Assembly: GCF_004010195.1 (NCBI RefSeq) | Contig: NC_057718.1 | Coordinates: 103,153,276-103,217,275, forward strand | DNA length: 64,000 nt | Source: Chiloscyllium plagiosum | Taxonomy: Eukaryota | Reading direction: 5' to 3' | In this document: piece after piece, positions 1 through 64,000 of the stretch | How positions within the stretch are numbered: position 1 is the first letter of the stretch | Layout: every line of letters begins with the position of its first letter | The notes under the pieces: generated by a model | Database searches by the model: none | The model's input: the letters and a program-made list of their open reading frames with translations, nothing else | What the model was told of the DNA's origin: nothing | Translations under genes and position numbers: made by a program

Positions 1-210
1 CATTTATCTATAGTACTCTATGTTACTTTCTCCCCACCCCCCCCACCCTCCTCTCATTTATCTCTCTACCCTGCAGGCACCCTGCCTCTATTCCTGATGA
101 AGGGCTTTTGCCCGAAACGTCGATTTGATGCTGCCTAAACTGCTGTGCTTTTCCAGCACCACTCTAATCTAGAATCTGTTTCCAGCATCTGCAGTCCTTG
201 TTTTTACCTA
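1..210 (+). mobile_element. Penelope-like element 3' end (family A variant) with hammerhead motif
   Basis: C/T-rich stretch, then CTGATGAAGGGCTTTTGCCCGAAACGTC, then the family tail GATGCTGCC..TGCTGTGCTTTTCCAGCACCAC..TCCAGCATCTGCAG. The same module follows PLE ORF remnants at 3541-3660 and 7420-7620. Confidence 0.75.
94..121 (+). ncRNA. Minimal type-I hammerhead ribozyme motif
   Basis: CUGAUGA(A)-GGGC UUUU GCCC-GAAAC-GUC: conserved core, 4-bp stem II, and palindromic ACGU in place of helix III. Confidence 0.7.
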
Positions 211-589
211 ATAAGGTGAGGAGGCTTGGGTTCAAATTCCATCAGCTCCAGAGGTTTGTCATAACGTATTAGTACAGGTTTGATTAAAAATACCTGGAAA
301 ATATTTTAAATATTTCAAATCATACAGTAGAACAAAATCCCATCGACTCCCAATTCCATCTGCTTATAGTGCACTATGTCAGATAGGGTTTCCTTCTCGA
401 GCGCATCTAGAGGTTTAACTGAACTGCTCCATTCAGTCCATGGTCTGGAGATTTTAATAGTCTCTTCCTTGATTATTCACATAACTGAGCTTAAATTTTC
501 TTAGCTTCAAATACTTTGTTCAGGAATCTAATCATGAACATCTGGTATAGACTTGTCAAACTAATATCCTTACCCTGACGTTACCTACT

Positions 590-720
590 TTTAGAATAGA
601 ATCATCTTAATTGTCACATCGACTCAAAAGAATGCAGTAAAAAGTTTCTAATGTCGCCTCTCGGTGCAATCTTAGGTACAGGGTACCTCGGTATAGATAC
701 TTGAAGTGTTGTCACAGAAC
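590..720 (-). mobile_element. Probable Rex1-type LINE 3' end fragment
   Basis: Reverse complement resembles 40495-40645 and 57688-57958 (TACCTAAGAT..CTTTT.ACTG..GTGACAAT plus short tandem tail). Confidence 0.4.
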
Positions 721-1321
721 TGAAATAGCAAAATGAAAATTGACTAACATGGGAATACAGACTTTAAACAATTTAGAATGAAAATAAAAAGTGCCTTCAA
801 AGTACTCGTTATAGTCAGCAGGTTCTCTGAACTGAATCAGAAGCTTTGTAATCCATGTCTGTCTCCTGAACAAAACTTATTCTTGCTTCTTCTAAGCCAA
901 CACCAAACTGACAGTGTTCATTGCTTCATCTCTCCAATTGTAAATATCTCATAGCATAAACCAGTTCCCATTTCTACCCTGGGGCCCAATCACCTGTTCT
1001 CTTACACATACTGGTTTAAAATCAATGCTCCAGAAAAACTAATATATTTTCTGATTAAACACATCGTAAACATAGACCAAAATCTACATGTCACCTGGTT
1101 TGATGATTGTGCAACCTTGGTTTTTCGTATCCTTGTGAATTGTTCTGATGAGTGGAAGACGAAAATGTTTGATCCATGTATCTTTTTTTCAGGCATACTC
1201 AGGTGTGTCCTACCAAGCAGTTACTTGCACTAATATTATCCTGAATATTTGTTTCTAGAAGGTTTCCAACTGTCAAAGTTACACTGACATTAAACAAGGG
1301 CATAGTGTTTGCAAGTCAAGG

Positions 1322-2960
1322 ATACCCAGGAAGTGCATACCAAGGAAGTCAATCCGGGTGTTCCCAAACAGGAAACTCTGGATGAATCAGGACATACAGA
1401 ACCTGCTAAAAACCAGGTGTGAGGTCTTCAGATCAGGAGACCCACTCAAACATAAGGAATCCAAATATGACCTTCACAGAGCCATGAAGACAGCCAAGGA
1501 CCAATACCGATCCAAACTAGAGACCCAGACAGACACCCGGCGACTATAGCAAGGATTGAATGACATCACAGGTTCTAAAAAGAGACAGTACAAGATAGCA
1601 GACAATGACACATCCCTCCCAGCTCGTCTCAATGCCTTCTATGCTCGCTTTGAGCAGAATTTCGGCAGAGAGGTAACACCTATTCCGACATGTCCTGATG
1701 AATCTATCCCAACAGTCACTGCATCAGAGGTCAAATCACTTTTCCTTCATGTGAATCCAAGGAAAGTGATGGGACCAGATGGAGTACCAGGCCGTGCACT
1801 CAGAGCATGTGCAGATCAACTGGCAGAGGTCTTCTCGGACATCTTCAACCTCTCCTTGCAGCAGGCCACTGTCCCTGCCTGTTTCAGGAGGCTAACATCA
1901 TCCCTGTGCCTAAGGAGGCTCATGCAGCATGTCCCAATGACTACCGCCCAGTGGCCCTAACTTCGGTAGTCATGAAGGGCTTTGAAAGGCTGGTCATAGC
2001 ATTAATCAGCTCCAGCCTCCCCACTACTCTTGACCCACTCCAATTTGCCTATCAGACCAACAGATCCATGTCAGATGCCATATCACTTGCCCTTCACTCC
2101 TCCCTAGAACATCTTGACACCAAGAACAGCTACGTAAGAATCCTACTCATTGACCACAGTTCAGTCTTCAACACTATTATCCCCTCGAGACTGATTACTC
2201 AACTTAGTGATCTCAGACTAAGCCCCACTCTCTGCAACTGGATCCTCAGTTTCCTGACCCACAGGCCACAATCAGTGAAGACTGGGGACAATATTTCATC
2301 CTCACTAACATGCAACACTGGAGCCCCCCTGCTGTACTCTCTGTATACCCATGACTGTGTCACCAAATACCAGACTAATGCCATTTACAAGTTCGCTGAT
2401 GACATAGTCAATTGAATCTCAGATGTCGATGAAACAGACTACGGACGGGAGGTGGGAGACCTGGAAAAATAGAGCACTGAAAACAACCGAGCTCTCAATG
2501 CCGGCAAAACCAAGGAACTCATTATTGTCTTTCGGCAGGATGTTACTCATGCCCCCTACACATTAACAGCACAGAGGGGGAACGAATGGAGAATGTCAAG
2601 CTCCTGGGAGTGATCATCCACAACAAGCTTTCTTGGGCTCTTCATGTGGACGCTCTGGTTACAAAGGCCCAACAATATCTCTTCTTCCTCAGACAGAAGA
2701 GGAAATTTGGCATGCTGGCGAATATCCTTGCCAACTTTTAAAGGTGTGCCATCGAGAGCATTCTGTCTGGATGTATCACTACCTGGTATGGCAACTGTAC
2801 CATTCAAGATCAGGGATAGTTACAGAGAGTGGTGAACTCGGCCCAGACAATCACAAAGGCCAACCTCCCATCTATAGAATCTATTTACCAGGCCCACTGT
2901 CAAGGAAAGGCCGCCAGCATTCTCAAAGATCCATCCCACCCTGGCAATGTTCTTCTACAA
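1322..2960 (+). mobile_element. Rex1/Babar non-LTR retrotransposon, 5'-truncated, frameshifted RT
   Basis: ORFs 1358-1549, 1556-1960 and 1807-2415 give LNAFYARF, GPDGVPGRALRACADQLAEVFSDIFNLSL, NDYRPVALTSVVMKGFERLV, LDPLQFAY, LCNWILSFLTHRPQSV and KFADD, all typical of Rex1. Stops and frameshifts are present. Confidence 0.9.
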
Positions 2961-3112
2961 CCTGGCCTTTACTCTGCTGTTAGCACCTAATCTGTATCTT
3001 TGCTTTGTTGCTTCTGTATACCACTAGTACTCCTTTACATTCTCTTCTATTCCATCTGTGATCTCTAATCTCCCTCACCATTTAACTTTTCCTGACCTTT
3101 CCTTCTCTACCT

Positions 3113-3808
3113 AGGAGAGAGTGAGGACTGCAGATGCTGGAGAGTCAGTGTCGAAAAGTGTGGTGCTGGAAAAGCACAGCAGGTCAGTCTGCATCTGAGG
3201 AGCAGGAGAGTCAATGTTTCAGTCATAAGCCCTTCATCAGGAATGTGGGGGGAGGGGACTGAGAGATAAAGAGGAGGGTGGGAGTGGGGCTGGGGGGGAA
3301 GGTAGCTGGGAAAACAATAGGTAGATGCAGGTGGGAGGTGATGATGATAGGTCGGAGGGGAGGGTATGTCAGATAGGACAGATAGGACAGGTCAAGAGAG
3401 CGGTGCCAAGATGGAGGGTTGGATCTGGGATGAGGTGGGGGGAGGGGAGATGAGGAAACTGGTGAACTTGACATTGACCCCGTGTGGTTGGAGGGTCACA
3501 AGGCAGAAAATGAGGCGTTCTTCCTCCAGGCGTCGGGGGCAAATCCTGGGTCTCCTCCACCACCAAATCCAAGCCATCCGATGCCTAGAGGAAGAACATG
3601 TCATATTCTGCCTTGGGACCCTCCAACCACACGAAATCAATGTCAAGTTCACCAGTTTCCTCATCTCCCCTTCCCACATCTTATCCCAGATCCAACTCTC
3701 CAACATACCCCACATTCCTGATTCAGGCCTATGCCTGAAACGTCGACCCTCCTGCTCCTCGGATGTTGCCTGAACTGTTGTGCTTTTCCAGCACCACACT
3801 TTTCGACT
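3113..3808. mobile_element. Penelope-like (Neptune-type) inverted pair, family A, inserted as one unit
   Basis: Minus copy 3113-3540 (RRLEEERLIFCLVTLQPHGVNVKF) abuts plus copy 3541-3808 (CLEEEHVIFCLGTLQPHEINVKF), matching a GIY-YIG endonuclease C-terminus. Both carry hammerhead motifs. 13/15 direct repeats flank it (3097-3111, 3809-3823). Confidence 0.8.
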
Positions 3809-3839
3809 CTTCCCTTCTGTACCATCTGACACCTCCACC

Positions 3840-4020
3840 CTTTATCAACAGCATAAAACCCACCTCACGTCCACCTCTCTCCAGTTCTGAAGAAATATCA
3901 CACCCAGATTCAAAACGTTAACTCTGCTTTCTCTCTCCACAGATGCTGGCAGACCTGCTGAGTTTCTTCTGCTGCTCCTGTGTCTATTTCAAATCTTCGG
4001 CATCGATGGCATTTTGCCTT
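3840..4020 (+). mobile_element. Penelope-like 3' end, family B
   Basis: AGTTCTGAAGAA..AAACGTTAACTCTGCTTTCTCTCCACAGATGCTGGCAGACCTGCTGAGTTT; the same tail follows the PLE ORF at 55730-55920. Confidence 0.65.
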
Positions 4021-4864
4021 TTGCAACAGTTTTGAGTGATGTTCTTGAGGTGGAAACATACTGTCTTAGCAAGGCCTTGAATATCCAGTCAGAAGCTCAT
4101 CTCTGGGTCAAATATGACGCTAATCCTGTGACCCAGTGTAAAAGCCGCCTGTGCCTCTCAATTTTGACACTGCACTGATACGTTTATTTTAACGAAACGG
4201 CCAAAGCAATTTGCTATAATTGCATTTTAGCTGATCTCTTCCTTGTTTGAATGGGACTGTATCTATATTCTCCTGTTTATTTAGAATGTGGGTTTAATTA
4301 ACTGATTATAGACAATGGTGATTTTTTTTGTATATTTGACAGAATCAGAAATCACGAAAGATTGGCTCAGTGGCTCCTGGAATTGTGCTGAAAAATAATT
4401 GATCAAACTGCTTACAAATTCCTCTTTCCACTCATAAATTACACACTGAGACTTCACACATGGTAATTGCCTGACCTTTACTGCTAAGAGACTAGCTAAT
4501 TAAAGCTGTACGCCTGCACTCGGTGTTTTTTTTTTATGTGAACTATGAAATTTAGCGATAATTATGCAGTGGGATTGCACTGTTAATATCTTTACAATGG
4601 AGAAGAGTGAAATGGTTGTTAATCGAAAGCTGTGATTTCAAACACTGTAGCTCTTCAATGACACACAGGAAACTGATTTCATTTTTAATGGAGTAGGTTA
4701 TGTCGTTAGAATAAAGTAGTCTCTTTTTTTGAAGTGAAATGTACCAGGTTATATTAGGCAATCAAACTAAGTCGTAGGAGCACTGTAATTAATCTGGTGC
4801 GAGAGATGGAGAATCTGAGACTGTGTTTTCTGAACCTGACCACTCTCCATTACTGTGTGAGAAC

Positions 4865-5440
4865 CAGGCTATTCAGCCCTGTGCGCTGCACCCCCGTTCT
4901 ATACGATCATGGCTGATCTAGTTTCTGCTTCAACTCCACTTTCCTACCTGCTCTCCATAACCCTCCAACCCATTACAATTTTAAAAACCTGGAGGAAAGG
5001 AGGACTGCAGATGCTGGAGATCAGAGTCGAGAGTGTGGTGCTGGAAAAGCACAGCAGGTCAGACAACATCCGAGGAGCAGGAGAGTCGATGCTTTGGGCA
5101 TGAGCCCTTCATCAGGAATCCTGATGAATGGATTCTGCCTGAAATGTCGATTCTGCTGCTCTTTGGATGCTGCCTGACCTGCTGTGCTTTTCCAGCACCA
5201 CACTCTCAACAATTTAAAAAAACCTGTCTACCTCCTCCTTAAAGTTACTCAATGTCCCAGCATCCACCGCACTCTGGGGTAATGAATTTAACAGATTCAC
5301 CACCCTTTGAGAGACGTGATTCCTCCTCATCTCTGTTTTAAACCTGCTACCCCTTATCCTACAACAATGACCTCTCATTCTAGATTGCCTCACATGAGGA
5401 AACATCCTCGTTTCATCGACATTATCAATCCCCTTGAGCA
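4865..5440 (-). mobile_element. CR1 LINE 3' fragment, interrupted by a PLE cassette
   Basis: ORF 5214-5441(-) SRMRGHCCRIRGSRFKTEMRRNHVSQRVVNLLNSLPQSAVDA matches the CR1 ORF2 C-terminus. Confidence 0.85.
4992..5208. mobile_element. Fold-back PLE family A cassette with two head-to-head degenerate hammerheads
   Basis: Inverted arms centred near 5117 (TTCATCAGGAATCCTGATGAA); imperfect TSD ACAATTTTAAAAACCTG 4975-4991 / ACAATTTAAAAAAACCTG 5209-5226. Confidence 0.8.
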
Positions 5441-5999
5441 TCGTATACCCCTATGTTGACAGAGAGCGTTTGCATGTTGTGAGGTTGCGTCTTCCTGGCT
5501 GAAGGGTCTGGACTGAGGTGTTGTGGTCTCAGAGTGAAGGTGTCAGTCATTTCAGACTGAGGCCGGGGAAGTGTTCTGCCTTGTAGGGTTGAGCATCGTT
5601 GGGGCTCACTCAGTCCCACTGCACTGTTGCCTTTCACACAGGAGGTTGTGGGTTCAGGTCTCACTGCAAGGGTCTGGGCACAGCACTGAGCTCTGGATTG
5701 TGGTTCCAGAGTCAGGTTCTCAAAGACAGGAGGAACCTACAGCTTTACCAATGTGACTTTACAAAGGACAGGGGTTGGAGAAGGAGAGCTGTGTAGACCG
5801 GTTATGGGTAAAATTTACGAAGGGGATCCAACCTTGTGGTGGTGAGTAAGTTAAACATAAAATAAGCCATGAAGCATCTCCCCAGCCCTCATCCTTTACC
5901 ACTCTCTCATACACCCCCCACTCCCAAAAAAACATAGAATGCCTCATCCACATAGACCCATGTCATCTCATTCCCGAAACAAACCCTCTTGGCCCCATC

Positions 6000-6330
6000 T
6001 TTTTTTATTCATTCACAAAATGCAGCTGTCACAGGCTATCTCAGCATTTATTGCCCATCCCTAATTGCCCAGAGGGTTATTGAGAGTCCACCCCATTGCT
6101 GTGAGTCTGGAGTCACCAGACCAAGTAAGGATGGCAGTTTCCTTCCCTAAAGGGTATTAGTGAACTGGATGGGGTTTACTTACAATCGACAATGATTTCA
6201 TCGTCATCATTAGACTCTTAACTCCAGACTTCAATTGAATTCCATCTGCTGTGGCAGGATATGAACCCAGGTCCCCAGGACATTACCTGGATTAATAGCC
6301 TATGGATAGTAGCACTGGGCTGTCACCTCA
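6000..6330 (-). mobile_element. tRNA-derived SINE sharing its 3' tail with the CR1/L2-type LINE
   Basis: Reverse complement of the family at 20970, 27578 and 60915; tail GGGCAATTAGGGATGGGCAATAAATGCTG is shared with the LINE end at 47430-47460. Confidence 0.75.
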
Positions 6331-6377
6331 CTGAAGCTGATGGACTCCCTTGAGGCAACCTATTGGTCACTTAATGG

Positions 6378-6675
6378 TTAGATTCCCTACAGTGTAGAAA
6401 CAGGCCCTTCGGCCCAACAAGTCCACACTGACCTTCTGAAGAGAAACCCACCCCCCTCTGACTAATGCACCTAACACTATGGACAATTTAGCATGACCAA
6501 TTCACCCAGCCTGCACATCCTTGGACTGTCAGAGAAAACCATAGCACCCGAAGGAAACCCACGCGCACAATGGGGGGAATGTGCAAACTCCACACAGACA
6601 GTAGGCCAAGGCTGGAATTGAAGCAGGGACCCTGGTACTATGAGGCAGCAGTGCTAACCACTGAGCCACCGTGCT
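6378..6675 (-). mobile_element. HE1-like V-SINE
   Basis: Reverse complement of GCACGGTGGCTCAGTGGTTAGCACTGCTGCCTCA (A box), B box, V-domain TGTGTGGAGTTTGCACATTC and CR1-like tail GGGCCGAAGGGCCTGTTTC. Confidence 0.85.
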
Positions 6676-6902
6676 AACTCCCCATGCCAAGCTGCTTTCC
6701 TCTACCAATCCCATAGCCCTTTTGCCTCCACGTTAACATAGTGCCACCCCATGCCCTCACACTTTCTTCCCTTACACACATGGCCTTGTGGTATCTTTGC
6801 TAGATTGTTAATCCCAAAATCCAGGGAACTTTCTGGGGACACAGGATGATATCCTGCCATGGCAGTTGGTGAAATTTGAAATTAATAATTAACCTGGAAT
6901 TA

Positions 6903-7390
6903 AGAAGGATGTGGAAGCTTTGGAAAGGGTGCAGAGGAGATTTACTAGGATGTTGCCTGGTATGGAAGGAATGTCTTATAAGGAAAGGCTGAGGGCCTTG
7001 AGTCTGTTCTCGTTAGAGAGAAGAAGGTTGAAAGGTGACTTAATAGAGACATACAAGATAATCAGAGGGTTAAATAGGGTGGACAGGGAGAGCCATTTTC
7101 CAAGTATGGGGATGGCAAACACGAGGGGACACAACATTAAAGTGAGGGGAGATAGACATAAGACAGATGTCAGAGGTAGTTTCTTTACTCAGAGAGTAGT
7201 AAGGGTATGAAATGCTTTGCCTGCAACGGTAGTAGATTCATCAAATTTAAGTATATTTAAGTCGTCATTGGACAGGCATATGGACATACATGGAATAGTG
7301 TAGGTGGGATGGGCTTCAGATTAGTATGACAGGGCGGCACAACATCGAGGGCCGAAGGGCCTGTACTGTGCTGTAATGTTCTATGTTCTA
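6903..7390 (+). mobile_element. CR1 LINE 3' fragment
   Basis: ORF 6911-7210 ALERVQRRFTRMLPGMEGMSYKERL..TRGHNIKV..FFTQRVV; 3' tail GGGCCGAAGGGCCTG..(TTCTATG)n. Confidence 0.9.
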
Positions 7391-7621
7391 TAAGAGCTGA
7401 AAATGTGCTGCTGGAACAGCGTATCATCTGCCGTCATTTCTGCCACCTCCAAACGGACCCCACCACCAAGGATATATTTCCCTCCCCTCCCCTATCAGCG
7501 TTCCGTAAAGACCACTCCCTCCGTGACTCCCTCGTCAGATCCACACCCCCCACCAACCCAACCTCCACTCCCCGCACCTTCCCCTGCAACCGCAGGAGGT
7601 GCAAGACTGGCGCCCACACCT

Positions 7622-7797
7622 NNNNNNNNNNNNNNNNNNNNNNNNNNNNNNNNNNNNNNNNNNNNNNNNNNNNNNNNNNNNNNNNNNNNNNNNNNNNNNN
7701 NNNNNNNNNNNNNNNNNNNNNNNNNNNNNNNNNNNNNNNNNNNNNNNNNNNNNNNNNNNNNNNNNNNNNNNNNNNNNNNNNNNNNNNNNNNNNNNNN
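7622..7797. other. Assembly gap (176 N)
   Basis: Run of N. Confidence 1.
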
Positions 7798-7969
7798 CAG
7801 CACCGCCTTCCTCACCTGCAATCTTCTTCCTGACCTCTCCGCCCCCACCCCAGTCTGACCTATCACCCTCACCTTGACCTCTTTCCACCTATCGCATTTC
7901 CAACGTCCCTCCCCCAAGTCCCTCCTCCCTACCTTTTATGTTAGCCTGCTGGACACACTTCCCTCATTC

Positions 7970-7997
7970 CTGAAGAAGGGCTTATGCCCGAAACGTC
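7970..7997 (+). ncRNA. Minimal hammerhead ribozyme motif
   Basis: CUGAAGA(A)-GGGC UUAU GCCC-GAAAC-GUC. Confidence 0.7.
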
Positions 7998-8860
7998 GAT
8001 TCTCCTGTTCCCTAGATGCTGCCTGACCTGCTGCGCTGTTCCAGCAACACATTTTCATCTCTGATCTCCAGCATCTGCAGACCTCACTTTCTCCTCTATG
8101 TTCTATAAGAGTCTAGTGATGACCACGAATCCATTGCTGATTGTTGGGAAAACCCACATGGTTCACTCATGTCCTTCAGGGAAGGAAACTGCCATCCTTA
8201 CCTGGTCTGGCTTACATACAACTCCAGACCCACAGCAATGAGGTTGACTCTCAACTGTCTTTTGGGTTATCAATGAAGGGCAGTAAATTCTGGTTCAGCC
8301 TGCGATCCCATATCCTGTGAAAGAATTAAAAAATACCATGACAACTCACCAAGTATCCAGGGCAGGCAGACTAATCCCAAGCAGAGATTAAGGAAAATAA
8401 AGTTCAAAGGGGCTGAATCGCATGTTTTGTTGACTCCATGTGATTTGTGTCAAGTGTTTTGGAGGGATTCGCACCACTGGCCCTCACCCCTGAAGTCATC
8501 CCTCCCACCTGAACCTATCCTCAGTGTAGCATGTACAATTTGCTGAATAACTTATCACTCATTGGGTTGGAAGGTGCTCCTCATTTCCTGGGCAGACAGC
8601 CGTGGACAAAGGCTATCACCTTGACTTGACAACCAGGACGAAGCGCCCTCTGCGCCAATGAGCAAGGCAAGGGAAAGCTGGGAGCTCAGAGGGAGTGAAG
8701 AGCCCAAATGGGATGCAGCCTGGTGCAGTCCATCAGCTGGGAGTGTGTTCCTGAGCAGGCAGTGTCTGTACTGTAGTGTTACAGTGAGAGTTACCGGGCA
8801 GCCTGAGATGCAGCATTGAAGCGCAGAAGCATCCTGTCAGTGGATCAGCAACATGGCATT

Positions 8861-9170
8861 GGGGGGCACAGTGGCTCATTGGTTAGTACTGCTGCCTTAC
8901 AGCACCAACGACCCAGGTTTGATTCCAGCCTTGGGTGACTGTATGGAGTTTGTACATTCTCCCCGTATCTGCATGTGTTTCCTCCGGGTGCTCCAGTTTT
9001 ATCCTACAGTCCAAAGGTGAGCTGGTTAGGTGGATTAGCCATGGGAAATGTCGGATTATAGGGACACAGTTGGGGATTTAGGTTTTCTGGGATGCTCTTT
9101 TGAGGGTCAGTTTGGATTCAATGGGCTGAAGGGTTGGCTTCCATATTGTACTGATTCATTGATTCTATGT
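8861..9170 (+). mobile_element. HE1-like V-SINE
   Basis: GGCACAGTGGCTCATTGGTTAG..GGTTTGATTCC..TATGGAGTTTGTACATTCTCCCCG..GGGCTGAAGGG tail. Confidence 0.85.
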
Positions 9171-9719
9171 ATCAGGAGGGTTTGTGGAGGCTGGCATTTG
9201 TCAGATGCCAATTTCCATGGATGTTGAGTGTGTGTAACTGATGTTGATGGAGAATGCCCTGAGATGTTGGTGCTCAGTGTCCAACATGGCCATCCTTTGG
9301 AGCAGGCAGTGAGCTGCAGGTGCTCGGCACCCTCTCTGACTTCCATGTTGAGAACTCTCAATGCTTAATGTGTTTGGCATTTTTGGTAAAATGGGAATAT
9401 TAATGAGGTAACTTGCGTCATTTACAAGACATTTTAATAAGCAATCATTCTCCATCATTGTCACCTCATCACTGTGTAGTGAGAACTACATCTCGCTGCT
9501 CAGGGAAAGAATAATGGATGGAGTGAGATACTCCTGACCTTGAGAAGGGCCTCACTGGAGTTCCATCTGATTCTGCCTCTGATCTCACTGTCACCCACCT
9601 CACTCAGATTCCTGTAAGATTTCACTCTATGTATCCATCATAGACTTCACTAGATTGGAAAAGAAATCACTGATTTATAAAAACATTCTTCCAACTAACT
9701 GAAGCCTTATAACAAGAAA

Positions 9720-10260
9720 CATTTTGTTGAAGCTTCTCATCTTGCACTCATCAGGACAGTTTGCAAGAATAACAATTCAAGGAGTAAACCAACTTTTGTA
9801 CAAAATGAGAGGATAGTGCTGATTGGTTGGTAAGTGTGCTGTAATTGATAGAGGTGTGGTAGACACATTTAAGATGCGTCTGGACAGATGCATGAGTAGG
9901 TGGGGAGCAGAGGGATACAGATGCTTAGGAATTGACCGACAGGTTTAGACAGTACATTTGGATCGGCTCAGGCTTGAAGGGCCGAAGGGCCTGTTCCTGG
10001 GCTGTAAATTTTCTTTGTTCTTTGTTCTTTGTGTTGTTGTGGAGAATGTACCATTAATGTCATTTGACAGCTAACTGCCACTTTGTTTTAAATTTTAACC
10101 AGGCAGCTTGATTCTGATTGCCCTGAGAAGTGACCCAAGTGAATACTTTGTTGAGTTGTAACAGATGGAATGTGTGTCCATGTTCTTTCTGTTTGCAAAG
10201 AACAGGGTGTTTTGCTTTGATTTGCATAGCTTCCAGTACATGCAAGACCATCAAGCTGCG
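9720..10260 (-). mobile_element. Penelope/Poseidon-like element 3' end (family D), interrupted by CR1
   Basis: ORF 10060-10254(-) LHVLEAMQIKAKHPVLCKQKEH resembles a GIY-YIG C-terminus. Minus-strand GTCCTGATGAGTGCAAGA..AAGCTTC is hammerhead-like. A paralogue lies at 44450-44830. Confidence 0.7.
9857..10031 (+). mobile_element. CR1 extreme 3' end
   Basis: ACATTTAAGATGCGTCTGGACAG..GGGCCGAAGGGCCTGTTCCTG..(TTCTTTG)3 tail; the flanks rejoin as in the uninterrupted paralogue at 44575-44600. Confidence 0.85.
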
Positions 10261-10369
10261 AAGCTAAATAGCTACTGGGATTAACATACATTCATGCCCA
10301 CATTGAACCATTCCAAATGGTAGCTGGCAGGACTTGCAATGTCCAAGCTTGTTTTTTGGAGTTTGTAGT

Positions 10370-10810
10370 CTGACACCATGGTACAATACTGAGGGAGAGC
10401 TGCACTGTAGCTAGCACTGTCTTCCACACGAGAAAGTAAGCTGAGACATTGCCTGTTCTTTCACATGAATATAAATAAACTATTTACAAGAAAAGCAAGT
10501 GTTTGTCTAAAACATCCTGGTGTAACATTTGTCCATAAATCATAAGTATAAAAATGTGTCAAACAAAAACCTGAAATTGCTGGAGGAACTCAGCAGGTCT
10601 GGCAGCGTCTGTGGAGAGGGAAACAGAATTAACATTTCAAGTCTGGTATGACTCTTCTTAAGATGAAAAGCAAATCAACTGGTCACGCACATGCTGCCAT
10701 TTGTGGAAGTTTGCCATGTACAAATATGCTGTGTCCTACATGACAGCAGTGAATACACTTTGAAAATGGACACCTTTGGCTGCATAGTGCTACAGATGTT
10801 CTAAGGTTAT
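10370..10810 (+). mobile_element. Degenerate Deu-domain (SacSINE1-like) SINE with a family-B PLE end inserted (about 10560-10665, minus)
   Basis: CTGACAC..ATACTGAGGGAGAGCTGCACTGT head and a tail similar to 14840-15377; the internal segment is the reverse complement of the family B tail. Confidence 0.55.
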
Positions 10811-10869
10811 CAGAGAGTCATGGATTCTCAAATCAATGAGTGTACACGAGACTGAGATTGAAGCAGGCT

Positions 10870-11003
10870 ATTTTGCAGAAGGGTCACTGGTCTCGAAACA
10901 TTAACTCTGTTCCTCTCTCCACAGATACTGCCAGCCTGGCTGAGCTTTTCCAGCAATTTCTATTTCTGTTTCAGATTTCCAGCATCCACAGTTCTTTGTT
11001 TTA
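10870..11003 (+). mobile_element. Penelope-like 3' end, family B
   Basis: AGAAGGGTCACTGGTCTCGAAACATTAACTCTG..CTCTCCACAGATACTGCCAG..TTTCCAGCATCCACAG. Confidence 0.7.
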
Positions 11004-13414
11004 TGTGAGATTGATAGACTTGTGGACATTGATTTTAGACATTCACCTGCTCCTCCTTATGCCCTAATGTTCTACTAGAATCTGCCCTCACCTTGACATC
11101 TGACTAGGCTAAGATAAGTCAAGCTTGACAAGTTGTTGGGTGTAGAACCTCTTTACAATTGGTTGGCTGTAGCGTTCAGAAGGTTGCTGAGCTGACTGAT
11201 GTGCCAGGGGCAGGAACTGGCCGCCCATTAGGTGTCTATAATGCTTGCATTGGCAGAAGAAGCAAAACATCTGCAAAGTGCCATTTCCTCAGAGAGTCAT
11301 TCAACACAGAGTGGACTGCCGTCAGACAGTGAGAATAAAAAGGCATTTCATTGCTTAACGCATCTGAAATATTCAAAAAAACTCTTTATTATCCATTAAT
11401 TATTAAAACTAGCGAATAAAGTATTTTGAAATATCAGTCTTTAGATTTTCTCTCTTTTTTTAATAAAGCTCTTCAAAATGTAACCCTAACCCTAACCTCA
11501 TGGCTTATCAGGTCTGATTGGATAGTGGTTGCTCGATGTTATTTGGAACTGCTCTTAAAATTACTTGCAAGGTAATGTGTCATTTATGAGAATTTTTACA
11601 TCTCCCGGATCCAAGTGTAATTTTCTCACTTCAGCTCATTCAAGGCAAGTGCAATAATGATTTGTTACAGTCGGTCTCCAGTGTTAAGCAATTGTCTGTG
11701 GTAGCCGTCAGGTCTGTGACCTTTTAACCAGTAGGGGGTACACGAAGCATTGGCAACTGAAAATGAGATTGGCCTTGGGAGCCCTTCATTACAGCTGTAT
11801 TACAAAGCTCCACTAAAACAATGGAGATGCATGAGGAGGCTCATATTTCACTCCTTTTAGGCTTTCTTTCAGAAGACATGGGGCTTGCGTCCCTTGCTGT
11901 ACCAACCACGGAACTCCCACCTGTAATCCTGATGTATGTGCTACATATCCTAACGCCAAATCAGGGTCTTAAACCTTTAAAGAACTGATCAGCTTTGGCT
12001 GCCATTTTGGATGAAAATGGCACATCGGTAAGAAATTAAAAATTGCTGGCAGCATCAGGCACAGATGAACAGGGGAGAATGGGGGTGAAATAGGACCAAG
12101 AAGGGAAACTGGGGGCAAAATCAAATATTGTGGAAATTAAAGGTAGTAGAAGGGAGAAGTTGAATCCCATAGAAGAAGGCAAATCTTATTTTTATCAGCT
12201 TTTAAATTTATTGACAGTGACTTTATCTGTGTTTACAGATTTTCCTCTGGCTCTCTGTCATTGAGGATTGTACGTAAGCTGCATTTCTTGCTACTTTCAG
12301 TGCAGGACTATCAGATGTTTTCTTTACAGCTGCATCTCCATGAATAATATTTTCTGTTGCCTCTTCTCTCATTGTTAAGCACGTGCATTTGCAAACTAAA
12401 ATGCTGGCTAACTCACTCAATGTTAAATCTGTCGAACCAGCAGTTTGTGCACTCTAAATGTGAACATTTCACAAAGCTCAAATATCTGAGAGAATAACAG
12501 CCTGAGAAGCATGATGTTATGAGCTTGATTGTTCTTTTCAACTATGATACGCTCCCTGTTTCCAGACAGGATGGTGCTAATGACAGAACTAAAATCTTCT
12601 CTGAAAGTTGTTAATATTGGCAAAGGTTCAGTGATAGATATATGTTGTGTTTCAATTTTGCAAATAGATGATCATGCTATCTTGAAGAGAACAAGAGTGT
12701 TTTTACTTGTAATAAATCCATCTGGCCCCTTTTATTTGAAGATTGCAAACACCAACATGTTTTCTGAATTATCTTATTAATATCTTGGCCTCCCACCCCT
12801 CCCCGCCCCTCAACCACCCACTTACCACTAACTGCCAAATGCCCAGGCTCCTTTTGCTTGTAGCTAGTTAGACAATGCGCATTGTTAAGTGGTTTTGTGG
12901 TTAAAGAATGATCTGATGTTGCAAGACAATAGCCAAACTCCATATCCTAAGGTCAGATGAAAGTAAAGAAATGTCTGGTATTTCGTCACTCACAACCATA
13001 TTTCACTAACAAGAATTTGGCAATTACTCTTTTTCAAGCTCTCACATTGGTTTGAAGGTGAACCATTTCACAGATTACCTGGAACCAAGGACATATGAGA
13101 CAAGATATAGGAAAAGATATGTAGAGAAAGACTTATTTAAGGACTCCGTGTGTACCTTTCATCTCAGTCCCTATAACTTGTCACAAAAATGCAATCATCT
13201 GTTGATATTAACGTGTGCTTTATAGGTTCAAGTTCTTCAAAGAAACTATCATAAAAATTAAAGTTTGAGTTTTGGAGGTGTGTTTGCTGTCCCACTTGAC
13301 CCAACTGAAGATGTGAACTACAGCTGTGACCCAGAGCTACAAAACTCTTGTGTTTTATCTGTAGACCAGTGATCACCGTGCTTTCAATATTAATTATGGT
13401 TGGTACTGTAACTA

Positions 13415-13510
13415 TTCCAAAGAATCATGCTGGACTCAAAACATTAACCCTGTTTCTCTCTCTGCAGATGCTGCCAGACCTGCTGAGTTTCTCCAGTACT
13501 TTCTGCCTTC
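13415..13510 (+). mobile_element. Penelope-like 3' end, family B (degenerate)
   Basis: TGGACTCAAAACATTAACCCTGTTTCTCTCTCTGCAGATGCTGCCAGACCTGCTGAGTTTCTCCAG. Confidence 0.65.
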
Positions 13511-13689
13511 ATTTAACATTTTTTCAAATTTTCAAGGCAACATGCTAGTGAGGGTATCAGGTGCTGGGAGGTATACCTCAATCCCAAACAATTTAATATT
13601 GGTCTATTGGCAGGACAGTAATGAGTTGCAGAATCCCCAAAAAGGTTTACTACAGAATTTTCACTCCTCTGTTAAGATGCATTCACTTG

Positions 13690-13870
13690 ATCAGTGCCTT
13701 GTTTAAGGTAGTGATAGATAGGTTCTTGATTAGTAAGGGGGTCAAGGGGTTACGGGAAGAAGGCAGGAGAATAGGGTTGTGAAGCATATCAGCCATGATC
13801 GAATAGTGGAGCAGACCTGAGGGGCTAAATGGCCTAATTCTGTTCCTGCAATCTCATGGTATTATGGTCA
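13690..13870 (+). mobile_element. CR1 3' end
   Basis: GATAGATAGGTTCTTGATT..CAGCCATGATCGAATAGTGGAGCAGAC..GGGCTAAATGGCCTAATTCTG. Confidence 0.75.
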
Positions 13871-15137
13871 AATGGAACATTGCCAAGAAAAAAATGCAGA
13901 TAATACCCCTTTTAATTTTTGCATCAATTAACGCAGTGACTTTGCTTTGATAAAAGTGGATGTAATGGTAGATGGAATTCCACTGGCTTCTCCAGCTGTG
14001 CAGATATGAAGGTGTCACTGATCACACTAATGAGTCCCCTTTTTTTTTATGTGTAGAAACTCATTTTCCTGACTTTGGGACTCGCCATTTATGTAATGTC
14101 CTCACCTTCGATTCTTTCCTGAACGTATAGGGTTACAGTGAATGGTAACGATGGGGAGTGGGCAGCTGGCTTTGAACTCTGCTTGGACCTCCCCCGGTTG
14201 TGAGCTTAATGGTCTCTGTCTAGATGCAACATCCACTAACCAGCTCCCCATGCCACCTCCACCCTGCCTGCCAAGGCTGAGTTAACCTAGTGAAAACAAC
14301 TAGCCGTAAAGGGTAACACTTATGGATGCTTTACTGAAATATGTCCTTCAATTCTCTTCACTAGAAGACAAACAATTATCTTCACTGAAAGATAAAAGAG
14401 AAATGTTTAATCTCCGGGCTGGTGTTAGATATGCAGATAAATCATCCTGGATATTCAGGAAACACTGGGACTCATTAATGCTTCAGATCTAACAATATTT
14501 AACCATTCCAATAATTCACTTGTGACACAAATTTTGTTTTATTTTATCAGTGTCCATTTAAATGCAATCTATTCATTACATTGATCAAACTGTGGTCAAC
14601 CATCTGGTTTGGCTCATGTCAAATTAGCCTTACTGGTCAAAGCAGGCATTATACCAACCGACCTAAAACCTTCAGCTCTATGTGGCTCTCAGACAAATTA
14701 TTAACAGTTATAAGAGGTTTGGAGATCTTTTGGCAAACAATTGTTTCATAAGCTCTGTGTAGCTAAGTGCCAACTATGGCTCAATGGGCAGCACTCGAGC
14801 CTGTGAGTCAGCAATGCTGTAGATTTAAGTTCTAATCCAGGGCCTGACACTCCAGTGTAGTACTGAGGGGGTGTTGTCCTTCATCTGGATTTTAAACCAA
14901 GTTATCCCCTCTCAGGCTGATGTAAAACTTCACCTGGTCACTATTTTGAGTGAAAGCAGAGGGGGTCTGTTCCAGGGTCAATATGTATCCCTCAGCCAAA
15001 AGCACAAAGTGGATGATCTAGTCCTTATCGCATTGTTATTTTATGGGATCAAACTATCTGCAGTTTGGCTTCCATATTTTCCTCCTTACAAACGCAAATG
15101 TGTAATTTAATTGGTTGTAAAGGGTTTTATGGAAGGC

Positions 15138-15321
15138 GAAACTTTATTGCTGGAACAGCACAGCAGGTCAGGCAGCATCCAGGGAACAGGAGATTCAACG
15201 TTTCGGGCACAGGCCCTTCTTCAGGAATCTCCTGTTCCCTGGATGCTGCCTGACCTGCTGTGCTGTTCCAGCAATAAAGTTTCAACTTTGATCTCCAGCA
15301 TCTGCAGACCTCACTTTCTCC
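15138..15321. mobile_element. Fold-back PLE family A cassette
   Basis: Perfect 59-bp inverted arms 15138-15196 / 15225-15283; perfect 13-bp TSD TTTTATGGAAGGC at 15125-15137 / 15322-15334. Confidence 0.9.
15197..15224 (-). ncRNA. Minimal hammerhead ribozyme core closed by a 59-bp helix I
   Basis: Minus strand reads CUGAAGA(A)-GGGC CUGU GCCC-GAAAC-GUU, exactly filling the spacer between the arms. Confidence 0.7.
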
Positions 15322-15424
15322 TTTTATGGAAGGCCCCAAGGTATGAAAAGTGCTACATAAATGCAGTTCTTTCTTTCAGTAATATTTTTGCAAATGAAAA
15401 TGATTAACAGACATGACATCTTCC

Positions 15425-15545
15425 AGTTTGAACTGAACCGTTAACTCTAACTTCTCTTCACAGATGCTGCCAGACCTGCTGAGATTTTCCAGCAATTTCT
15501 GTTTTTGTTTCTGATTTACAGCATCTGCAGTTTTTTGTTTTTATG
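15425..15545 (+). mobile_element. Penelope-like 3' end, family B
   Basis: GAACCGTTAACTCT..CACAGATGCTGCCAGACCTGCTGAGATTTTCCAGCAATTTCTGTTTTTGTTTC. Confidence 0.65.
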
Positions 15546-15679
15546 ATATCTTCCATGCTGAAAGTAGGTTTGCTCTCTGAGCTGCAAGATTCAGTTTCAG
15601 ATGTTTCATCACCATACTAGGTAACATCATCAATGAGCCTCCAGTGAAGCACTGGTGTTAGTGACCCGCTTTCTAGTTA

Positions 15680-17224
15680 CAGTGGAAACCTGATTATCAG
15701 AACGAGATGGGCAGGCACTATTTGGTTTGTATAATCAATTATTTGGAAAATCTATTAAATGCCTTTCCTCTGGGGCTCGGAGTTTTAAAGTCTGCTCCCC
15801 GTTCTGGGGTGCGCGCAAGCCCCCACCCTCAACACCACTCCCCACCAGCCCCAGTCCAGCACCGCCCCCCCAAACCAGTCCAACCCCTGCTGCCCGCTCC
15901 CCAACCTGGTCCAACCCCGCACTCAAGCACAATGCGTGCGAGTCCAACCCCGCCCCCAACACAGTCCACTGCCAAACTCCGCCCACCCCTAGGGCAGCCA
16001 CACTGTACACCAAGACTGCTGCAGTTGTCTTTGTGGGGTAAGTCTCCAAATACCACACACAGAGCCACAGCTACACACACACAAAACTTCTTACAGCAAA
16101 TGTTTAACAGATTCCACGTTTGTACAGGGGAACCTCGATTATTCAAATACCAATTATCCGAAAATCGGATTATCTGAAGGAGATTTCGAGGTCCCGATAG
16201 AAACATTACATCAAAGACGTGTTTCCAACAGTGATCGTGTCTTTTTTTTACAGTGATTAAACAGGCACTGTCTCCAAATGACTGACCTCCCGCCCTCTCT
16301 CGACCCCACCCATTCCCTGTGGTTCTAGAGGGATGTACCCTCCTTCCCAAGATAATCTCTCCCACATTGTCCTGTGCAGGGTAAACGTGGAACCTGTCAA
16401 AAATTTGCAGTAAGAAGGTGTGTGTGTGTGGCTGTGGCTGTGGGTGTGCTATTTGGGGACTTACCCCACAGAGGCAACAGCAGCAGTCTTGTTGTTGGTG
16501 TGCAGTCCAGATACCCCCGAGAGGGGTTGGGGGTGGATGTGGGGTGGTCGGCAGGGGGCTGTGTTGGATGGAGGGGCTCGCGCGCTTTGTGCTGGGGGAG
16601 CGGGGGTTGGTTGNNNNNNNNNNNNNNNNNNNNNNNNNNNNNNNNNNNNNNNNNNNNNNNNNNNNNNNNNNNNNNNNNNNNNNNNNNNNNNNNNNNNNNN
16701 NNNNNNNNNNNNNNNNNNNNNNNNNNNNNNNNNNNNNNNNNNNNNNNNNNNNNNNNNNNNNNNNNNNNNNNNNNNNNNNNNNNNNNNNNNNNNNNNNNNN
16801 NNNNNNNNNNNNNNNNNNNNNNNNNNNNNNNNNNNNNNNNNNNNNNNNNNNNNNNNNNNNNNNNNNNNNNNNNNNNNNNNNNNNNNNNNNNNNNNNNNNN
16901 NNNNNNNNNNNNNNNNNNNNNNNNNNNNNNNNNNNNNNNNNNNNNNNNNNNNNNNNNNNNNNTGGGGGACAGGGTTGGACGGGGTTGTGGAGCGGGGGGG
17001 GGCGGGGTTGGATGGGGCTGGGAGGTGGGGTAGGACTGGATTGGGGGGGCGGTGTTGGGGGCTGGGGCCTCGTGCGCTGGGTGTTGCTGCAGTCTCCTGA
17101 ACGGGGAGCAGAATTTAAAAACTCCGAGCCCCAGAGGAAAGGCATTTAATCGATTAACCAAATAATCGATTATCCGAACGAAATAGTGCCCGCCCATCTC
17201 GTTCAGATAATCGAGTTTCCACTG
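15680..17224. mobile_element. Non-autonomous Tc1/mariner-pogo (Tigger-like) fold-back DNA transposon
   Basis: TA|CAGTGGAAACCTGATTATC ... GATAATCGAGTTTCCACTG|TA. 15680-16122 is an inverted, diverged copy of about 16380-17224. No transposase ORF is visible. Confidence 0.85.
16614..16962. other. Assembly gap (349 N) in a G-rich low-complexity tract
   Basis: Run of N. Confidence 1.
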
Positions 17225-18157
17225 TATGTGTTTAGGTTTCTTGGGTTGGTGATGTCATTTCCTGTGGTGACATCAGTTCCTGTAGTAATGTAATTTCTTG
17301 TTCTTTTTCTCAGAGGGTGATAAATGGGGTGGTAAGTTGATATGTTTGTTGATAGAGTTCTGTTTGGAATACCATGCTTCTAGGAATTCTCGTGCTTGTC
17401 TCTGTTTGACTTGCCCTAGGATGGATGTGTTGTCCCAGTCGAAGTGATGCACATTAAATATACGTCCCTGTGAACAAATTGGGGAAATGCCACTTTATGG
17501 TATTTGATGTAAAGCATTGCAGGGATAATTTTAATTTCTGGCAAAGGTGTAGAACAAGTGGTAAATGCTCTGGTTGTTTGTTCTCGCAGAGTGATACTTT
17601 AGTTTGTGATCATTCCAGCTGGTTGAACAATGTATGCTCAGGGTTAGAGCTGTCCTTTCAGACTGTCTGCATGGGACCTACTCAGTCGGGCAAATTCAAA
17701 AAAAACTGGATCAATTGCTTCTGAGTAAGATTGAAAGAAGTTCAATCTGTGCTTGATTACTCAGTACACTTGAGGGCAACCTCATTTTACCTTGAGAAAC
17801 CAGTCTGGGAGAAATTAAACATCAACTTCAAGCAAATGGATTTTAATTCTTCAAATATTTTAAAGCCTTGCTGGTACACAAGACTCTGCTACTTTTCAAA
17901 AACTTGCGTCTACTACTAGGAACCATCATGGTTAAACTGGTAGGATTTAGTGTCTCTTTGTATTTTATGTTTAAGTTATGAAATAAATTATTATTAGCAT
18001 TTTCTTTGCCTGAACAGATACTGCCAAATTGTGCAGGGATTCCTTTGCCTCCTGTTTTAATTCCAGGTTAATGGTTCCACAAGCAGGGAGGAAAAAAATA
18101 TCATTCAACCGTATTTGACATTATATGGCTAGTTCAAGGCCATTTTATCACTGATCG

Positions 18158-18635
18158 AAACATAGGAGCAGGAGGAGGCCATTCAGCCCTTCCAGCCAGC
18201 CCCACCATTCATCACAATCATGGCTGATCGTCCAACTCAATAACCTAATCCTGCTTTCTCCCCATTACCTTTGATCCCATTCACCCCAAGTGCTACATCT
18301 AGCCGCCTCTTGAATACATTCAATGTTTTGGCGTCAGTTACTTCCTGTGGTAATGAATCCCAGAGACTCCCCACTCTCTGGGTGAAGAAATGTCTCCTCA
18401 TCTCTGTCCTAAATGGTCTTCCCTGAATCCTCAGACTGTGACCCCCTAGTTCTGGACTCATCCACCAATGGGAACATCCTCCCTGCATTTACCCTGTCAG
18501 GTCCTGTTGGAATTTATAAATCTCTATGAGATCCCCTTCTCACTCATCTGAACCCCAGTGAAAACAATCCTAACCAAGTCAATCTCTCCTCATATGTCAG
18601 TCCCACCATCCCCGGAATCAGCCGGGGGAACCTAT
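18158..18635 (-). mobile_element. CR1 LINE 3' fragment
   Basis: ORF 18237-18488(-) GHSLRIQGRPFRTEMRRHFFTQRVGSLWDSLPQ. Confidence 0.9.
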
Positions 18636-18852
18636 GGCATCTGGTTAATGGGAATAAAGTCATAATATAATCACACTTTTTTGAAGTTCCCAAATCAGTA
18701 AATAACTTGCACCTAAAATTCCCAGTCAGTGTAAATATATGCCTAAAATGACTTAATAACTGGGGGTAAGATAAGCATGCTATAGAAGGGGAAACTGAGA
18801 GCTGTAGTAATTAAGATGGTCTTTGGGAAGATTTATAGATGTTTGATCTGTT

Positions 18853-19310
18853 ATGGGAAGGATGTGATAACAATGGAGAGGGTGCAGAGGTGATTCATCA
18901 GGATGTTGCCTGGACTATGAAGCTTAAGGCTGTTTTCCATAGAGCAAAGTAGGCTGTGAAAAGATCTGAGTGAGGTACGCACAGTTCTGATGAGCATAGA
19001 TAGACAGAAACCTTTCCCTTTGGAGGGGTCAATAGCCAAAGGGCACCGTTTTAAGGTAAGGAGCAGGATGTTTAGAGGGGATTTGAGGGGAAAAAAATGA
19101 AATCACCCAGGGGACTGTGGGTCTCTGGGACTCACTCCCGAAAGGCATGGTAGAGACAGGAACCCTGAAGACATTGAAGAGCTTCTTGAAGAAGCATCAC
19201 ATCCAAGACAATGGGCCAAGGAGTGGAAAATGGGTTTTGAATAGGTGGATGTTTGATGACTGGCACAGATGCAATGGGCTTTGTTGCATCCTGTAAAATC
19301 TCCATGACTC
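18853..19310 (+). mobile_element. CR1 LINE 3' fragment (degenerate)
   Basis: GGAAGGATGTG..GGAGAGGGTGCAGAGGTGATTCATCAGGATGTTGCCTGG..GGGCACCGTTTTAAGGT. Confidence 0.8.
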
Positions 19311-19489
19311 TAAGGGGACCTGTATTCCAGTGAATAGATTGAACTTGAAATGCTGTTTGACTGAGTGTGAGGAGAAACTCCGTAATCTCACTGGGTAATA
19401 ACAGCACAAAGAATGAAATGCATGGCCATTGCTGTAGAAATACAAGAGGGGAAACTTGCTCTGAATTCTGTTTGCTACCATTCATTGAA

Positions 19490-19945
19490 AAATAGGAGGA
19501 GTAGCCACTCATCCCTTTGAGATTGCTCTGTCTTTCAACACAAGCATGGCTGATCATCCAACTCAGTGCCCTCCTCCCGCAATTCCCCCATTACTTTGTC
19601 TCTTTAACCCTCAGAGCTAATCTAACACCTTCTTAAAAACATTCAGTGTTTTAGCCTCTGCTAGTTTCCGTGGTAGAGAATTCCAGTGGCTCCCCACCCA
19701 CTCTGGGTGAAGAGGTTCTCTTCATCGAAGTCCTTAAAGACCTACCCCATTTCCTTAGACTGTGATCCCTGGTTCTGAACTTGGACAGTCACCAAGAACA
19801 TACTTCCTGGGTTTACCTTGTCTCGTGCTGTTAGAATTTTTTAGGTCACTTTGAGATGCACCCCATTATTCTTCTAAACTCCAGTGAATCTGGTCTGAAT
19901 CAATCCAGTCTCTCTTCGTAGGTCAGTCCTGCTATCCTAGGAATC
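19490..19945 (-). mobile_element. CR1 LINE 3' fragment
   Basis: Paralogous to 18158-18635 (CATGGCTGATCATCCAACTCA..CTCTGGGTGAAGA..AGACTGTGA..GTCAGTCC). Confidence 0.8.
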
Positions 19946-20324
19946 AGGACTTTCGGTTGAGCTTATACTTAGATTGGAAACTAATTCTTCCTGTCTGAAA
20001 AACAATGACTGCTGCATGATTTTTCTGGATAATCACTCCTGGTACCTTCTTGTATTTATCATTTCTGTACACTGTGCTTGAATAACTTACTGCCACCAGT
20101 ACTCTGTTATCTTTGCTTTTGTTGTGATCTGATGCGGCATTTCAAGAAGATATTTTCTCTGGGGCAGTTAAGGATGGGTAATAAATGCTGACCTAGCCAG
20201 CAATGCCCTCTTCCTGTGAATGAATAAAAAAGAATCTAATGTTTAAGGTACACCACCGTAAAGTATCTCCAGAGGGGACACTGTTCTTTGACAATGAGCG
20301 GTTTTTTATGTTGATGGTAATAAT

Positions 20325-20642
20325 TCATAGAATCCCCATAGTGTGAAAGCAGGCCATTCAGCCCATCAAGTCCCCACTGACTGTCTGAAGAGCATTCCAC
20401 CCAGACCCACCCCATCTCTATAACCCTGCATTTCCCAATGCTAACCCACCTAACTTGCACATCCCTGAACACTTTGGCAAGTTAGCATGGCCAATCCACT
20501 TAATCTGCACATCTTTGGACTGTGGGAGGAAACCCACACGCAGAGGGAGAAAATGTCAACTCCATACTGTCAGTCGCCCAAGGCTGGAATAGACCTTGGG
20601 ACCCTGGTGCTGCAAGGCAGTAGTGCTAACCACTGAGCTACC
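20325..20642 (-). mobile_element. HE1-like V-SINE
   Basis: GGCCATTCAGCCC..AGCATGGCCAATCCAC..GGACTGTGGGAGGAAACC..GTGCTAACCACTGAGC. Confidence 0.85.
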
Positions 20643-20969
20643 CAAAAAAGCCAATGACTCTCAGCCATGCCTTCTATGAGGCTGGATGGAACTCAGGACA
20701 TGAGACTGACACACTGTGTACTGTGCTAAGAAGGTATCACTGCAATCCCATTTGGTCAGACATCATTACTAGGAGCTCAGGGAGCTGAGAAAGCTGGAGG
20801 GGAGCACCTTCTCTCCAGCCACAGACTCTGTACGACATGAACATTAACCCCTTCAGAGCCAGCTTCATGATTAATTGGTGCATTAGGTAATGAATACTGA
20901 ATAAACAATTAATAATCACTTCAGCAGTACAGCTACTTTAATGTCACAACGAAGGAAAGGAAGGTGATT

Positions 20970-21295
20970 GTGTCATGGTAATGTCCCTAATCTAGTAATC
21001 CAAAACCCACCTTGTCACATTAATATTCCAGGCACAGGGGTTTGAATACCACCAGGTCAAATAGTGAAAATTGAATTCAATAAAATTTGGAATTAAAAAG
21101 CTAGTTTGTTTTTTTTAGTAAATCCCATCTAATTCACTAATGTCCTTTTAGAGAGAGAAATCGGCCCCCTTGCCCAGTCTGATCTACATGTAACTCCAGA
21201 CCCACGGCAATGTGATTGACTTTTCACTTCCCACTGGGCAATAAATGCTGGCCTAACCAATGATGCCCACATCCCAAGAACACACTTTAAAAAAA
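20970..21295 (+). mobile_element. tRNA-derived SINE with CR1/L2-type tail
   Basis: TGGTAATGTC..CTAGTAATCCA..GGGTTTGAATACCACC..CCCATCT..TTCACTAATGTCC..CTCCAGACCCAC.GCAATGTG..GGCAATAAATGCTGGCC. Confidence 0.75.
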
Positions 21296-21454
21296 ATCTC
21301 CTTTCAACATTGTCTACACTTTAAAAGGTAATGTAATTTATTGTAAAGCATTTGAGAAATCTTGAGGTTATGCAGGGTGCTATATAAATGCAAGTGATTT
21401 CTTTTTTCTAACAAAACTAACCACTTTAGACGAGAGATACCGAAGGTGATTTAA

Positions 21455-21550
21455 CAGCAACAGAAACTGCTGGAGAAACTGAGCTGTTCTGGCAGCATCT
21501 GTGGAGAGAAAGCAGAGTTAGCATTTTGAGTCCATGACCCCCTTCTTCAC
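21455..21550 (-). mobile_element. Penelope-like 3' end, family B
   Basis: GCTGGAGAAACT..GGCAGCATCTGTGGAGAGAAAGCAGAGTTA..TGACCCCCTTCTTCA. Confidence 0.65.
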
Positions 21551-21639
21551 ATTTCATAAATACACAGTGTAAATAAATAGTTTGAAGAAATATCTGGTTT
21601 AAGCTGATCAGCACAGAGAATGCCAGAGAATCCCTGCCT

Positions 21640-21740
21640 AAGGAACGATGTTGTGAAACTTGAAAGGGTTCAGAAAAGAGTGGGAAGGATGTTGCCAGGG
21701 TTGGAGGGTTTGAGAATAAGGAGCAGCTGAATAGACTGGG
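21640..21740 (+). mobile_element. CR1 internal fragment
   Basis: GATGTTGTGAAACTTGAAAGGGTTCAGAAAAGA..AGGATGTTGCCAGGGTTGGAGGG (DVVKLERVQKR..RMLPGL). Confidence 0.75.
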
Positions 21741-21930
21741 GTTTAGCTCAGTTGGTTGGTGTGTGACACAGAGTAATGCCAACTGTTTGGGTTCACCAGG
21801 GAGGACTCTCCTTCTGAACCTCTCCCATGGCCTGAGGAGCAGTGATCCTTCAGTTAAGCCAGCACCAATAACCTCCCTCTGATGAGCAGGTTATCGTATG
21901 TGTTGGTAGACTATGGTGACTTTACTTTAA
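21738..21930 (+). mobile_element. Short tRNA-derived SINE (third family)
   Basis: TTAGCTCAGTTGG A-box head and GACTATGGTGACTTTACTTT tail; related copies at 31661-31865(+), 33090-33280(-) and 34180-34265(-). Confidence 0.6.
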
Positions 21931-24469
21931 CAATAATGCACAACTCCCAGAGTCAGGAAACTACAGCTGAGCCAGGAAAATCCCAACCTTTGGGACAGTG
22001 AGATAATATTTCAAGAGAAAGAAGTACGGGGGAAGGTATCTCCAGTATGACCACAACGTTTGGGAAATCTCTCCTTAATTAATGGTGTGTATCAGCAAGA
22101 GGAAATGGTATTACTGTTCCAGTGCATATAATTCCCTGACTCCCTCTGACCTACCTAGCCTGAAGTTATGACTGATCATGTCTAATTATAATTTTATTAT
22201 GAAAATCTGCTTTCTCTCAGTGACTAACATAAAAATATTTTCTTAATGTTCTACTATTAATGATTCTCTGCTTGTTTAATTATCACAGTTATCGTCTTTT
22301 CTTAATGTTTTCTTAATCTGAATTTCACAGTAATAAAAAAGATCATTCATTCATTTATCCATGTGTGCTTAATTTATTGCTGGGCCTCAGTGATTTCGTT
22401 TAGATAATCTCCCAATGATCTAGTAGGTGGAAGTCAGGTATCCTCTCACTTTAGTTTCACTTACCTCAGTCGTTACTCTGGATCTAAGACACTCTGGCTG
22501 TGGAATAATCACTTGGACAGAAGTCACCAAGTGCTGTAACTCGGGGATAACATCAATTTAATGAAGAGAGAGAGGTGGCACAAGTCATGGGCACCTTTCA
22601 ATTGCTTGGGCGTTTGTGCAAATCATTTTATGGCTACCTTAGTGATGATGGCTGTCAAAATAATAGTCTGTAGTTGAAAGGTCAGGAAAAATATGCAAAA
22701 GACTTTGGAGTGTGCCAGACAATAGTGTAACCTTTAGACCACTGAATCATGGAGCTTTACTGATCCTCAAATGAGCTCAGAAGTTAGTAGCAGAGAGTGG
22801 ATTAATGTGATGTACCTCTGGATTGTTCCTTCCAAAAGACGATAACTGTGATAATTAAACAAGCAGAGAATCATTACTAGTAGAACTCATCTCTATACAT
22901 ATCTGATAGGGAACAGCTTTGCCTGTTTCCTTAATAGAGTCTTAGCTGCAAGATGTTTAACCCCTTCTGCTGTCAGTTTCTGAAGGGCAGTGCAACCACA
23001 GCTTTGTTTGGGTTTATACCACGGCTGTGATCTGTCCTTCAAAGCTGGCATGTCACTCGAGGGGTGGTGCAAGTGACCTTTCCCCTCTTAGCCAACTTCT
23101 ATACACAGAAGGTCTGCCCCGAGTAGGGAAATTGCCATTTAATCGTTTATGTTTACTGGGTCAGACTCCCTTCGGTAATTCAAGACCAGAGGAAATAAGG
23201 GCCAAGTGTGTGTGCTCTAGACCAGAAATGGTGAAGAAATGGACCCATTCATTTTTCTAGGTTTCATTTTTTTTCAGAAAAAGGCAATGTATTTGTGATA
23301 GTGTGATGTTTTGTTCATTGTGTGGAGCTCCAGTGATTAACAAGCAGCTTTTCAGAATAGTGTAACCATGAGCCACATCCCGTGTGTGTAAGAGGAACAA
23401 ATAGAGATTGTGCTAAAACAATTATCATTTTGTTGCTTAATATGTCAAACAAGAGGTCAAGTACAATTTTGAAGCTGTTTCTCGATGAGGCCGAAGCTTT
23501 TGTGACTTGGTTCTCATCCATCAGAGGAAGCGATTTTAGCAATCGAATCCAGCGCTTAGAACTATTGAGGCAAATGGACATTTTGCGATAAGGACAAAAT
23601 TCTTCAGTAACAACCTATACCTTTTTTTTTCCAAATCAAACAATTGGTTAGCTTTTTTTTTAACTTGTTAACTTGTGAACAAACTTTACAATCTTTATTG
23701 ATCAACATGATGATTCTCAAGCTACCCAAGCAGCTATCTATTGTACGGTGCACCCACCGGAGAAGAACATTGACTGAGCTTCAACGTTTCACTCAGTAAT
23801 GTTGCTTTGGTATACTTCGCAATTTTCCCCTATCATCGAGCCGTTTCTGTTGAAGTGAATGCTGTGCTGACAGAGTTTCCCTCTCTCGTGGTTGCACTGA
23901 CCCAGATGGCCTTTGGCAGTGAAATTTAATACACTCTGCTCCACAGTCAAATCATCAAATTTTCCTGTGTGTATGTTAAGAGTCCTGTAATGTGCCTCTG
24001 TTACAAAACAATGGCAGCATAATTGCCTTTGGTGGTAATGACCTAATGGCTGAGTCCTGTTCACTGCAGCTTCTCTGGGCTTATACATTTTGTTATTTGT
24101 GTTTTTGACATTGATTGATATAGTTTCTTGATTCAGACGTCGAGTGTATTTGTTTGACTTGTTAACGCTGGCTGCACATTTAACAAAAGACAACTTTGCT
24201 TTCTTTCATTTTCTTTCTGTCTCTGCTTGTCTCGTGTTCAAAGACTGAGGGAATGGTTTTTCGGCAAGTCATGAGCGTGCAGAAGAAGTCGAGAGGAGCC
24301 AGGATGGGGCTTTTAGATGAATGACCAGTTTAGTCAATGATAAATACAAGATTTACCTCAGTCAATGGGCAGCAGCCAGCAGTAGCAGACTGGTTAAACA
24401 GCGCATCACCACATTAAATGCCACCTGGTACTCAAATCAAAGAGAGTGAATGGCATCTCAATGCTTGGT

Positions 24470-25200
24470 GTCATAGGAACATACAGCACGGAAACAGGCC
24501 ATTTGGTCCATCTCGTCCATGCCGACCAGATAGCCTAAATTAATCTAGTTCCATTTGCCAGTATTTGGCCCATATCCCTCTAAACCCTTCCTACTCATAT
24601 ACCCATCTAGATGCCTTTTAAATGCTGTAATTGTACCAGTCTCCACCACTTTCTCTGGCAGCTGATTCCATACATGTGCCACCCTCTGTGTGAAAACATT
24701 GCCCCTTAGGTTTCTTTAAAATCTACTTCCTCTCACCTTAAATCTGTGCCCTCTAGTTTTGGATTCCCCTACCCTAGGGAAAAGACTTTGCCTGTTCATC
24801 CTATCCATGCCCCTCATGAAACTATAAGGTCACCCTTCAGCCTCTGACACTCCAGGAAAAACAGCCCCAGCCTATTCAGCCTCTCCCTAAAACTCAAACC
24901 CCTAACCCTGGCAACGTCCTTGTAAATCTTTTCTGAACCCTTTCAAGTTTCACAACATCCTTCCTACAGCATGGAGACCAGAATTGAATGCAGTATTCCA
25001 AAAGTGGCTTAACTAATGTCCTGTACAGCCACAACATGACCTCCCAACTCCTATACTCAACGCACTGACCAATAAAGGCAGACATACCAAATGCCATCTT
25101 CACTATCCTATCTACCTGCGACTCCACTTTCAAGGAGCTATGAACCTACACTCCAAGGTGTCCCTGTTCAGCCACACTCTACAAGACCTTATCCGTCCTG
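24470..25200 (-). mobile_element. CR1 LINE 3' fragment
   Basis: ORF 24894-25133(-) LYRTLVKPLLEYCIQFWSPCCRKDVVKLERVQKRFTR. Confidence 0.9.
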
Positions 25201-25399
25201 CCCTGGTTTGCTTCAGCTCATATTCTGCCCTGATAGCCTCGACTGTTTGGGAGTGACCATGGAATGATTTTACTGAATTTGTGCTGCTGTGTTTCATCAG
25301 ACCGTAAGAAGCAGGAAGAGAGGTAGGCCATTCAGCCCATCAGTCTGCTCTGCCATTCAATGAGCTGAAAAACCCTGTGTCAGCTCAATCATTGAATAT

Positions 25400-25622
25400 A
25401 CTTAAGCCAGAGGGTGGTGACTCTGTGGAACCCATTGTCTCAGAGGGCTGTGGAGGCCCAGGCATTGAGTGTCTTTGAGACAGAGATAGATAGTTTCTTG
25501 ATTGGTGAGGGGATCAAGGGTAACCGGGAGAAGGCAGGAGAATGGGATTGAGAAATGTATCAGCCATGATCGAATCAATGGGCCAAATGGCCTAATTCTG
25601 CACCTGTATCTCCTGGTCTTAT
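25400..25622 (+). mobile_element. CR1 3' end
   Basis: CAGAGGGTGGTGACTCTGTGGAAC..GATAGATAGTTTCTTGATT..GGGCCAAATGGCCTAATTCTGC. Confidence 0.8.
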
Positions 25623-26369
25623 AAACTGAGAACACACACATGGCCTCACTTTAACATCTCATATTGCCAGCGAGGCATGCAACAGCACAGCATTCCTGCA
25701 ATACTCCTCTGGAATGTCAGCCCCCTGCTTGAATTTCTGGGATGGGATTGGAGCAACAGGTTTGAACTTTTTGAATTGTTAACACTTGGTCCTGAATGTT
25801 CTAGCAACAAGCTGCATCATATCATTTACACTTGGTCATCGTTCACTCCTGTGAAACTGAAATCATTGGACATACTGCACCCTCATCAGAGGCAGGATTC
25901 AGGTGTCTTAGATTTGTGTTAGATTACAAAATACTCAAAGTTCCTTCACTTTCATGCAACTTTCCGTCTGACCGAAATAAATGTTTAATATCCACTCAAG
26001 GTCACAAGATTGATTCTTAGACTGAGCTGAGTTCGCTGATCTCAACAAATACAAGGGAAGACTTGAAATACTGAGGCCACTGTTCATTAGAGAGGATTAA
26101 TGGATGATTTGATAGAAGTGATTTATATTATGAAGTGTTCAAACTGAGTAGCTAGAATCAAGCTGCTTGAAGGGTCAAAAACAAAGGGATATAGATTAAA
26201 TCAAAGAGATTTAGGAAGGAAAGCATGTGGGATATGTTACCAAAAGGGTTGTAAGATTTCACAAATGGAGCATAATGGAAATGGAAACTGGGATAACATT
26301 GAAGAATTGTTTAAGTCAGACACAGAGGAAAGAGAAGTAAATGTGAGAATTTGACATGTTTTAACATTG

Positions 26370-27575
26370 ATGGGATGTGACTGGGCCAGCATTCCTTGTC
26401 CTGTCCCTAGTTGCTTTTTGAGAAGGTGGTGGTGAGCTGCCTTATTGAATCACTGCAGTTTGTGTACTGCAGATCAACCCACAACATTGTCATGGAGGGA
26501 CTTCCAGGGTTTTGACCCTGCGACACTGAAGGAACGGCGACAGATTTCCAAGTCGGGATGGTGAGTGGCTTGGAGGGAAACTTGCAGGGGGGTGGTGTTC
26601 CCATGTATCTGCTGGTCTTGCCCTTCTAGATGGAAGTAGTCGTGGTTTTGGAAGGTGCTGTCTGAGGATCTTTGGTGAATTTTGGCAGTGCATCTTGTAA
26701 ACAGTATACATTGCTGCGACTGAGCGTCAGTGGTGGAAGGAGTAGATGTTTGTGGATGTGGCGCCAGCCAAGTGGGCTGTTTTGTCCTGGATGGTATCAG
26801 GCTTCTTGAGTGTTGTTGGAGCTGCCCCCATCGAGGCAAGAGGAGAGTATTCCATCATACTCCTGACTTGTGACTTGTAGATGGTGGACAGGCTTTGGTG
26901 AGTCAGGAGGTAAGTTTCTCACCGCAGTATTCCTAGCCTCTGACCTGCTGTTATAGCCACTGTGTTTATATGGTGAATCCAGTTGAATTTCTGGTAACCC
27001 TCAGGATGCTGATCATAGGAGATTCAGTGATGGCAACACCATTGAATGTAAAGGGTTATGGTTAATTTTTCTCTTGTTGGAGATGGTCAGAGCCTGACAT
27101 TTGTGTGGCGTGAATGTTATTTGCTACTTGTCAGCCTAAGCCTGGATATTGTCCAGATCTTGTTACACTTGAACATGGACTGCTTCAGTATCTGAGGAGT
27201 GGCAAATGGTGCTAAACATTGTGCAATTATCAGCAAATATCCCCACTTCTGATCTGATGATGGAGGGAAGGTCATTGATGAAGCAGCTGAGGATGGTTGG
27301 GCTAATGACACTACCCTGAGGAACTCCTGCAGAGATGTCCTGGAGCTGAGATGCTTGGCTTCCAATAACCACAACCATCTCTCTTATGTCAGGTATGACA
27401 CCAACCAGCAGAGAGTTTGCCCCCTGATACCCATTGATTCCAGTTTTACTTGGGCTCCTTGATGACACACTTGGTCGAATGCAACCTTGATGTCATGGGC
27501 TGTCACTCTCCCTCCCCTCTGGAATTCAGTTCCTTTGTCCATGTTTGAACCAAGGCTGTAATGAGGTCAGGAGCT
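26370..27575 (-). mobile_element. CR1/L2-superfamily LINE, RT C-terminal half plus 3' UTR
   Basis: ORF 27163-27468(-) ISAGVPQGSVISPTILSCFINDLP..GIFADNCTMF (RT motifs; catalytic DD decayed to DN). The 3' part matches 47160-47500. Confidence 0.9.
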
Positions 27576-27577
27576 GT

Positions 27578-27865
27578 AATCCAGAGCCCCACATTAACAT
27601 TGTGGGGCTATCAGTTTGCATTCCTCCATGCCAGTTGGTAAAATTTGAATCCAATTAAAATCTAGGATAAAATGCTAGTGTAATAACCCATCTGGTTCAC
27701 TAATGTCCCTCAGGGAAGGAAACTGCCATCATTACCTGGTCTGGCCAACACATTACTCCAGACCCACAGCAATGTGATTGACTCCTAATTGCCTTCTGGG
27801 CAACTTAGGATAGACAATAAATGCTCCCAACCAGTAACACCCACTACATCCCATCAATGAATAAG
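27578..27865 (+). mobile_element. tRNA-derived SINE with CR1/L2-type tail
   Basis: GTAATCCAGAG..CCCATCTGGTTCACTAATGTCC..GGGAAGGAAACTGCC..CTCCAGACCCACAGCAATGTG..CAATAAATGCT. Confidence 0.75.
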
Positions 27866-28157
27866 TTGTTGGATGAGGACAGAAAGCAACATTTTGGTGA
27901 TGATTGGGATTAATGAGCTCATTAATAGCCATGGCCCTGGCTCAGAATGGTGCTGTGGTAGTGCTCCTCCCTCTGGTCCAGCTGGTCTGGGTTGAAGTCC
28001 TACCTGCTTCAGAGTTGTATCGTGACTTGAGAGACAGTGACCATCCAAATGCACCTCAGCAAGTAGTAATCACCAGTAAGAGGTGGGGGAAGAGGAGGAA
28101 ACTGGTACATTAAGGGGTGGCATGTAGGGACTTTGCCACCAAAGCTGGGTAAGATGC

Positions 28158-28260
28158 TATTCCTGATGAAGGGCTTTTGCCTGAAACGTCGATTTTCCTG
28201 TTCCTCGGATGCTGCCTGACCTGCTGTGCTTTTCCGGCACCACTCTGATCCAAACTCTCT
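28158..28260 (+). mobile_element. Penelope-like family A end with hammerhead motif (28163-28190)
   Basis: CTGATGAAGGGCTTTTGCCTGAAACGTC followed by the family tail. Confidence 0.75.
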
Positions 28261-28774
28261 ATCTTCATTGGCAATGCAACAGCACCACACACGGCCATAA
28301 CAAAAGAGTTTAGATTAAGGAGACACTGAGCCCCTCAGGATCAGTTGCAGGTTGAGCAAGGTCTATGGCTTGCTCGGGAGTCGGGAGCATTAAATCAGGT
28401 TCTCTTTAACACACTGTCATGCTGATTTCTAACTTCTTACAATGTCCATCTATCTTAGAGATTGCACCCTTCTGACCAGGAGAGACACTTTGAGTTGGAT
28501 TTATAACCAGCCTTCAGCATGTTTATCATGTCATGCATGACTTCCCCTACAGCTTTAAAATCAGCAAAAATTTTTTAAAAGCATAAAATGATGAGTTGGG
28601 GAACAGCTGAAAAGAAAATGATAGTTTGTGGCCCAGAATGCTGTTGTGAGCTGTATTCTGAGCCCAGAGTATTTTACTCAGCAGCGAGAGTGTGGTGGCA
28701 ACTTCTTTGGCAAGTCATCCCAAATCCGAGATCAATATCCTCGGGAAATCTGTTCCATTCCCGCTGGAACAAAT

Positions 28775-29035
28775 AGTGAAATTTGAGTTCCATAAAATGG
28801 GAAACAATTTGGAATCAGAAAGCTAGCCTAACTATTGTTGAAACCCATCTGGTTTGCTAATGTCCTTTAGGGAAATAATTCTGCCATCCTTACCTGGTCT
28901 GACCGACATGTGGCTTTAAACCCACAGCAATGCAGTTGATACCAAACTGACCTTAGGGTAATTAGTGTCAGGCAATAAATGATGCTCTTGTTGGTGATAG
29001 CCACATCGCATGAGCAAATTGATTTAAAAAAAAGC
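28775..29035 (+). mobile_element. Partial tRNA-derived SINE with CR1/L2-type tail
   Basis: CCCATCTGGTTTGCTAATGTCCTTTAGGGAA..CTGCCATCCTTACCTGGTCTG..CCCACAGCAATG..GGCAATAAATG. Confidence 0.7.
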
Positions 29036-29766
29036 CTTCGTGATCATTGTTGCATTGTAACTTTATCTCAAAATAAACTACATCCAGCTGATATGGTGAC
29101 TTGTGATACCGTAGCACAGCCCATCATAGTTAACATTATAGAGTGAATCATGTATGTCATGTACGCATCCCACTTTAATTTGAAAAATGACACACCAAGG
29201 TGGGATAGTGAATACTGAGTGGGTGCAGCGTGGAATTGTTGATCAAAGGCAAATTGTGTCTGCGTGTGTGTGTGAGAAAGAGAGAACGGGAGAGAGAGTG
29301 GGAGAGAGCAGGTGAGACTTGAACCCCTGGCTCAGAGGCAGGGACACTACCCCCAACCCACAGAGCCCCCTGCCTCCCCCACCCCATGACTAAATTCAAA
29401 TTACCTCACTCATTGCCAGTACATCTGCAAAGTCCAACCAGAGAGCTCAGCTGAACTACCAATCGGGGCACTGAAAGTACGACCAATCAGCGCAAGGAAA
29501 AGCTATCACCTTAATAAGTTGTTCTGAGAAAATCTCTCACCTTCTAGACAGAGTCTTGCCTGGATGATGAGTATTACAGCCTCATGTTCATGACCCCAGA
29601 CAATTTGCTCACTGTCCATGGGAGCCATGGTTTGGGGATATACAGGGATCATTGATTAATATCCCATAATGATCTGGTGGTTCATATTGAATTGCAAAGT
29701 AACAAGAGAGAGGAGCTATAGCACAGGGGGTGGAGGATTACCAAAAGGGAGGCCTAACTCCCTTAT

Positions 29767-30083
29767 GGGTGGCACGGTGACTCAGTGGTTAGCACTGCTG
29801 CCTCACAGCGCCAGGGACCCCAGTTTGGTTCCAGCCTCGGCCTACTGCCTGTGTGGAGTTTGCACATTCTCCCCATGTCTGTGTGGGTTTCCTCCGGGTG
29901 CTCCAGTTTCCTCCTACATTCCTAAAGATGTGCGGGTCAGGTGAATTGGTTATGCTAAATTACCCATAGTGTTAGGTGCATTAGTCAGGGGAAAATGAGT
30001 CTGCGTGGGTTACTCTTCAGAGGGTCAGTGTGGACATGTTGGGCTGAAGGGCCTGTTTCCACGCTGCTGGGAATCTAATCTAA
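29767..30083 (+). mobile_element. HE1-like V-SINE
   Basis: GGGTGGCACGGTGACTCAGTGGTTAGCACTGCTGCCTCACAGCGCCAGGGACCC..V-domain..(AATCT)n tail. Confidence 0.9.
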
Positions 30084-30159
30084 CAAACATAAAATGTGTC
30101 AATGTAAACAGAAGGGTACACAGCAAAATTCCCTCTCTACCATTGGAGGAAAAAACTGA

Positions 30160-30274
30160 TTTAATTTATTGTAGTCACATGGACCTAAATACAGTGAAAA
30201 GGTTTGGTTTGTGAGCAGTATCAGAGCAAACTGGGACATACAGATCATAGGGTGCTTAGACAGAGTGAGGCATA
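30160..30274 (-). mobile_element. Rex1-type 3' end running into the gap
   Basis: Reverse complement of 57830-57955. Confidence 0.65.
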
Positions 30275-30774
30275 NNNNNNNNNNNNNNNNNNNNNNNNNN
30301 NNNNNNNNNNNNNNNNNNNNNNNNNNNNNNNNNNNNNNNNNNNNNNNNNNNNNNNNNNNNNNNNNNNNNNNNNNNNNNNNNNNNNNNNNNNNNNNNNNNN
30401 NNNNNNNNNNNNNNNNNNNNNNNNNNNNNNNNNNNNNNNNNNNNNNNNNNNNNNNNNNNNNNNNNNNNNNNNNNNNNNNNNNNNNNNNNNNNNNNNNNNN
30501 NNNNNNNNNNNNNNNNNNNNNNNNNNNNNNNNNNNNNNNNNNNNNNNNNNNNNNNNNNNNNNNNNNNNNNNNNNNNNNNNNNNNNNNNNNNNNNNNNNNN
30601 NNNNNNNNNNNNNNNNNNNNNNNNNNNNNNNNNNNNNNNNNNNNNNNNNNNNNNNNNNNNNNNNNNNNNNNNNNNNNNNNNNNNNNNNNNNNNNNNNNNN
30701 NNNNNNNNNNNNNNNNNNNNNNNNNNNNNNNNNNNNNNNNNNNNNNNNNNNNNNNNNNNNNNNNNNNNNNNNNN
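30275..30774. other. Assembly gap (exactly 500 N, probably a placeholder length)
   Basis: Run of N. Confidence 1.
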
Positions 30775-31660
30775 GTACATAACCTTGACAAGTGTGTTAA
30801 TTATCATGGCAGATAGCTTCTTTACAAAATAGAAATACTATATCCGCTGACTGCTTCAAAATGCTGACAAGGTGGCAGGCTATCTATCAGGGCTTACTAC
30901 AGCCAGCCACAAAGTTACATGATATTCTGCTTTGAGCCCGCCCTGTATACCATCGGTCTGATTGATCAGGATGAAGCCTCAAACAGTTACAGAAAGCGAA
31001 ACACTTACACAGTATCCGAGATGAGTTTGATCTAATGGAAACATTGTTAATCGCTGTGTTTAATTAACATGCCTTATTAGGTGTAAACCTGCCAAATGGG
31101 AGTATTGATAATGACGTGGCTAAGGGATGTTAATTGTAATGACACCAGTCTTCCGTTTGTTTATCCCCCAGTGCTGCATGTCATCAGAGCTGTGGGATAT
31201 TAAATGACCCCCTGTGATAGATGAAGTTTTGAGCATACATATTTATTTGTGACTGTTTAACTCATTGCAGCAATCAATCATGAAGAGTTTATGTATTTAA
31301 ATATGTTGTCACGATTTCAGTATGCTCAGTGAATCTAGTAGATGCAGCTACCCTCCTTGTGTTGTTAAACAGGGTGAGTTAACAGATTGTTCCTCACGTG
31401 CGGGGTAACATGGACTGGCTGGGCCGAATGGCCTGATTCCTTGTTGTAACCTGGTGCTTTGTATACTCCTTATCAATAACATAAAGACGCACAGAATTGG
31501 CATCTGCAGACCTCACTTTCTCAACGTACAGTTTCAAACAGGATTCCATGTGTAACATTGGGCTGTAACTGGACACTGCAGGTCTTTTGCTGTTGATGGA
31601 CCCACTGCCTGAAGATCAGTCTGATTGATTGGTTTCCTTTTTAATTGTACAGTCATTGAT

Positions 31661-31865
31661 GGGGCTTGGTTAGCTCAGTTGGCTGGCCTGCTGATTTGTG
31701 AGGCCAACAGTGTGGGTTCCACTCCCAGACAGACTGAGGTTACCATGAAGGACTCTTCTTCTCAACCTCAGGCATGGTGACCCTCCGGTTAAACCACCAT
31801 CAATATCTCTCTAATCAGAGAGAGCAGCCATGAGGCCTGATAAGACTACAATGACGTTCCCTTTA
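31661..31865 (+). mobile_element. Short tRNA-derived SINE (third family)
   Basis: GGGGCTTGGTTAGCTCAGTTGG..GCCAACAGTGTGGGTTCCACTCCC..GGTGACCCTC.GGTTAAACCACCA..AGAGAGCAGCC. Confidence 0.65.
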
Positions 31866-32349
31866 CAATAATTGAGAATTTGATAGTGTTCAGGCTATGG
31901 TCCCTTAACTAAGGGACCATTATTGCTGCCACATCCAGGGAGCACATTGACACCTTGGATTTGGAGATGAGAGTCTGTAATCTGCATCACTGTAGGTCTG
32001 CAAAGGTTACATTCCAGTTCTGTCCTTCACCACCTGGCAACCTGCTCAACACATTTAAACACCAACCAGTCTCCTTAGAGCCTTTTGTTAAATTCCAAAA
32101 TTCGTGAGTTGGTTTCCAAATATGCTCGCAGGTTTAAAGGATCTTATCCCCTCACGTGGATCTTTTTCAGTTATCTTAAACAACTCTCCTGGTACTGGAA
32201 ACTATTTTTCCTGACCACTCTATCATTGTCTTCTTAAGTTTGTACACGTTGAATAAACAGCACCTTAACCTTCTTGTTTCATTATCTGCTCATGTGGATT
32301 CTTTGTCACTTGATACTAGCTCAGTTCACACTCTCTGGTAATTGCTATA

Positions 32350-32580
32350 CTATGTCCAGAATGAGAGTTCACAGTCTAAGGATAAATTTTGGTCTGAAGT
32401 GAGGAGAAATGGCTTCCCCCAGAGAGCAGGGAACCTATAGAATTATCTGCCACAGAAAGTGGTTGAGGGCAAATCATTGAATGATTCCAAGAAGGAGTTC
32501 GATCTTAGGGCTAAAGGGATCAAATGGAATGGGGGGAAAGTGGGAGCAGGGAACTGAGTTTGATGATCAGGTTGAATGGT
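32350..32580 (+). mobile_element. CR1 3' fragment (degenerate)
   Basis: CACAGTCTAAGGATA..GAGGAGAAAT..CTGCCACAGAAAGTGGTTGAGG..TAAAGGGATCAA. Confidence 0.7.
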
Positions 32581-33574
32581 GTATTGGCAGGGGCGAGTGT
32601 GGAGTGCGAGCGGGGTGTGGAAGTAACAGGGAGGTGGGGTGGCTACAGCAGGACAAATGTCAGGGGTGGGTGCAGGGATTCATGGCAGGGAGGTGGAGGG
32701 TTTCAGAATGGGTCAGAAGCCTGCACTGAGAATGGGAGATGTGCAAGTTGGGGAAGGCTGCAACAGGAGCCAGCCTTCTCTCCACCTGGGACTGATAGGA
32801 AGCCTAGAGTGAGATTGGGAAGCCCACAGAGGAAGTGGGAGAGAGGAGGAAAGTCACTGAAGAAAATAAAATATCTTTTTATTCTGCCTCGCAAGTTAAT
32901 TTACACCCAGTAGGCACGATCTTAGACAGGCAGCTGCTTCCTGTCACTTGAGAAAATCAACAGTTTTCTGCTCTTTGGCCATCAAGAGGTTCTGTCCAAA
33001 TGGGAGCTCAACTTTTCATTAAAATCATCACCACACTTCACTGCTCAGAGAGGAATCTCCCTATGACCGATGACCTTCACCCTGTAGAGAAGATAAAATG
33101 ACCATAATCCATTTGGACAACAGGACTGACAAAGGTTTAACCTGGAGGTCATCGTGCCTCAGATGAGGGGAGAGATTGAGAAGGAAAGTCCTTCGTCGTG
33201 CTCTCAGCCGAGATGGGAATTGAATCCACGCTGTTGGTCCCATTCCATATTGTAAACCAGCAATCCAGCCAACTGACCCCCAGTCATTCCTGGCAGTCCC
33301 TGTTTAAGACCTTGATGTTCTTCCTAAAGCTTAGCTGCCAGAATGGGATGCAGTACATTAGCTGATACCTTAGCAGTAACATATAAAAGGTTAGCATAAT
33401 TTCTATGCTTTTCTGCCCCTTTGAAAGATTATTCAATGTGAATTCCCAAGCCCCTTTTTCCAAAACCCTTTTTAAAACTGAACTGTTTAATTTAAATAAC
33501 CTTTACAGATTGGAACTCCTCTTCATAGTTTAACTGGTAGTTTTCAATGTTAAATAAGTAAAATAGCTTCTTTA

Positions 33575-34085
33575 TTCTTTCATAGGATTTGGACATGATT
33601 GGCAAGGCCAGGATTTGTTACCCATCCCTAATTGCCCTGGAACTGAGTGATTTGCTGAGCCATTTCAGAGGGCAGTTAAGGGTAAACCGCATTGCTGCGG
33701 GTCTGGACTCACATGTAGGCCAGACTGAGCAAGGATGGCAGATTTCCTTCCCTAAAGGACATGAGTGAACCGGATGGGTGTTTTTAGATGTTTATTCAGG
33801 GAATCTGGGTGTCACTGGCTGGCCTAGCATTTTATTCCCCATCCTTAATTGAGCTTGTGAAGGTGATGATGCTTCAGTCCTTGGGCTGTAGGTAGACCCA
33901 CAATGCCCTGAGGGAGGGAATTCCAGGACATTGACCCAGTAAGAGCGAGGGAAAAATGATATATTTCCCAGTCAGGATGGTGAGTGACTTGGAGGGGAAC
34001 TTGCAGGGGGTGGTGTTCCCACGTATCTACTCCTCTTAATGATCACAGGTTTGGAAACTATGAAGGAACCTCGGAGAATTTCTTC
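33575..34085 (-). mobile_element. SINE 3' half (33575-33790) next to a CR1/L2-type LINE 3' end (33790-34085)
   Basis: Two successive reverse-complement tails (CCCATCCCTAATTGCCC; CCCATCCTTAATTG); the second continues into sequence matching 26400-26680. Confidence 0.75.
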
Positions 34086-34469
34086 AGTGAGGTTTATTAT
34101 AACCATCATTTCTCTGCTCAGAGAAGAATCCCAGCTTTTCCAGTCTCGTCCTATAACTGATTACCTCTTTCTTTTCGAGATGATAAAAATGCCATAGTCC
34201 TCTGGACCATAGGTCTGCTCTCTCATTAGACAGAGAGACAACTGGCCAGGATTTACCTGATGATAGCTTCAAGAATCTTTATATTCCAAATTTGTTCATG
34301 AGATGTAAGTTCTTCCAGCTGCTATGATGGGGTTCCTGGTCCAGTCAGATGACCATTCTGCCACCGTCCAACCCCATTAATGTTTGATACAAAAACCTCC
34401 TTTTTACTCATTATAAAACTAAAGGTTAGCACCATTTAATCATTGCACCTTGACTCATTCTTTTGATCT

Positions 34470-34840
34470 CAAAGAACAAAGAACAGGAGAGCACAGGAAC
34501 AAGCCCTTCAGCCCTCCATGCCTGCACCATCACATTTTGCCCTTCCATACTAACCCTGTCTTCACTTACAGGATCCATCTCCTTCTCTTCTCTTCCTGTT
34601 CCTGTGTTCGTACAGGCGCTTCTTGAATGCTGCTATTGTGACTACTCCCCCACCTCCTCTGGCAGTGTGTTCTAAGCACTCACCACCATTTGTGTGAAAA
34701 ACCTGTCTCACACATCTCTTTTAACCTTCCCCCCCCCCGTCACCTTGAATCTGTGTCCCCTAGTAATTGATTTCTCCACTGTGGGAGAAAGCTTCACACT
34801 TTCCACTCTATCCATGCCATTCACAATCGTATCAAACTAT
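34470..34840 (-). mobile_element. CR1 3' fragment
   Basis: (CAAAGAA)n tail, ACAGGAACAAGCCCTTCAGCCC, CTCTGGCAGTG..ACCACC.TTTGTGTGAAAA..CTCTATCCATGCC. Confidence 0.8.
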
Positions 34841-34969
34841 TGCTTTATTCAGCCTAGTCCCCTTGTGTCCTGAACAATGTCCCATTACTCTTCATGCATT
34901 TAACTCACTGGTAAGTAGAATTTCTTGAAGATTCATTTGTAGTATTGAACTTTTTAAATTTATTTCCTT

Positions 34970-35656
34970 TGTTACAACAAGGCAATGAACCCCTTCTGCT
35001 AATTAAACCAAACACCCAGAAAAGCTCATCTCGCCTCATAATCTGTGAAACTATGAGTGACAGTGAATTCCCAAATTCCACTTTTTAAGGAAAATAATAT
35101 CAATTTATTCCTTAACTCTGAAAGTGAACATTAGACAACAACTATTCACAATTCTAAACCCCCCTTTTTCTTAACTGCAAATTATCTGCTGCTCTATAAC
35201 AATATACTGTTTCAATAAAAAAACACTTATTAAAATTACATCATCTTAACTTCAAAACCATACGGTGGCTGTCATCTCCGGTGTCTGTCTTCTTCTGACT
35301 CAACACCTCCTTGAGTTCTCTTCTTTCTTTTACTGTGAAAATGTTTCATGTGAAATGGGTACCATTTGATACAGAGAGTTTTTGAATGGCAGTCTTTCTC
35401 GATGGCAGTTGCTTTGTCTGACTAGCAAAATGTCTGTTTTTATATACTCCCAATATCAGACTGTTTCATTGGTTCAACGTTGGTAAATAAATAAATTCAA
35501 ACTCGGTTGGGTTTTAATATCCTGAGCATAATTTAAACTGGTTAAATTCAAATTGCTGTCAAAACAGCAACCAACTCAGGTATCCATTTCACAGCCAAAT
35601 GTTACATATTTTCAATTTTCCAATACTCTCTGAGACTGCTAGTTAGTCATATGACT
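34970..35656 (-). repeat. 3' LTR, truncated on its inner side
   Basis: TGTTACAACAAGGCAATGAACCCC.. aligns to 39763-40416 up to GTTAGTCATATGAC, then joins RNase H sequence directly. Confidence 0.9.
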
Positions 35657-37100
35657 TTAAAACATTGGTAAGGCCAGTACCAAACTCAATAATTCCTTTT
35701 GAATGGGAAAGTATTTTCTCTGGTGGGTGTCGAATTTCTTTGAAAAGTAACCAAATGGCCGTTCGATTCCATCATCATCTTCCTGTAGTAGTACAGCTCC
35801 AATTACTATGTCGCTAGGATCGATTCCAACTTTGAAGGGTTTCAAAAACTTTTGTGTAGCTAAAACTGGGTGCAGTGGTTAATACCACTTTCAAGTTGTC
35901 AAATGCCTCCTGGCATTGTTCTGTCTACCGAAATTTTGTGTTCCTCTTCAGTAAATCTGTTAGCGGTGCCACTCCCCTGCTGAGATTTGGAACAAACTTC
36001 CGGTAGGGTGGCATGGAGTCTCCATGGTTATCACTGCTGCCTCACAGCGCTAGGGACCCGGGTTCAATTCCAACCTCGGCGGACTGTCTGTATGGAGTTT
36101 GCACATTCTCCCCATGTCAGCGTGGGTTTCCTCTGGGTGCTCTGGTTTCCTCGTACAATTCAAAGATGTACGGGTTAGGTGAATTGGCCATGCTAAATTG
36201 CCAATAGTGTTCAGGGATGTGTAGGTTAGGGGCATTAGTCAGGAGAAATGCAAAGTAATAGGGTAGGGGAATAGGTTACTCTTCGGAGGGTCAATGTGGA
36301 CCTGTTGGACCGAATGGCCTGTTTCCACACTGTTGGGACTTTATGAAGTAAGGTCGAATCTACTTAGTCCCAGAAATGAAAATTCCTCAATGGCCTTCGT
36401 CTTTGTGTTCCTTGGGGTCAACCTTCTATGGCCGATGTTATGTCCCAAGAACATCACCTCTGCCTTCACAAATTCTGCTTTCTTTAAGTTGATCACCAGG
36501 TTTGCTTCTCTTTATTGTTCAAAGAGCTCTGCCAACTGTACCATGTGATCTTTCCATGGCTTGCTAAAGATCACTACATCATCCAAATACACAGCGCAGT
36601 TTGTTAACCCAGCCACAACTCTGTTCATGAGTCTTTGGAATATGGCGGGTGTGTTCTTCATTCCAAAGGACATCACTTTGAATTGATACAAACCATTTGG
36701 GGTTACAAACGCAGAAATCTCTTTCACTTTCTCTGATAAAGGTACCTGCCAATAACCATACAGTAAGCCCAACTTTGTGTTGTAACTGGCTCGTCCAACT
36801 TTCTCTATACAGTCCTCCAATCTTGGTATTGGGTATGAATCTGATTTTGTTATGGCGTTGACCTTCCGATAGTCCACACAAAGTCATTGAGTTCCATCAG
36901 GTTTGGGAATTAACACCATTGGCAAACTCCACTCAATCTGATTCGGTTCGATGCTTTCATCATTGAGCATTACATTCACTTCCTTCTGGATCTGTGTGGC
37001 TTTGAGAGGATTAAGTCTGTAGGGGTATTGTTTTATCAGAACAACATTCCTTATTTCTACCTCGTGCACAATAGCAGTAGTCCTCCCCAGCTTATTGCTG
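35657..37100 (-). pseudogene. gypsy RT and partial RNase H
   Basis: IKQYPYRLNP; DYRKVNAITKSDSYPIPRLEDCIEKVG..GYWQVPL..GLYQFKVMSFGMKN..AVYLDDVVIFS; KPFKVGIDPSDIVIGAVLLQ..YFSKKF..KELLSLVLAL. Confidence 0.9.
36006..36350 (+). mobile_element. HE1-like V-SINE inserted in the gypsy pol
   Basis: Typical head, V-domain and tail; removing 36006-36355 restores the minus-strand frame FLGLSRF|YRKFVPN. Confidence 0.9.
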
Positions 37101-37309
37101 CATTTGTCCTCATACTGCTACAACAAACCTTTCAATTGCGTTCTTTGCTCCTGAGACAGATAGTTCACTTACCTATCACACTCCTCAAGGACCTCCTCAT
37201 TATTTAATGCATTTTGAGGTACATCAAACTCCACACCATCTGGATTTGACTCCTCACTCTGCAGGGCGGTAACTAACACCTGTTTCTCCAGTTCCCTCTC
37301 TCTATTATT

Positions 37310-37860
37310 ATCAGGTTTCAACATAGTCACATGACATACTCTATACAGTGTTTTTCCTATCTGGTATCTTTACCAAATTTTTTTTCTCAATTTGATAGGG
37401 ACCACCAAAAATGGCTTTGAAAGGATCTCCTACCACTGGTAACAATACTAATACATCATTCCCATTCATTTGGGGCATCTCTAATGGCAAACAATACGAA
37501 GGGGATACCTTTATCCCAATCATTTGGGTAATCCTGACAATACGCTCTCAGCATGGTCTCCAAGGTCTGATGCCACCTTTCAAAAGCTCCCTGGGATTCA
37601 GGATGATACGCACTGGATTTAAAGTGCTGTATACCTAAGCTATCCATAACCTCCTTAAACAGCCTAACAGTATAATTTGACCCTTGGTCAGACTGAATCT
37701 CTCTGGGTAGCCCATACCGTGTGAAGAAAGCTACTAACTCCTCTACTACCCTTTTTGCCTTGATACCCCGTAATGGAATTGCCTCCGGAAATCTGGTAGA
37801 CACATCCATTATGGTTATCAATTACTGGTTCCCACTTTTAGTTCTCAGGAGGGGACCGTC
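37310..37860 (-). pseudogene. gypsy integrase core and GPY/F module
   Basis: ITIMDVSTRFPEAIPLR..FTRYGLPREIQSDQGSN..SSAYHPESQGAFERWHQTL..WDKGIPFVLFAIRD; FGGPYQIEKK. Confidence 0.9.
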
Positions 37861-37864
37861 ACTC

Positions 37865-38140
37865 CCACCTTGGATCCTGCTAAATCGTTCCCAAGAGCAA
37901 ACAGAATTCCTGGAACTGATCCTCTGTCAATCTCTCCCACTGTAACTTCTCCAATCTTGAGTTGGCACTCCAACCTGATCTTACATCGGGGAAAGCTAAA
38001 TTTCTGTCCATCTATCCCACAAATTACCACACTCTCGGGTAACAGACCAGAAGGAGTGCATATTCACTCATCCCTTACTATCAGCGACTGGTTAGATCCT
38101 GTATCTCTCAAAATTATAGCTTCTTGTCCTTCTCTCCCTG
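37865..38140 (-). pseudogene. gypsy aspartic protease
   Basis: Minus strand at about 38085-38117 reads IILRDTGSNQS; downstream ILFALGNDLAGSKV. Confidence 0.8.
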
Positions 38141-38149
38141 TTCTCCCCT

Positions 38150-39570
38150 AAAGTGAGTAAACTTTACCCACAGAATCAAATTCTTTGTAGAGATCGGGTA
38201 CTAACTCCATACCCAGTCCCTGCCTCGGCTGTGCACTCTCCTGCAGTTCCCTCAGCTCTTCTTGGGGTCTCCTTTACTACCTTCACTAATGCCACTGGCT
38301 TAGCTTCTTTTACCACATCTTTTCCCACAGTGCCTTTCTTTAGCGACCAGCCCTGTGACTTTGTGTCCCACCTTCTGGCCATGAAAACACCTTTTCCCAG
38401 TGCCCCTCTGAAACCATCGGCATGGTGATTGTCTGTGTCCCACTCCATTAGTGAACACACCTGAGGCCTTTCACCTCCTTTTCACCCTCTTGCTCTTCTT
38501 TTTTAACCTGTGGTAAACTATTACCTGTGTGCTCTGCTCAACGTTTTGTCCCTTTCTCCCAATATCTATCCCTCACAGGATGAAATTCGCCTTTGCCTTA
38601 TGTACCAATGTAAATTTATCTGCCATCTCTTCTGCCCTTCTCACTTCCTGAACTTTCTGTTCCTCCACATGAATTCTTATCATCTCTGGAAGTGAGTTTT
38701 TAAACTCCTCCAGCAGAATAATCTCTCAGAGCCTCATAGGTCTTATCTATTTTTAAGGCCCATACCTATCTCTCAAAATGACTATGTTTAATTCTTTTAA
38801 ACTCAACGTAAGTCTGACCTGGGTCCTCCTTTATGTTTCTGAAACGCTGTCTACACACTTCTGGTACCAATTCATACACACTCAAAATTGCCTGTTTGAC
38901 ATCTGCATAACCTCTTGACCCCTCATCTGACAGCACTGCAAATACCTCACTAGCCCTGCCTACTAGTTTAGTCTGAACGAGCATTACCTACAAGTCCTCT
39001 GACCAATCCATGTGCCGAGCCAATTTTTCAAATGAAATAAAGAAGGCTTCAACATCTTTCTCATCAAAATGCAGCAATACTTTAACATATTTGTATATAT
39101 CACCATCTTCTCTTTTCGTCTCCATCCTGTAAACTTGACTTTCCTGACTAATTCGCAACTTCTGAAGTTCAAATTCTCTCTCCTTTTCTCTTTATTTTTT
39201 TCTCTCGCTCTTTGCTCAGCTAAGAACCTTCTCTCTCTTTCTTTTTCCCCTCTCTCTCTCTCTCTTTCTCTTTCTCTCTCTCTTCTCTCATGGCTCTTTC
39301 TTCCCTTTCTTTATCGTCTAACTCCATTTGCCTCAATTACAATTTAATTTTTTCTAACTCTACTGCACTTGTCTGTTTCTCTGACACACCTAAGTGCTTG
39401 ACTAACTCCCTTACAATTTCAGCTTTACGTTTGTCCCTGGTTAGACCCAATTCTAACCTCTTTGCTAATTCTAGATGTATGGCCTTCTTCTGTCTTTCTA
39501 AACTTTCTTGGCAAATTTGGGAATCATTTTCAAACGCCTGAACCTCTTTCGCAATTTTAAAAGCCATTTC
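38150..39570 (-). pseudogene. gypsy gag with SCAN-like capsid region and two decayed CCHC knuckles
   Basis: LVQTKLVGRASEVFAVLS..YADVKQAILSVYELVPEVCRQRFR; an E/R-rich low-complexity tract at 39170-39310; knuckle remnants RCVH/NGVGHRQSPC (38420-38468) and RCFHGQKVGH (38360-38392). Confidence 0.8.
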
Positions 39571-39744
39571 TCTCACTTTTAATTTAACCAACCACAAGCA
39601 ACCGAAATTAAACAAATTGTCTCAAATATGTTTTATTTAAAGATCTAAGACGTTAATTGGCAAGTGTTTAATTCTGCTGGGGTCTTTTGTACCCCAAATC
39701 TGTTCAAATCTCAGACTGGATCTGTCTAAACCTGTCCAAATCAC

Positions 39745-39762
39745 AGGCCCATGCCCCCAAAC
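39745..39762 (-). promoter_or_regulatory. Degenerate primer-binding site (possibly tRNA-Pro)
   Basis: Minus strand GTTTGGGGGCATGGGCCT directly after the 5' LTR; TGGGGGC matches the start of tRNA-Pro PBSs. Confidence 0.45.
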
Positions 39763-40494
39763 TGTTACAACATGGCGGTGAACCCCTCTGCTAATCAAAC
39801 CAAACAGCCAGAAAAGCTCACCTCACAACATAATCTATTAAAGTACGAATGACAGAGAATTCCCAACTTCCACTATTTAAAGAAGAAACATTAATTTATT
39901 CCTTATCTCTAAAAGTGGACATTAAACAACAACAATTCACAACTCTAAGCTCCCCTTTCTCTTAACTGCTTATTGTCTACCTCCAACTCTATAACAATGA
40001 ATTGTTCCACTAGAAAACACTTATTAAAATTACAAAACCAATTAATTTCAAAAGCATACAACAGCTGTCATCTCCGGTGTCTGTTGTCTTCTGACTGAAG
40101 ACCTCCGTGGGTTATCTTCTTTCTTTTACTGTGAAGATTATTCATGTGGAAAGGGTACCTTTGATACAGAGTGTTTTTAATGGCAGTCTTTCTCGATGGC
40201 AGTTGCTCTGTCTGACTATCAAAATGCCTGTTTCTTTTACCCACAATATTGGATCGTCTCATTGGTTTGATGTTGGCGAAAACAATAAATTCAAACTTGA
40301 TTGGGTTTTAGTATCTTGGGCATAATTTAAACTGATTGATTAAATTCAAATTGTTGTCAATACAGCAACCAGCCCAGATGTCCAGTACACTCTGAGACTG
40401 CTAGTTAGTCATATGACAAGTGCTTGTCAGCTCTCAGTTCAGAGCAGCATTCACTCTCTCTTACCAGTAAAGTACACCCTTCAACTTCATAACA
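39763..40494 (-). repeat. 5' LTR (732 bp)
   Basis: Ends TGTTA...TAACA (TG..CA with a short terminal inverted repeat); paralogous to 34970-35656. Confidence 0.9.
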
Positions 40495-40645
40495 CTTTAT
40501 TTTGCTACTTCTGCAAGTAAGTTTTTGTACCTTGGTATTTTGTACCTAAGATGGCACCGTGTGTGGAGGTATTGCACACTTTTCACTGAACTCTTGTACC
40601 CCTGTACTTGAGTAATTGTGACAATGACACCTAAACCTAAACCAG
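40495..40645 (+). mobile_element. Probable Rex1-type 3' end
   Basis: TACCTAAGATGGCACC..CTTTTCACTG..GTGACAAT..(CCTAAA)2 tail. Confidence 0.45.
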
Positions 40646-42489
40646 GGTTAGGCTGTGTTGCTAACAAGGCCAGCATGTATTGCCCATCCCTAACTGGCCT
40701 TGAGAAAGTGGTGACCCCAGAATTGTGCTTCACTGAATTTTGTGTTACTTCCCATCCTGTAATATCTGCATCTTGTTTCTTTGTGTTTCAAACTCCTGGA
40801 GCCCTCAATGCATTTTTATCTCACCACACAAATTCATATAGCATCCATTGCGGCAAAGTTTATCAAGAATAATGTCTAATGTCCACTGGAACATAATGAT
40901 AACAGACTCACAATAAAGGTCAATGTTGGCAGTAAATAACATTTGATGGTAACAGGGCTGATCATGAATAGAGAACGTCTATTATTTCTTAAATCCTTAT
41001 GCTGTCCATTTTTCAGTTTCGAATGATGTTACTGTTGATATTGTAAATAGTGTGCTGCAGTTTTGGTGTGATGGTCTTTTTTTAAAGTCTAGTGGATTCC
41101 ATAATCTTGCTTCTCAATGTTATTTATTGCTGGACAGCTCAAATAATTCTTAAAATAAAAATACTAAAAGGAGAAATTAGTCAAAGATTTATTAATAATA
41201 ACAGCCCACTTTAATTGCTATACCTGGCGGCAAATTCTTAAAAGCCGGTATAAATTTGGCATTAAAAAAAAGCATTGTGACAAATGCTGATGTTGCTTTA
41301 TCTCTGCAAAGGCAAGGCAGTATGAACCTCTGCATACTGCCTTCTTATTTAATAAATGTTATAGCTGGGCTAATAAAACTTAGTTTACATTATAACCATT
41401 GTCTGCCATGATATGCCTCCTCGGGCTCACTTAGCGTACATTAAGAATGCGCACATAGCCTTGTGGTTACTCACTGCAAACCTTAAATAATTCATTTATG
41501 CACCATTGCTTTCAGGCAGTGTTTTTACAAATTCTATAATGAGACAAGCCGTAAAATGTTTTACATGAAAAATGTGGTCTGGGAATGAGGAGAGAGCACT
41601 TCACCATTTTCCCTCCCAGAGACTGAGACAGAACTTTAAATAAATGGTGAGCTGCAAACCTCATGACGGTTCGACTTTCCTACTCTGAGGGAATGATGGG
41701 TCAACGTGGACTACTAACTCCACTCTGTTCCTTCCCCTCTCCAAAAAAAGCCTTTGAAGTTTTTGTGTATCCATTTCATTTTTCTTTTCACAAAGAACTC
41801 GTTTTTGGAATGACCAATGTTCCAATGGCTGAAAATGAATTAAGCCACAAGATAAATTAAAGCTAGTGGGTGTTTTTTTTTCTGAAATTCCCTTGCTTGC
41901 TGTATGATTGCTCAATTTATCTTTGCTCTGCACTGTACAGGATTTCCACCTCTATGTGTACTGGGTGTGACATGACTTTTCCATACCAGCATGTATTAAA
42001 AGTTATGTCTTCAATCTGTGAAAAATCAGATCCATTTAATTATGGAAAGCATATCCCACTTAATGCGATAAGAAGTAAATTGTGCACCTATCATTCCTTG
42101 CACACACACCCCATCCACCCCCACCACTAGTGTCTGAAATCAGCAAAATGCTCTTTTTTGCCAATGATTTATGACCCACTTTTGAACAATTCTTATCAGT
42201 TTCACACAAGCCTTTCTCTGAGGCTGCTCATGTCTGGATGACAAGAGACAGCTGAAACCATTATGCTCCAAAATCTCTCCCATGCATTCTAGACAACTAA
42301 GATTACATCTGGATCATTGATTTATTGCTGCAAATAACCAAAGGGACTAGTTTTCAGTTTGTTCAAGAGTTCCTCTGATTGTAACATTGAAAAAAATAAG
42401 TAAGTGATAGAGTTAATATTGGGACACCAATTTTCAGACAACTCCAGCCCTGCTTGCAAAAAGAAAATGTAGCATTTCATCATGAAGGG

Positions 42490-42870
42490 ATAAAAGATTA
42501 GCATTTATATAGCGCCTATCTTTAATTACTGGGCACCTTGAAGGGCTTTCCAGCCCATTACATTTTTTTTTGAGATACAGCCTGTTTTGCAACATGGAAA
42601 CTGCTTCCACCAAATAGCACATAGCAAGATCCCACCAAATGGCACACAGCAAGATCCCACTTGATGACGACCAGAAAGTCTACATTTTTAGGTGACGTTG
42701 GCTGAGGGATAAATATCAACCAGAATATTGGGGTTAACTCCCCTTCTCCTCTTCACATGAGCCCCAAAGGAACTTTTACATCTGAGGGGTCTGGCAGGTT
42801 TGATGTCTCATCAAAGGTGGAACATCTCTCATTTCAGGACCATCGCTTCAGCCTAGATATTTTAAGACCT
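42490..42870 (-). mobile_element. Deu-domain SINE (degenerate)
   Basis: GCATTTATATAGCGCC tail; GTTGGCTGAGGGATAAATAT..AACTCCCC.TCTCCTCTTC..GGAACTTTTACATC. Confidence 0.65.
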
Positions 42871-42877
42871 TAAAAAA

Positions 42878-43025
42878 TATGAACAGGAAGAGGCCATTCA
42901 GCCCCTCGAGCCTGCTCCATCATTCAGTACTGTCATGGTTGATCTGACATTCCTCATGTCCACTTTCCTGCCCTTTCCCAATAATCCTTGATTCCCCGAC
43001 TGATCAAGAATGTACCTACCTCAGA
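42878..43025 (-). mobile_element. CR1 extreme 3' end
   Basis: AGGCCATTCAGCCCCTCGAGCCTGCTCC..CATGGTTGATCTG..ATCAAGAAT. Confidence 0.75.
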
Positions 43026-43361
43026 AATCTTCTCACATCCTGTAGGTTTGTTCATTTTTAAGGTTCCTGTTGAGATTTCTCAAGGGATATGTTTTTGATT
43101 TTTGGGCACTATTTTTTGGTTCTCAGGGCTACTTTCTCAATCTTTTAAATTCCTTTATTAGGGGATGCCTTACACAATGACATTACCTTCTGGATTTCTA
43201 TTGTCATGTGTGATATCTGAAAACAACAGAAGCAGAATTAGAAGGATTGATCACATTTTCAATAATTATCAATCCTCCATTAGATTGAAAGCACTAATAC
43301 ACAGGAAAGCAATTGTTTCCTCAGTCCCACAGTTTTCAAATTGGCACAACTAAGGCATTAG

Positions 43362-43570
43362 GAGAAAGTGAGGACTGCAGATGCTGGAGACCAGAGTTGA
43401 AAAATGTGATGCTGCAAAAACACAGCATGCCAGGCAGCATCCGAGGAGCAGGAGAATCGACGTTTCGGGCATAAGCCCTTCCTGAAGAAGGGCATATGCC
43501 CGAAACGGCGATTCTCCTGTTCCTCGGATGCTGCCTGGCATGCTGTGTTTTTCCAGCACCACATTTTTCA
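43362..43570. mobile_element. Fold-back PLE family A cassette
   Basis: Inverted arms around CCCTTCCTGAAGAAGGG; plus-strand core CTGAAGAAGGGCATATGCCCGAAAC at 43482-43506; perfect 16-bp TSD ACAACTAAGGCATTAG at 43346-43361 / 43571-43586. Confidence 0.9.
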
Positions 43571-43675
43571 ACAACTAAGGCATTAGTCAGCAACAAAAGT
43601 ATCTTTTTTCAGAATGACTGGCACACACTTCTACACTGAAATAGCCATCACTTTAAATGCTTTCCATATTGATGA

Positions 43676-43913
43676 CACCTTCTGCTCTACCAAACAACTG
43701 AATGTAGATTTAACCATCTTAGCAACATACTGTTAACTGCATGCATAATCACTGAAGCACTTTACATCCTCTGGTGAACGCACTGGAGAACAGCCTTAGC
43801 TCCTGGGATATCTTGTGATGTCAATTATCCCTTGTCTCATGCAACACTTCTCTTCTCTACTGTACCAGTGATCTGGAGGGACATGAGGTAAAGTCATTCC
43901 AACTCTCCGTTAA
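43676..43913. repeat. Direct duplication, copy 1 (238 bp)
   Basis: Near-identical to 44858-44913 joined to 45224-45404. Confidence 0.95.
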
Positions 43914-44449
43914 TATTATTTACATGAAGTTGGTACATTTCACCAGGTAATTGTTACCTTTTTTCACTTCTATCAGTTAATTCTGTTGCAATACAGTCAA
44001 CATTTTACCCTTTGTGGATGCATCCATCCATGAACTGGTAAATGGTTTATTCTGAAGTTGAGTTTAATTCTTTATTATCTTCAAATCTTGACCTTAATGG
44101 ATTTCAAAGGTTAACGACAGATAGACCTGACATGTTCAGTCTGTAAGGATATTCACTGTCTATATCTGCATTAAGTTCAGTGGCTTATTTATCTGCTTTC
44201 GAGATACTGAGGTCCAGAAAACACAGCTCAACATTTTGCCGGAACAAAATGAATTTGGGGACTGATTGCTTGCTGTCTAATTGAATGGAAAGTAGAGCAC
44301 ATTTTGCACCTTCTCACAGGATTTTTAAAAATGCTTTCTGACATTTTTCACAGCTGTCTAGTTTCTTCAACGTTTTCCAGAGTTATAGTCGCTCTGAGTT
44401 GCAGTACCTTTAGCAGAGACTGTCCTGTGTGGTGATAGGTTAGAGTGGT

Positions 44450-44830
44450 GTTGTTAAATCTTTTTGGCTTACACTCATCAGGACCATTCACAGGAATCCC
44501 AATTCAAGGAGAAAACCAACATTATTCGGCTTTAAATGAGAGTTCTCATTGGTCAGCAATAGACTCTGATCAGTAGAGGTATTGCTGTGGAGAATGTACC
44601 AGTTGATGATGATTGGCAGTTAACTGCCAGGTTGTGCTTAAATTTTAAACTAGGCAGGTTGCCTCTGTCTGGTCACGGTATTATCCTGAGAAATGAACCA
44701 GTGATTTGTTATCTCTTATTTTATTGAGTTGAGACAGGTGCATTGCATGTCCATGTTTTTACCATTTGCAAAGAACAGAGCCCTCAATGTTAAAATGTGT
44801 ACCTTCTAGTAATCACAAGTGCACCACAAT
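44450..44830 (-). mobile_element. Penelope/Poseidon-like 3' end (family D)
   Basis: Colinear with 9720-9856 plus 10031-10260 (CACTCATCAGGAC, CAATTCAAGGAG.AAACCAAC, GTGGAGAATGTACCA, TTTGCAAAGAACAG). Confidence 0.7.
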
Positions 44831-44857
44831 CTAAGCGTTTTTTTTTTCAGCAATTCT

Positions 44858-45404
44858 CACCTTCTGCTCTACCAAACAACTGAATGTAGATGTAACCACC
44901 TTAGCAACATACTAAGCTGGGTGGCACGGTGGCACAGTTGTTAGCACTGCTGCCTCACAGCGCTAGAGACCCGGGTTCAATTCCCACTTCAGGTGACTGA
45001 CTGTGTGGAGTTTGCACATTCTCCCCGTGTCTGCGTGGGTTTCCTCCGGGTGCTCCGGTTTCCTCCCACAGTCCAAAAGTGTGCACGTTAGGTGAATTGA
45101 CCATGCTAAATTGCCTGTAGTGTTAGGGGCAGGGGAATGGGTCTGGGTGGGTTGTGCTTCGGAGACTTGTTGGGCCGAAGGGCCTGTTTCCACACTCTAA
45201 GTAATCTAATCTAATCTAATACTGTTAACTGCATGCATAATCACTAAGCACTTTACACCCTCTGGTGAACGCACTGGAGAACAGCCTTAGCTCCTGGGAT
45301 ATCTTGTGATGTCAATTATCCCTTGTCTCATGCAACACTTCTCTTCTCTACTGTACCAGTGATCTGGAGGGACATGAGGTAAAGTCATTCCAACTCTCTG
45401 TTAA
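44858..45404. repeat. Direct duplication, copy 2, interrupted by a V-SINE
   Basis: See 43676-43913. Confidence 0.95.
44914..45218 (+). mobile_element. HE1-like V-SINE
   Basis: Full head, V-domain and (TAATC)n tail; ATACT repeated on both sides (44909-44913, 45219-45223). Confidence 0.92.
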
Positions 45405-45525
45405 ACATTATGTACAGTTTTGGTTAGAGCACTTTCTCACTCAGTGTAGAATGTTGCTTCTTGCTCAGCCACCTTGCAGACCCCTCAATAACTAACTCAC
45501 ATTAACCCCTTACTCTTCAAAAAAA

Positions 45526-45985
45526 TGGCAGCATGGTGGCTCAGTGGTTAGCACTGCTTCCTCACCGCGCCAGGGACCCGGGTTCGATTCCACCCACGGG
45601 TGAGTGTGTGGAATTTGCACATTCTCCCTGTGTCTGCGTGGGTTTCCTCCGGGTACTCTGGTTTCATCTCAGTACTGAGGGGGTGCTGCATTGTCAGAGG
45701 TGCCATGTGGTCCATGAAACATGAGGCAGGATCATGTTTGCCCTCTTACTTGGACACAAACATAGAGCAGGAGAACTTTCTTCAGCCTTCTTGACTCACT
45801 ATTTATCACAAAAACAGGTTAAATTTGTCATTATTATATTGCTCTTCAAAGGAGCTTGCTGTGTGTGTAAACTAATCACCACGTTGCTCTATTACAGCAG
45901 CGATTTACCTCAACTGTACTGCATTGGCTGTGAAGCGTTCCTCTATCCTGAGGTGCTAGGGAAATGCAAGTCCTGCCTTTCCTTA
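45526..45985 (+). mobile_element. V-SINE 5' part (45526-45665) joined to a Deu-SINE body (45670-45985)
   Basis: GGTGGCTCAGTGGTTAGCAC..GGTTCGATTCC..CTCCGGGTACTCTGGTTTC, then CAGTACTGAGGGGGTGCTGCATTGTCAGAGGTGCC..AAATGCAAGT. Confidence 0.7.
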
Positions 45986-46044
45986 AGAACAATGAGAAGT
46001 AATTTCATGGTGAACACAAAACCAAAATAACTGCACATGATGGA

Positions 46045-46385
46045 AATACAGACACACACACACATGCACACACAAATAACAAGTGCAAGTGTATTTCCAA
46101 CTGACTTTGAAAGTACAAACAAAATCTGGAAAACTCAGCAGGTCTGGTGGCATCTGTGGAGACAAATCAGTTAACATTTGTGTCGAGTGACCCTTCCTCA
46201 GAACCCTCTGGTTTGGGGAGTTCTGTAGAAGGGTCACAGAACCTGGAATGTTAAGTGTAATTTCTCTCTCCACAGATGCTGCTCGAACTCCTGAGTTTTT
46301 CCAGCATTTTGTTTATAATTTCAAAGGTAGCTGGAGATACACTTGCAAGTCTCCCTTGCACTTGTTACGTGTGTGTCTGTATGTG
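46045..46385. repeat. Imperfect inverted repeat centred on two head-to-head family B PLE ends
   Basis: Family B minus (46120-46205) and plus (46219-46313); symmetry continues outward through AACAAGTGCAAGTGTATTTCCA / TGGAGATACACTTGCA..TGCACTTGTT and the CA/TG tracts. Confidence 0.8.
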
Positions 46386-46622
46386 AGTGAGCATGTGTAT
46401 GTATGTGCGAGTGTACATGCATATATGTTTCTGTGTGTGTTTGCATGTGTTTGTCTGTGTTTGTCTGTGTGCATATGTGTATGTGCATGTGTGCATGAAT
46501 GAGTGTTTGCGTGTGTGCATATGAGTGTGTGTACCAGTTTGTGTGTGTCTGTATCTGTGAGTGAGTCTGTGTGTGTGAGTGAGTGTGTGTCTGAGTGTGT
46601 GTGTGTGTGTCTGTGTGTGTGT
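46368..46622. repeat. Degenerate (GT)n microsatellite
   Basis: About 250 bp of interrupted GT/GA dinucleotide repeat. Confidence 0.95.
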
Positions 46623-46670
46623 ATTTACAGCCTATGAATGTTGCCATGTTAACAACCTATGAGAGGGGTA

Positions 46671-46760
46671 ACAGGGATCCAGTCCTGGAGATCACTACAG
46701 GGTAATGGATTACAGGGATCCAGTCCTGGAGATCACTGCAGGGTGATAGATTACAGGGAT
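46671..46760. repeat. 41-bp tandem repeat, about 2.2 copies
   Basis: ACAGGGAT starts at 46671, 46712 and 46753; unit ACAGGGATCCAGTCCTGGAGATCACTRCAGGGTRATRGATT. Confidence 0.9.
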
Positions 46761-47159
46761 TCTGAACCTTTGCCCTCATTCACTCAGGGACTGATGATAA
46801 TTATGGGTCATCCACGATAAACTCAACTGAGACCACAACTCTGACCTTGACCTCACTTTTCTGCCTGTTCCAATCCATTATGCCACACACTTCCCCGTTT
46901 GTATTACCTTCTCTGTGCTTTATTGGTGTGGTCGGTGGGTTACCTGTTCTATAGTGAACATGCCAATGCAGCTCAGATTTTGGTTGCCTTTTTAAAAGAG
47001 GTGAGCTGCACTGCTCGGTAATTTTTTAATATATCCTTTTATTGATAGTAATCTGTTTCATGATAGTAATTAGAATATATTAAAATGTCAAATTTAGTAG
47101 TTGGACTATATCCTTGGTGAGAGTAAAACATTTAAATTGCAGAAGTAATTATTTAAATT

Positions 47160-47500
47160 GCAGAAATTCAGCAAGGCTTCTCAAACAACACCTTCCAAAC
47201 CCACAGCCACTTCCATCTAGAAGGACAAGGGCAACAGATACATGGGAATACCACCCCCTGCAAGTTCCCCTCTGAGCCAATCACCACCTTGACTTGGAAA
47301 TATATCGCCGTTCCTTCAATGTCATTGGGTTAAGATCCTGGAATTCCCTCCCTAAGGGCATTGTGGGTCAACCTACAGCACATGGGCTGCAGCGGTTCAA
47401 GAAGGCAGCTCACCCCCACCTTCTCAAGGGGCAATTAGGGATGGGCAATAAATGCTGGGCCCAGCCAGTAACACCCATATCCTATGGGTGAATGAAAATG
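47160..47500 (+). mobile_element. CR1/L2-type LINE 3' end
   Basis: LEIYRRSFNVIGLRSWNSLPKGIVG..GLQRFKKAAHPHLLKG plus tail; reverse complement of 26400-26700. Confidence 0.85.
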
Positions 47501-48095
47501 AAACCCAATGTTTTATTTTGTTGATGTGGTAGAACATATGCTTCCATATGGGAATAGATATGCAGATATTATTATAATATTTGATGCATGATATTTAGTC
47601 TGATACTAGCCTTGGGTCCTGGTCTAATCAGGAAAGGAACCTTTGGGTTAGACTGTACAGATGTCAAGGGGACAGGTTGGCAGTGGGTGTGGTGATTGTG
47701 TAAAATTACAGCTCTGTGGATATATTGCACCTTATCACAGGTTAACCTGACTGCTGGTTTGTCACTGGTTTTGTTTTCAAGGGGCCTGTTTCTCCTATTG
47801 CTGGTTGCAAATTGCTTTTCCAAGACGAAGAGTTCTGGTCGTTTCTCTGGTGGGATTTTCTGATCAGAGGTATTCCCTTCTCAGCAGCTGTTCAGCTTTG
47901 CAGTCCAATCTTGCAGGGGTCCTATTTTGATAGATTGTTTTTTTTTTAAAGTCCATCTCTTCTCCAAATGATTTTGATCTGTTTACTGACCTTCCCTGTG
48001 GCCACAACTTTCTAGGGAGTGGATCCTGATGCTGCCACCATCTTTTATCAGCTTTTATCATGTGCTTCAAAAACAGACTGGTCACAGAAAAGACA

Positions 48096-48320
48096 GAGCT
48101 GAAAACGTGGTGCTGGAAAAGCACAGCAGGTCAGGCAGCATCCAAGGAGCAGGAGAATCGACGTTTCGGGCATGAGCCCTTCTTCAGGAATGAGGAAAGT
48201 GAAGAAGGGCTCATGCCCGAAACGTCGATTCTCCTGCTCCTTTGATGCTGCCTGACCTGCTGCGCTTTTCCAGCAACACATTTTCGGCTCTGATCTCCAG
48301 CATCTGCAGCCCTCACTTTC
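48096..48320. mobile_element. Fold-back PLE family A cassette
   Basis: Minus-strand intact core CTGAAGAAGGGCTCATGCCCGAAACGTC (48160-48187) and a plus-strand copy lacking the first C; perfect 14-bp TSD TCACAGAAAAGACA at 48082-48095 / 48321-48334. Confidence 0.9.
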
Positions 48321-48874
48321 TCACAGAAAAGACAAAGTCAAGAAAAGTCATCAGGCCTAGATTTCAAATCAACATTATTTATTGCACAATCATACTGAAC
48401 ATTGCTTTACATGGCCATCATAAATAAAGTAGACTCTGACTTATATTATTTCAAGACCATGCTATCTTCTTCATGTGTTCACATTTGTGCTCTCCCAATT
48501 GACAGAGTTCCCTCTCATGTTCTGGTTGCACTATATTCTAACTCCGCCCACACTACTATTTATCACCAGAGATGTGCAGCTCCATGATATTATCACAAGG
48601 CTGCTCCGTGGTCCTGAAGCCCTTACACAGCAGTTTGTGATAATCTTTTACCTGATCAAACAGAATTAAAATTCCAATCACTGTTTGGATCGCTGGAAAT
48701 TAAAGAGGATTTGGGATAAACTGTCACAGGTTACAGCTGCACAACACAGCGATCCTTAATTGTAAGCCCAGCTTTTCACCTTGTAATCTGAAACAATCTG
48801 AAAATTACAGTTATTTTGTCATTATCCTCTTTTTAGTCTGTTCACGCTTAGCATGTTACCTTGTTCAGCAGAGT

Positions 48875-49070
48875 TAAAAATTAACCCCAGATTATAGTCC
48901 AACAGGTTTATTTGGAAGCACTAGCTTTCGGAGTGCTGCTCCTTCATCAGGTAGCTCCTTTGCAGCGCTCTGAAAGCTAGTGCTCCCAAATAAACCTGTT
49001 GGACTATAACCTGGGGTTGTGTGATTTTTAACTTTGTCCACCCCAGTCCAACACCGGAATCTCCACGTCA
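48875..49070. mobile_element. Fold-back cassette, probable PLE family C, with hammerhead motif
   Basis: Arms TTATAGTCCAACAGGTTTATTTGG.AGCACTAGCTTTC / GAAAGCTAGTGCT.CCAAATAAACCTGTTGGACTATAA; minus-strand CTGATGA(A)-GGAG CAGCA CTCC-GAAAGC-TA at 48922-48950. Confidence 0.75.
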
Positions 49071-50029
49071 TGGTGACCATCGTTCAGCAAAGATTGCAAA
49101 GTGAGAAGGGAATCAGAACAGTGAAATTGTCAGACAAGGCCAATAGAGAGATTAACCACTCTCTGATTTACAATTGCCAAACGCATTGTAATTCGGACCC
49201 AGTTTTGTTTTGCAATGTTACCTAACTTCTATAACATGACTAATCTGTCCTGCTCCGCCCTCGGTACACCTTTTCATTAAGGCCTGAAGCACATCTTGAA
49301 CACGTAACCGACGACTGGTTAAAGTGCACTCTTCACGATTTACTCTAGTGTCGTTTCATTTTGCCAGAGTGCAGACACGGAACTGGAGGTTGGAACTGAA
49401 AGGCGAGCTTTATTAATGTGGCATGTCACCAGACGCGGACTGGAATATTCCCTGTTAAACCCTCATTCATTACTGAGTGGCATTAGCGACATGTGAAGTA
49501 CACTTGACTCTGTGAGAACAAGCTCTTCGCCCTGGAATAGCTATTAAAAGTTGAACCCCACTGAAATTAGGATTCATTATTTTTTTGTCAATAACATTAG
49601 TGATCGGAACCAACTTTTTGACATTTCACCTTGCAATTTAAGAAAACCTCAAATGGTTTTAGAACATGTTAGAATGTCAGTGTCGTGTTTCTCCAAAGCT
49701 TTATTTGGTTTACAAATTACATGATGCTTACTGACAGTTCCTAAATTGAAAAATTATGTGCTCACTGATTCTGGGAGGCTCGTTTCCTCCCACTGCCTCT
49801 GCAACCCGAGAATCTAAATGCCCAATCTATATTTAATGCAGATTGGAAAATATACTTTGAGTTTGATTTTGGGCTCCAAAAATCGGCCTTTAAGTTCCTC
49901 TATTGATGCAAAGAAGTTGAAGATTGTTATCAGATCTGAAAGGAGCCATGATTCAGTTGGGGATATGATGAGGATTTTTACTGTCAAGAAATGTATCACA
50001 ACAACAGAAAAAAATCAGCAAGTAATCAA

Positions 50030-50272
50030 AAACGAAAAGAACTGCGGATGCCGTAAATCAGAAACAAAGCTAGAAATTGCTGGACAGGCTCATCAGGTCT
50101 GGCAGCATTGGGAGAGAAATCGGGGTCAGTGTTTCGGGTCAAGTGATCTTTCCTCGGAATGTTAGAGGGATATGGGTCAAACGCAGGCAAATGGGACTGT
50201 TCAGTTTTGGAAACCTGGTCGGCATGGATTAGTTGGACTGAAGGGTCTGTTTCCATGCTGTATGACTGTATG
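50030..50272. mobile_element. Family B PLE end (50030-50160, minus) abutting a CR1 extreme 3' end (50160-50272, plus)
   Basis: AACTGCGGATGC..GAAATTGCTGG..CAGGTCTGGCAGCAT..GTTTCGGGTCA; then GGATATGGG..GGACTGAAGGGTCTGTTTCCATGCTGTATGACT. Confidence 0.7.
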
Positions 50273-50502
50273 AGAAGTTAAACCTTGGACCAGGTGAATC
50301 TTAAAAATCAAATGGCACTAAAGATAGATTTTATCCTGCTCCAACTCCACTTCGATTTACTCCTTTCCTCTCTCCCCACTCCCCCGCCTCTTCACTTCTA
50401 ATGGCTTGCATTGCCCATAATGGGCTTTGCATGTAAATGTTTAATTGGCTACACAGGTGATTACTGGAGTAGTTAATTGAAAAGAAACGAAAAAAAAAGT
50501 CA

Positions 50503-51285
50503 CAGCAGATGGAGTTTAATCCAGACAAATGTGAGGTGATGCATTTGGAAGGTCAAGTACAAGTGGAAATTACACAGTGAATGTCAGAACCCTTAGGAGT
50601 ATTGATACGCAGAGGGATCTGGGTGTGCAGGTCTACAGCTCACTGAAGGTGGCAGTGCTGGTAGATAATGTAGTAAAAAAGGCCTGTGGCATGCTTACCT
50701 TCATTGGAAAGGGCATTGAGTATAAGGATAGACAGGTTACGCTGCAGCTTTATAGAACTTTAGTTAAACTACACTTGAAATGCTGTGTACAGTTCTGGTC
50801 ACCACACTACCAGAAGGATGCATATGCTTTAGAGAGGTTAAAGAAAAGGTTTACCAGGATGTTGCCTGGTGTGGGGGATTTTAGCGATGAAGAAAGGTTA
50901 AGATAAACTGGATTTGTTTTCACTGGAACGCAGGAGGTTGAGGGGCAACCTGATAGAAGTTTATAAGGTTGTGATTATGGATAGAGCGGCAAGTATGAGG
51001 CTTTTTCTCAAGGTGGAGGGGTCAATTACTGGGGGAACACAGGTTCACGGTGTGAGGACGGGAGTTTAAAAGAGATGTGCGAGGCAGGTGTTTCACACAA
51101 AGGATGGGGAGTGCCTGGAACATGCTGCCAGAGGAGAGGGGGTGGAAGCAGACACAATAGCAGCATTCAAGTAGCACCTGGACGGATACATGAACAGGAA
51201 GGGAATAGAGGGAAGACAGGTTTAGTATGGAAGGGCAAATGTGTCAGTACAGGCTGTGCTGTACTGTTGTTCCTTCTTTATGGAT
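50503..51285 (+). mobile_element. CR1 LINE 3' fragment
   Basis: QMEFNPDKCEVMH; ORF 50577-50906 QRDLGVQV..LYRTLVKLHLKCCVQFWSPHYQKD..ALERLKKRFTRMLPG. Confidence 0.9.
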
Positions 51286-52180
51286 TACAAGCAGTAAACA
51301 GCATTGAAGCAGGCCATTCAGTCCATTCAGACTATGCCAGCATTAGTGATCCACTAATTAATCCATTCATTAACCTTCTCATATCCTTCATACCTCAGCC
51401 AGAGCAACATTGCTCTATACCTTTCCCTCTCATTTGGTTATCTAGCCTCTGTTCGGTGGGTTGAGTGATTTGTCCCACTTGTTCCTGGTAAAACTGACCA
51501 ATATCTAGTTGCTGAAGGCGGCTTGGATACAGGGGATGAGCAGCGGGCGGAGATCCTGGCCGATTTGTAAACCCTCAGTTCCACTCTGCTACCTTTTCCA
51601 TTGTTGAGTTTGGTATCCATTTTCAATGTTTACTAAGAGTGAAGGGATGCCTGTTCAGGTCGGCATAGCAATGGATTGGAAACAAAATGGGAGGATTAGA
51701 CATTTCAAGCCTCAAATTTGACAAATTCCCCTCCGTGGCGTCAGACGAAATTGGGGCTTTTTCTGACACATTTAGAATTACAGCCCCTACACTGTGTTTG
51801 AAGCATCATCACTCTATTTCCTGGAGCTTTTCAAGACCATGAGACATAGGAGCAGTTGTAGGTCATTCAGCCCATCGAGACTGGTACCCACCATCAATGA
51901 GATCATGGCTCATCTGTTAATCCTCAAATCTAATTTCTGCCTTTTAAGGATTATTTTCACTTTTGTTTGGAGGAAACGAAATCCAGCTGGAGAAAACCTG
52001 ATTATTTTAGACTCATTCTCCCTCTCTCTCAATCTCTCCCTCTCCCCCTCTCTTTGTCATCAGGCACACATTGTTCCTAACATGGTCCCATTTCCCTGTC
52101 AGAGGCTACATTGAGGAGCTGTGGAAGGCTCCCATATGTGACCTGTCCACCACAAGGGGCAGTTATCCCCAGTTCCAGCT

Positions 52181-52487
52181 GATTAGATTAGATTACTTAC
52201 AGTGTGGAAACAGGCCCTTCAGCCCAACAAGTCCACACCGACCCTCCAAAGCACAACCCACCCAGACCCATTCCCCTACATTTACTTCTTCACCTAACAC
52301 TATGGGTAATTTAGCATGGCCAATTCATCTAACCTGTACATTTTTGGATTGTGGGAGGAAACCGGAGCATCCGGAGGAAACCCACGCAGACACTGAGAGA
52401 ATGTGCAAACTGCACACAGAGTTGCCTGAGGCGCGAATTGAACCCAGGTCTCTGGCGCTGTGAGGCAGCAGTGCTAACCACTGTACC
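52181..52487 (-). mobile_element. HE1-like V-SINE
   Basis: (GATTA)3 tail, V-domain and TGAGGCAGCAGTGCTAACCAC head on the reverse strand. Confidence 0.9.
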
Positions 52488-52585
52488 GATGGAATCTGAT
52501 CACTGCTCTCCACCCTATCCCTCCTCACCATGGCAGCAACCCCCTGCTGTGTCTGTACTTACACATCAGGCTGCCTGTCTGCACA

Positions 52586-52780
52586 GTCGAGAATGTGGCG
52601 CTGGAAAAGCACAGCAGGTCAGGCAGCATCCGGGGAGCAGGAGAATCAACATTTCGGAATAAAGAGCTTATGCCTGAAACATCGATTCTCCTGCTCCTTG
52701 GATGCTGCCTGACCTGCTGTACTTTTCCAGAACCATACTCTCGACTTTGATCTCCAGCATCTGTAGTCCTAACTTTCTCC
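52586..52780. mobile_element. Fold-back PLE family A cassette (older, centre deleted)
   Basis: Inverted arms around 52660; degenerate TSD CTGCCTGTCTGCACAGTC / CTGCCCGTTTGCATAGCC (14/18). Confidence 0.8.
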
Positions 52781-52799
52781 TGCCCGTTTGCATAGCCAT

Positions 52800-53006
52800 A
52801 TAGAACTTAGAACATAGAACTGCACAGGCTGTTCGGCCCTCGATGTTATGCTGACCTGTTATCCTACTCTAAGATCTACATTAACTTACATACCCTTCAT
52901 TGTACTATCATCCAAGTGCCTATCCAAGAGTCGCTTAAATGTCCCTAATGTATCTGATTCTACTATCACTGCTGGCAGTGCATTCCACGCACCCACCACT
53001 CTGTGT
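52800..53006 (-). mobile_element. CR1 3' end
   Basis: (TAGAACA)n tail, TTCGGCCCTCGATGTT, GCTGGCAGTGCATTCCACGCACCCACCACTCTG. Confidence 0.8.
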
Positions 53007-53609
53007 ATAAGGATAAAACCCAGGAGAGAACACACTTAGTCGTGTATTTTCTGTTTCTTGAATGAGGAAATGGGTGTTTCAAAACATACACTTGCTCAGA
53101 AGAATGTTTCATATACCTGCGGAGTATTGTATTTCATCAATAGACATAACATACTGCAGGAAAGAAATGATCTTAATTTGTATAAGCTAATAGTAAATGT
53201 GTACAAATACCAAACTAAGTACTGGAACTGGAAGCACATGTGTCATTCCACAGACAAACTTGACAATTCTATCGGCTGTAGGCATTCATTTCTTCCATGG
53301 CTTCAGTCTTGGGGATTTTTTTTTGTGAATGTCATTTGGTTATACCTTTTGTTAAGGCCAACAGCTGCAGCCATGAGAAGCCAAAGATCTTAAATTGAGC
53401 AACAGGCCCAGGCAGGCTGTTCCCACATTACTGCCATCACCGAGGTGAAGACCACTTGTCCAGTGGCAGGGCCTGGGAGAGGGGCTTGAGTGGTCAGAGG
53501 CAGGGGGGAGGGAGGCATAAGAATCATGGAATCGTGGTGGTAGTGTTCAATTGCTGAGGGAAACATTTATATTTCACCCAGACTGGTGCAAGATAAGGCC
53601 ATACAAACA

Positions 53610-54800
53610 CAAGACAAAGGAGCTGAAATAGAGCATTCATAGAGTCATAGAGTCCCACAGCACAGAGACAAACCCTTTGGCCCAAACTGGTCCACACTGA
53701 CCAAAATGACCATCCACGCTACACCATTCCCTGCACTTGGTCCATATCCTTCTAATCCTTTCGGCCCATCAACACTGCTCCACCATTCAATCAGATTGTG
53801 GTTGATCTGATAATCTTCAAATCCATTTTCCTGCCTTTCCCCTTGATTCCCTTCTTCATTAAAGATCTGTCTCTCTCAGCCTTGAATATACTTATGACCC
53901 AGCCTCGACACCTCTCTGCAGTAAATAATTACACAGATTCATTACCCTCTGACAGATGAAATTCCTCCTCATCTCTGTTGTAAATGGGCCACCCCCTCAT
54001 TCTGAGATGATGCCCTTAGGTCTGAGATTCTCCCACCAGGAGAAACAACGTCTCCACATTCACCCTGTCAAGTCCCCGAAGCATCTTGTAAGTTTCTATA
54101 AGGTCACCTCTCATTCTTCTAAATTCCAACAAGCACTGGCTCAATCTACTCACCTCTCCACATCGGATGTCCCTCCATACCTGGCCTCAGCTGAGGGAAC
54201 TTTCCCAGGACAGTCCCCAATCCCAAATTCCACTGTGGTGCAGCTTTCTGCAGTTTTTCTCCATTTAAATAATGTTCAACTCTTCTGTTCTTCCTGCCAA
54301 AATGCATAACCTCACACTTTCCCACATTATCCTCTGTCTTCCAGGTTTTTGCTCACTTGCTTAATCTGTCTATGTCCCACTGTTGATTCTTTATTTCATC
54401 CTTACTATGTGCTTTCTCTCTTATTCAAAATGGCTGTTCAAACATTACCAATCCTGTCCAAGGCAGTAATATATATTGTAAATATTTGTGGCCTCAGTAC
54501 TGATCCCTGTGGAACTCAACTCCACTTCAAAAATGCCCTCCTTATCCCAATTCTCTGCCTTCCATTAGAAAGTTATACCTCAATTCATATTGAGCCCCAA
54601 CATCACAGTCTCTTACCTTACTGAGTAGCCTATCATGTAGGACCTTATCAGACACCTTTTGTAAATCTACATAATTCACATCTACCAGTTCCCCTCTATG
54701 TATCTTGCTTGGTACCTGTTCAAAGAATTCACATAAGTTTGTCACATATGATTAATACTTCATGAAGATGTTTCTAAATGTTCTGCTGTTTAATCCTTTG
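53610..54800 (-). mobile_element. CR1 fragments, with a second short CR1 3' end nested at about 53637-53760
   Basis: ORF 54542-54745(-) TNLCEFFEQV..VDVNYVDLQKVSDKVLHDRLLSKV; 3' sequence resembles 18158-18635. Confidence 0.85.
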
Positions 54801-54854
54801 TATTGGACTCTAACATTTTTGCCTTGTTGTTTCTCACCTCTGTCCATCAGCATT

Positions 54855-55600
54855 CAACATCATCAGGCCCTGAGGAGTGTTGCTGAACAAAGAGTATTTG
54901 GAGTGTAGGTTCATAGCTCCTTGAAAGTGGAGTTTCAGGTAGATAGGATAGTGAAGAAGGTGTTTGGTATGCTTTCCTTTATTGGACAGTGCATTGACTA
55001 TAGGAGTTGGGAGGTCATGTTGTGACTGTACATTTTGTGGTTGTTTCAGCCACTTTTGGGATATTGCATACAATTCTGGTCTCCCTCCTATCAGAAGGAT
55101 GTTGTAAAACTTGAAAGGGTTCAGAAAAGATCTACAAGGATGTTGCCAGGGTTGGAGAATTAGAGCTACAGGGAGAGGTTGAATAGGCTGGGGCTGTTTT
55201 CCCTGCACTATTGGAGGCTGAGGGGTGAACTTATAGAGTTTTATAAAATCATGAGGGGCATGGATAAAATAAATAGACAAAGTTTTTTCCCTGGGGTGGG
55301 GGAGTCCAGAACTAGAGGGCATAGGTTTAGGGTGAGAGGGGAAAGATATAAAAGAGACCTAAGGGGCAACTTTTTCACACAGACAGTGGTGCATGTATGG
55401 AAAGAGCTGCCAGAGGGAAGTGGTGGAGGCTGGTACAATTGCAATATTTAAAAGGCACATGGATGGGTATATGAATAGGAAGGGTTTGGAGAGATATGGG
55501 CCAAATGCTGGCAAATGGGACTAGATTGAGTTGGGATATCTGGTCGGCATGGACGGGTTGGACCGAAGGGTCTGTTTCCGTGCTGTACATCTCTATGACT
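54855..55600 (+). mobile_element. CR1 LINE 3' fragment
   Basis: ORF 55179-55451 NRLGLFSL..RLRGELIEFYKIMRGMDKI..SRTRGHRFRVRGERYKRDLRGNFFTQ. Confidence 0.92.
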
Positions 55601-55729
55601 GTACAATTGAAGATAATTGCTTGCTGTTGTAACTATTCAAGCCTGTACAGAAGAAGCTGCTCCACCACCTTTTCCTTCCTGCTTGCTGATTTGAGAAGTC
55701 ACATGACCCTAAATAATCCTAAGCATAAC

Positions 55730-56066
55730 AAAGCATAGACTGGATGATCGCTTTGCAGAACACCTACATTCCCAAAAAAGACCCTGAGCTTCCAGTTGCC
55801 TGTCACTTCTACACCCCACCCTGTTCCGTGGCCAACATCTCTGTCTCAGACTTGATGCAGTGTTCCAGTGAAGCTCAGCACAAGCTGGAGAAACAACACC
55901 TTGCTTCCCGCTTGGCAATTCTTGGTAATCTTAGGGTGTGAGCACCGTTCTCCACGCTTTCCCCCACCCTCACACACCAGGTCTTGTTATCTCATGGTCT
56001 GCTATTACACACAATCCCCATTAGCAGCCATTCATTCTCCCAGGCTGATCATTACCCACTCCTTTT

Positions 56067-56097
<31 letters not shown>

Positions 56098-56260
56098 AGG
56101 CTCTATCTGCACCTGTTGTTTACTCCTTACCCCCCTCCCCCTGTATTTTCCCAGCTGCCATCAGTTCTGAGGAAGGGTTACCAGACCCAAAACTCTGATT
56201 TCTCTCCACAGGTGCTGCCAGACCAATTGAGATTTTTCAGCAATCTGTTTTTATTTATTT
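55730..56260 (+). mobile_element. Penelope-like (Neptune-type) family B: GIY-YIG C-terminus and 3' end
   Basis: RLDDRFAEHL/KKDPELPVACHF..SSEAQHKLEKQHLASRL; then AGTTCTGAGGAAGGGTTACCAGACCC..CTCTCCACAGGTGCTGCCAGACC. Confidence 0.8.
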
Positions 56261-57014
56261 AGTTCCCAGCTTTAAACTCCTCTTAACCATGTCTCCATAA
56301 TGGCTACATGATCTATTTATATATTAATTCATTTATTTTATTCTGAGCATTATGCACATTCAAGTAAATATCATTAATTTTGCCTTTTGTCTGTTTGATT
56401 CTCCCTTTCACTCTATTTTGAGCACAAAATGTACTCTGGGTGGGGGTTTTCAGTGTCCACCACTAAGAGTGACTCGGCAGCAGCACTACTGATCGAGTTG
56501 GTCAGGTGCTAAACTGGGTCTGCAGCAGGTGGTGAGGGAACCAACACGAGGGAAACACATACCTGACTTCATCCTTACCAATCCTCCAGCTGCAGATGTA
56601 TCTGTCCATGACGGTATCTGTAAGCGTGATCACCGTCCAGTCCTTGTGCAGACAAAGTCCCACCTTCACATTGAGAATACCCTCTATCGTGTTGTGTGGC
56701 ACTGTCACCGTGCTAAATGGGACTGACTTCAAACAGATCTAGCAACTCAGGACTGGGCATCCATGAGGTGCTGTGTGTCACCAACAGCAGCAGAATTGTA
56801 CTCCAGCACAATCTGTAGCCTCATGGCCTGGCATATCCTCCACTCAACCATTACCATCAAGCCAGGGGATCAACCCTGGTGCAATGGAGAGTGCAGGAGG
56901 GCATGTCAGAAGCAGCAGTGGATATACCCTGAAGATGAGATGTCAACCTGCTGAAGCCACCAAACAGGAATACTTGCCAAACAGCACAAGCTGCATATGG
57001 TGGACAGAGCTAAG

Positions 57015-57147
57015 AGACCCTGATAAAGGGCGTATGCCCGAAATATCAACTCTCCTGCTCCTCGGAAGCTGCCTGATCTGCTGTGCTTTTCCAGTGCCAC
57101 ACCTTTTGTCTCTGACTCTCCAGCATCTGCAGTCCTCACTTTCTCCT
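57015..57147 (+). mobile_element. Single-arm PLE family A end
   Basis: CTGATAAAGGGCGTATGCCCGAAAT..CTCACTTTCTCC; 9-bp TSD AGAGCTAAG at 57006-57014 / 57148-57156. Confidence 0.85.
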
Positions 57148-57687
57148 AGAGCTAAGCAATCCACAACCAACGGATCAGGTCCTGCCACATCCAGTCACAA
57201 ATGGTGGTGAGCAATTAAATAATTCTCCACAAATATCCCCATCCTCAACAATGGAAGAGCCCAGCACATCAGTGCAAAAGGTAAAGCTGAAGCTTTTACA
57301 GCAATCTTCAGTCAGAAAAGCCGAGTTCATGATCCATCTCAGCTTCCTCCAGTGGTCCCCAGCATCACAGATACCAATCTTCAGCCAATTTGATTCACTC
57401 CGCATGATATCAAGAAACAATTGGAGACACTGGATACTGTAAAGGCTATGTGCCCTGACAACAATAAGCTGCTCAGTGACCCTAACTTGGGTTCTACCAG
57501 GGCCACTCAGCCCCTGGTCTCATTACCGCCTTGGTTCAAAAGAGCAGCTATTCAGAGGTGAGGTGCGAGTGCCCGACGTTGACATCAATATTTTGCAGAC
57601 CAACCTCCCATGCCCCACCTCTTTCTCTAGGAATTGCTGCTCCCTCATTGGCATCAAGGCTGCATTTGATCTAGAGTGACATCAAAC

Positions 57688-57958
57688 TCTTCAACACACG
57701 CACCAACAGGTTTAAGAACAGCTCCTTCCCTGCTGTTGTTGGACTGATGAATGGACTGTCTAACTTCAAATAGTGTTGAACCTGTTCATGTTGATCTTGC
57801 TTTGCACACCTCCTGTGCAGTATAATCTGTACGCCTTGCTCTGTCTGAGCATCCTATGGACTGTACATCCTTGCTTAATATGATCTGCCTGTACTGCTCG
57901 CAAACAAAGCTTTTCACTGTACTTAGGTACATGGGACAACAATAAATCAAATTGAATC
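57688..57958 (+). mobile_element. Rex1-type 3' end
   Basis: TRTNRFKNSSFPAVVGLMN-like ORF end, then 3' UTR CTTTTCACTGTAC..GACAACAATAAATCAAAT. Confidence 0.75.
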
Positions 57959-58938
57959 TGGAACCAATGGGTATCGGGGGCAAGCTCTCTGCTGGCTGGA
58001 GCCATACTTGGCACAGAGGAAGATGGTCATGGTTGTTGGAAGTCACCATTCTGACTTGGAAATATATCGCTGTTCCTTCAGTCAAAATCCTGGAATTCCC
58101 TCCCTAAGGGCATTGTGGGTCTACCCACAGCACGTGGACTGCAGCGGTTTAGGAAGGCAGCTCAACCCCACCTTCTCAAGGGGCAACTAGGTATAGGTGA
58201 TAAACACCAGCCCATGTCTCACGAGTGAATTTATGAAAATATGTAAATAAAATGCAGGGGCTGAAAAACTTTGTAATGCTGTCATGTGTGCCAATTTGTT
58301 TAAAATTATCCACATTCTAATGGATAGCTGCTGCATTTCACATGACTCCATTTGTAATGTTATCGGAACAAACAGAAACACAGAATTATGTTATAGATTT
58401 CCTACTTCAGGGCAGGAATTCTGCTGCCATTGTTCCGGGACTGGGTGGGGGGTGGTATATGACAACCTCACTACATTGTTGATGCCAGGGAGCATTGCTC
58501 ATTGATTAGCTTGGGTAATCACATCTTCGTTAATCAAATTTCTCTAATATTCTGTCACATTTTTTACATTATGCTGCATTATTTTTCCAATTTGATTTCT
58601 TCAGTGCTTGACGTTGTTTTGTCTGTGGCTAAAGTGATTAGATTACAGAGTCTTGCATGGCTGTATCTTTAAGCTGGCTGGCCCAAGCTGGGACAGGCTA
58701 TGTCTGATAATGCTCCATAGGGTATGGATAGATGCAGGACAACAGGTTTGGTTCAGTGGGTGATGGAGGGAGCAGTAATTCCTAGAGAAAGAGGTGCGGG
58801 TGGTGTTGGTCTGCAAAATATTACTTTTATAGTGGGGTTGCTTTCAACAGAGGCATAGTGATTACTTAGGCATTCTGTCAAATAAAAATGAAACAAAGGC
58901 TGGAGAAAAAACTATGCAATTTCTTTCTTTTTCAAAAC

Positions 58939-59220
58939 AAAGTGCTTTCTAGAATGGTTTGTACAATTTTTTTATTTTTAAAAAAAGTCCATTCTAAAAT
59001 GGTATTTTCTTTTTGTAAAGCAGTGCATTTTAAAATGGCTCGCACAATTTTTTATTTAAAAAGTGCATTCTAAAATGGTTTATACAATTGTTTTTATTTT
59101 AGAAAAAGTGCAGTCTAAAATGATTTACACGTTATTTTCTTTTGGTAAAGAAGTGCATTTGAAAATGGTTTATAAATTTTTTATTTTTTTTTAAAAAGTG
59201 CATTCTAAAATGGTTTATAC
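58939..59220. repeat. AT-rich minisatellite, 7 units of about 36-45 bp
   Basis: Consensus AAAAGTGCATTCTAAAATGGTTTATACAATTTTTTATTTT. Confidence 0.9.
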
Positions 59221-60419
59221 ATCATACAGATTTGATGATAGCTTCATTTAATGAACCCACTCTGGTGTACTCGTGACCGCAATTACACATCGACTTTGCT
59301 CATAAATTACTTCTCAACCTTTAAATATCACTTCTGACAAACAAAAGAAAGAATATGTAACTGAATTTCCTGAAGGGTTTGAAATATCAGGTTGGGATTA
59401 TTATTGTTTATGTCTCTGTTTTTGTAGCTCTGATGTCTCCATAGTCTGCTGTGTTCTGTGCCTGGCACTGATGGATGACCAACACAGTAGCTTATTGGAA
59501 ATGGGTTGATTTATAACCCTCCGTCTTTCAATCTAATGGCTTCATTTCTTTTCCAACAGCACATGATGTCACAGCCAAGGTCACCCCGCCAATGCCCTTT
59601 CTGTTGTCTGGTTGCTGATGGCCAGATTGTTTGAGATTCAGGCGTGTGAGAAGGTAGCCTTTAATTTTTAATTTTTTTCCCCTTCTCTCTCTCTCTTTCT
59701 CTTCTTGATAAGTATAAGCCAACAGTAGATTAAATGCCTTCTTATATTCAGTTCACACTGCTTGTCAGACAGTGGGCTGCTTTATGATGCTGGGTGAGAA
59801 ACTGCATTACTCACATCTCCTTTAAATGACCAACATCAAATATATACAGCTCCCATTAAGGGCAGAATCAATAAAAATACCATTAAGATAGTAAAAGTTG
59901 CTGATATTAGTGGAGCCCAAACAAAATATTTGATTTTCTTTCAGATAGTTAGTGAGATGGGATAGAAACACTCTGAGAAAAGAGATCAGGCTATGCCTAT
60001 GGTCAATAATTTATCTCTCAGATTCATATGGGTATATCTCCAGATATTGCCTTCTGTCTATTGATTTCCACATCATGATTTGTCATAAGCCACCCCTAAC
60101 TCAAGGGGAAAATATACCCTGTGTCCAGTCAGGCCATGCTGATAGAATGGAGAGAGGTTTTCATTAAATTCAAAACTCCTGGGCTCCATCACAACTCGTA
60201 GGCATTTTACAACACTCAGTTCCTGCAAACTGGTTTTTATCTGTAAGCACGCAGGGAAGCAAGTGATTTATTTCAAACTGTTTGTTTCTTTTTAAACCTC
60301 CATAAGAAGTCATTTGAAACATATGGACTCAGCAGTTATATGCAATGGGGGTGCTTTCACGATGCCGTATTCCTATTAGCGACAAGGACAACAGTGAGGA
60401 CCTGACTTCGCCGGCTGAT

Positions 60420-62030
60420 GTATGTGTTTCCACTGCTTCCCAACATGCCCCCTTGTTCCCCCCTCCCCACCCCAACCCCCTGGCTCCACATCCTATCAAC
60501 CACAACCAGGGTGGATCCTCTATTCAGCAGAAGGGAGAACATGTCAGAGACAACTCTTTGGAAGGTGGCATCATCTGAACAGATACAAAAGAGATGGGGA
60601 ATGGGATGGAGTCCTTACAGGAAGCAGGGTGTGAGGATATATAGTCCAGGTAACTATGGGAGGGGCGAGTTTGCAGTGGATATCAGTAGCTGGCCTATCC
60701 CTGGAAAAGGAAACAGAGATGACGAGGAAGGGAAGGGAGGAGTCAGAGTTGGACCGGCTGAAGGCGAGGGAAGGACTGACATTGGAAACAAATTGGATAC
60801 ATGTGTTTTCTATTTGCGGGTGAGACAGGAAGCAGCACCAATAAACATTGTCAATGTATTGGAGAGAGGGTTGTGGGTCAGATACTGAGTGGGACTGGAA
60901 TGAGGAATACAGGCATTGGCCTGGCGGTATTATTGTGAAGCTATTAATCCAGAGACCCAGGTAGTGTTCTGAGGTCCTTGGTTCAAATCTTGCCAAGGCA
61001 GATAATGGAATTGGTATTCAAGAAAAAATTGGAATTAGGAGTTTAGTGATGATCATGAAGCTATTGTCAATTGGAAAACCCATCTGGTTCACTAGTACCC
61101 TTTGGGGAAGGAGACTGCTATCCTCACCTGGGCTGGCCAGCAATGTGGTTGACCCTTAACTGACCTCTGGGCAATAAGAGATTGACAATAAATGCTGGCC
61201 CAGCCAGTGACACCAATATCCAATGAATTTTTAAAAATCACCCCACAAAGGGACAGCATTAACTGGGACCCATGCAGGGTACCCATAGCCACATCTTTGA
61301 CAAAAGTGAGACGTGTTAAAGGGAAAGTTGCTCAAACCCAGGAGCGGTTCAGCCAGGCAAAGGAGGTCAGTGATGGCTGGGGACAGTTCAGGCCTCCTTT
61401 CATGGAGGAAGCAGAGAGCCTTCAGACCATCCTGATGGGCGATGGGCTGTGTCAAGGGGTTGCATGTCCATAACAAAGAGGAGGCAGGTAGCAGCAGAAA
61501 CTGGAAATTGTGGAACCAGTGTAAAATGTCAGAAGAATCATAACTGGGGAGGGACTGAACACAGGAGGAAGAAATAGAATCAAAATGGAAAGATGTAAGA
61601 AATGAGTGGCACCGGAAGAGGATGAAACAATGGGGCTGCCAGGCTAATCCTGTCTGTGAATTGTAGGGACAAGGCGCAAGCCGCTTTGGGGGAATAATGA
61701 AGTGGGGTGCGATAAAGTGGAGTTAACTGGAGATTCTCAGGAGGACGAAGGGAATCCTTCAGGGATGTCCTCAAAAACTCCTGAAGAGGTCAGACACCAT
61801 GCTGACCCCTGGGAATCCCTGTCTGGTGATTGAACAAAGTGTAGAAGGCTCACTGGGAGACCTCATCGGGAATGCATGGAGGTGTTGGTCAAGGTGTCAC
61901 AGGGAGTGCACAATCCTCCAAGCTGCCCATCTACCCAAGCTTCCAAATCCTGCATGTGACAGAGTGGCTGAATCGCACATTAGGCTCATCAATCACCCCA
62001 GAGAGATGATCAGACCAGAGGAGTTATAAG
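60420..62030 (-). mobile_element. Penelope-like (Neptune-type) RT region, degenerate, split by a SINE
   Basis: IAHQDGLKALCFL..DLLCLAEPLLGLSNFPFN.SHF.Q; MAMGT; LQYIDNV; SDSSLPFLVISVS..ATDIHCK. The extent beyond about 61700 is uncertain. Confidence 0.75.
60915..61235 (+). mobile_element. tRNA-derived SINE with CR1/L2-type tail
   Basis: TAATCCAGAGACCCAGG..GGTTCAAATC..CCCATCTGGTTCACTAG..CAATAAATGCTGGCCCAGCCAG. Confidence 0.8.
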
Positions 62031-62590
62031 AGCTGTACATAAGGAGATAGTGTGATTCACTGCAGGAGAGGATCACCGGATTGATTCCAGCATTGTCAGA
62101 GCTGAGGCAGAGCGGAAATCAATTGCCTGGTGTTCAGAAGCAGGAAGGGGGATCTCATTTTACATTGCAACACACAAGGACTTGACGGCTGAGAGACCAT
62201 CACCTCTGCCATGTTGAGGAGCATAGTCCCCAGTGAGGAATATTCAGGACTGAAATCAGAAGCACTTCCTTCAGTCGGAGGATTGCATACCTTCAGAAAT
62301 TTCCAGCCGGCAGAGCGGAGCATTCTCAGTGCTTGAGACAATTCCAAAGTAAGACTAATTGACTCATGGCCCCTGAGAGATTCAAGACAAATGGGGGTAA
62401 GGCCGGAAAGTAGACTTAAAGTAGAAGATCAGCCCTGAACTGATCAAATAGTCATGATGTCACCTGATGAAGGAGCAGCGCTTAATAAGTTTGTGATTTC
62501 AGATAAACATGTTGAACTATAACTTGGTGTCATCTGACTTCTGACCTTATTATATGTTTTTTAGGCTTGAGGGGCTGAATGGCCTACTTC
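62030..62590 (+). mobile_element. Degenerate CR1 3' fragment with a family C PLE end inserted (about 62455-62548)
   Basis: CAGGAGAGGATCACC.GATTGATTCC..GGGGATCTCATT..AGATCAGCC|GGCTTGAGGGGCTGAATGGCCTACT; the insert CACCTGATGAAGGAGCAGCGCT..ATAAAC.TGTTG.ACTATAAC matches 48960-49035. Confidence 0.65.
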
Positions 62591-63280
62591 ATTGGCCTAG
62601 CTGAATCGCCAAGCTGTCATTGAAGGATATGTTGTGGATCATTGGTCAATCTGTGGGACTCTGTGACCCTCTAGCATGACAAGGGAAGATGGATGAAAAT
62701 TTCTTGGAGTTCTTTGCCTGTTCCATTTGGATTGTACTGAAAGATTAAACACTCTTAATTACAACGAAAACTGCTAGCGCAGGGGAAGATAACTTGGCTT
62801 GATAAATGTTGCCCTTTTTTAAGATAAGTTTGGCGCCTCTCTTAGTTAAACACTAATTCCACTGATAATAAACAGTGATCTACTGCCAGAATGGGCTGAC
62901 TTTAATAGGCGTGTATACTGCCGATATTACAAGTTGTTCTTGGGAGTGAACAAGACCATGAGATGCCAACTTTAGTCCCTTCATTCTGGAAATGTCACAG
63001 AGGTTTGGAAGTTCACCAATGTAAAAGAGGAGAGAGAGAAAGCATTGAGCTGGACACCCAGAACCTGCTGGGTACAATCGATGAAGACAGAAATTTTTAA
63101 AATGTGCTCAGAAAATCATGGTGTAATCAGAACAGAAAATGTGGCTTTATGAATGGGAATATGGACAGATTTATTTGGGGTTTTATTTTGCCTATGTAGC
63201 AAGTGAGGTAGATAAAGAAAAGGCCGTAAGTATGGGACTGAATTTACAGGAATTTGTATGTGGCTTGGATTGTCCCCATT

Positions 63281-63976
63281 ATAGAGTCATAGAGTCATCC
63301 AGCATGGAAACAAGACCCTTCGGCCCAACTAGTTCATGCCAACCATGTTCCCAAACTAAACTAGTCCCACCTGCCTGCTCCTGGCCCATCTCCCTTCCTA
63401 TTCATGTACTTATCCAAATGTCTTTTAAATGTTGTAACTGTACCCATATTCACCACTTCCTCAGGAAGGTCATTCCACACACAATCCACTCTATGTGTAA
63501 AACTGTTGTCCCTCACGTCCTTTTTAAATCTTTCTCCTCTCACCTTAAAAATATACCTGCTAGTTTTGAACTCTCAAAGCCTGGTGAAAAGACCCTTACT
63601 GGTCACTTTATCTATGTCCCTCATGATTTCATAAACCATTCCACCTCCTACATTCCATGGGAAAAAGACCCAGCCTCACTTTATAACTCAAACTCTCTAT
63701 TCCTGGCCATGATTCGGAGATGCTGGTGTTGGACTGGGGTGTACAAAGTTAAAAATCACACAACACCAGGTTATAGTCCCACAGTTTTAATTGAAAGCTA
63801 GTGTGCTTCCAATTAAACCTGTTGGACTTTAACCTGGTGTTGTGTGATTTGTAACTCTATTCCTGGCAACATCCTGGTAAATCTTTTCTGAATCCTCTCC
63901 AATTTAATAATATCCTTCCTGTAACAGGGTGACCAGAACTCCAGAAGAGGCCTCACCAACATCCTGTACAACCTCA
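63281..63976 (-). mobile_element. CR1 LINE 3' fragment, interrupted
   Basis: ORF 63361-63543(-) RGERFKKDVRDNSFTHRVDCVWNDLPEEVV..TFKRHLDKYM. Confidence 0.9.
63708..63854. mobile_element. Fold-back cassette, probable PLE family C (core deleted)
   Basis: Arms AAATCACACAACACCAGGTTA.AGTCC / GGACT.TAACCTGGTGTTGTGTGATTT; perfect 13-bp TSD CTCTATTCCTGGC at 63695-63707 / 63855-63867. Confidence 0.85.
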
Positions 63977-64000
63977 CAAAAAAAAGCTGGTGACGGCAAT

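What the first reader, a model, noticed from the sequence alone, without database searches (positions are those of the whole stretch)
94..62490. Minimal hammerhead-ribozyme motifs from about five different Penelope-like families are scattered across the window
Seen: family A has CUGA(U/A)GA-A-GGGC-loop-GCCC-GAAAC-GU(C/U). It is intact at 94, 7970, 15197(-) and 48160(-), near-intact at 28163 and 43482, and decayed at 3211(-), 3718, 5085(-), 5121 and 57020. The stem II GGGC/GCCC is held while the loop varies (TTTT, TTAT, CTGT, ATAT, TCAT, GTAT), the signature of selection on RNA structure. Unrelated families use the same grammar with other stems: B agtt-CTGA.GA-AGGGT..ACCC-GAAAC-GTT-aact (all copies decayed), C ac-CTGATGA-AGGAG..CTCC-GAAAGC-TA-gt, D gtc-CTGATGA-GT..AAGCTTC, and E ca-(C)TGATGA-TGTTACC..GGTGA(C)-GAAAC. 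Established: PLE terminal repeats carry minimal type-I hammerheads whose helix III is replaced by a palindrome (ACGU/AGCU) and which are thought to cleave as dimers; an extra A after A9 is tolerated in some natural hammerheads. Inference: at this density, any long transcript through the locus would carry several potential self-cleavage or dimerisation sites.
Basis: partly seen in the sequence, partly recalled or inferred. Interest (0 to 1): 0.7.

Follow-up and report, generated by a model that had tools for sequence, protein, structure and literature searches.

The report
Shark Penelope retroelement hammerhead relics
The motifs are real copies of the tiny self-cutting RNA motif already known from Penelope-like jumping genes, left in this likely shark DNA as mostly broken end-pieces that decay without sign of protection, and their RNA copies span the predicted cut site and carry what are likely A-to-I edits in the catalytic core.

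Summary
Observation confirmed: 6 motifs fit a strict minimal-hammerhead descriptor against 0.03 by chance; about 20 more arms are decayed. Families A and B are related, not unrelated, and follow Neptune-type Penelope endonuclease remnants. C has Penelope insertion anatomy. D (3 copies) and E (1 copy) are not tied to a Penelope protein. The loop does vary more than stem II, but that points to selection on the source elements. Inserted copies lose catalytic G12 as often as the tolerated neighbouring C (8.6% vs 8.4%), and family A shows no compensatory pairs. Intact same-strand copies lie 0.8-33 kb apart, and two are predicted buried in fold-back hairpins, so host-transcript cleavage is unlikely. 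Family copies often begin at stem I (7966), not at the cut site; RNA reads run through the cut site and show strand-specific A>G at A13-A15. The kind is published (Cervera and de la Pena 2014). This scan found it before on other shark DNA (284 notes, 27 or more genomes). Verdict: new member of a known kind, interest 0.25.

The parts
90..125 (+). Family A minimal hammerhead, intact core (C3 at 94, predicted cut 121|122), in a Penelope 3' end that runs to about 205
3114..3810 (.). Head-to-head family A insertion: endonuclease C-terminus on both strands (3455-3535 -, 3549-3644 +), decayed hammerheads at 3240(-) and 3718(+), tail on the left arm only
4993..5210 (.). Fold-back family A insertion, both arms starting at stem I; decayed hammerheads 5115(-), 5121(+); 13-nt flanking repeat with 1 mismatch
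7397..8095 (+). 5'-truncated Neptune-type element: inverted 25-nt stub (7397-7421), RT-thumb/Cys-linker remnant (7420-7620), assembly gap, 3' UTR, intact hammerhead (C3 7970, predicted cut 7997|7998), tail to 8095; 17-nt target duplication 7380-7396 / 8095-8111
15133..15321 (.). Fold-back family A insertion joined through stem I: intact hammerhead on the minus strand (C3 15224) closed by a long perfect stem; the tailed arm starts at the cut-site position; 13-nt target duplication
28159..28247 (+). Solo family A copy starting at stem I, core intact, G-U wobble at the base of stem II, no tail
43361..43568 (.). Fold-back family A insertion; 43482(+) lacks U16.1, the other arm is cut inside the core; 16-nt target duplication
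48093..48322 (.). Fold-back family A insertion; intact hammerhead at 48187(-) predicted to be buried in the hairpin; 14-nt exact target duplication
52576..52780 (.). Fold-back family A insertion, both cores truncated
57019..57147 (+). Solo tailed family A copy, decayed core, 9-nt flanking repeat
55728..56270 (+). Family B element end: GIY-YIG endonuclease C-terminal remnant (55728-55923), UTR, decayed hammerhead at 56167
46105..46325 (.). Family B fold-back pair (46201 -, 46223 +), both decayed; other B arms at 3887+, about 10662-, 10873+, about 13415+, about 15440+, about 21550-, about 50159-
48860..49060 (.). Family C fold-back insertion with an intact-core hammerhead at 48950(-) (AGCU palindrome), tail on one arm; predicted to be misfolded or buried
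62457..62535 (+). Family C solo copy, 3' half of the core lost
63700..63860 (.). Family C fold-back insertion without the 5' half of the core; 13-nt exact target duplication; tail on one arm
44448..44580 (-). Family D copy (C3 44481), decayed; the others at 9754(-) and 1145(+); homology runs about 100 nt upstream; parent element not identified
15565..15690 (-). Family E, single copy, C3 changed to U, 6-bp stem II; parent element not identified
60492..61551 (-). Broken Neptune-type reverse transcriptase remnant with no hammerhead next to it

Best explanation
These are minimal type-I hammerhead motifs in the terminal repeats of Penelope-like retrotransposons (shown for families A and B, likely for C, untested for D and E), left as short broken insertions that decay with no sign of protection and likely do not cut host RNA. 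Mechanism in the source element (inferred from published work): two motifs in a tandem transcript would pair through their ACGU palindromes to build helix III and cut after GUC, slowly and probably with help from the element's protein; this is why core and stem II are held across subfamilies while N7 and the loop drift. Insertion likely uses uncut RNA: reverse transcription would start at one of two internal sites (about 85 or 125 nt behind C3) and often run only to the start of stem I, likely the RNA's 5' end. That gives 90-130-nt stubs, often as head-to-head pairs with a tail on one arm between 13-17-nt target duplications (anatomy shown). After insertion the copies decay by CpG deamination (shown). 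When read through by host transcription, the fold-back copies would form long hairpins that are likely edited by ADAR.
For: Motifs exceed chance. Neptune-type linker and endonuclease remnants lie directly upstream on the same strand of A (7420-7620; 3455-3644) and B (55728-55923); full-length relatives carry RT plus C-terminal GIY-YIG, and the closest named hits are whale-shark proteins. 7 of 7 inverted family A insertions have the tail on one arm only, and so do 2 of 2 in family C by eye, as described in PMC8557442 and PMC11167929. Exact 13-17-nt flanking repeats at 5 of these 9, 11-13 nt with one mismatch at 3, none convincing at 1. CpG sites differ in 21/88 cells against 47/724 elsewhere, 20 of 21 transitions. 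Genome-wide, G12>A is 8.6% and 13.8% against C11.1>T 8.4% and 13.4% in two DNA runs; listed non-CpG core changes are <=0.42% apart from N7 (15-24%); three loop sites reach up to 9-23%. Loose 5' ends pile up at 7966/7967 (336 and 284 contigs in X1, 367 at 7966 in X13), 3' ends at 8050-8055 and 8094-8096. RNA depth is flat across the cut site, with no begin/end pile-up. In Anolis, hammerhead mutants still insert and uncut RNA is the main template (PMC11167929).
Against: No cleavage was measured. The RNA run is one single-cell poly(A) library, about 2% of it read, a weak test for cut ends; its sister run laid 0 reads. Reads come from the whole family, not this locus (47 of 3565 are 99% alike or more). 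The 5' pile-up could partly be an alignment edge, because upstream UTRs differ between subfamilies: long copies also stop aligning at -9/-10. Only 18 of 898 loose-end rows were shown, so a minority starting at the cut site is not excluded, and one window arm (15225) does start there. Depth-weighted contig percentages are not copy counts and favour near-intact copies. Families D and E lack a protein link.
Confidence: 0.75

Rival explanations
1. The scattered copies act in host transcripts as self-cleavage or dimerisation sites.
For: 6 cores are intact. The family is present in RNA on both strands, 3565 of 12.96 million reads. The 15224(-) copy is predicted to hold stems I and II with an open core (P about 1.0).
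Against: Same-strand intact copies are 7.9 and 20.2 kb apart on plus and 33.0 and 0.76 kb apart on minus; the close pair mixes ACGU with AGCU and both are predicted misfolded. Stem I probability is <=0.06 for four of the five intact A copies. G12 decays at the neutral CpG rate. Published min-HHR monomers show no cleavage and dimers little; 1 of 9 Xenopus dimers cleaved. No host gene was identified in the window.
Confidence: 0.05
2. The motif is kept in the source elements mainly as a folded signal (protein binding, RNA start or template boundary), and catalysis hardly matters.
For: Copies start at stem I rather than the cut site. Cleavage is dispensable for insertion in vitro and no cut-site reads were seen in Anolis. 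The family A monomer misfolds by 3-6 kcal/mol. Naiads spread without canonical hammerheads.
Against: All catalytic positions, the UH triplet and the palindrome are kept in the intact copies of two families with different stems, as expected if cutting is selected. The Anolis motif cuts when protein is added.
Confidence: 0.12
3. The 130-nt unit is its own non-autonomous, retrozyme-like element that spreads through tandem or circular RNA cut by its own dimers.
For: Head-to-tail joints 8095>7965/7966 occur in 12+22 contigs of X1 and 7+16 of X13; such units are same-strand and 130 nt apart. Non-LTR retrozymes derived from pLTRs are reported in one chondrichthyan (bioRxiv 10.64898/2026.07.22.740005).
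Against: No such tandem is in this window. These joints are a few dozen among 85,249 and 60,167 records laid. The unit boundary is at stem I and the tail, not at the cut site. No RNA read of X21 showed these joints. Short copies share subfamily variants with ORF-linked copies.
Confidence: 0.08

Closest known systems
Minimal hammerheads (min-HHR) in pLTRs of metazoan Penelope-like elements (Cervera and de la Pena 2014, PMC4209133; parts 1-2 of 4 read)
   Same: Type I core without helix III, extra base between A9 and 10.1, G10.1-C11.1, palindromic 15.2-16.2, several families per genome, mostly single truncated copies, some pairs on opposite strands, found in Neptune elements of fishes.
   Different: No shark is named in the parts read (supplements not seen). 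Family A has a 4-bp stem II and a weak stem I (2+1 bp), against 7-8 bp and 4-5 bp in the Schistosoma examples. The paper does not describe the 5' pile-up at stem I.
EN+ Penelope-like elements, Neptune type (Craig et al. 2021, PMC8557442; passages)
   Same: RT, Cys linker, C-terminal GIY-YIG; strong 5' truncation; adjacent inverted truncated copy; tail at one end only.
   Different: Only remnants are present here, no full ORF; clade was not tested with an RT tree; the tail here is about 40-45 nt.
Poseidon element of Anolis, PAc (Frangieh et al. 2024, PMC11167929; parts 1-3 of 4 read)
   Same: Two 3' ends a tail apart; copies and RNA reads span the hammerhead cut site.
   Different: A different clade. 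Protein-assisted cleavage and two RT start sites were measured there and are only inferred here.
Animal non-LTR retrozymes (Li et al. 2026, bioRxiv 10.64898/2026.07.22.740005; parts 1-3 of 5 read; PMC7229834 seen as search listing only)
   Same: pLTR-derived short units with a type I hammerhead; rare head-to-tail units in this family's contigs.
   Different: No tandem array in the window; nearly all copies here are solo or head-to-head.
A-to-I hyper-editing of repeat dsRNA (Porath et al. 2017, PMC5625713; passages)
   Same: Penelope is heavily edited in lizard; palindromic repeats are edited without a partner; elephant shark has many sites.
   Different: The passages read do not place edits in the hammerhead core.

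Membership tests
min-HHR of metazoan PLEs | Core CUGANGA / GAAA / UH in type I order | tested here: met
   6 strict hits against 0.03 expected: 5 of family A, 1 of C; none of B, D, E is intact
min-HHR of metazoan PLEs | [quoted passage not shown] | tested here: met
   Extra A in all 6 strict hits; G-C in 5, G-U in 28163; family D lacks the extra base
min-HHR of metazoan PLEs | Helix III reduced to a palindrome | tested here: met
   ACGU in A, AGCU in C; 4-bp intermolecular duplexes of -3.1 and -4.5 kcal/mol
min-HHR of metazoan PLEs | Short helix I (4-5 bp; 2 bp in the D. virilis variant) | tested here: inconclusive
   Family A: 2 pairs, a mismatch, 1 pair; predicted pairing <=0.06 except in 15224(-)
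min-HHR of metazoan PLEs | Location in the terminal repeat of a PLE | tested here: met
   A and B follow PLE protein remnants; C by anatomy only; D and E not shown
min-HHR of metazoan PLEs | Covariation in stems | tested here: inconclusive
   0 two-sided changes in family A; stems differ between families while staying paired, by inspection of few and mostly decayed copies
min-HHR of metazoan PLEs | Low, dimer-dependent self-cleavage | not testable with these tools
   Needs in vitro transcription; RNA reads show no end pile-up, a weak test
Neptune-type EN+ PLE | RT followed by Cys-rich linker and C-terminal GIY-YIG | tested here: met
   Remnants match 816-946 aa proteins with RVT_1 and GIY-YIG hits, most just under Pfam cut-off; in the 7420-7620 copy the third Cys reads Gly
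Neptune-type EN+ PLE | Inverted 5'-truncated copy and a tail at one end | tested here: met
   7 of 7 inverted A insertions, 2 of 2 C
Neptune-type EN+ PLE | Placement in the Neptune clade by RT phylogeny (Nematis shares the linker) | not tested
   No named reference set was at hand; the label rests on the linker and recall
Non-LTR retrozyme | Tandem units, each with a complete hammerhead | tested here: not met
   None in the window; rare 130-nt head-to-tail joints elsewhere in the genome
Non-LTR retrozyme | Circular RNA of unit length | not testable with these tools
   Poly(A) library; the back joints were seen in DNA contigs only

The most novel reading that the evidence does not exclude
The tens of thousands of stubs are a fossil map of the Penelope cycle. 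They are run-off copies from two internal RT start sites to the uncut RNA's 5' end, which lies at the first base of hammerhead stem I, so the ribozyme sits at the very front of the element's RNA and cuts only in rare tandem dimers. Meanwhile ADAR edits A13-A15 of the core in fold-back transcripts, which would switch read-through ribozymes off. The 15224(-) copy, with stem I locked by its own inversion, would be a natural ready-folded half-ribozyme for testing trans-dimer cleavage.
Probability: 0.3. Interest if true: 0.55.

Novelty: new member of a known kind. Interest (0 to 1): 0.25.

Why it matters
The motif class, its link to Penelope terminal repeats and its high copy number in lower vertebrates were published in 2014. 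I found no paper on shark Penelope hammerheads in the library, but that is a gap in sampling, not a new system. What remains open in the field is what the Penelope hammerhead does in vivo. This very abundant family offers cheap tests: where copies start relative to the cut site, whether tandem 130-nt units cut, and whether editing of the core is real.

Tried and rejected
No whole genome is held, so family-wide data come from laid contigs and reads only. Rfam gave no hammerhead model match. My first descriptor had stem I out of register and found 3 hits; it was replaced. Pfam found nothing on the Penelope remnants themselves. The word-index protein search found no relative of the 60571-61017 RT piece or of the stop-interrupted frame upstream of family D; a pairwise comparison with a Neptune-type protein was also blank (E 0.10). 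That frame's likeness to a Penelope endonuclease C-terminus is recalled only. A profile of 49 Neptune-type proteins found nothing upstream of C, D or E; it may not see other clades. No family A match in viral or metagenome contigs. No RNA holder listed for 46700-56500; run X22 laid 0 reads; neither is evidence. Lunse et al. 2017 on dimer cleavage is not held; I saw its title only. Rejected: chance; selection on the inserted copies; 'five unrelated families'; covariation within family A. Locus-specific transcription and host exons were not tested beyond ORFs of 120 aa or more and Pfam on 13 of them.
Full report
Observation. A strict minimal-hammerhead descriptor finds 6 motifs (94+, 7970+, 28163+, 15224-, 48187-, and family C 48950-) against a mean of 0.03 in 30 dinucleotide shuffles; allowing one mismatch gives 9 against 0.6. 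Rfam has no model that catches them. The inventory is 17 family A arms in 10 insertions, 10 family B arms with no intact core, 2 core-bearing C copies, 3 decayed D copies and 1 E copy with C3 changed. A and B are homologous behind the motif, so they are not unrelated.

Host and parent. No genome is held. The frame at 7393-7620 matches 324 proteins at E<=0.001. Five of the ten I looked up are whale-shark proteins and one is from a stingray, so the DNA is likely from a shark. [quoted passage not shown] With these proteins, tblastn places linker or endonuclease remnants directly upstream of A at 7970, of the head-to-head A pair at 3240/3718 and of B at 56167, plus an RT remnant at 60492-61551 with no hammerhead beside it. 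Nothing was found upstream of C, D or E.

Anatomy. Seven of ten A insertions are inverted pairs. In all 7 one arm ends about 83-95 nt behind C3 and the other about 117-127 nt behind it; both C pairs look the same by eye. Of these 9, five have exact 13-17-nt flanking repeats, three have 11-13 nt with a mismatch, and one has none; boundaries were hand-picked and no shuffle control was run. This is the published Penelope signature: inverted truncated copy and a tail at one end, traced in Anolis to two internal RT start sites.

Selection test. In 11 in-register A copies (arms cut inside the core were left out), non-CpG differences from the majority are 10/44 in the loop, 3/76 in stem II, 5/121 in the core and 28/451 in the tail. 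Loop versus stem II gives p=0.004; core plus stems versus tail gives p=0.35. Arms of one insertion are not independent. No pair changes on both sides. CpG sites differ in 21/88 cells, 20 of them transitions. Laid contigs of two DNA runs (30,244 and 23,483 records) give the family-wide picture: N7 varies at 15-24%, three loop sites at up to 9-23%, listed non-CpG core changes are <=0.42% and stem II <=1.5%, while the CpG that joins stem II to the core loses C11.1 (8.4%, 13.4%) and the general base G12 (8.6%, 13.8%) equally. So the source elements were under selection for the motif and the inserted copies are not. These percentages are depth-weighted and favour near-intact copies.

Where copies begin. 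On 7800-8110, 85,249 and 60,167 contig records were laid; this is not a copy number. Depth rises about threefold at 7965. Unrelated flanks join at 7966/7967 (336 and 284 in X1; 367 at 7966 in X13), 4 nt before C3 and 32 nt before the cut; 3' ends lie at 8050-8055 and 8094-8096. In the window 9 of 13 short arms start between -6 and +1, one at -14, one at +18, one at +64 and one at +28, the cut site, where stem I gives 4 nt of microhomology. Caveats: alignment edges are fuzzy, long copies also stop aligning at -9/-10 because UTRs diverge, and 880 loose-end rows were not shown. Head-to-tail joints of the 130-nt unit exist but are rare (34 and 23 contigs for 8095>7965/7966). I noted the run-off idea before reading earlier scan notes, which hold the same idea and add a capped 5' end; I did not test the cap.

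RNA. One single-cell poly(A) run gave 3565 reads of 12.96 million, on both strands; the other gave none. Depth is flat across 7997|7998 (739.5, 734, 727.5 on the sense side) and no place shows a pile of ends; this shows uncut molecules, not absence of cutting. Taking the tool's strand rule, A>G reaches 5.9%, 7.2% and 8.6% at A13, A14 and A15.1 and 6.1% at the extra A in sense reads, against 0.6-1.5% in antisense reads and 0.06-0.42% in DNA; T>C mirrors this at 8001 and 8003. Six of the ten adenosines are listed, all higher in sense reads, and three of the four unlisted ones follow a G, the neighbour ADAR avoids (recalled). Against this: other changes are also strand-biased (U4>A 27.5% vs 1.8%; 7981 C>G 0 vs 5.8%), so a few loci dominate the reads, and the DNA is not known to be from the same animal. 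Editing of Penelope repeats is known in lizard (PMC5625713).

Could the copies cut? Stem II forms, but stem I has probability <=0.06 in four of the five intact A copies, and the core mispairs with the GUC region. 48187(-) and 48950(-) lose stem II in context; the eight short fold-back insertions folded give -77 to -184 kcal/mol. Only 15224(-) has the hammerhead fold as its lowest-energy form, and it still needs a partner for helix III. Same-strand intact copies are 7.9, 20.2, 33.0 and 0.76 kb apart, and the close pair has different palindromes. Published monomers do not cut and dimers cut little; the Anolis motif needs protein; 1 of 9 Xenopus dimers cut. No host gene was identified and transcription of this locus was not tested.

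Mechanism. Shown: motifs, parentage of A and B, insertion anatomy, neutral CpG decay, reads across the cut site. From the literature: dimer formation through the palindrome, low and protein-assisted cleavage, internal RT starts on uncut RNA. Inferred: that the stem I boundary marks the RNA's 5' end, and that the A>G excess is ADAR editing.

Novelty. The class was described in 2014 (PMC4209133, parts 1-2 read). A search for Penelope + shark + hammerhead ribozyme returned one paper, where 'shark' only explains the name; a second search returned the whale-shark genome paper, seen as listing only. Supplements of PMC4209133 and of the 2026 preprint, which samples one chondrichthyan, were not seen and may list shark motifs. 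The scan holds 284 similar notes in at least 27 genomes; these are unchecked and are not used as support. Verdict: real, new member of a known kind, interest 0.25.

Noticed in passing
window 43700-43913 and 44880-45404: A stretch of about 200 nt is duplicated at 99% identity over 159 nt (D19), 1.5 kb apart; one copy is split by a SINE-like repeat, and the decayed family D copy lies between them. Recent local duplication or assembly artefact.
   Followed up: partly
window 44681-44929 (-): A stop-interrupted frame 200-450 nt upstream of family D reads like the C-terminus of a Penelope-type endonuclease by recall; searches did not confirm it.
   Followed up: partly
window 8023-8044, and the same place in A and B copies: The tail region conserved between A and B reads like a branch point, pyrimidine tract and AG (3' splice site); no spliced reads were among the rows shown.
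   Followed up: no
window 7933-7939, 55-61, 3268-3274 (-): A TTTAT motif sits about 30 nt upstream of the 7966 boundary in three long copies, TATA-like spacing for an RNA start at stem I; not tested.
   Followed up: no
window 36512-37821 (-): LTR-retrotransposon remnants: RVT_1 (E 1e-20) and rve integrase (E 9e-10).
   Followed up: no
window 1550-2983: Broken non-LTR retrotransposon with an RVT_1 hit (E 2.5e-14).
   Followed up: no
window 15678-17226: 112-nt inverted arms (89%) around a GC-skewed interior and an assembly gap (I14); likely a non-autonomous DNA transposon; it abuts family E.
   Followed up: no
window 58906-59214 and 46369-46634: A 45-nt AT-rich tandem repeat and a degenerate TG microsatellite (D12 and D2).
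   Followed up: no
runs X1 and X13 laid on 7962-8012: Several loop and stem I variants are common in X1 and nearly absent in X13 (7982 T>C 6.2% vs 0.2%; 7984 A>G 8.4% vs 0.7%; 8000 T>A, which completes stem I, 5.9% vs 0.1%): a subfamily likely expanded in one lineage only.
   Followed up: partly

What the first reader, a model, noticed from the sequence alone, without database searches (positions are those of the whole stretch)
4975..63867. Stereotyped ORF-less fold-back ribozyme cassettes with long TSDs: a possible non-autonomous PLE/retrozyme-like unit
Seen: separate 150-250 bp insertions at 4992-5208, 15138-15321, 43362-43570, 48096-48320, 52586-52780 (family A) and 48875-49070, 63708-63854 (family C). 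Each is a hairpin centred on the hammerhead. Most are bounded by a 13-17 bp direct repeat (perfect in four). In family A, one arm always runs to the same terminus (CATCTGCAG.CCTCACTTTCTC), while the other stops about 25-40 nt short, near TTTC(A/G). The same asymmetry appears in the longer copies at 3113 and 7397. Established: PLEs often show an inverted partial terminal repeat at the 5' end. Inference: either every integration makes a fold-back by a fixed self-priming or template-switch step, or a small hairpin RNA is itself the mobile unit. The centres differ between copies, which favours de novo formation at each insertion.
Basis: partly seen in the sequence, partly recalled or inferred. Interest (0 to 1): 0.75.

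Follow-up and report, generated by a model that had tools for sequence, protein, structure and literature searches.

The report
Twin-primed Penelope run-off hairpin stubs
These short hairpins are real insertions made of two head-to-head copies of the ribozyme-bearing end of a Penelope-like jumping gene, a layout already described for this class; they are likely dead-end products formed anew at each landing, and their fixed ends likely mark where the element's RNA begins and where copying starts.

Summary
The seven cassettes are real. Four have perfect 13-16 bp target-site duplications, against 0 of 600 random intervals. The 15138 cassette is absent from a related organism, which holds one copy of the target. 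The arms are pseudo-LTR ends of endonuclease-bearing Penelope-like elements (PLEs); longer copies here carry RT and GIY-YIG pieces. The 30-40 nt asymmetry is the known PLE 'tail', mapped in vitro to two RT start sites, with both target strands extended (PMC11167929). So the layout is known. All centres differ. In 5 of 9 two-armed copies (a sixth weakly) each arm holds bases the other lacks, which favours two separately primed cDNAs over self-priming or a mobile hairpin RNA. In the laid contigs inner ends pile up 4 nt before the hammerhead core (260 and 306 contigs), on an initiator-like A, often after a G; no pile at the cut site is among the rows shown. This likely marks a capped RNA start. 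The scan reported the same on other DNA (90 notes, at least 14 genomes). Known layout, useful mechanistic fossil.

The parts
4975..5226 (-). Family A cassette 4992-5208 with decayed 17/18-bp TSD; tailed arm 4992-5119 (inner end -4), tail-less arm 5119-5208 (inner end -2)
15125..15334 (+). Family A cassette 15138-15321, perfect 13-bp TSD; tail-less arm reaches -4, tailed arm starts at +28 (predicted hammerhead cut); arms identical at 59 of 59; absent from organism B
43346..43586 (-). Family A cassette 43362-43570, perfect 16-bp TSD; inner ends +5 (tailed) and -3 (tail-less), 3-nt overlap
48082..48334 (+). Family A cassette 48096-48320, perfect 14-bp TSD; inner ends -14 (tail-less) and +1 (tailed), 2-nt overlap
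52571..52792 (+). Family A cassette about 52584-52779, TSD 11 of 13; no whole hammerhead core in either arm
48863..49092 (+). Family C cassette about 48871-49070, decayed TSD; core CTGATGA...GAAA only in the tail-less arm; 39-nt tail
63695..63867 (-). Family C cassette 63708-63854, perfect 13-bp TSD, 39-nt tail, no whole core
3097..3823 (-). Longer two-armed family A copy; both arms reach into the GIY-YIG C-terminus; the tail-less arm reaches about 36 nt further upstream and has an internal deletion; TSD 13 of 15
7380..8111 (+). 5'-truncated family A copy: short inverted tail-less arm, RT-EN linker piece with CX4CxxC remnant (7417-7620), gap of N, 3' UTR, hammerhead, pLTR and tail; perfect 17-bp TSD
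7964..8001 (+). Initiator-like TCATTCC (A at 7966 = -4) overlapping a minimal type I hammerhead: core CTGAAGA 7970-7976, stem II GGGC/GCCC, GAAA, palindromic ACGT, predicted cut after 7997
   Evidence: sequence
57006..57156 (+). One-armed family A stub from -1 to the terminus, 9-bp direct repeat
28157..28258 (+). One-armed stub of a family A subfamily starting at about -6 to -4; no TSD found
46111..46330 (.).

Best explanation
Each cassette is a dead-end insertion of an endonuclease-bearing Penelope-like element, likely made when both cut strands of the target prime reverse transcription on the element's RNA at its two neighbouring internal start sites and both cDNAs likely run off the RNA's 5' end before being joined head to head. 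Shown here: PLE origin, insertion as one unit with a TSD, fixed outer ends about 32-39 nt apart, a pile of inner ends at -4, 1-4 nt overlaps at most centres. Shown in vitro for another PLE: two internal RT start sites and extension of both target strands (PMC11167929). Inferred: a staggered cut 13-17 bp apart; the -4 end is a capped transcription start (initiator motif, extra G); some templates were already hammerhead-cut (+28 start); the two short cDNAs fail to jump to the RNA's 3' end and are joined by microhomology. The hairpin would then be a by-product and not a mobile unit.
For: TSDs beyond chance. Empty site: in runs X12 and X9 (organism B, two studies) one contig each runs from 15124 straight to 15322, skipping the 184-nt cassette and one 13-nt repeat. 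ORF pieces tie the arms to RT + GIY-YIG elements. Terminus 8094-8096: 1991 (X1) and 2094 (X12) loose ends with random flanks; inner end 7966: 260 and 306, agreement 0.32. Sister family B shows two piles of outer ends 26-31 nt apart in all 4 runs. In 15138, 43362, 48096, 48875 and 3113 the tail-less arm holds at least 28, 5, 13, 11 and about 36 nt that the tailed arm lacks, while the tailed arm alone holds the tail. The -4 A is the A of YYANWYY in 6 of 8 contexts tested, background 1.2% per site. G precedes -4 in 3 of 3 clear fold-back cases here and in 3 of 3 printed linker rows ending at 7966.
Against: An originally perfect fold-back whose centre was later trimmed unevenly would also leave either arm longer. 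In 4992, 52586 and 7397 the tailed arm is the longer one, which fits self-priming too. The short-arm end is not among the six loose-end rows shown for either DNA run (868 rows hidden); it shows only in RNA run X21 (8055, 178 reads) and in joints (12 and 9 contigs). The 48096 arm reaches -14, beyond the proposed RNA start. Two of the three in-window Gs are also explained by the other arm; 28159 has T there, and the X21 consensus before 7966 ends in T. The initiator contexts are related by descent and constrained by hammerhead stem I; 3113 and family C 62464 do not match. No RNA 5' end was observed (table 6: none). The in vitro work used a Poseidon element; this partner has the Neptune/Nematis-type linker.
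Confidence: 0.62

Rival explanations
1. Self-priming fold-back: one cDNA (or an antisense template, as proposed in PMC3846280) folds back near the hammerhead, copies itself and stops about 35 nt short; the centre is then trimmed unevenly.
For: Arms of one copy are closer than arms of different copies (mean 4.5 vs 9.0 differences in 56 columns; 5 of 720 pairings as close); 15138 arms identical at 59 of 59; centres have short overlaps; 3 of 9 copies fit without trimming.
Against: Needs an unexplained fixed stop at the very place of the second RT start site, and extra trimming in 5-6 of 9 copies, including the young 15138 copy. Close arms are equally expected from two cDNAs of one RNA. The 48096 arms differ at +64 and +77, where one arm matches the 7397 copy and the other the majority (two sites only).
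Confidence: 0.2
2. A small hairpin RNA is itself the mobile, non-autonomous unit (retrozyme-like), copied in trans by the PLE protein.
For: The unit inserts whole with a TSD. In 15138 the junction builds an 8-bp stem I around an intact core (z -4.2), which could help cleavage. An earlier, unchecked note describes an edited hairpin written back into DNA.
Against: All 7 centres differ; the largest opposite-strand joints shown have at most 12 contigs each (49 rows hidden). The tail-less end is fixed, whereas a 5'-truncated copy of a hairpin RNA should end at random there. No head-to-tail array of the unit was seen in the window. Two cassettes have no whole core. No one-strand A-to-G excess in 6 of 6 copies tested.
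Confidence: 0.07
3. Two-sided priming as in the best reading, but on an uncut read-through RNA, with RT falling off at the folded hammerhead; -4 is then a structural stop and not a capped start.
For: Uncut RNA was the main substrate in vitro (PMC11167929); arms pass -4 without a seam in 48096, 3113 and 7397; inner ends scatter from -14 to +28.
Against: The pile is at the far (5') edge of the structure, single-base sharp in two organisms, on an initiator-like A, with a G bias in front.
Confidence: 0.1
4. Assembly or library fold-back artefact.
For: No contig of organism A spans the 15138 cassette; the window has gaps of N.
Against: Flanks are not mirrored; arms differ at 5-21% of sites in 5 of 6 family A pairs with long overlap; TSDs are present; the empty site in organism B holds exactly one repeat copy.
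Confidence: 0.01

Closest known systems
Insertion units of EN+ Penelope-like elements with inverted pLTR, one-sided 30-40 bp tail and TSD (Pen2a_Av, PMC3846280; Fig. 2 legend of PMC8557442; Fig. 1C legend of PMC2377424)
   Same: Head-to-head inverted pLTR, tail on one end only, TSD around the whole unit, hammerhead in the pLTR, RT + C-terminal GIY-YIG partner.
   Different: Here the unit is cut down to the two pLTR ends with no ORF, is very frequent (7-8 in 64 kb), has longer TSDs (13-17 bp vs 8-10 bp in the rotifer passages read), and has a sharp inner end at -4.
Poseidon PAc of Anolis, in vitro (PMC11167929)
   Same: Two adjacent internal RT start sites define the tail; both target strands are cut and extended.
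   Different: PAc is a Poseidon; the partner here has a CX4CxxC linker (Neptune/Nematis type). The passages read do not describe joined head-to-head products. The 130-nt unit here has a stop codon in all three frames in 3 of 3 arms tested, whereas the PAc ORF starts within the hammerhead.
Dual minimal hammerheads on opposite strands in Schistosoma (PMC4209133)
   Same: Minimal type I hammerheads 100-700 bp apart on opposite strands, read there as probably truncated PLEs.
   Different: Noted in one sentence, without TSD, arm or junction analysis.
Non-LTR retrozymes (10.64898/2026.07.22.740005)
   Same: Non-coding, type I hammerhead, related to PLE pLTRs, present in a cartilaginous fish.
   Different: Retrozymes are head-to-tail tandem repeats; these are single head-to-head pairs with individual centres.
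LINE-1 twin priming and cap-derived extra G (extra G: PMC11702581 passage; twin-priming geometry recalled)
   Same: Both target ends prime; an extra G marks run-off at a capped 5' end.
   Different: In L1 the two cDNAs cover mostly different parts of the RNA (recalled); here they cover nearly the same 90 nt from two fixed start sites.

Membership tests
EN+ Penelope-like element insertion | Linked ORF with PLE RT and C-terminal GIY-YIG endonuclease | tested here: met
   7417-7620 is 75% identical to P0002 (RVT_1 E 9e-5, below the curated cut-off; GIY-YIG E 9e-5, above it); both arms of 3113 match its C-terminus. No intact ORF in the window.
EN+ Penelope-like element insertion | Inverted pLTR with a 30-40 bp tail on one end | tested here: met
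   Family A about 32-39 nt, family C 39 nt, family B piles 26-31 nt apart.
EN+ Penelope-like element insertion | Target-site duplication made on insertion | tested here: met
   empty site with one copy in organism B.
EN+ Penelope-like element insertion | Minimal type I hammerhead in the pLTR | tested here: met
   Core, stem II and palindromic stem III read from the sequence, as described in PMC4209133. Rfam gave no hammerhead match. Cleavage not tested.
Neptune/Nematis clades | CX2-5CxxC motif in the RT-EN linker (PMC8557442) | tested here: met
   P0002 has CNRRKCYTC; the window copy has CNRRRCKTG, last Cys lost.
Neptune/Nematis clades | Placement by RT phylogeny | not tested
   No reference set of named PLE RTs was fetched; no tree built.
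Non-LTR retrozyme | Head-to-tail tandem units, each with a hammerhead | tested here: not met
   Family A copies in the window lie 1.4-15 kb apart; pairs are inverted. 'Goes back' joints 8095 to 7966 have unknown spacing and can be the DNA between separate copies.
Non-LTR retrozyme | Discrete monomeric or circular RNA | not testable with these tools
   Only a polyA single-cell run was laid (2% read); no small-RNA or RNase R library was listed.
Non-autonomous hairpin family (own lineage) | Copies share one centre junction | tested here: not met
   7 of 7 centres differ in the window; genome-wide only the top joint rows were visible.

The most novel reading that the evidence does not exclude
PLE RNA works like a retroviral genome with a short terminal repeat. 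It starts capped at an initiator 4 nt before the hammerhead core and ends at the hammerhead cut in the downstream pLTR, so -4..+27 is present at both ends. A dimeric RT-EN primes a short 'strong-stop' cDNA from each target strand at two fixed sites; a jump across the repeat gives full or tandem elements, and two failed jumps give these hairpins. Four linker rows joining 7997-8000 to 7966-7967 (depth 44-90; joint kind not printed) would be mis-registered jumps or arms starting at the cut.
Probability: 0.3. Interest if true: 0.7.

Novelty: new variant of a known kind. Interest (0 to 1): 0.38.

Why it matters
How PLEs make their tandem and inverted pseudo-LTRs is called undefined in PMC8557442. 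If the reading holds, these very common stubs record the two RT start sites, the RNA's 5' end and the joining step, so the in vitro result for one lizard element becomes testable in vivo, and the hammerhead gets a defined place in the cycle. In practice such stubs can be mis-filed as MITEs or a new ribozyme element, and they put 50-90 bp inverted repeats into host transcripts. The layout itself is known and the scan has met it often, which limits the surprise.

Tried and rejected
No whole genome is held, so no genome-wide table of copies could be made. Rfam: 0 matches at gathering score in the window; 6 chance-level matches and no hammerhead at E up to 10 on 7900-8120. Family patterns: 0 hits in viral contigs, 0 in prokaryote genomes, 0 then 14 in metagenomes; all 14 match over 19-25 nt only and are chance. 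No RNA holder listed for 43000-49400; this is no evidence either way. RNA run X21 showed no pile of molecule starts or ends, but the library type cannot show small or circular RNA. ADAR scar, a lead from earlier notes: no one-strand A-to-G excess in 6 of 6 copies. Hammerhead cut as the main inner end: only 15138 (and roughly 63708) fits, and 7998 is not among the loose-end rows shown. The automatic junction walk over-ran at 4992 and 43362; those two were read by exact match. One translated piece of the 3113 copy was left out of the Pfam scan because it has a stop; tblastn covered it. Paper searches that found no description of ORF-less head-to-head PLE stubs; subscription journals, Repbase and Dfam are not covered, and no supplements were read.
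Full report
Setting. The window looks like cartilaginous-fish DNA: the named best hits of a protein piece are from Rhincodon typus and Chiloscyllium punctatum. No whole genome is held. Family A coordinates below use 0 for the first C of the hammerhead core (window 7970).

Observation. All seven fold-backs are present. Perfect direct repeats flank 4 of 7 (13, 16, 14, 13 bp); the other three are decayed. Of 600 random intervals of 150-250 bp searched with the same slack, none gave a perfect repeat of 13 bp or more. Tailed arms of family A end at +121 to +125 and tail-less arms at +86 to +92, also in the longer copies 3113 and 7397. Family C has a 39-nt tail in both copies. The centres are near, not on, the hammerhead. 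Inner ends (tailed / tail-less) are -4/-2 (4992), +28/-4 (15138), +5/-3 (43362), +1/-14 (48096) and about +6/+12 to +18 (52586). Four of these five centres overlap by 1-4 nt. Variants private to one copy and shared by its arms number 4 (15138), 3 (43362) and 0 in the other four copies tested, including 48096; 4 of 72 cross-copy arm pairs share one such variant. Within-copy differences sum to 27 over six copies, reached by 5 of 720 pairings; the between-copy mean is 9.0 per 56 columns.

A real insertion. Laying contigs of four runs on 14880-15560 gave an empty site. In X12 and X9 (organism B, studies P4 and P3) one contig each matches 14883-15124 and continues without a gap at 15322-15470, with 10 differences in 391 bases. 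The 197 skipped bases are the 184-nt cassette plus one 13-nt repeat. Both arms therefore arrived together with a TSD, most simply after A and B split; this fits the identical arms. No contig of organism A bridges the cassette, and X1 may be the assembly's own sample.

What the arms are. The 7397 copy continues upstream into a reading frame 75% identical to P0002, and both arms of 3113 match its C-terminus. P0002 has RVT_1 and GIY-YIG matches and a CX4CxxC linker motif, which PMC8557442 assigns to the Neptune and Nematis clades; I built no tree. The motif at 7970 has the parts of a minimal type I hammerhead described in PMC4209133; Rfam does not detect it. By analogy the cut lies after +27.

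Ends across the genome. I laid X1, X12 and the RNA run X21 on the one-armed stretch 7800-8140 (80778 and 57533 contigs, 3156 reads; only 18 of 886 loose-end rows are shown, and X1 was partly uncounted). The terminus 8094-8096 has 1991 and 2094 loose ends with random flanks. A second pile lies before 7966 (-4): 260 and 306 contigs, agreement 0.32, and 175 RNA reads. The short-arm end is not among the rows shown for the DNA runs, perhaps because this reference differs from other subfamilies at 8052-8058; it appears at 8055 in X21 (178 reads) and in joints (12 and 9 contigs). The sister family B copy that lay shows two piles of outer ends, 15505-15510 and 15536, in 4 of 4 runs.

Mechanism. PMC11167929 (parts 1-2 of 4 read) shows that a lizard PLE protein cuts and extends both target strands and starts reverse transcription at two adjacent internal sites whose spacing is the tail. 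Two cDNAs primed from the two 3' ends of a staggered cut give exactly a head-to-head, tail-out pair inside a TSD (inference). A single cDNA folding back cannot supply both the tail on one arm and extra upstream bases on the other, yet that is seen in 15138 (28 nt), 43362 (5), 48096 (13), 48875 (11), 3113 (about 36) and weakly 63708; it is not seen in 4992, 52586 or 7397. Uneven later trimming of a perfect palindrome remains a way out for self-priming, which PMC3846280 (passages and Discussion read) proposed. The -4 base is the A of an initiator-like YYANWYY in 6 of 8 contexts tested in families A, B and C, background 1.2% per site; these contexts are related and not independent. A G that the upstream template lacks precedes -4 at 4992, 15138 and 46219, in the DNA loose-end consensus of both organisms, and in 3 of 3 linker rows ending at 7966. 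Against this, two in-window Gs can come from the other arm, 28159 has T, and the RNA consensus ends in T. An extra G marks capped full-length L1 insertions (PMC11702581, passage). I infer run-off at a capped RNA start. The 15138 tailed arm starts at the predicted cut, and four linker rows join 7997-8000 to 7966-7967, so cut RNA ends may also be used; the kind of those joints is not printed.

RNA. In X21 (polyA single-cell, 2% read) reads lie on both strands, 92% run on into unlike sequence, and no pile of starts or ends is listed. This fits passive read-through and cannot test small or circular RNA.

Comparison and novelty. Inverted pLTR, one-sided tail and TSD are in print (PMC3846280; PMC8557442 passages; PMC2377424 passages), and opposite-strand hammerhead pairs are noted in PMC4209133 (parts 1-2 of 4 read). 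Retrozymes are tandem (10.64898/2026.07.22.740005, part 1 and passages), which these are not. My searches found no paper on ORF-less head-to-head stubs or on the -4 end; Repbase, Dfam, subscription journals and supplements were not seen. Earlier notes of this scan report the same class widely (90 notes in at least 14 genomes), including two-sided priming and the capped start. I had written the twin-priming reading and the initiator and capped-start reading before seeing the notes on each; they are unchecked and are not counted as support.

Verdict. Real, a minimal form of a known PLE insertion layout, likely formed anew at each site by two-sided priming and run-off. Not a new mobile RNA on present evidence. 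Interest 0.38.

Noticed in passing
window 10566-11005: Family B two-armed copy with the same tail asymmetry but about 200 nt of other sequence between the arms, with no second copy in the window; no TSD found.
   Followed up: partly
window 3883-4020, 13430-13504, 15435-15541, 21436-21550, 50029-50152, 56163-56252: More family B pLTR stubs; 56163 lies downstream of a GIY-YIG piece at 55728-55923, which ties family B to a PLE as well.
   Followed up: partly
window 60599-61443 (- strand): Decayed PLE RT-coding pieces matching P0002 residues 10-184.
   Followed up: no
window 15180-15232 (- strand): The junction of the 15138 cassette builds an 8-bp stem I around an intact hammerhead core (-19 kcal/mol, z -4.2), stronger than the 2-4 bp native stem; a chance gain of a better-folded ribozyme is possible.
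   Followed up: partly
window 7800-8140, run X21: RNA reads show 15 A>G places against 5 and 4 in the DNA runs, but other change types also rise (C>T 22 vs 12, A>T 7 vs 3); a weak hint of editing at most.
   Followed up: no
window 1300-2960: Decayed LINE with an RVT_1 match (E 2.5e-14, 1702-2412), unrelated to the cassettes.
   Followed up: no
window 16007-16495 and 22248-22886: Two other inverted-repeat elements (77-nt arms at 88%, 53-nt arms at 98%), probably MITE-like DNA elements.
   Followed up: no
window 85-212 and 62462-62548: One-armed copies: a family A subfamily with a different tail and a 12-nt deletion after the hammerhead, and an old family C stub.
   Followed up: no
window 43755-43913 and 45246-45404: 159-nt direct repeat at 99% identity, 1491 nt apart.
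   Followed up: no

Follow-up and report, generated by a model that had tools for sequence, protein, structure and literature searches.

The 184-bp insertion at positions 15138–15321 of the window, i.e. of the whole 64,000-nucleotide stretch of the Chiloscyllium plagiosum genome that was analyzed, is a recent, non-coding stump of an endonuclease-bearing Penelope-like element (PLE), and its architecture and its motif have already been published for such elements. It is probable (about 0.8) that the insertion arose from two separately primed cDNAs of a PLE which were joined via a 4-nt DNA microhomology, a process that needs neither folding nor cleavage of a ribozyme. Taken alone, the locus matters little, and the pattern across the family is of modest value: the geometry of tail versus junction argues for two microhomology-joined cDNAs over self-priming as the origin of the PLE inverted repeats, a reading which fits the two-strand, two-start in vitro activity of an anole element.

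The two arms of the insertion (15138–15196 and 15225–15283) are exact reverse complements with 59 of 59 pairs formed, and pairing ends outward at 15137/15284 and inward at 15197/15224. With N-runs excluded, no other perfect hairpin in the window is as long, the next measuring 43 bp; the predicted fold of the 59-bp hairpin has –129.4 kcal/mol (z = –21.6 against 200 shuffles). The 28-nt spacer, read on the minus strand, is CUGAAGA-A-GGGC-CUGU-GCCC-GAAAC-GUU, which corresponds to the minimal hammerhead motif without a spare base. A single-copy tail of 38 nt past the right arm completes the insertion, and the target site duplication (TSD), a 13-mer that does not extend to a 14-nt repeat, encloses the entire head-to-head unit. 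A contig of a related organism (n = 1) fuses 15124 to 15322 and thus represents the empty site with one TSD copy. In two other samples of the species, contigs extend across the left and across the right border between flank and element with 0–1 differences, each of them covering a border and none the whole element. Because of the empty site and these border-crossing contigs, the insertion is regarded as real, young and correctly bounded, and not as an assembly artefact. The perfect hairpin, the loop consisting exactly of the core, and the 13-bp TSD of a young insertion had all been reported in a first-pass annotation of the sequence, and they hold. Assembly gaps (N-runs) at 30275–30774 and near 16200 of the window give rise to spurious hairpins and open reading frames (ORFs).

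Table 1 Features of the insertion and its borders (window positions; in the family numbering, the C of CUGA is +1, the 5′ strand of helix I is –3 to 0, and the first base past the notional cut is 29)
Feature	Position	Strand	Basis or description
Left TSD copy, 13 bp	15125..15137	+	Repeat; empty site in related organism
Tail-less inverted arm, PLE pseudo-LTR piece	15138..15228	-	Family positions –3 (first base of helix I), through the core, to 87
Minimal hammerhead core	15197..15224	-	CUGAAGA, one extra A, GAAAC-GUU; motif definition as in PMC4209133
Core helix II, 4 bp, CUGU loop	15216-15205	-	Within core 15197..15224
Notional cut site	between 15197 and 15196	-	Hammerhead core anatomy
4-nt microhomology (junction), in both arms	15225..15228	.	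GAAT on +, ATTC on -
Direct, tail-bearing arm	15225..15321	+	Begins at, or up to 4 nt from, the notional cleavage site (29); reaches distal family end (125)
Single-copy PLE tail, 38 nt	15284..15321	+	34 nt if counted from the family's modal short end, 90–91
Right TSD copy, 13 bp	15322..15334	+	Matches left copy; empty site

The arms are part of a dispersed repeat family, of which the window contains about ten pieces. A 38-nt motif covering arm and tail of the young subfamily has 9,967 exact matches in the 3.56-Gb genome, as compared to none for the reversed-pattern control. Longer copies of the family carry, upstream of the core, a piece from the C-terminal end of a GIY-YIG endonuclease ORF; three loci (L034, L183 and L184) extend from the ORF end to the core, and locus L041 matches the Pfam model PF01541 with an E value of 1.7e-5 (25.4 bits, cutoff 22.6). 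A full-length parent with a reverse transcriptase was not retrieved among the long copies fetched, four of four of which end at about 410–520 bp. In a sample of 90 copies, drawn from the first 100 matches to the motif as ordered by genome position and located entirely on contig C1, 53 are palindromic and 37 are monomers or other forms; these figures include the reference locus L034, and one copy with an indel (L043) is misread as a monomer. Applied to the 9,967 matches, the ratio of 53/90 corresponds to approximately 5,900 young palindromes genome-wide, among which 15138–15321 is one. Four older palindromes of the family lie in the window at 48094–48322, 43361–43567, 4995–5208 and 52589–52781, with centres that differ and are near the hammerhead. 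An older, longer head-to-head insertion occupies 3113–3810; its inner arms contain 3′ UTR sequence and the apparent end of the endonuclease ORF.

The insertion architecture of endonuclease-bearing PLEs has been described by Arkhipova et al. 2013 (PMC3846280) and Craig et al. 2021 (PMC8557442). As in the stretch studied here, an inverted, 5′-truncated pLTR copy lies head to head with the element, a tail of 30–40 bp is found on one arm only, a TSD surrounds the unit, palindromes occur at the inverted junction, and the end of the GIY-YIG ORF is located upstream in longer copies; 15138–15321 differs in that, being a stump, it has no ORF between the arms. In their accessible text, these papers give no map of the junctions with respect to the hammerhead, and they prefer self-priming as the mechanism, a route excluded here by the position of the tail; the origin of the PLE inverted repeats is called unresolved in PMC8557442. 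For the Anolis element Poseidon PAc, Frangieh et al. 2024 (PMC11167929) reported that the tail is the interval between two start sites of reverse transcription, that the two strands of the target are each cut and extended in vitro, and that a hammerhead located just upstream is dispensable for insertion. The position of the hammerhead is the same in our family, for which two start sites bounding the tail and cutting and extension on two strands would likewise apply, whereas that work deals with one anole element in vitro and, in its accessible text, does not describe the joining of cDNAs or inverted junctions. Within the scope of our literature search, which covered the main text of mostly openly available papers, we found no published link between hammerhead helix I and the inverted junctions of PLEs, and no map of such junctions relative to the hammerhead.

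Non-LTR retrozymes (Cervera and de la Pena 2020, PMC7229834; Li et al. 2026, 10.64898/2026.07.22.740005) are also non-autonomous, PLE-derived and equipped with a type I hammerhead, and the family of 15138–15321 likewise includes head-to-tail arrays of 224-bp units (L078 and L116). However, a retrozyme is defined by repeats arranged head to tail, every unit of which has its own hammerhead, while 15138–15321 is head to head and has one core; two or more head-to-tail hammerhead units are present at L078 and L116 and absent from 15138–15321. The arrays of L116 (250–820) and L078 appear retrozyme-like and could fold as dimers. That of L116 runs into about 165 bp of other sequence which, judging from a motif, we take to be possibly the start of the element's ORF.

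A search of the whole 64-kb window with Rfam at gathering thresholds gave no hits, and the assignment as a hammerhead therefore rests on comparison of the motif anatomy with the minimal hammerhead of PLEs as given in PMC4209133. Shared with the latter are the core boxes (CUGANGA and GAAA), the extra nucleotide before helix II, the closure of helix II by a G–C pair (G10.1–C11.1), the palindromic ACGU (15.2–16.2) without a helix III loop, the UH triplet, and a short natural helix I of 4 bp. The differences are that helix I has been lengthened here to 59 perfect pairs by an accident of insertion and that the triplet is GUU. Neither the loop between GAAAC and GUU nor the Rfam match expected of a canonical monomeric type I hammerhead is present. 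PMC4209133 described dual motifs on opposite strands, 100–700 bp apart, and a single motif did not cleave. Because GAAAC and GUU are not separated by a helix III loop, activity would need two molecules that swap arms. The dimer folds predicted for this RNA do not favour the active arrangement, with –257.1 kcal/mol for the arm-swapped dimer, –258.8 kcal/mol for two monomer hairpins and –262.9 kcal/mol for the best, inactive dimer; moreover, the 59-bp intramolecular stem should form first. The triplet GUU, as opposed to GUC in the family, is found in three of 22 junction-sharing loci, and its last U looks like the product of CpG decay of the family C; among RNA reads, the family base at the triplet was seen in 107 of 115 in one direction and in 51 of 53 in the other. 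By these predictions, RNA of 15138–15321 is probably inactive as a hammerhead, and a monomer should not cut. A working hammerhead-capped double-stranded RNA, as envisaged in the first-pass annotation, is doubtful in view of the missing helix III loop, the GUU triplet and the disfavoured dimer, and the limited RNA data considered gave no sign of the Dicer or ADAR processing suggested there.

In one poly(A) single-cell RNA run, of which about 2% was read, depth was zero on the unique flanks (all bins of 14600–15117 and 15340–15413), and many read starts or ends were found nowhere; as far as one sample can indicate, the locus is probably transcriptionally silent. Reads of the family stem from other copies, 97% of them continuing into unlike sequence. 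An A>G difference at 15197 in the RNA was considered as a possible editing site and rejected, as it is the family allele and is also present in DNA contigs. At 15138, 47 family RNA reads have a loose end that is rich in poly(T) (agreement 0.61), suggesting that some copies of the family act as polyadenylation sites. AATAAA is present at 15273–15278 on the plus strand and at 15143–15148 on the minus strand, just before the short end, and is a trait of the young subfamily.

The exact junction of 15138–15321, in which an arm starting at –3 meets one starting at 29, occurs at 19 loci genome-wide, corresponding to 19 of the 2,241 palindromes (0.85%) in which both arms reach position 29 and the spacer is at most 60 nt; wider spacers would lower this share. 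A count of palindromes joined exactly at the core boundary had been proposed in the first-pass annotation, and it reveals a minor class. The –3/29 junction was not encountered in the 53 palindromes of the genome-order sample, nor among the first 50 of the 2,241 listed, where a –2/+3 junction with a 3-nt overlap was commonest (11 cases). The 53 palindromes have dozens of different centres, with overlaps of 1–3 nt at the junction in 25, no overlap in 10, and inserted bases in 18. When all arms of the sample were considered (those of the 53 palindromes and the other arms of the 90 copies), 98 of 143 5′ ends were at –5 to +10, 47 of 143 at –4 to –2, and none at position 29. Arm ends thus accumulate where helix I begins, at its first base, and not at the cut site. 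Tail-less outer ends are at 89–92 in 39 of the 53 palindromes. The hairpin downstream of the ribozyme has its own recurrent junction in all subfamilies (10 among the first 50 of 378 listed). All junction tallies from listed rows were counted by eye and derive mostly from contig C1.

A uniform spread of junctions, by which the first-pass annotation would have recognized a coincidence, was not seen; junctions are non-uniform, and the one at 15138–15321 recurs. Among 22 loci sharing it, 19 carry the tail on the arm of the cut site and three on that of the core; TSDs and outer ends differ between the copies, and older subfamilies with a mismatched helix I carry the same joint (L027, L028). Because of this variation in TSDs, outer ends and tail-bearing arm, and because of the older subfamilies, we conclude that the –3/29 class arises independently each time. 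Junctions recur wherever 2–4 nt of microhomology exist, including sites distant from the ribozyme; the strong end at –3 together with short microhomology explains the non-uniformity, helix I being one 4-nt overlap among many. The microhomology equals the natural complementarity of helix I, and the joint indeed sits on this overlap, as had been noted at the outset. The further step of implicating the folded ribozyme does not follow from the frequencies (19/2,241; 0/53), nor does helix I complementarity point to a role for it, since unrelated overlaps of 2–3 nt are as common or far commoner. Three loci on contig C1 (L038, L048 and L113) share a long junction at –75/–148 with a 2-nt overlap, far upstream of the hammerhead, which may be a second recurrent joint or a duplication.

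The junction might nevertheless be set by the ribozyme. In one version, a cDNA copied from hammerhead-cut RNA, with cleavage in a dimer or assisted by a protein, would have ended at 29 and then paired with the end of a cDNA made on uncut RNA; in the other, a template switch would have been guided by helix I in its folded state. It is possible to read the direct arm as beginning right at the cut site, but the 4-nt overlap makes starts from 29 to 33 indistinguishable. Genome-wide, 109 arms match a start exactly at the cut site, as compared to 29 each for the positions –1 and +3 counted from the cut, all three patterns being equally degenerate. Of the first 100 of these 109 listed, 48 are of the helix I type; for the other kinds, about 34 of 40 fetched regions are true starts, and 13 of 18 fetched cases preceded by GA are palindromes without a loop, whose arms begin at +1 and +4. 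The 10 fetched –1 controls include no true start and consist of deletions and a duplication; among the 10 fetched +3 controls, true starts account for about half. Purine-preceded patterns are favoured because partner ends are purine-rich, which may or may not explain this roughly threefold local excess; the total absence of starts at 29 from the 143 arms of the genome-order sample speaks against a role of the cut. Where one arm begins at the hot spot at –3 and its partner in the range of about 17–33 (n = 97, a pattern that under-counts low positions bearing insertions), helix I is the commonest single junction with 18 cases. Yet shorter overlaps nearby give 12 (3 nt, at 21) and 11 (2 nt, at 23), the comparison of 18 with all 13 starts at 21 has p = 0.47, and near the cut site –4/–1 junctions are as frequent as +1/+4 junctions (six each among the first 50 of 143 listed). 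The 224-bp tandem units could provide dimers, and the anole PLE hammerhead cuts with its protein present; against this, the accessible text of the same study (PMC11167929) reports insertion without a need for cleavage and no RNA-seq read ending at the cut site. A template switch on folded RNA, as initially proposed, fails on the tail: with the tail on the arm that begins at the cut site, two cDNAs must have been involved. On balance, a junction set by the ribozyme is unlikely, and so is a role of cleavage in vivo. A broader reading, in which palindrome centres record how PLE insertion is completed by joining opposite-strand cDNAs, mostly at the capped RNA start at helix I and in a minority of up to about 1% (the present class) at the cut site, is likewise rather improbable. 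If this holds, the minority would testify to in-vivo cutting of the transposition template by a minimal hammerhead of a vertebrate, and the excess at the cut site, should it survive a proper model, bears on whether metazoan minimal hammerheads cut in vivo.

Self-priming, in which a single cDNA folds back via the helix I complement and copies itself, as proposed for PLE palindromes in PMC3846280, would account for the identity of the arms, and 4 bp closing a loop of 28 nt pose no steric difficulty. Private variants common to both arms in other copies, observed at L139 and at one further locus, also accord with it. However, it is the cDNA without the tail that extends to helix I, and a self-copy of it cannot be 38 nt longer and bear a tail; the tail-bearing cDNA, in turn, ends before the bases it would need for folding back. 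In 34 of the 53 palindromes, the tail-less arm extends beyond the other in the 5′ direction (14 show the opposite and five are ties), and the commonest junction would require a loop of 2 nt. For 15138–15321, self-priming is largely refuted by the position of the tail; it survives only with an added template switch, and we consider it very improbable. Copying of the whole 184-bp palindrome as a unit, from a MITE-like master element or a hairpin RNA, was suggested by a DNA search with the entire element, in which, among the top matches listed, 13 other loci on many contigs match all or nearly all of the 184 bases with 99–100% identity. That list was selected by similarity, and it is unlike the copies taken in genome order, on which account a fixed palindromic family was rejected. 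The copies vary in outer end, tail end, tail-bearing arm and subfamily markers on both arms, their TSDs differ in sequence and length, and the class makes up less than 1% of the palindromes amid dozens of other centres. A MITE is an invariant palindromic unit that bears a terminal inverted repeat at each end and has a TSD that is likewise fixed, whereas in this family the tail is on one side and centres and TSDs are variable. Such a master is the least probable of the origins considered.

In the preferred reading, two separately primed cDNAs were joined, as the tail on the shorter arm excludes a simple fold-back. From the anatomy, the family, the junction statistics and the empty site we infer the steps of nicking, priming, cDNA extension and joining as follows. 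The protein of the element would nick both target strands 13 bp apart, and each nick would prime a cDNA on the element RNA, a distal start leading to the tail-bearing arm and a proximal start about 34 nt further in leading to the tail-less arm. The cDNAs would usually reach the 5′ end of the RNA, probably the first base of helix I, and the 3′ ends of the two antisense cDNAs would be joined by chance complementarity of 0–4 nt, with trimming or small fill-ins. At 15138–15321, the tail-less cDNA would have stopped at the RNA start, its last four bases pairing with the complement of the four bases past the cut in the other cDNA. The loop would consist of exactly the core because these four paired bases are helix I in the RNA, and the hairpin would be a by-product, probably silent and non-cleaving. 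L139 is a long palindrome whose arms, separated by about 570 bp, have in common a deletion of 2 nt at the cut site and a substitution in the core, indicating that both arms derive from the same template or source locus.

A start exactly at –3 is shared by 2,390 arms. The base at this position is the A of TCATTCC, which fits the initiator consensus YYANWYY, and TTTTAT is located 32–27 nt upstream. In the first 100 of the 2,390 rows listed, the base before –3 is G in 44, A in 45 and T in 11, with 18 of the 45 A rows representing nine perfect –3/–3 palindromes; the excess of G has p = 2e-4 against 0.27. Copying of an RNA cap would give an extra G. Among 20 G-preceded copies fetched, the G is unexplained by target or partner arm in six, lies inside microhomology in nine, and is ambiguous in five. 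The motif match and the G excess suggest that the pile-up at –3 probably marks the RNA 5′ end; a cap-derived base would extend the overlap at 15225–15228 to 5 nt. In the RNA run mentioned above (about 2% read), read starts do not pile up at –3, and 85 reads continue upstream of helix I, which counts against a start at –3. A 3′ splice site was considered as the cause of the pile-up because a Drosophila intron ends at helix I (PMC4209133), and was rejected as there is no AG before –3. In Drosophila, transcription was reported to start 46 bp upstream of the intron, from a TATA-less internal promoter (PMC2377424), and this case thus lends no general support to a start at helix I.

Other repeats were observed in the window. 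A second short repeat family, akin to the arm sequence and with about six copies in the window, is present at 15453–15541, 120 bp downstream of the insertion. An ORF of 202 amino acids at 1807–2415 presumably represents a fragment of a LINE reverse transcriptase, which it resembles. An AT-rich tandem array of about seven copies of a 45-bp unit extends over 58913–59221.
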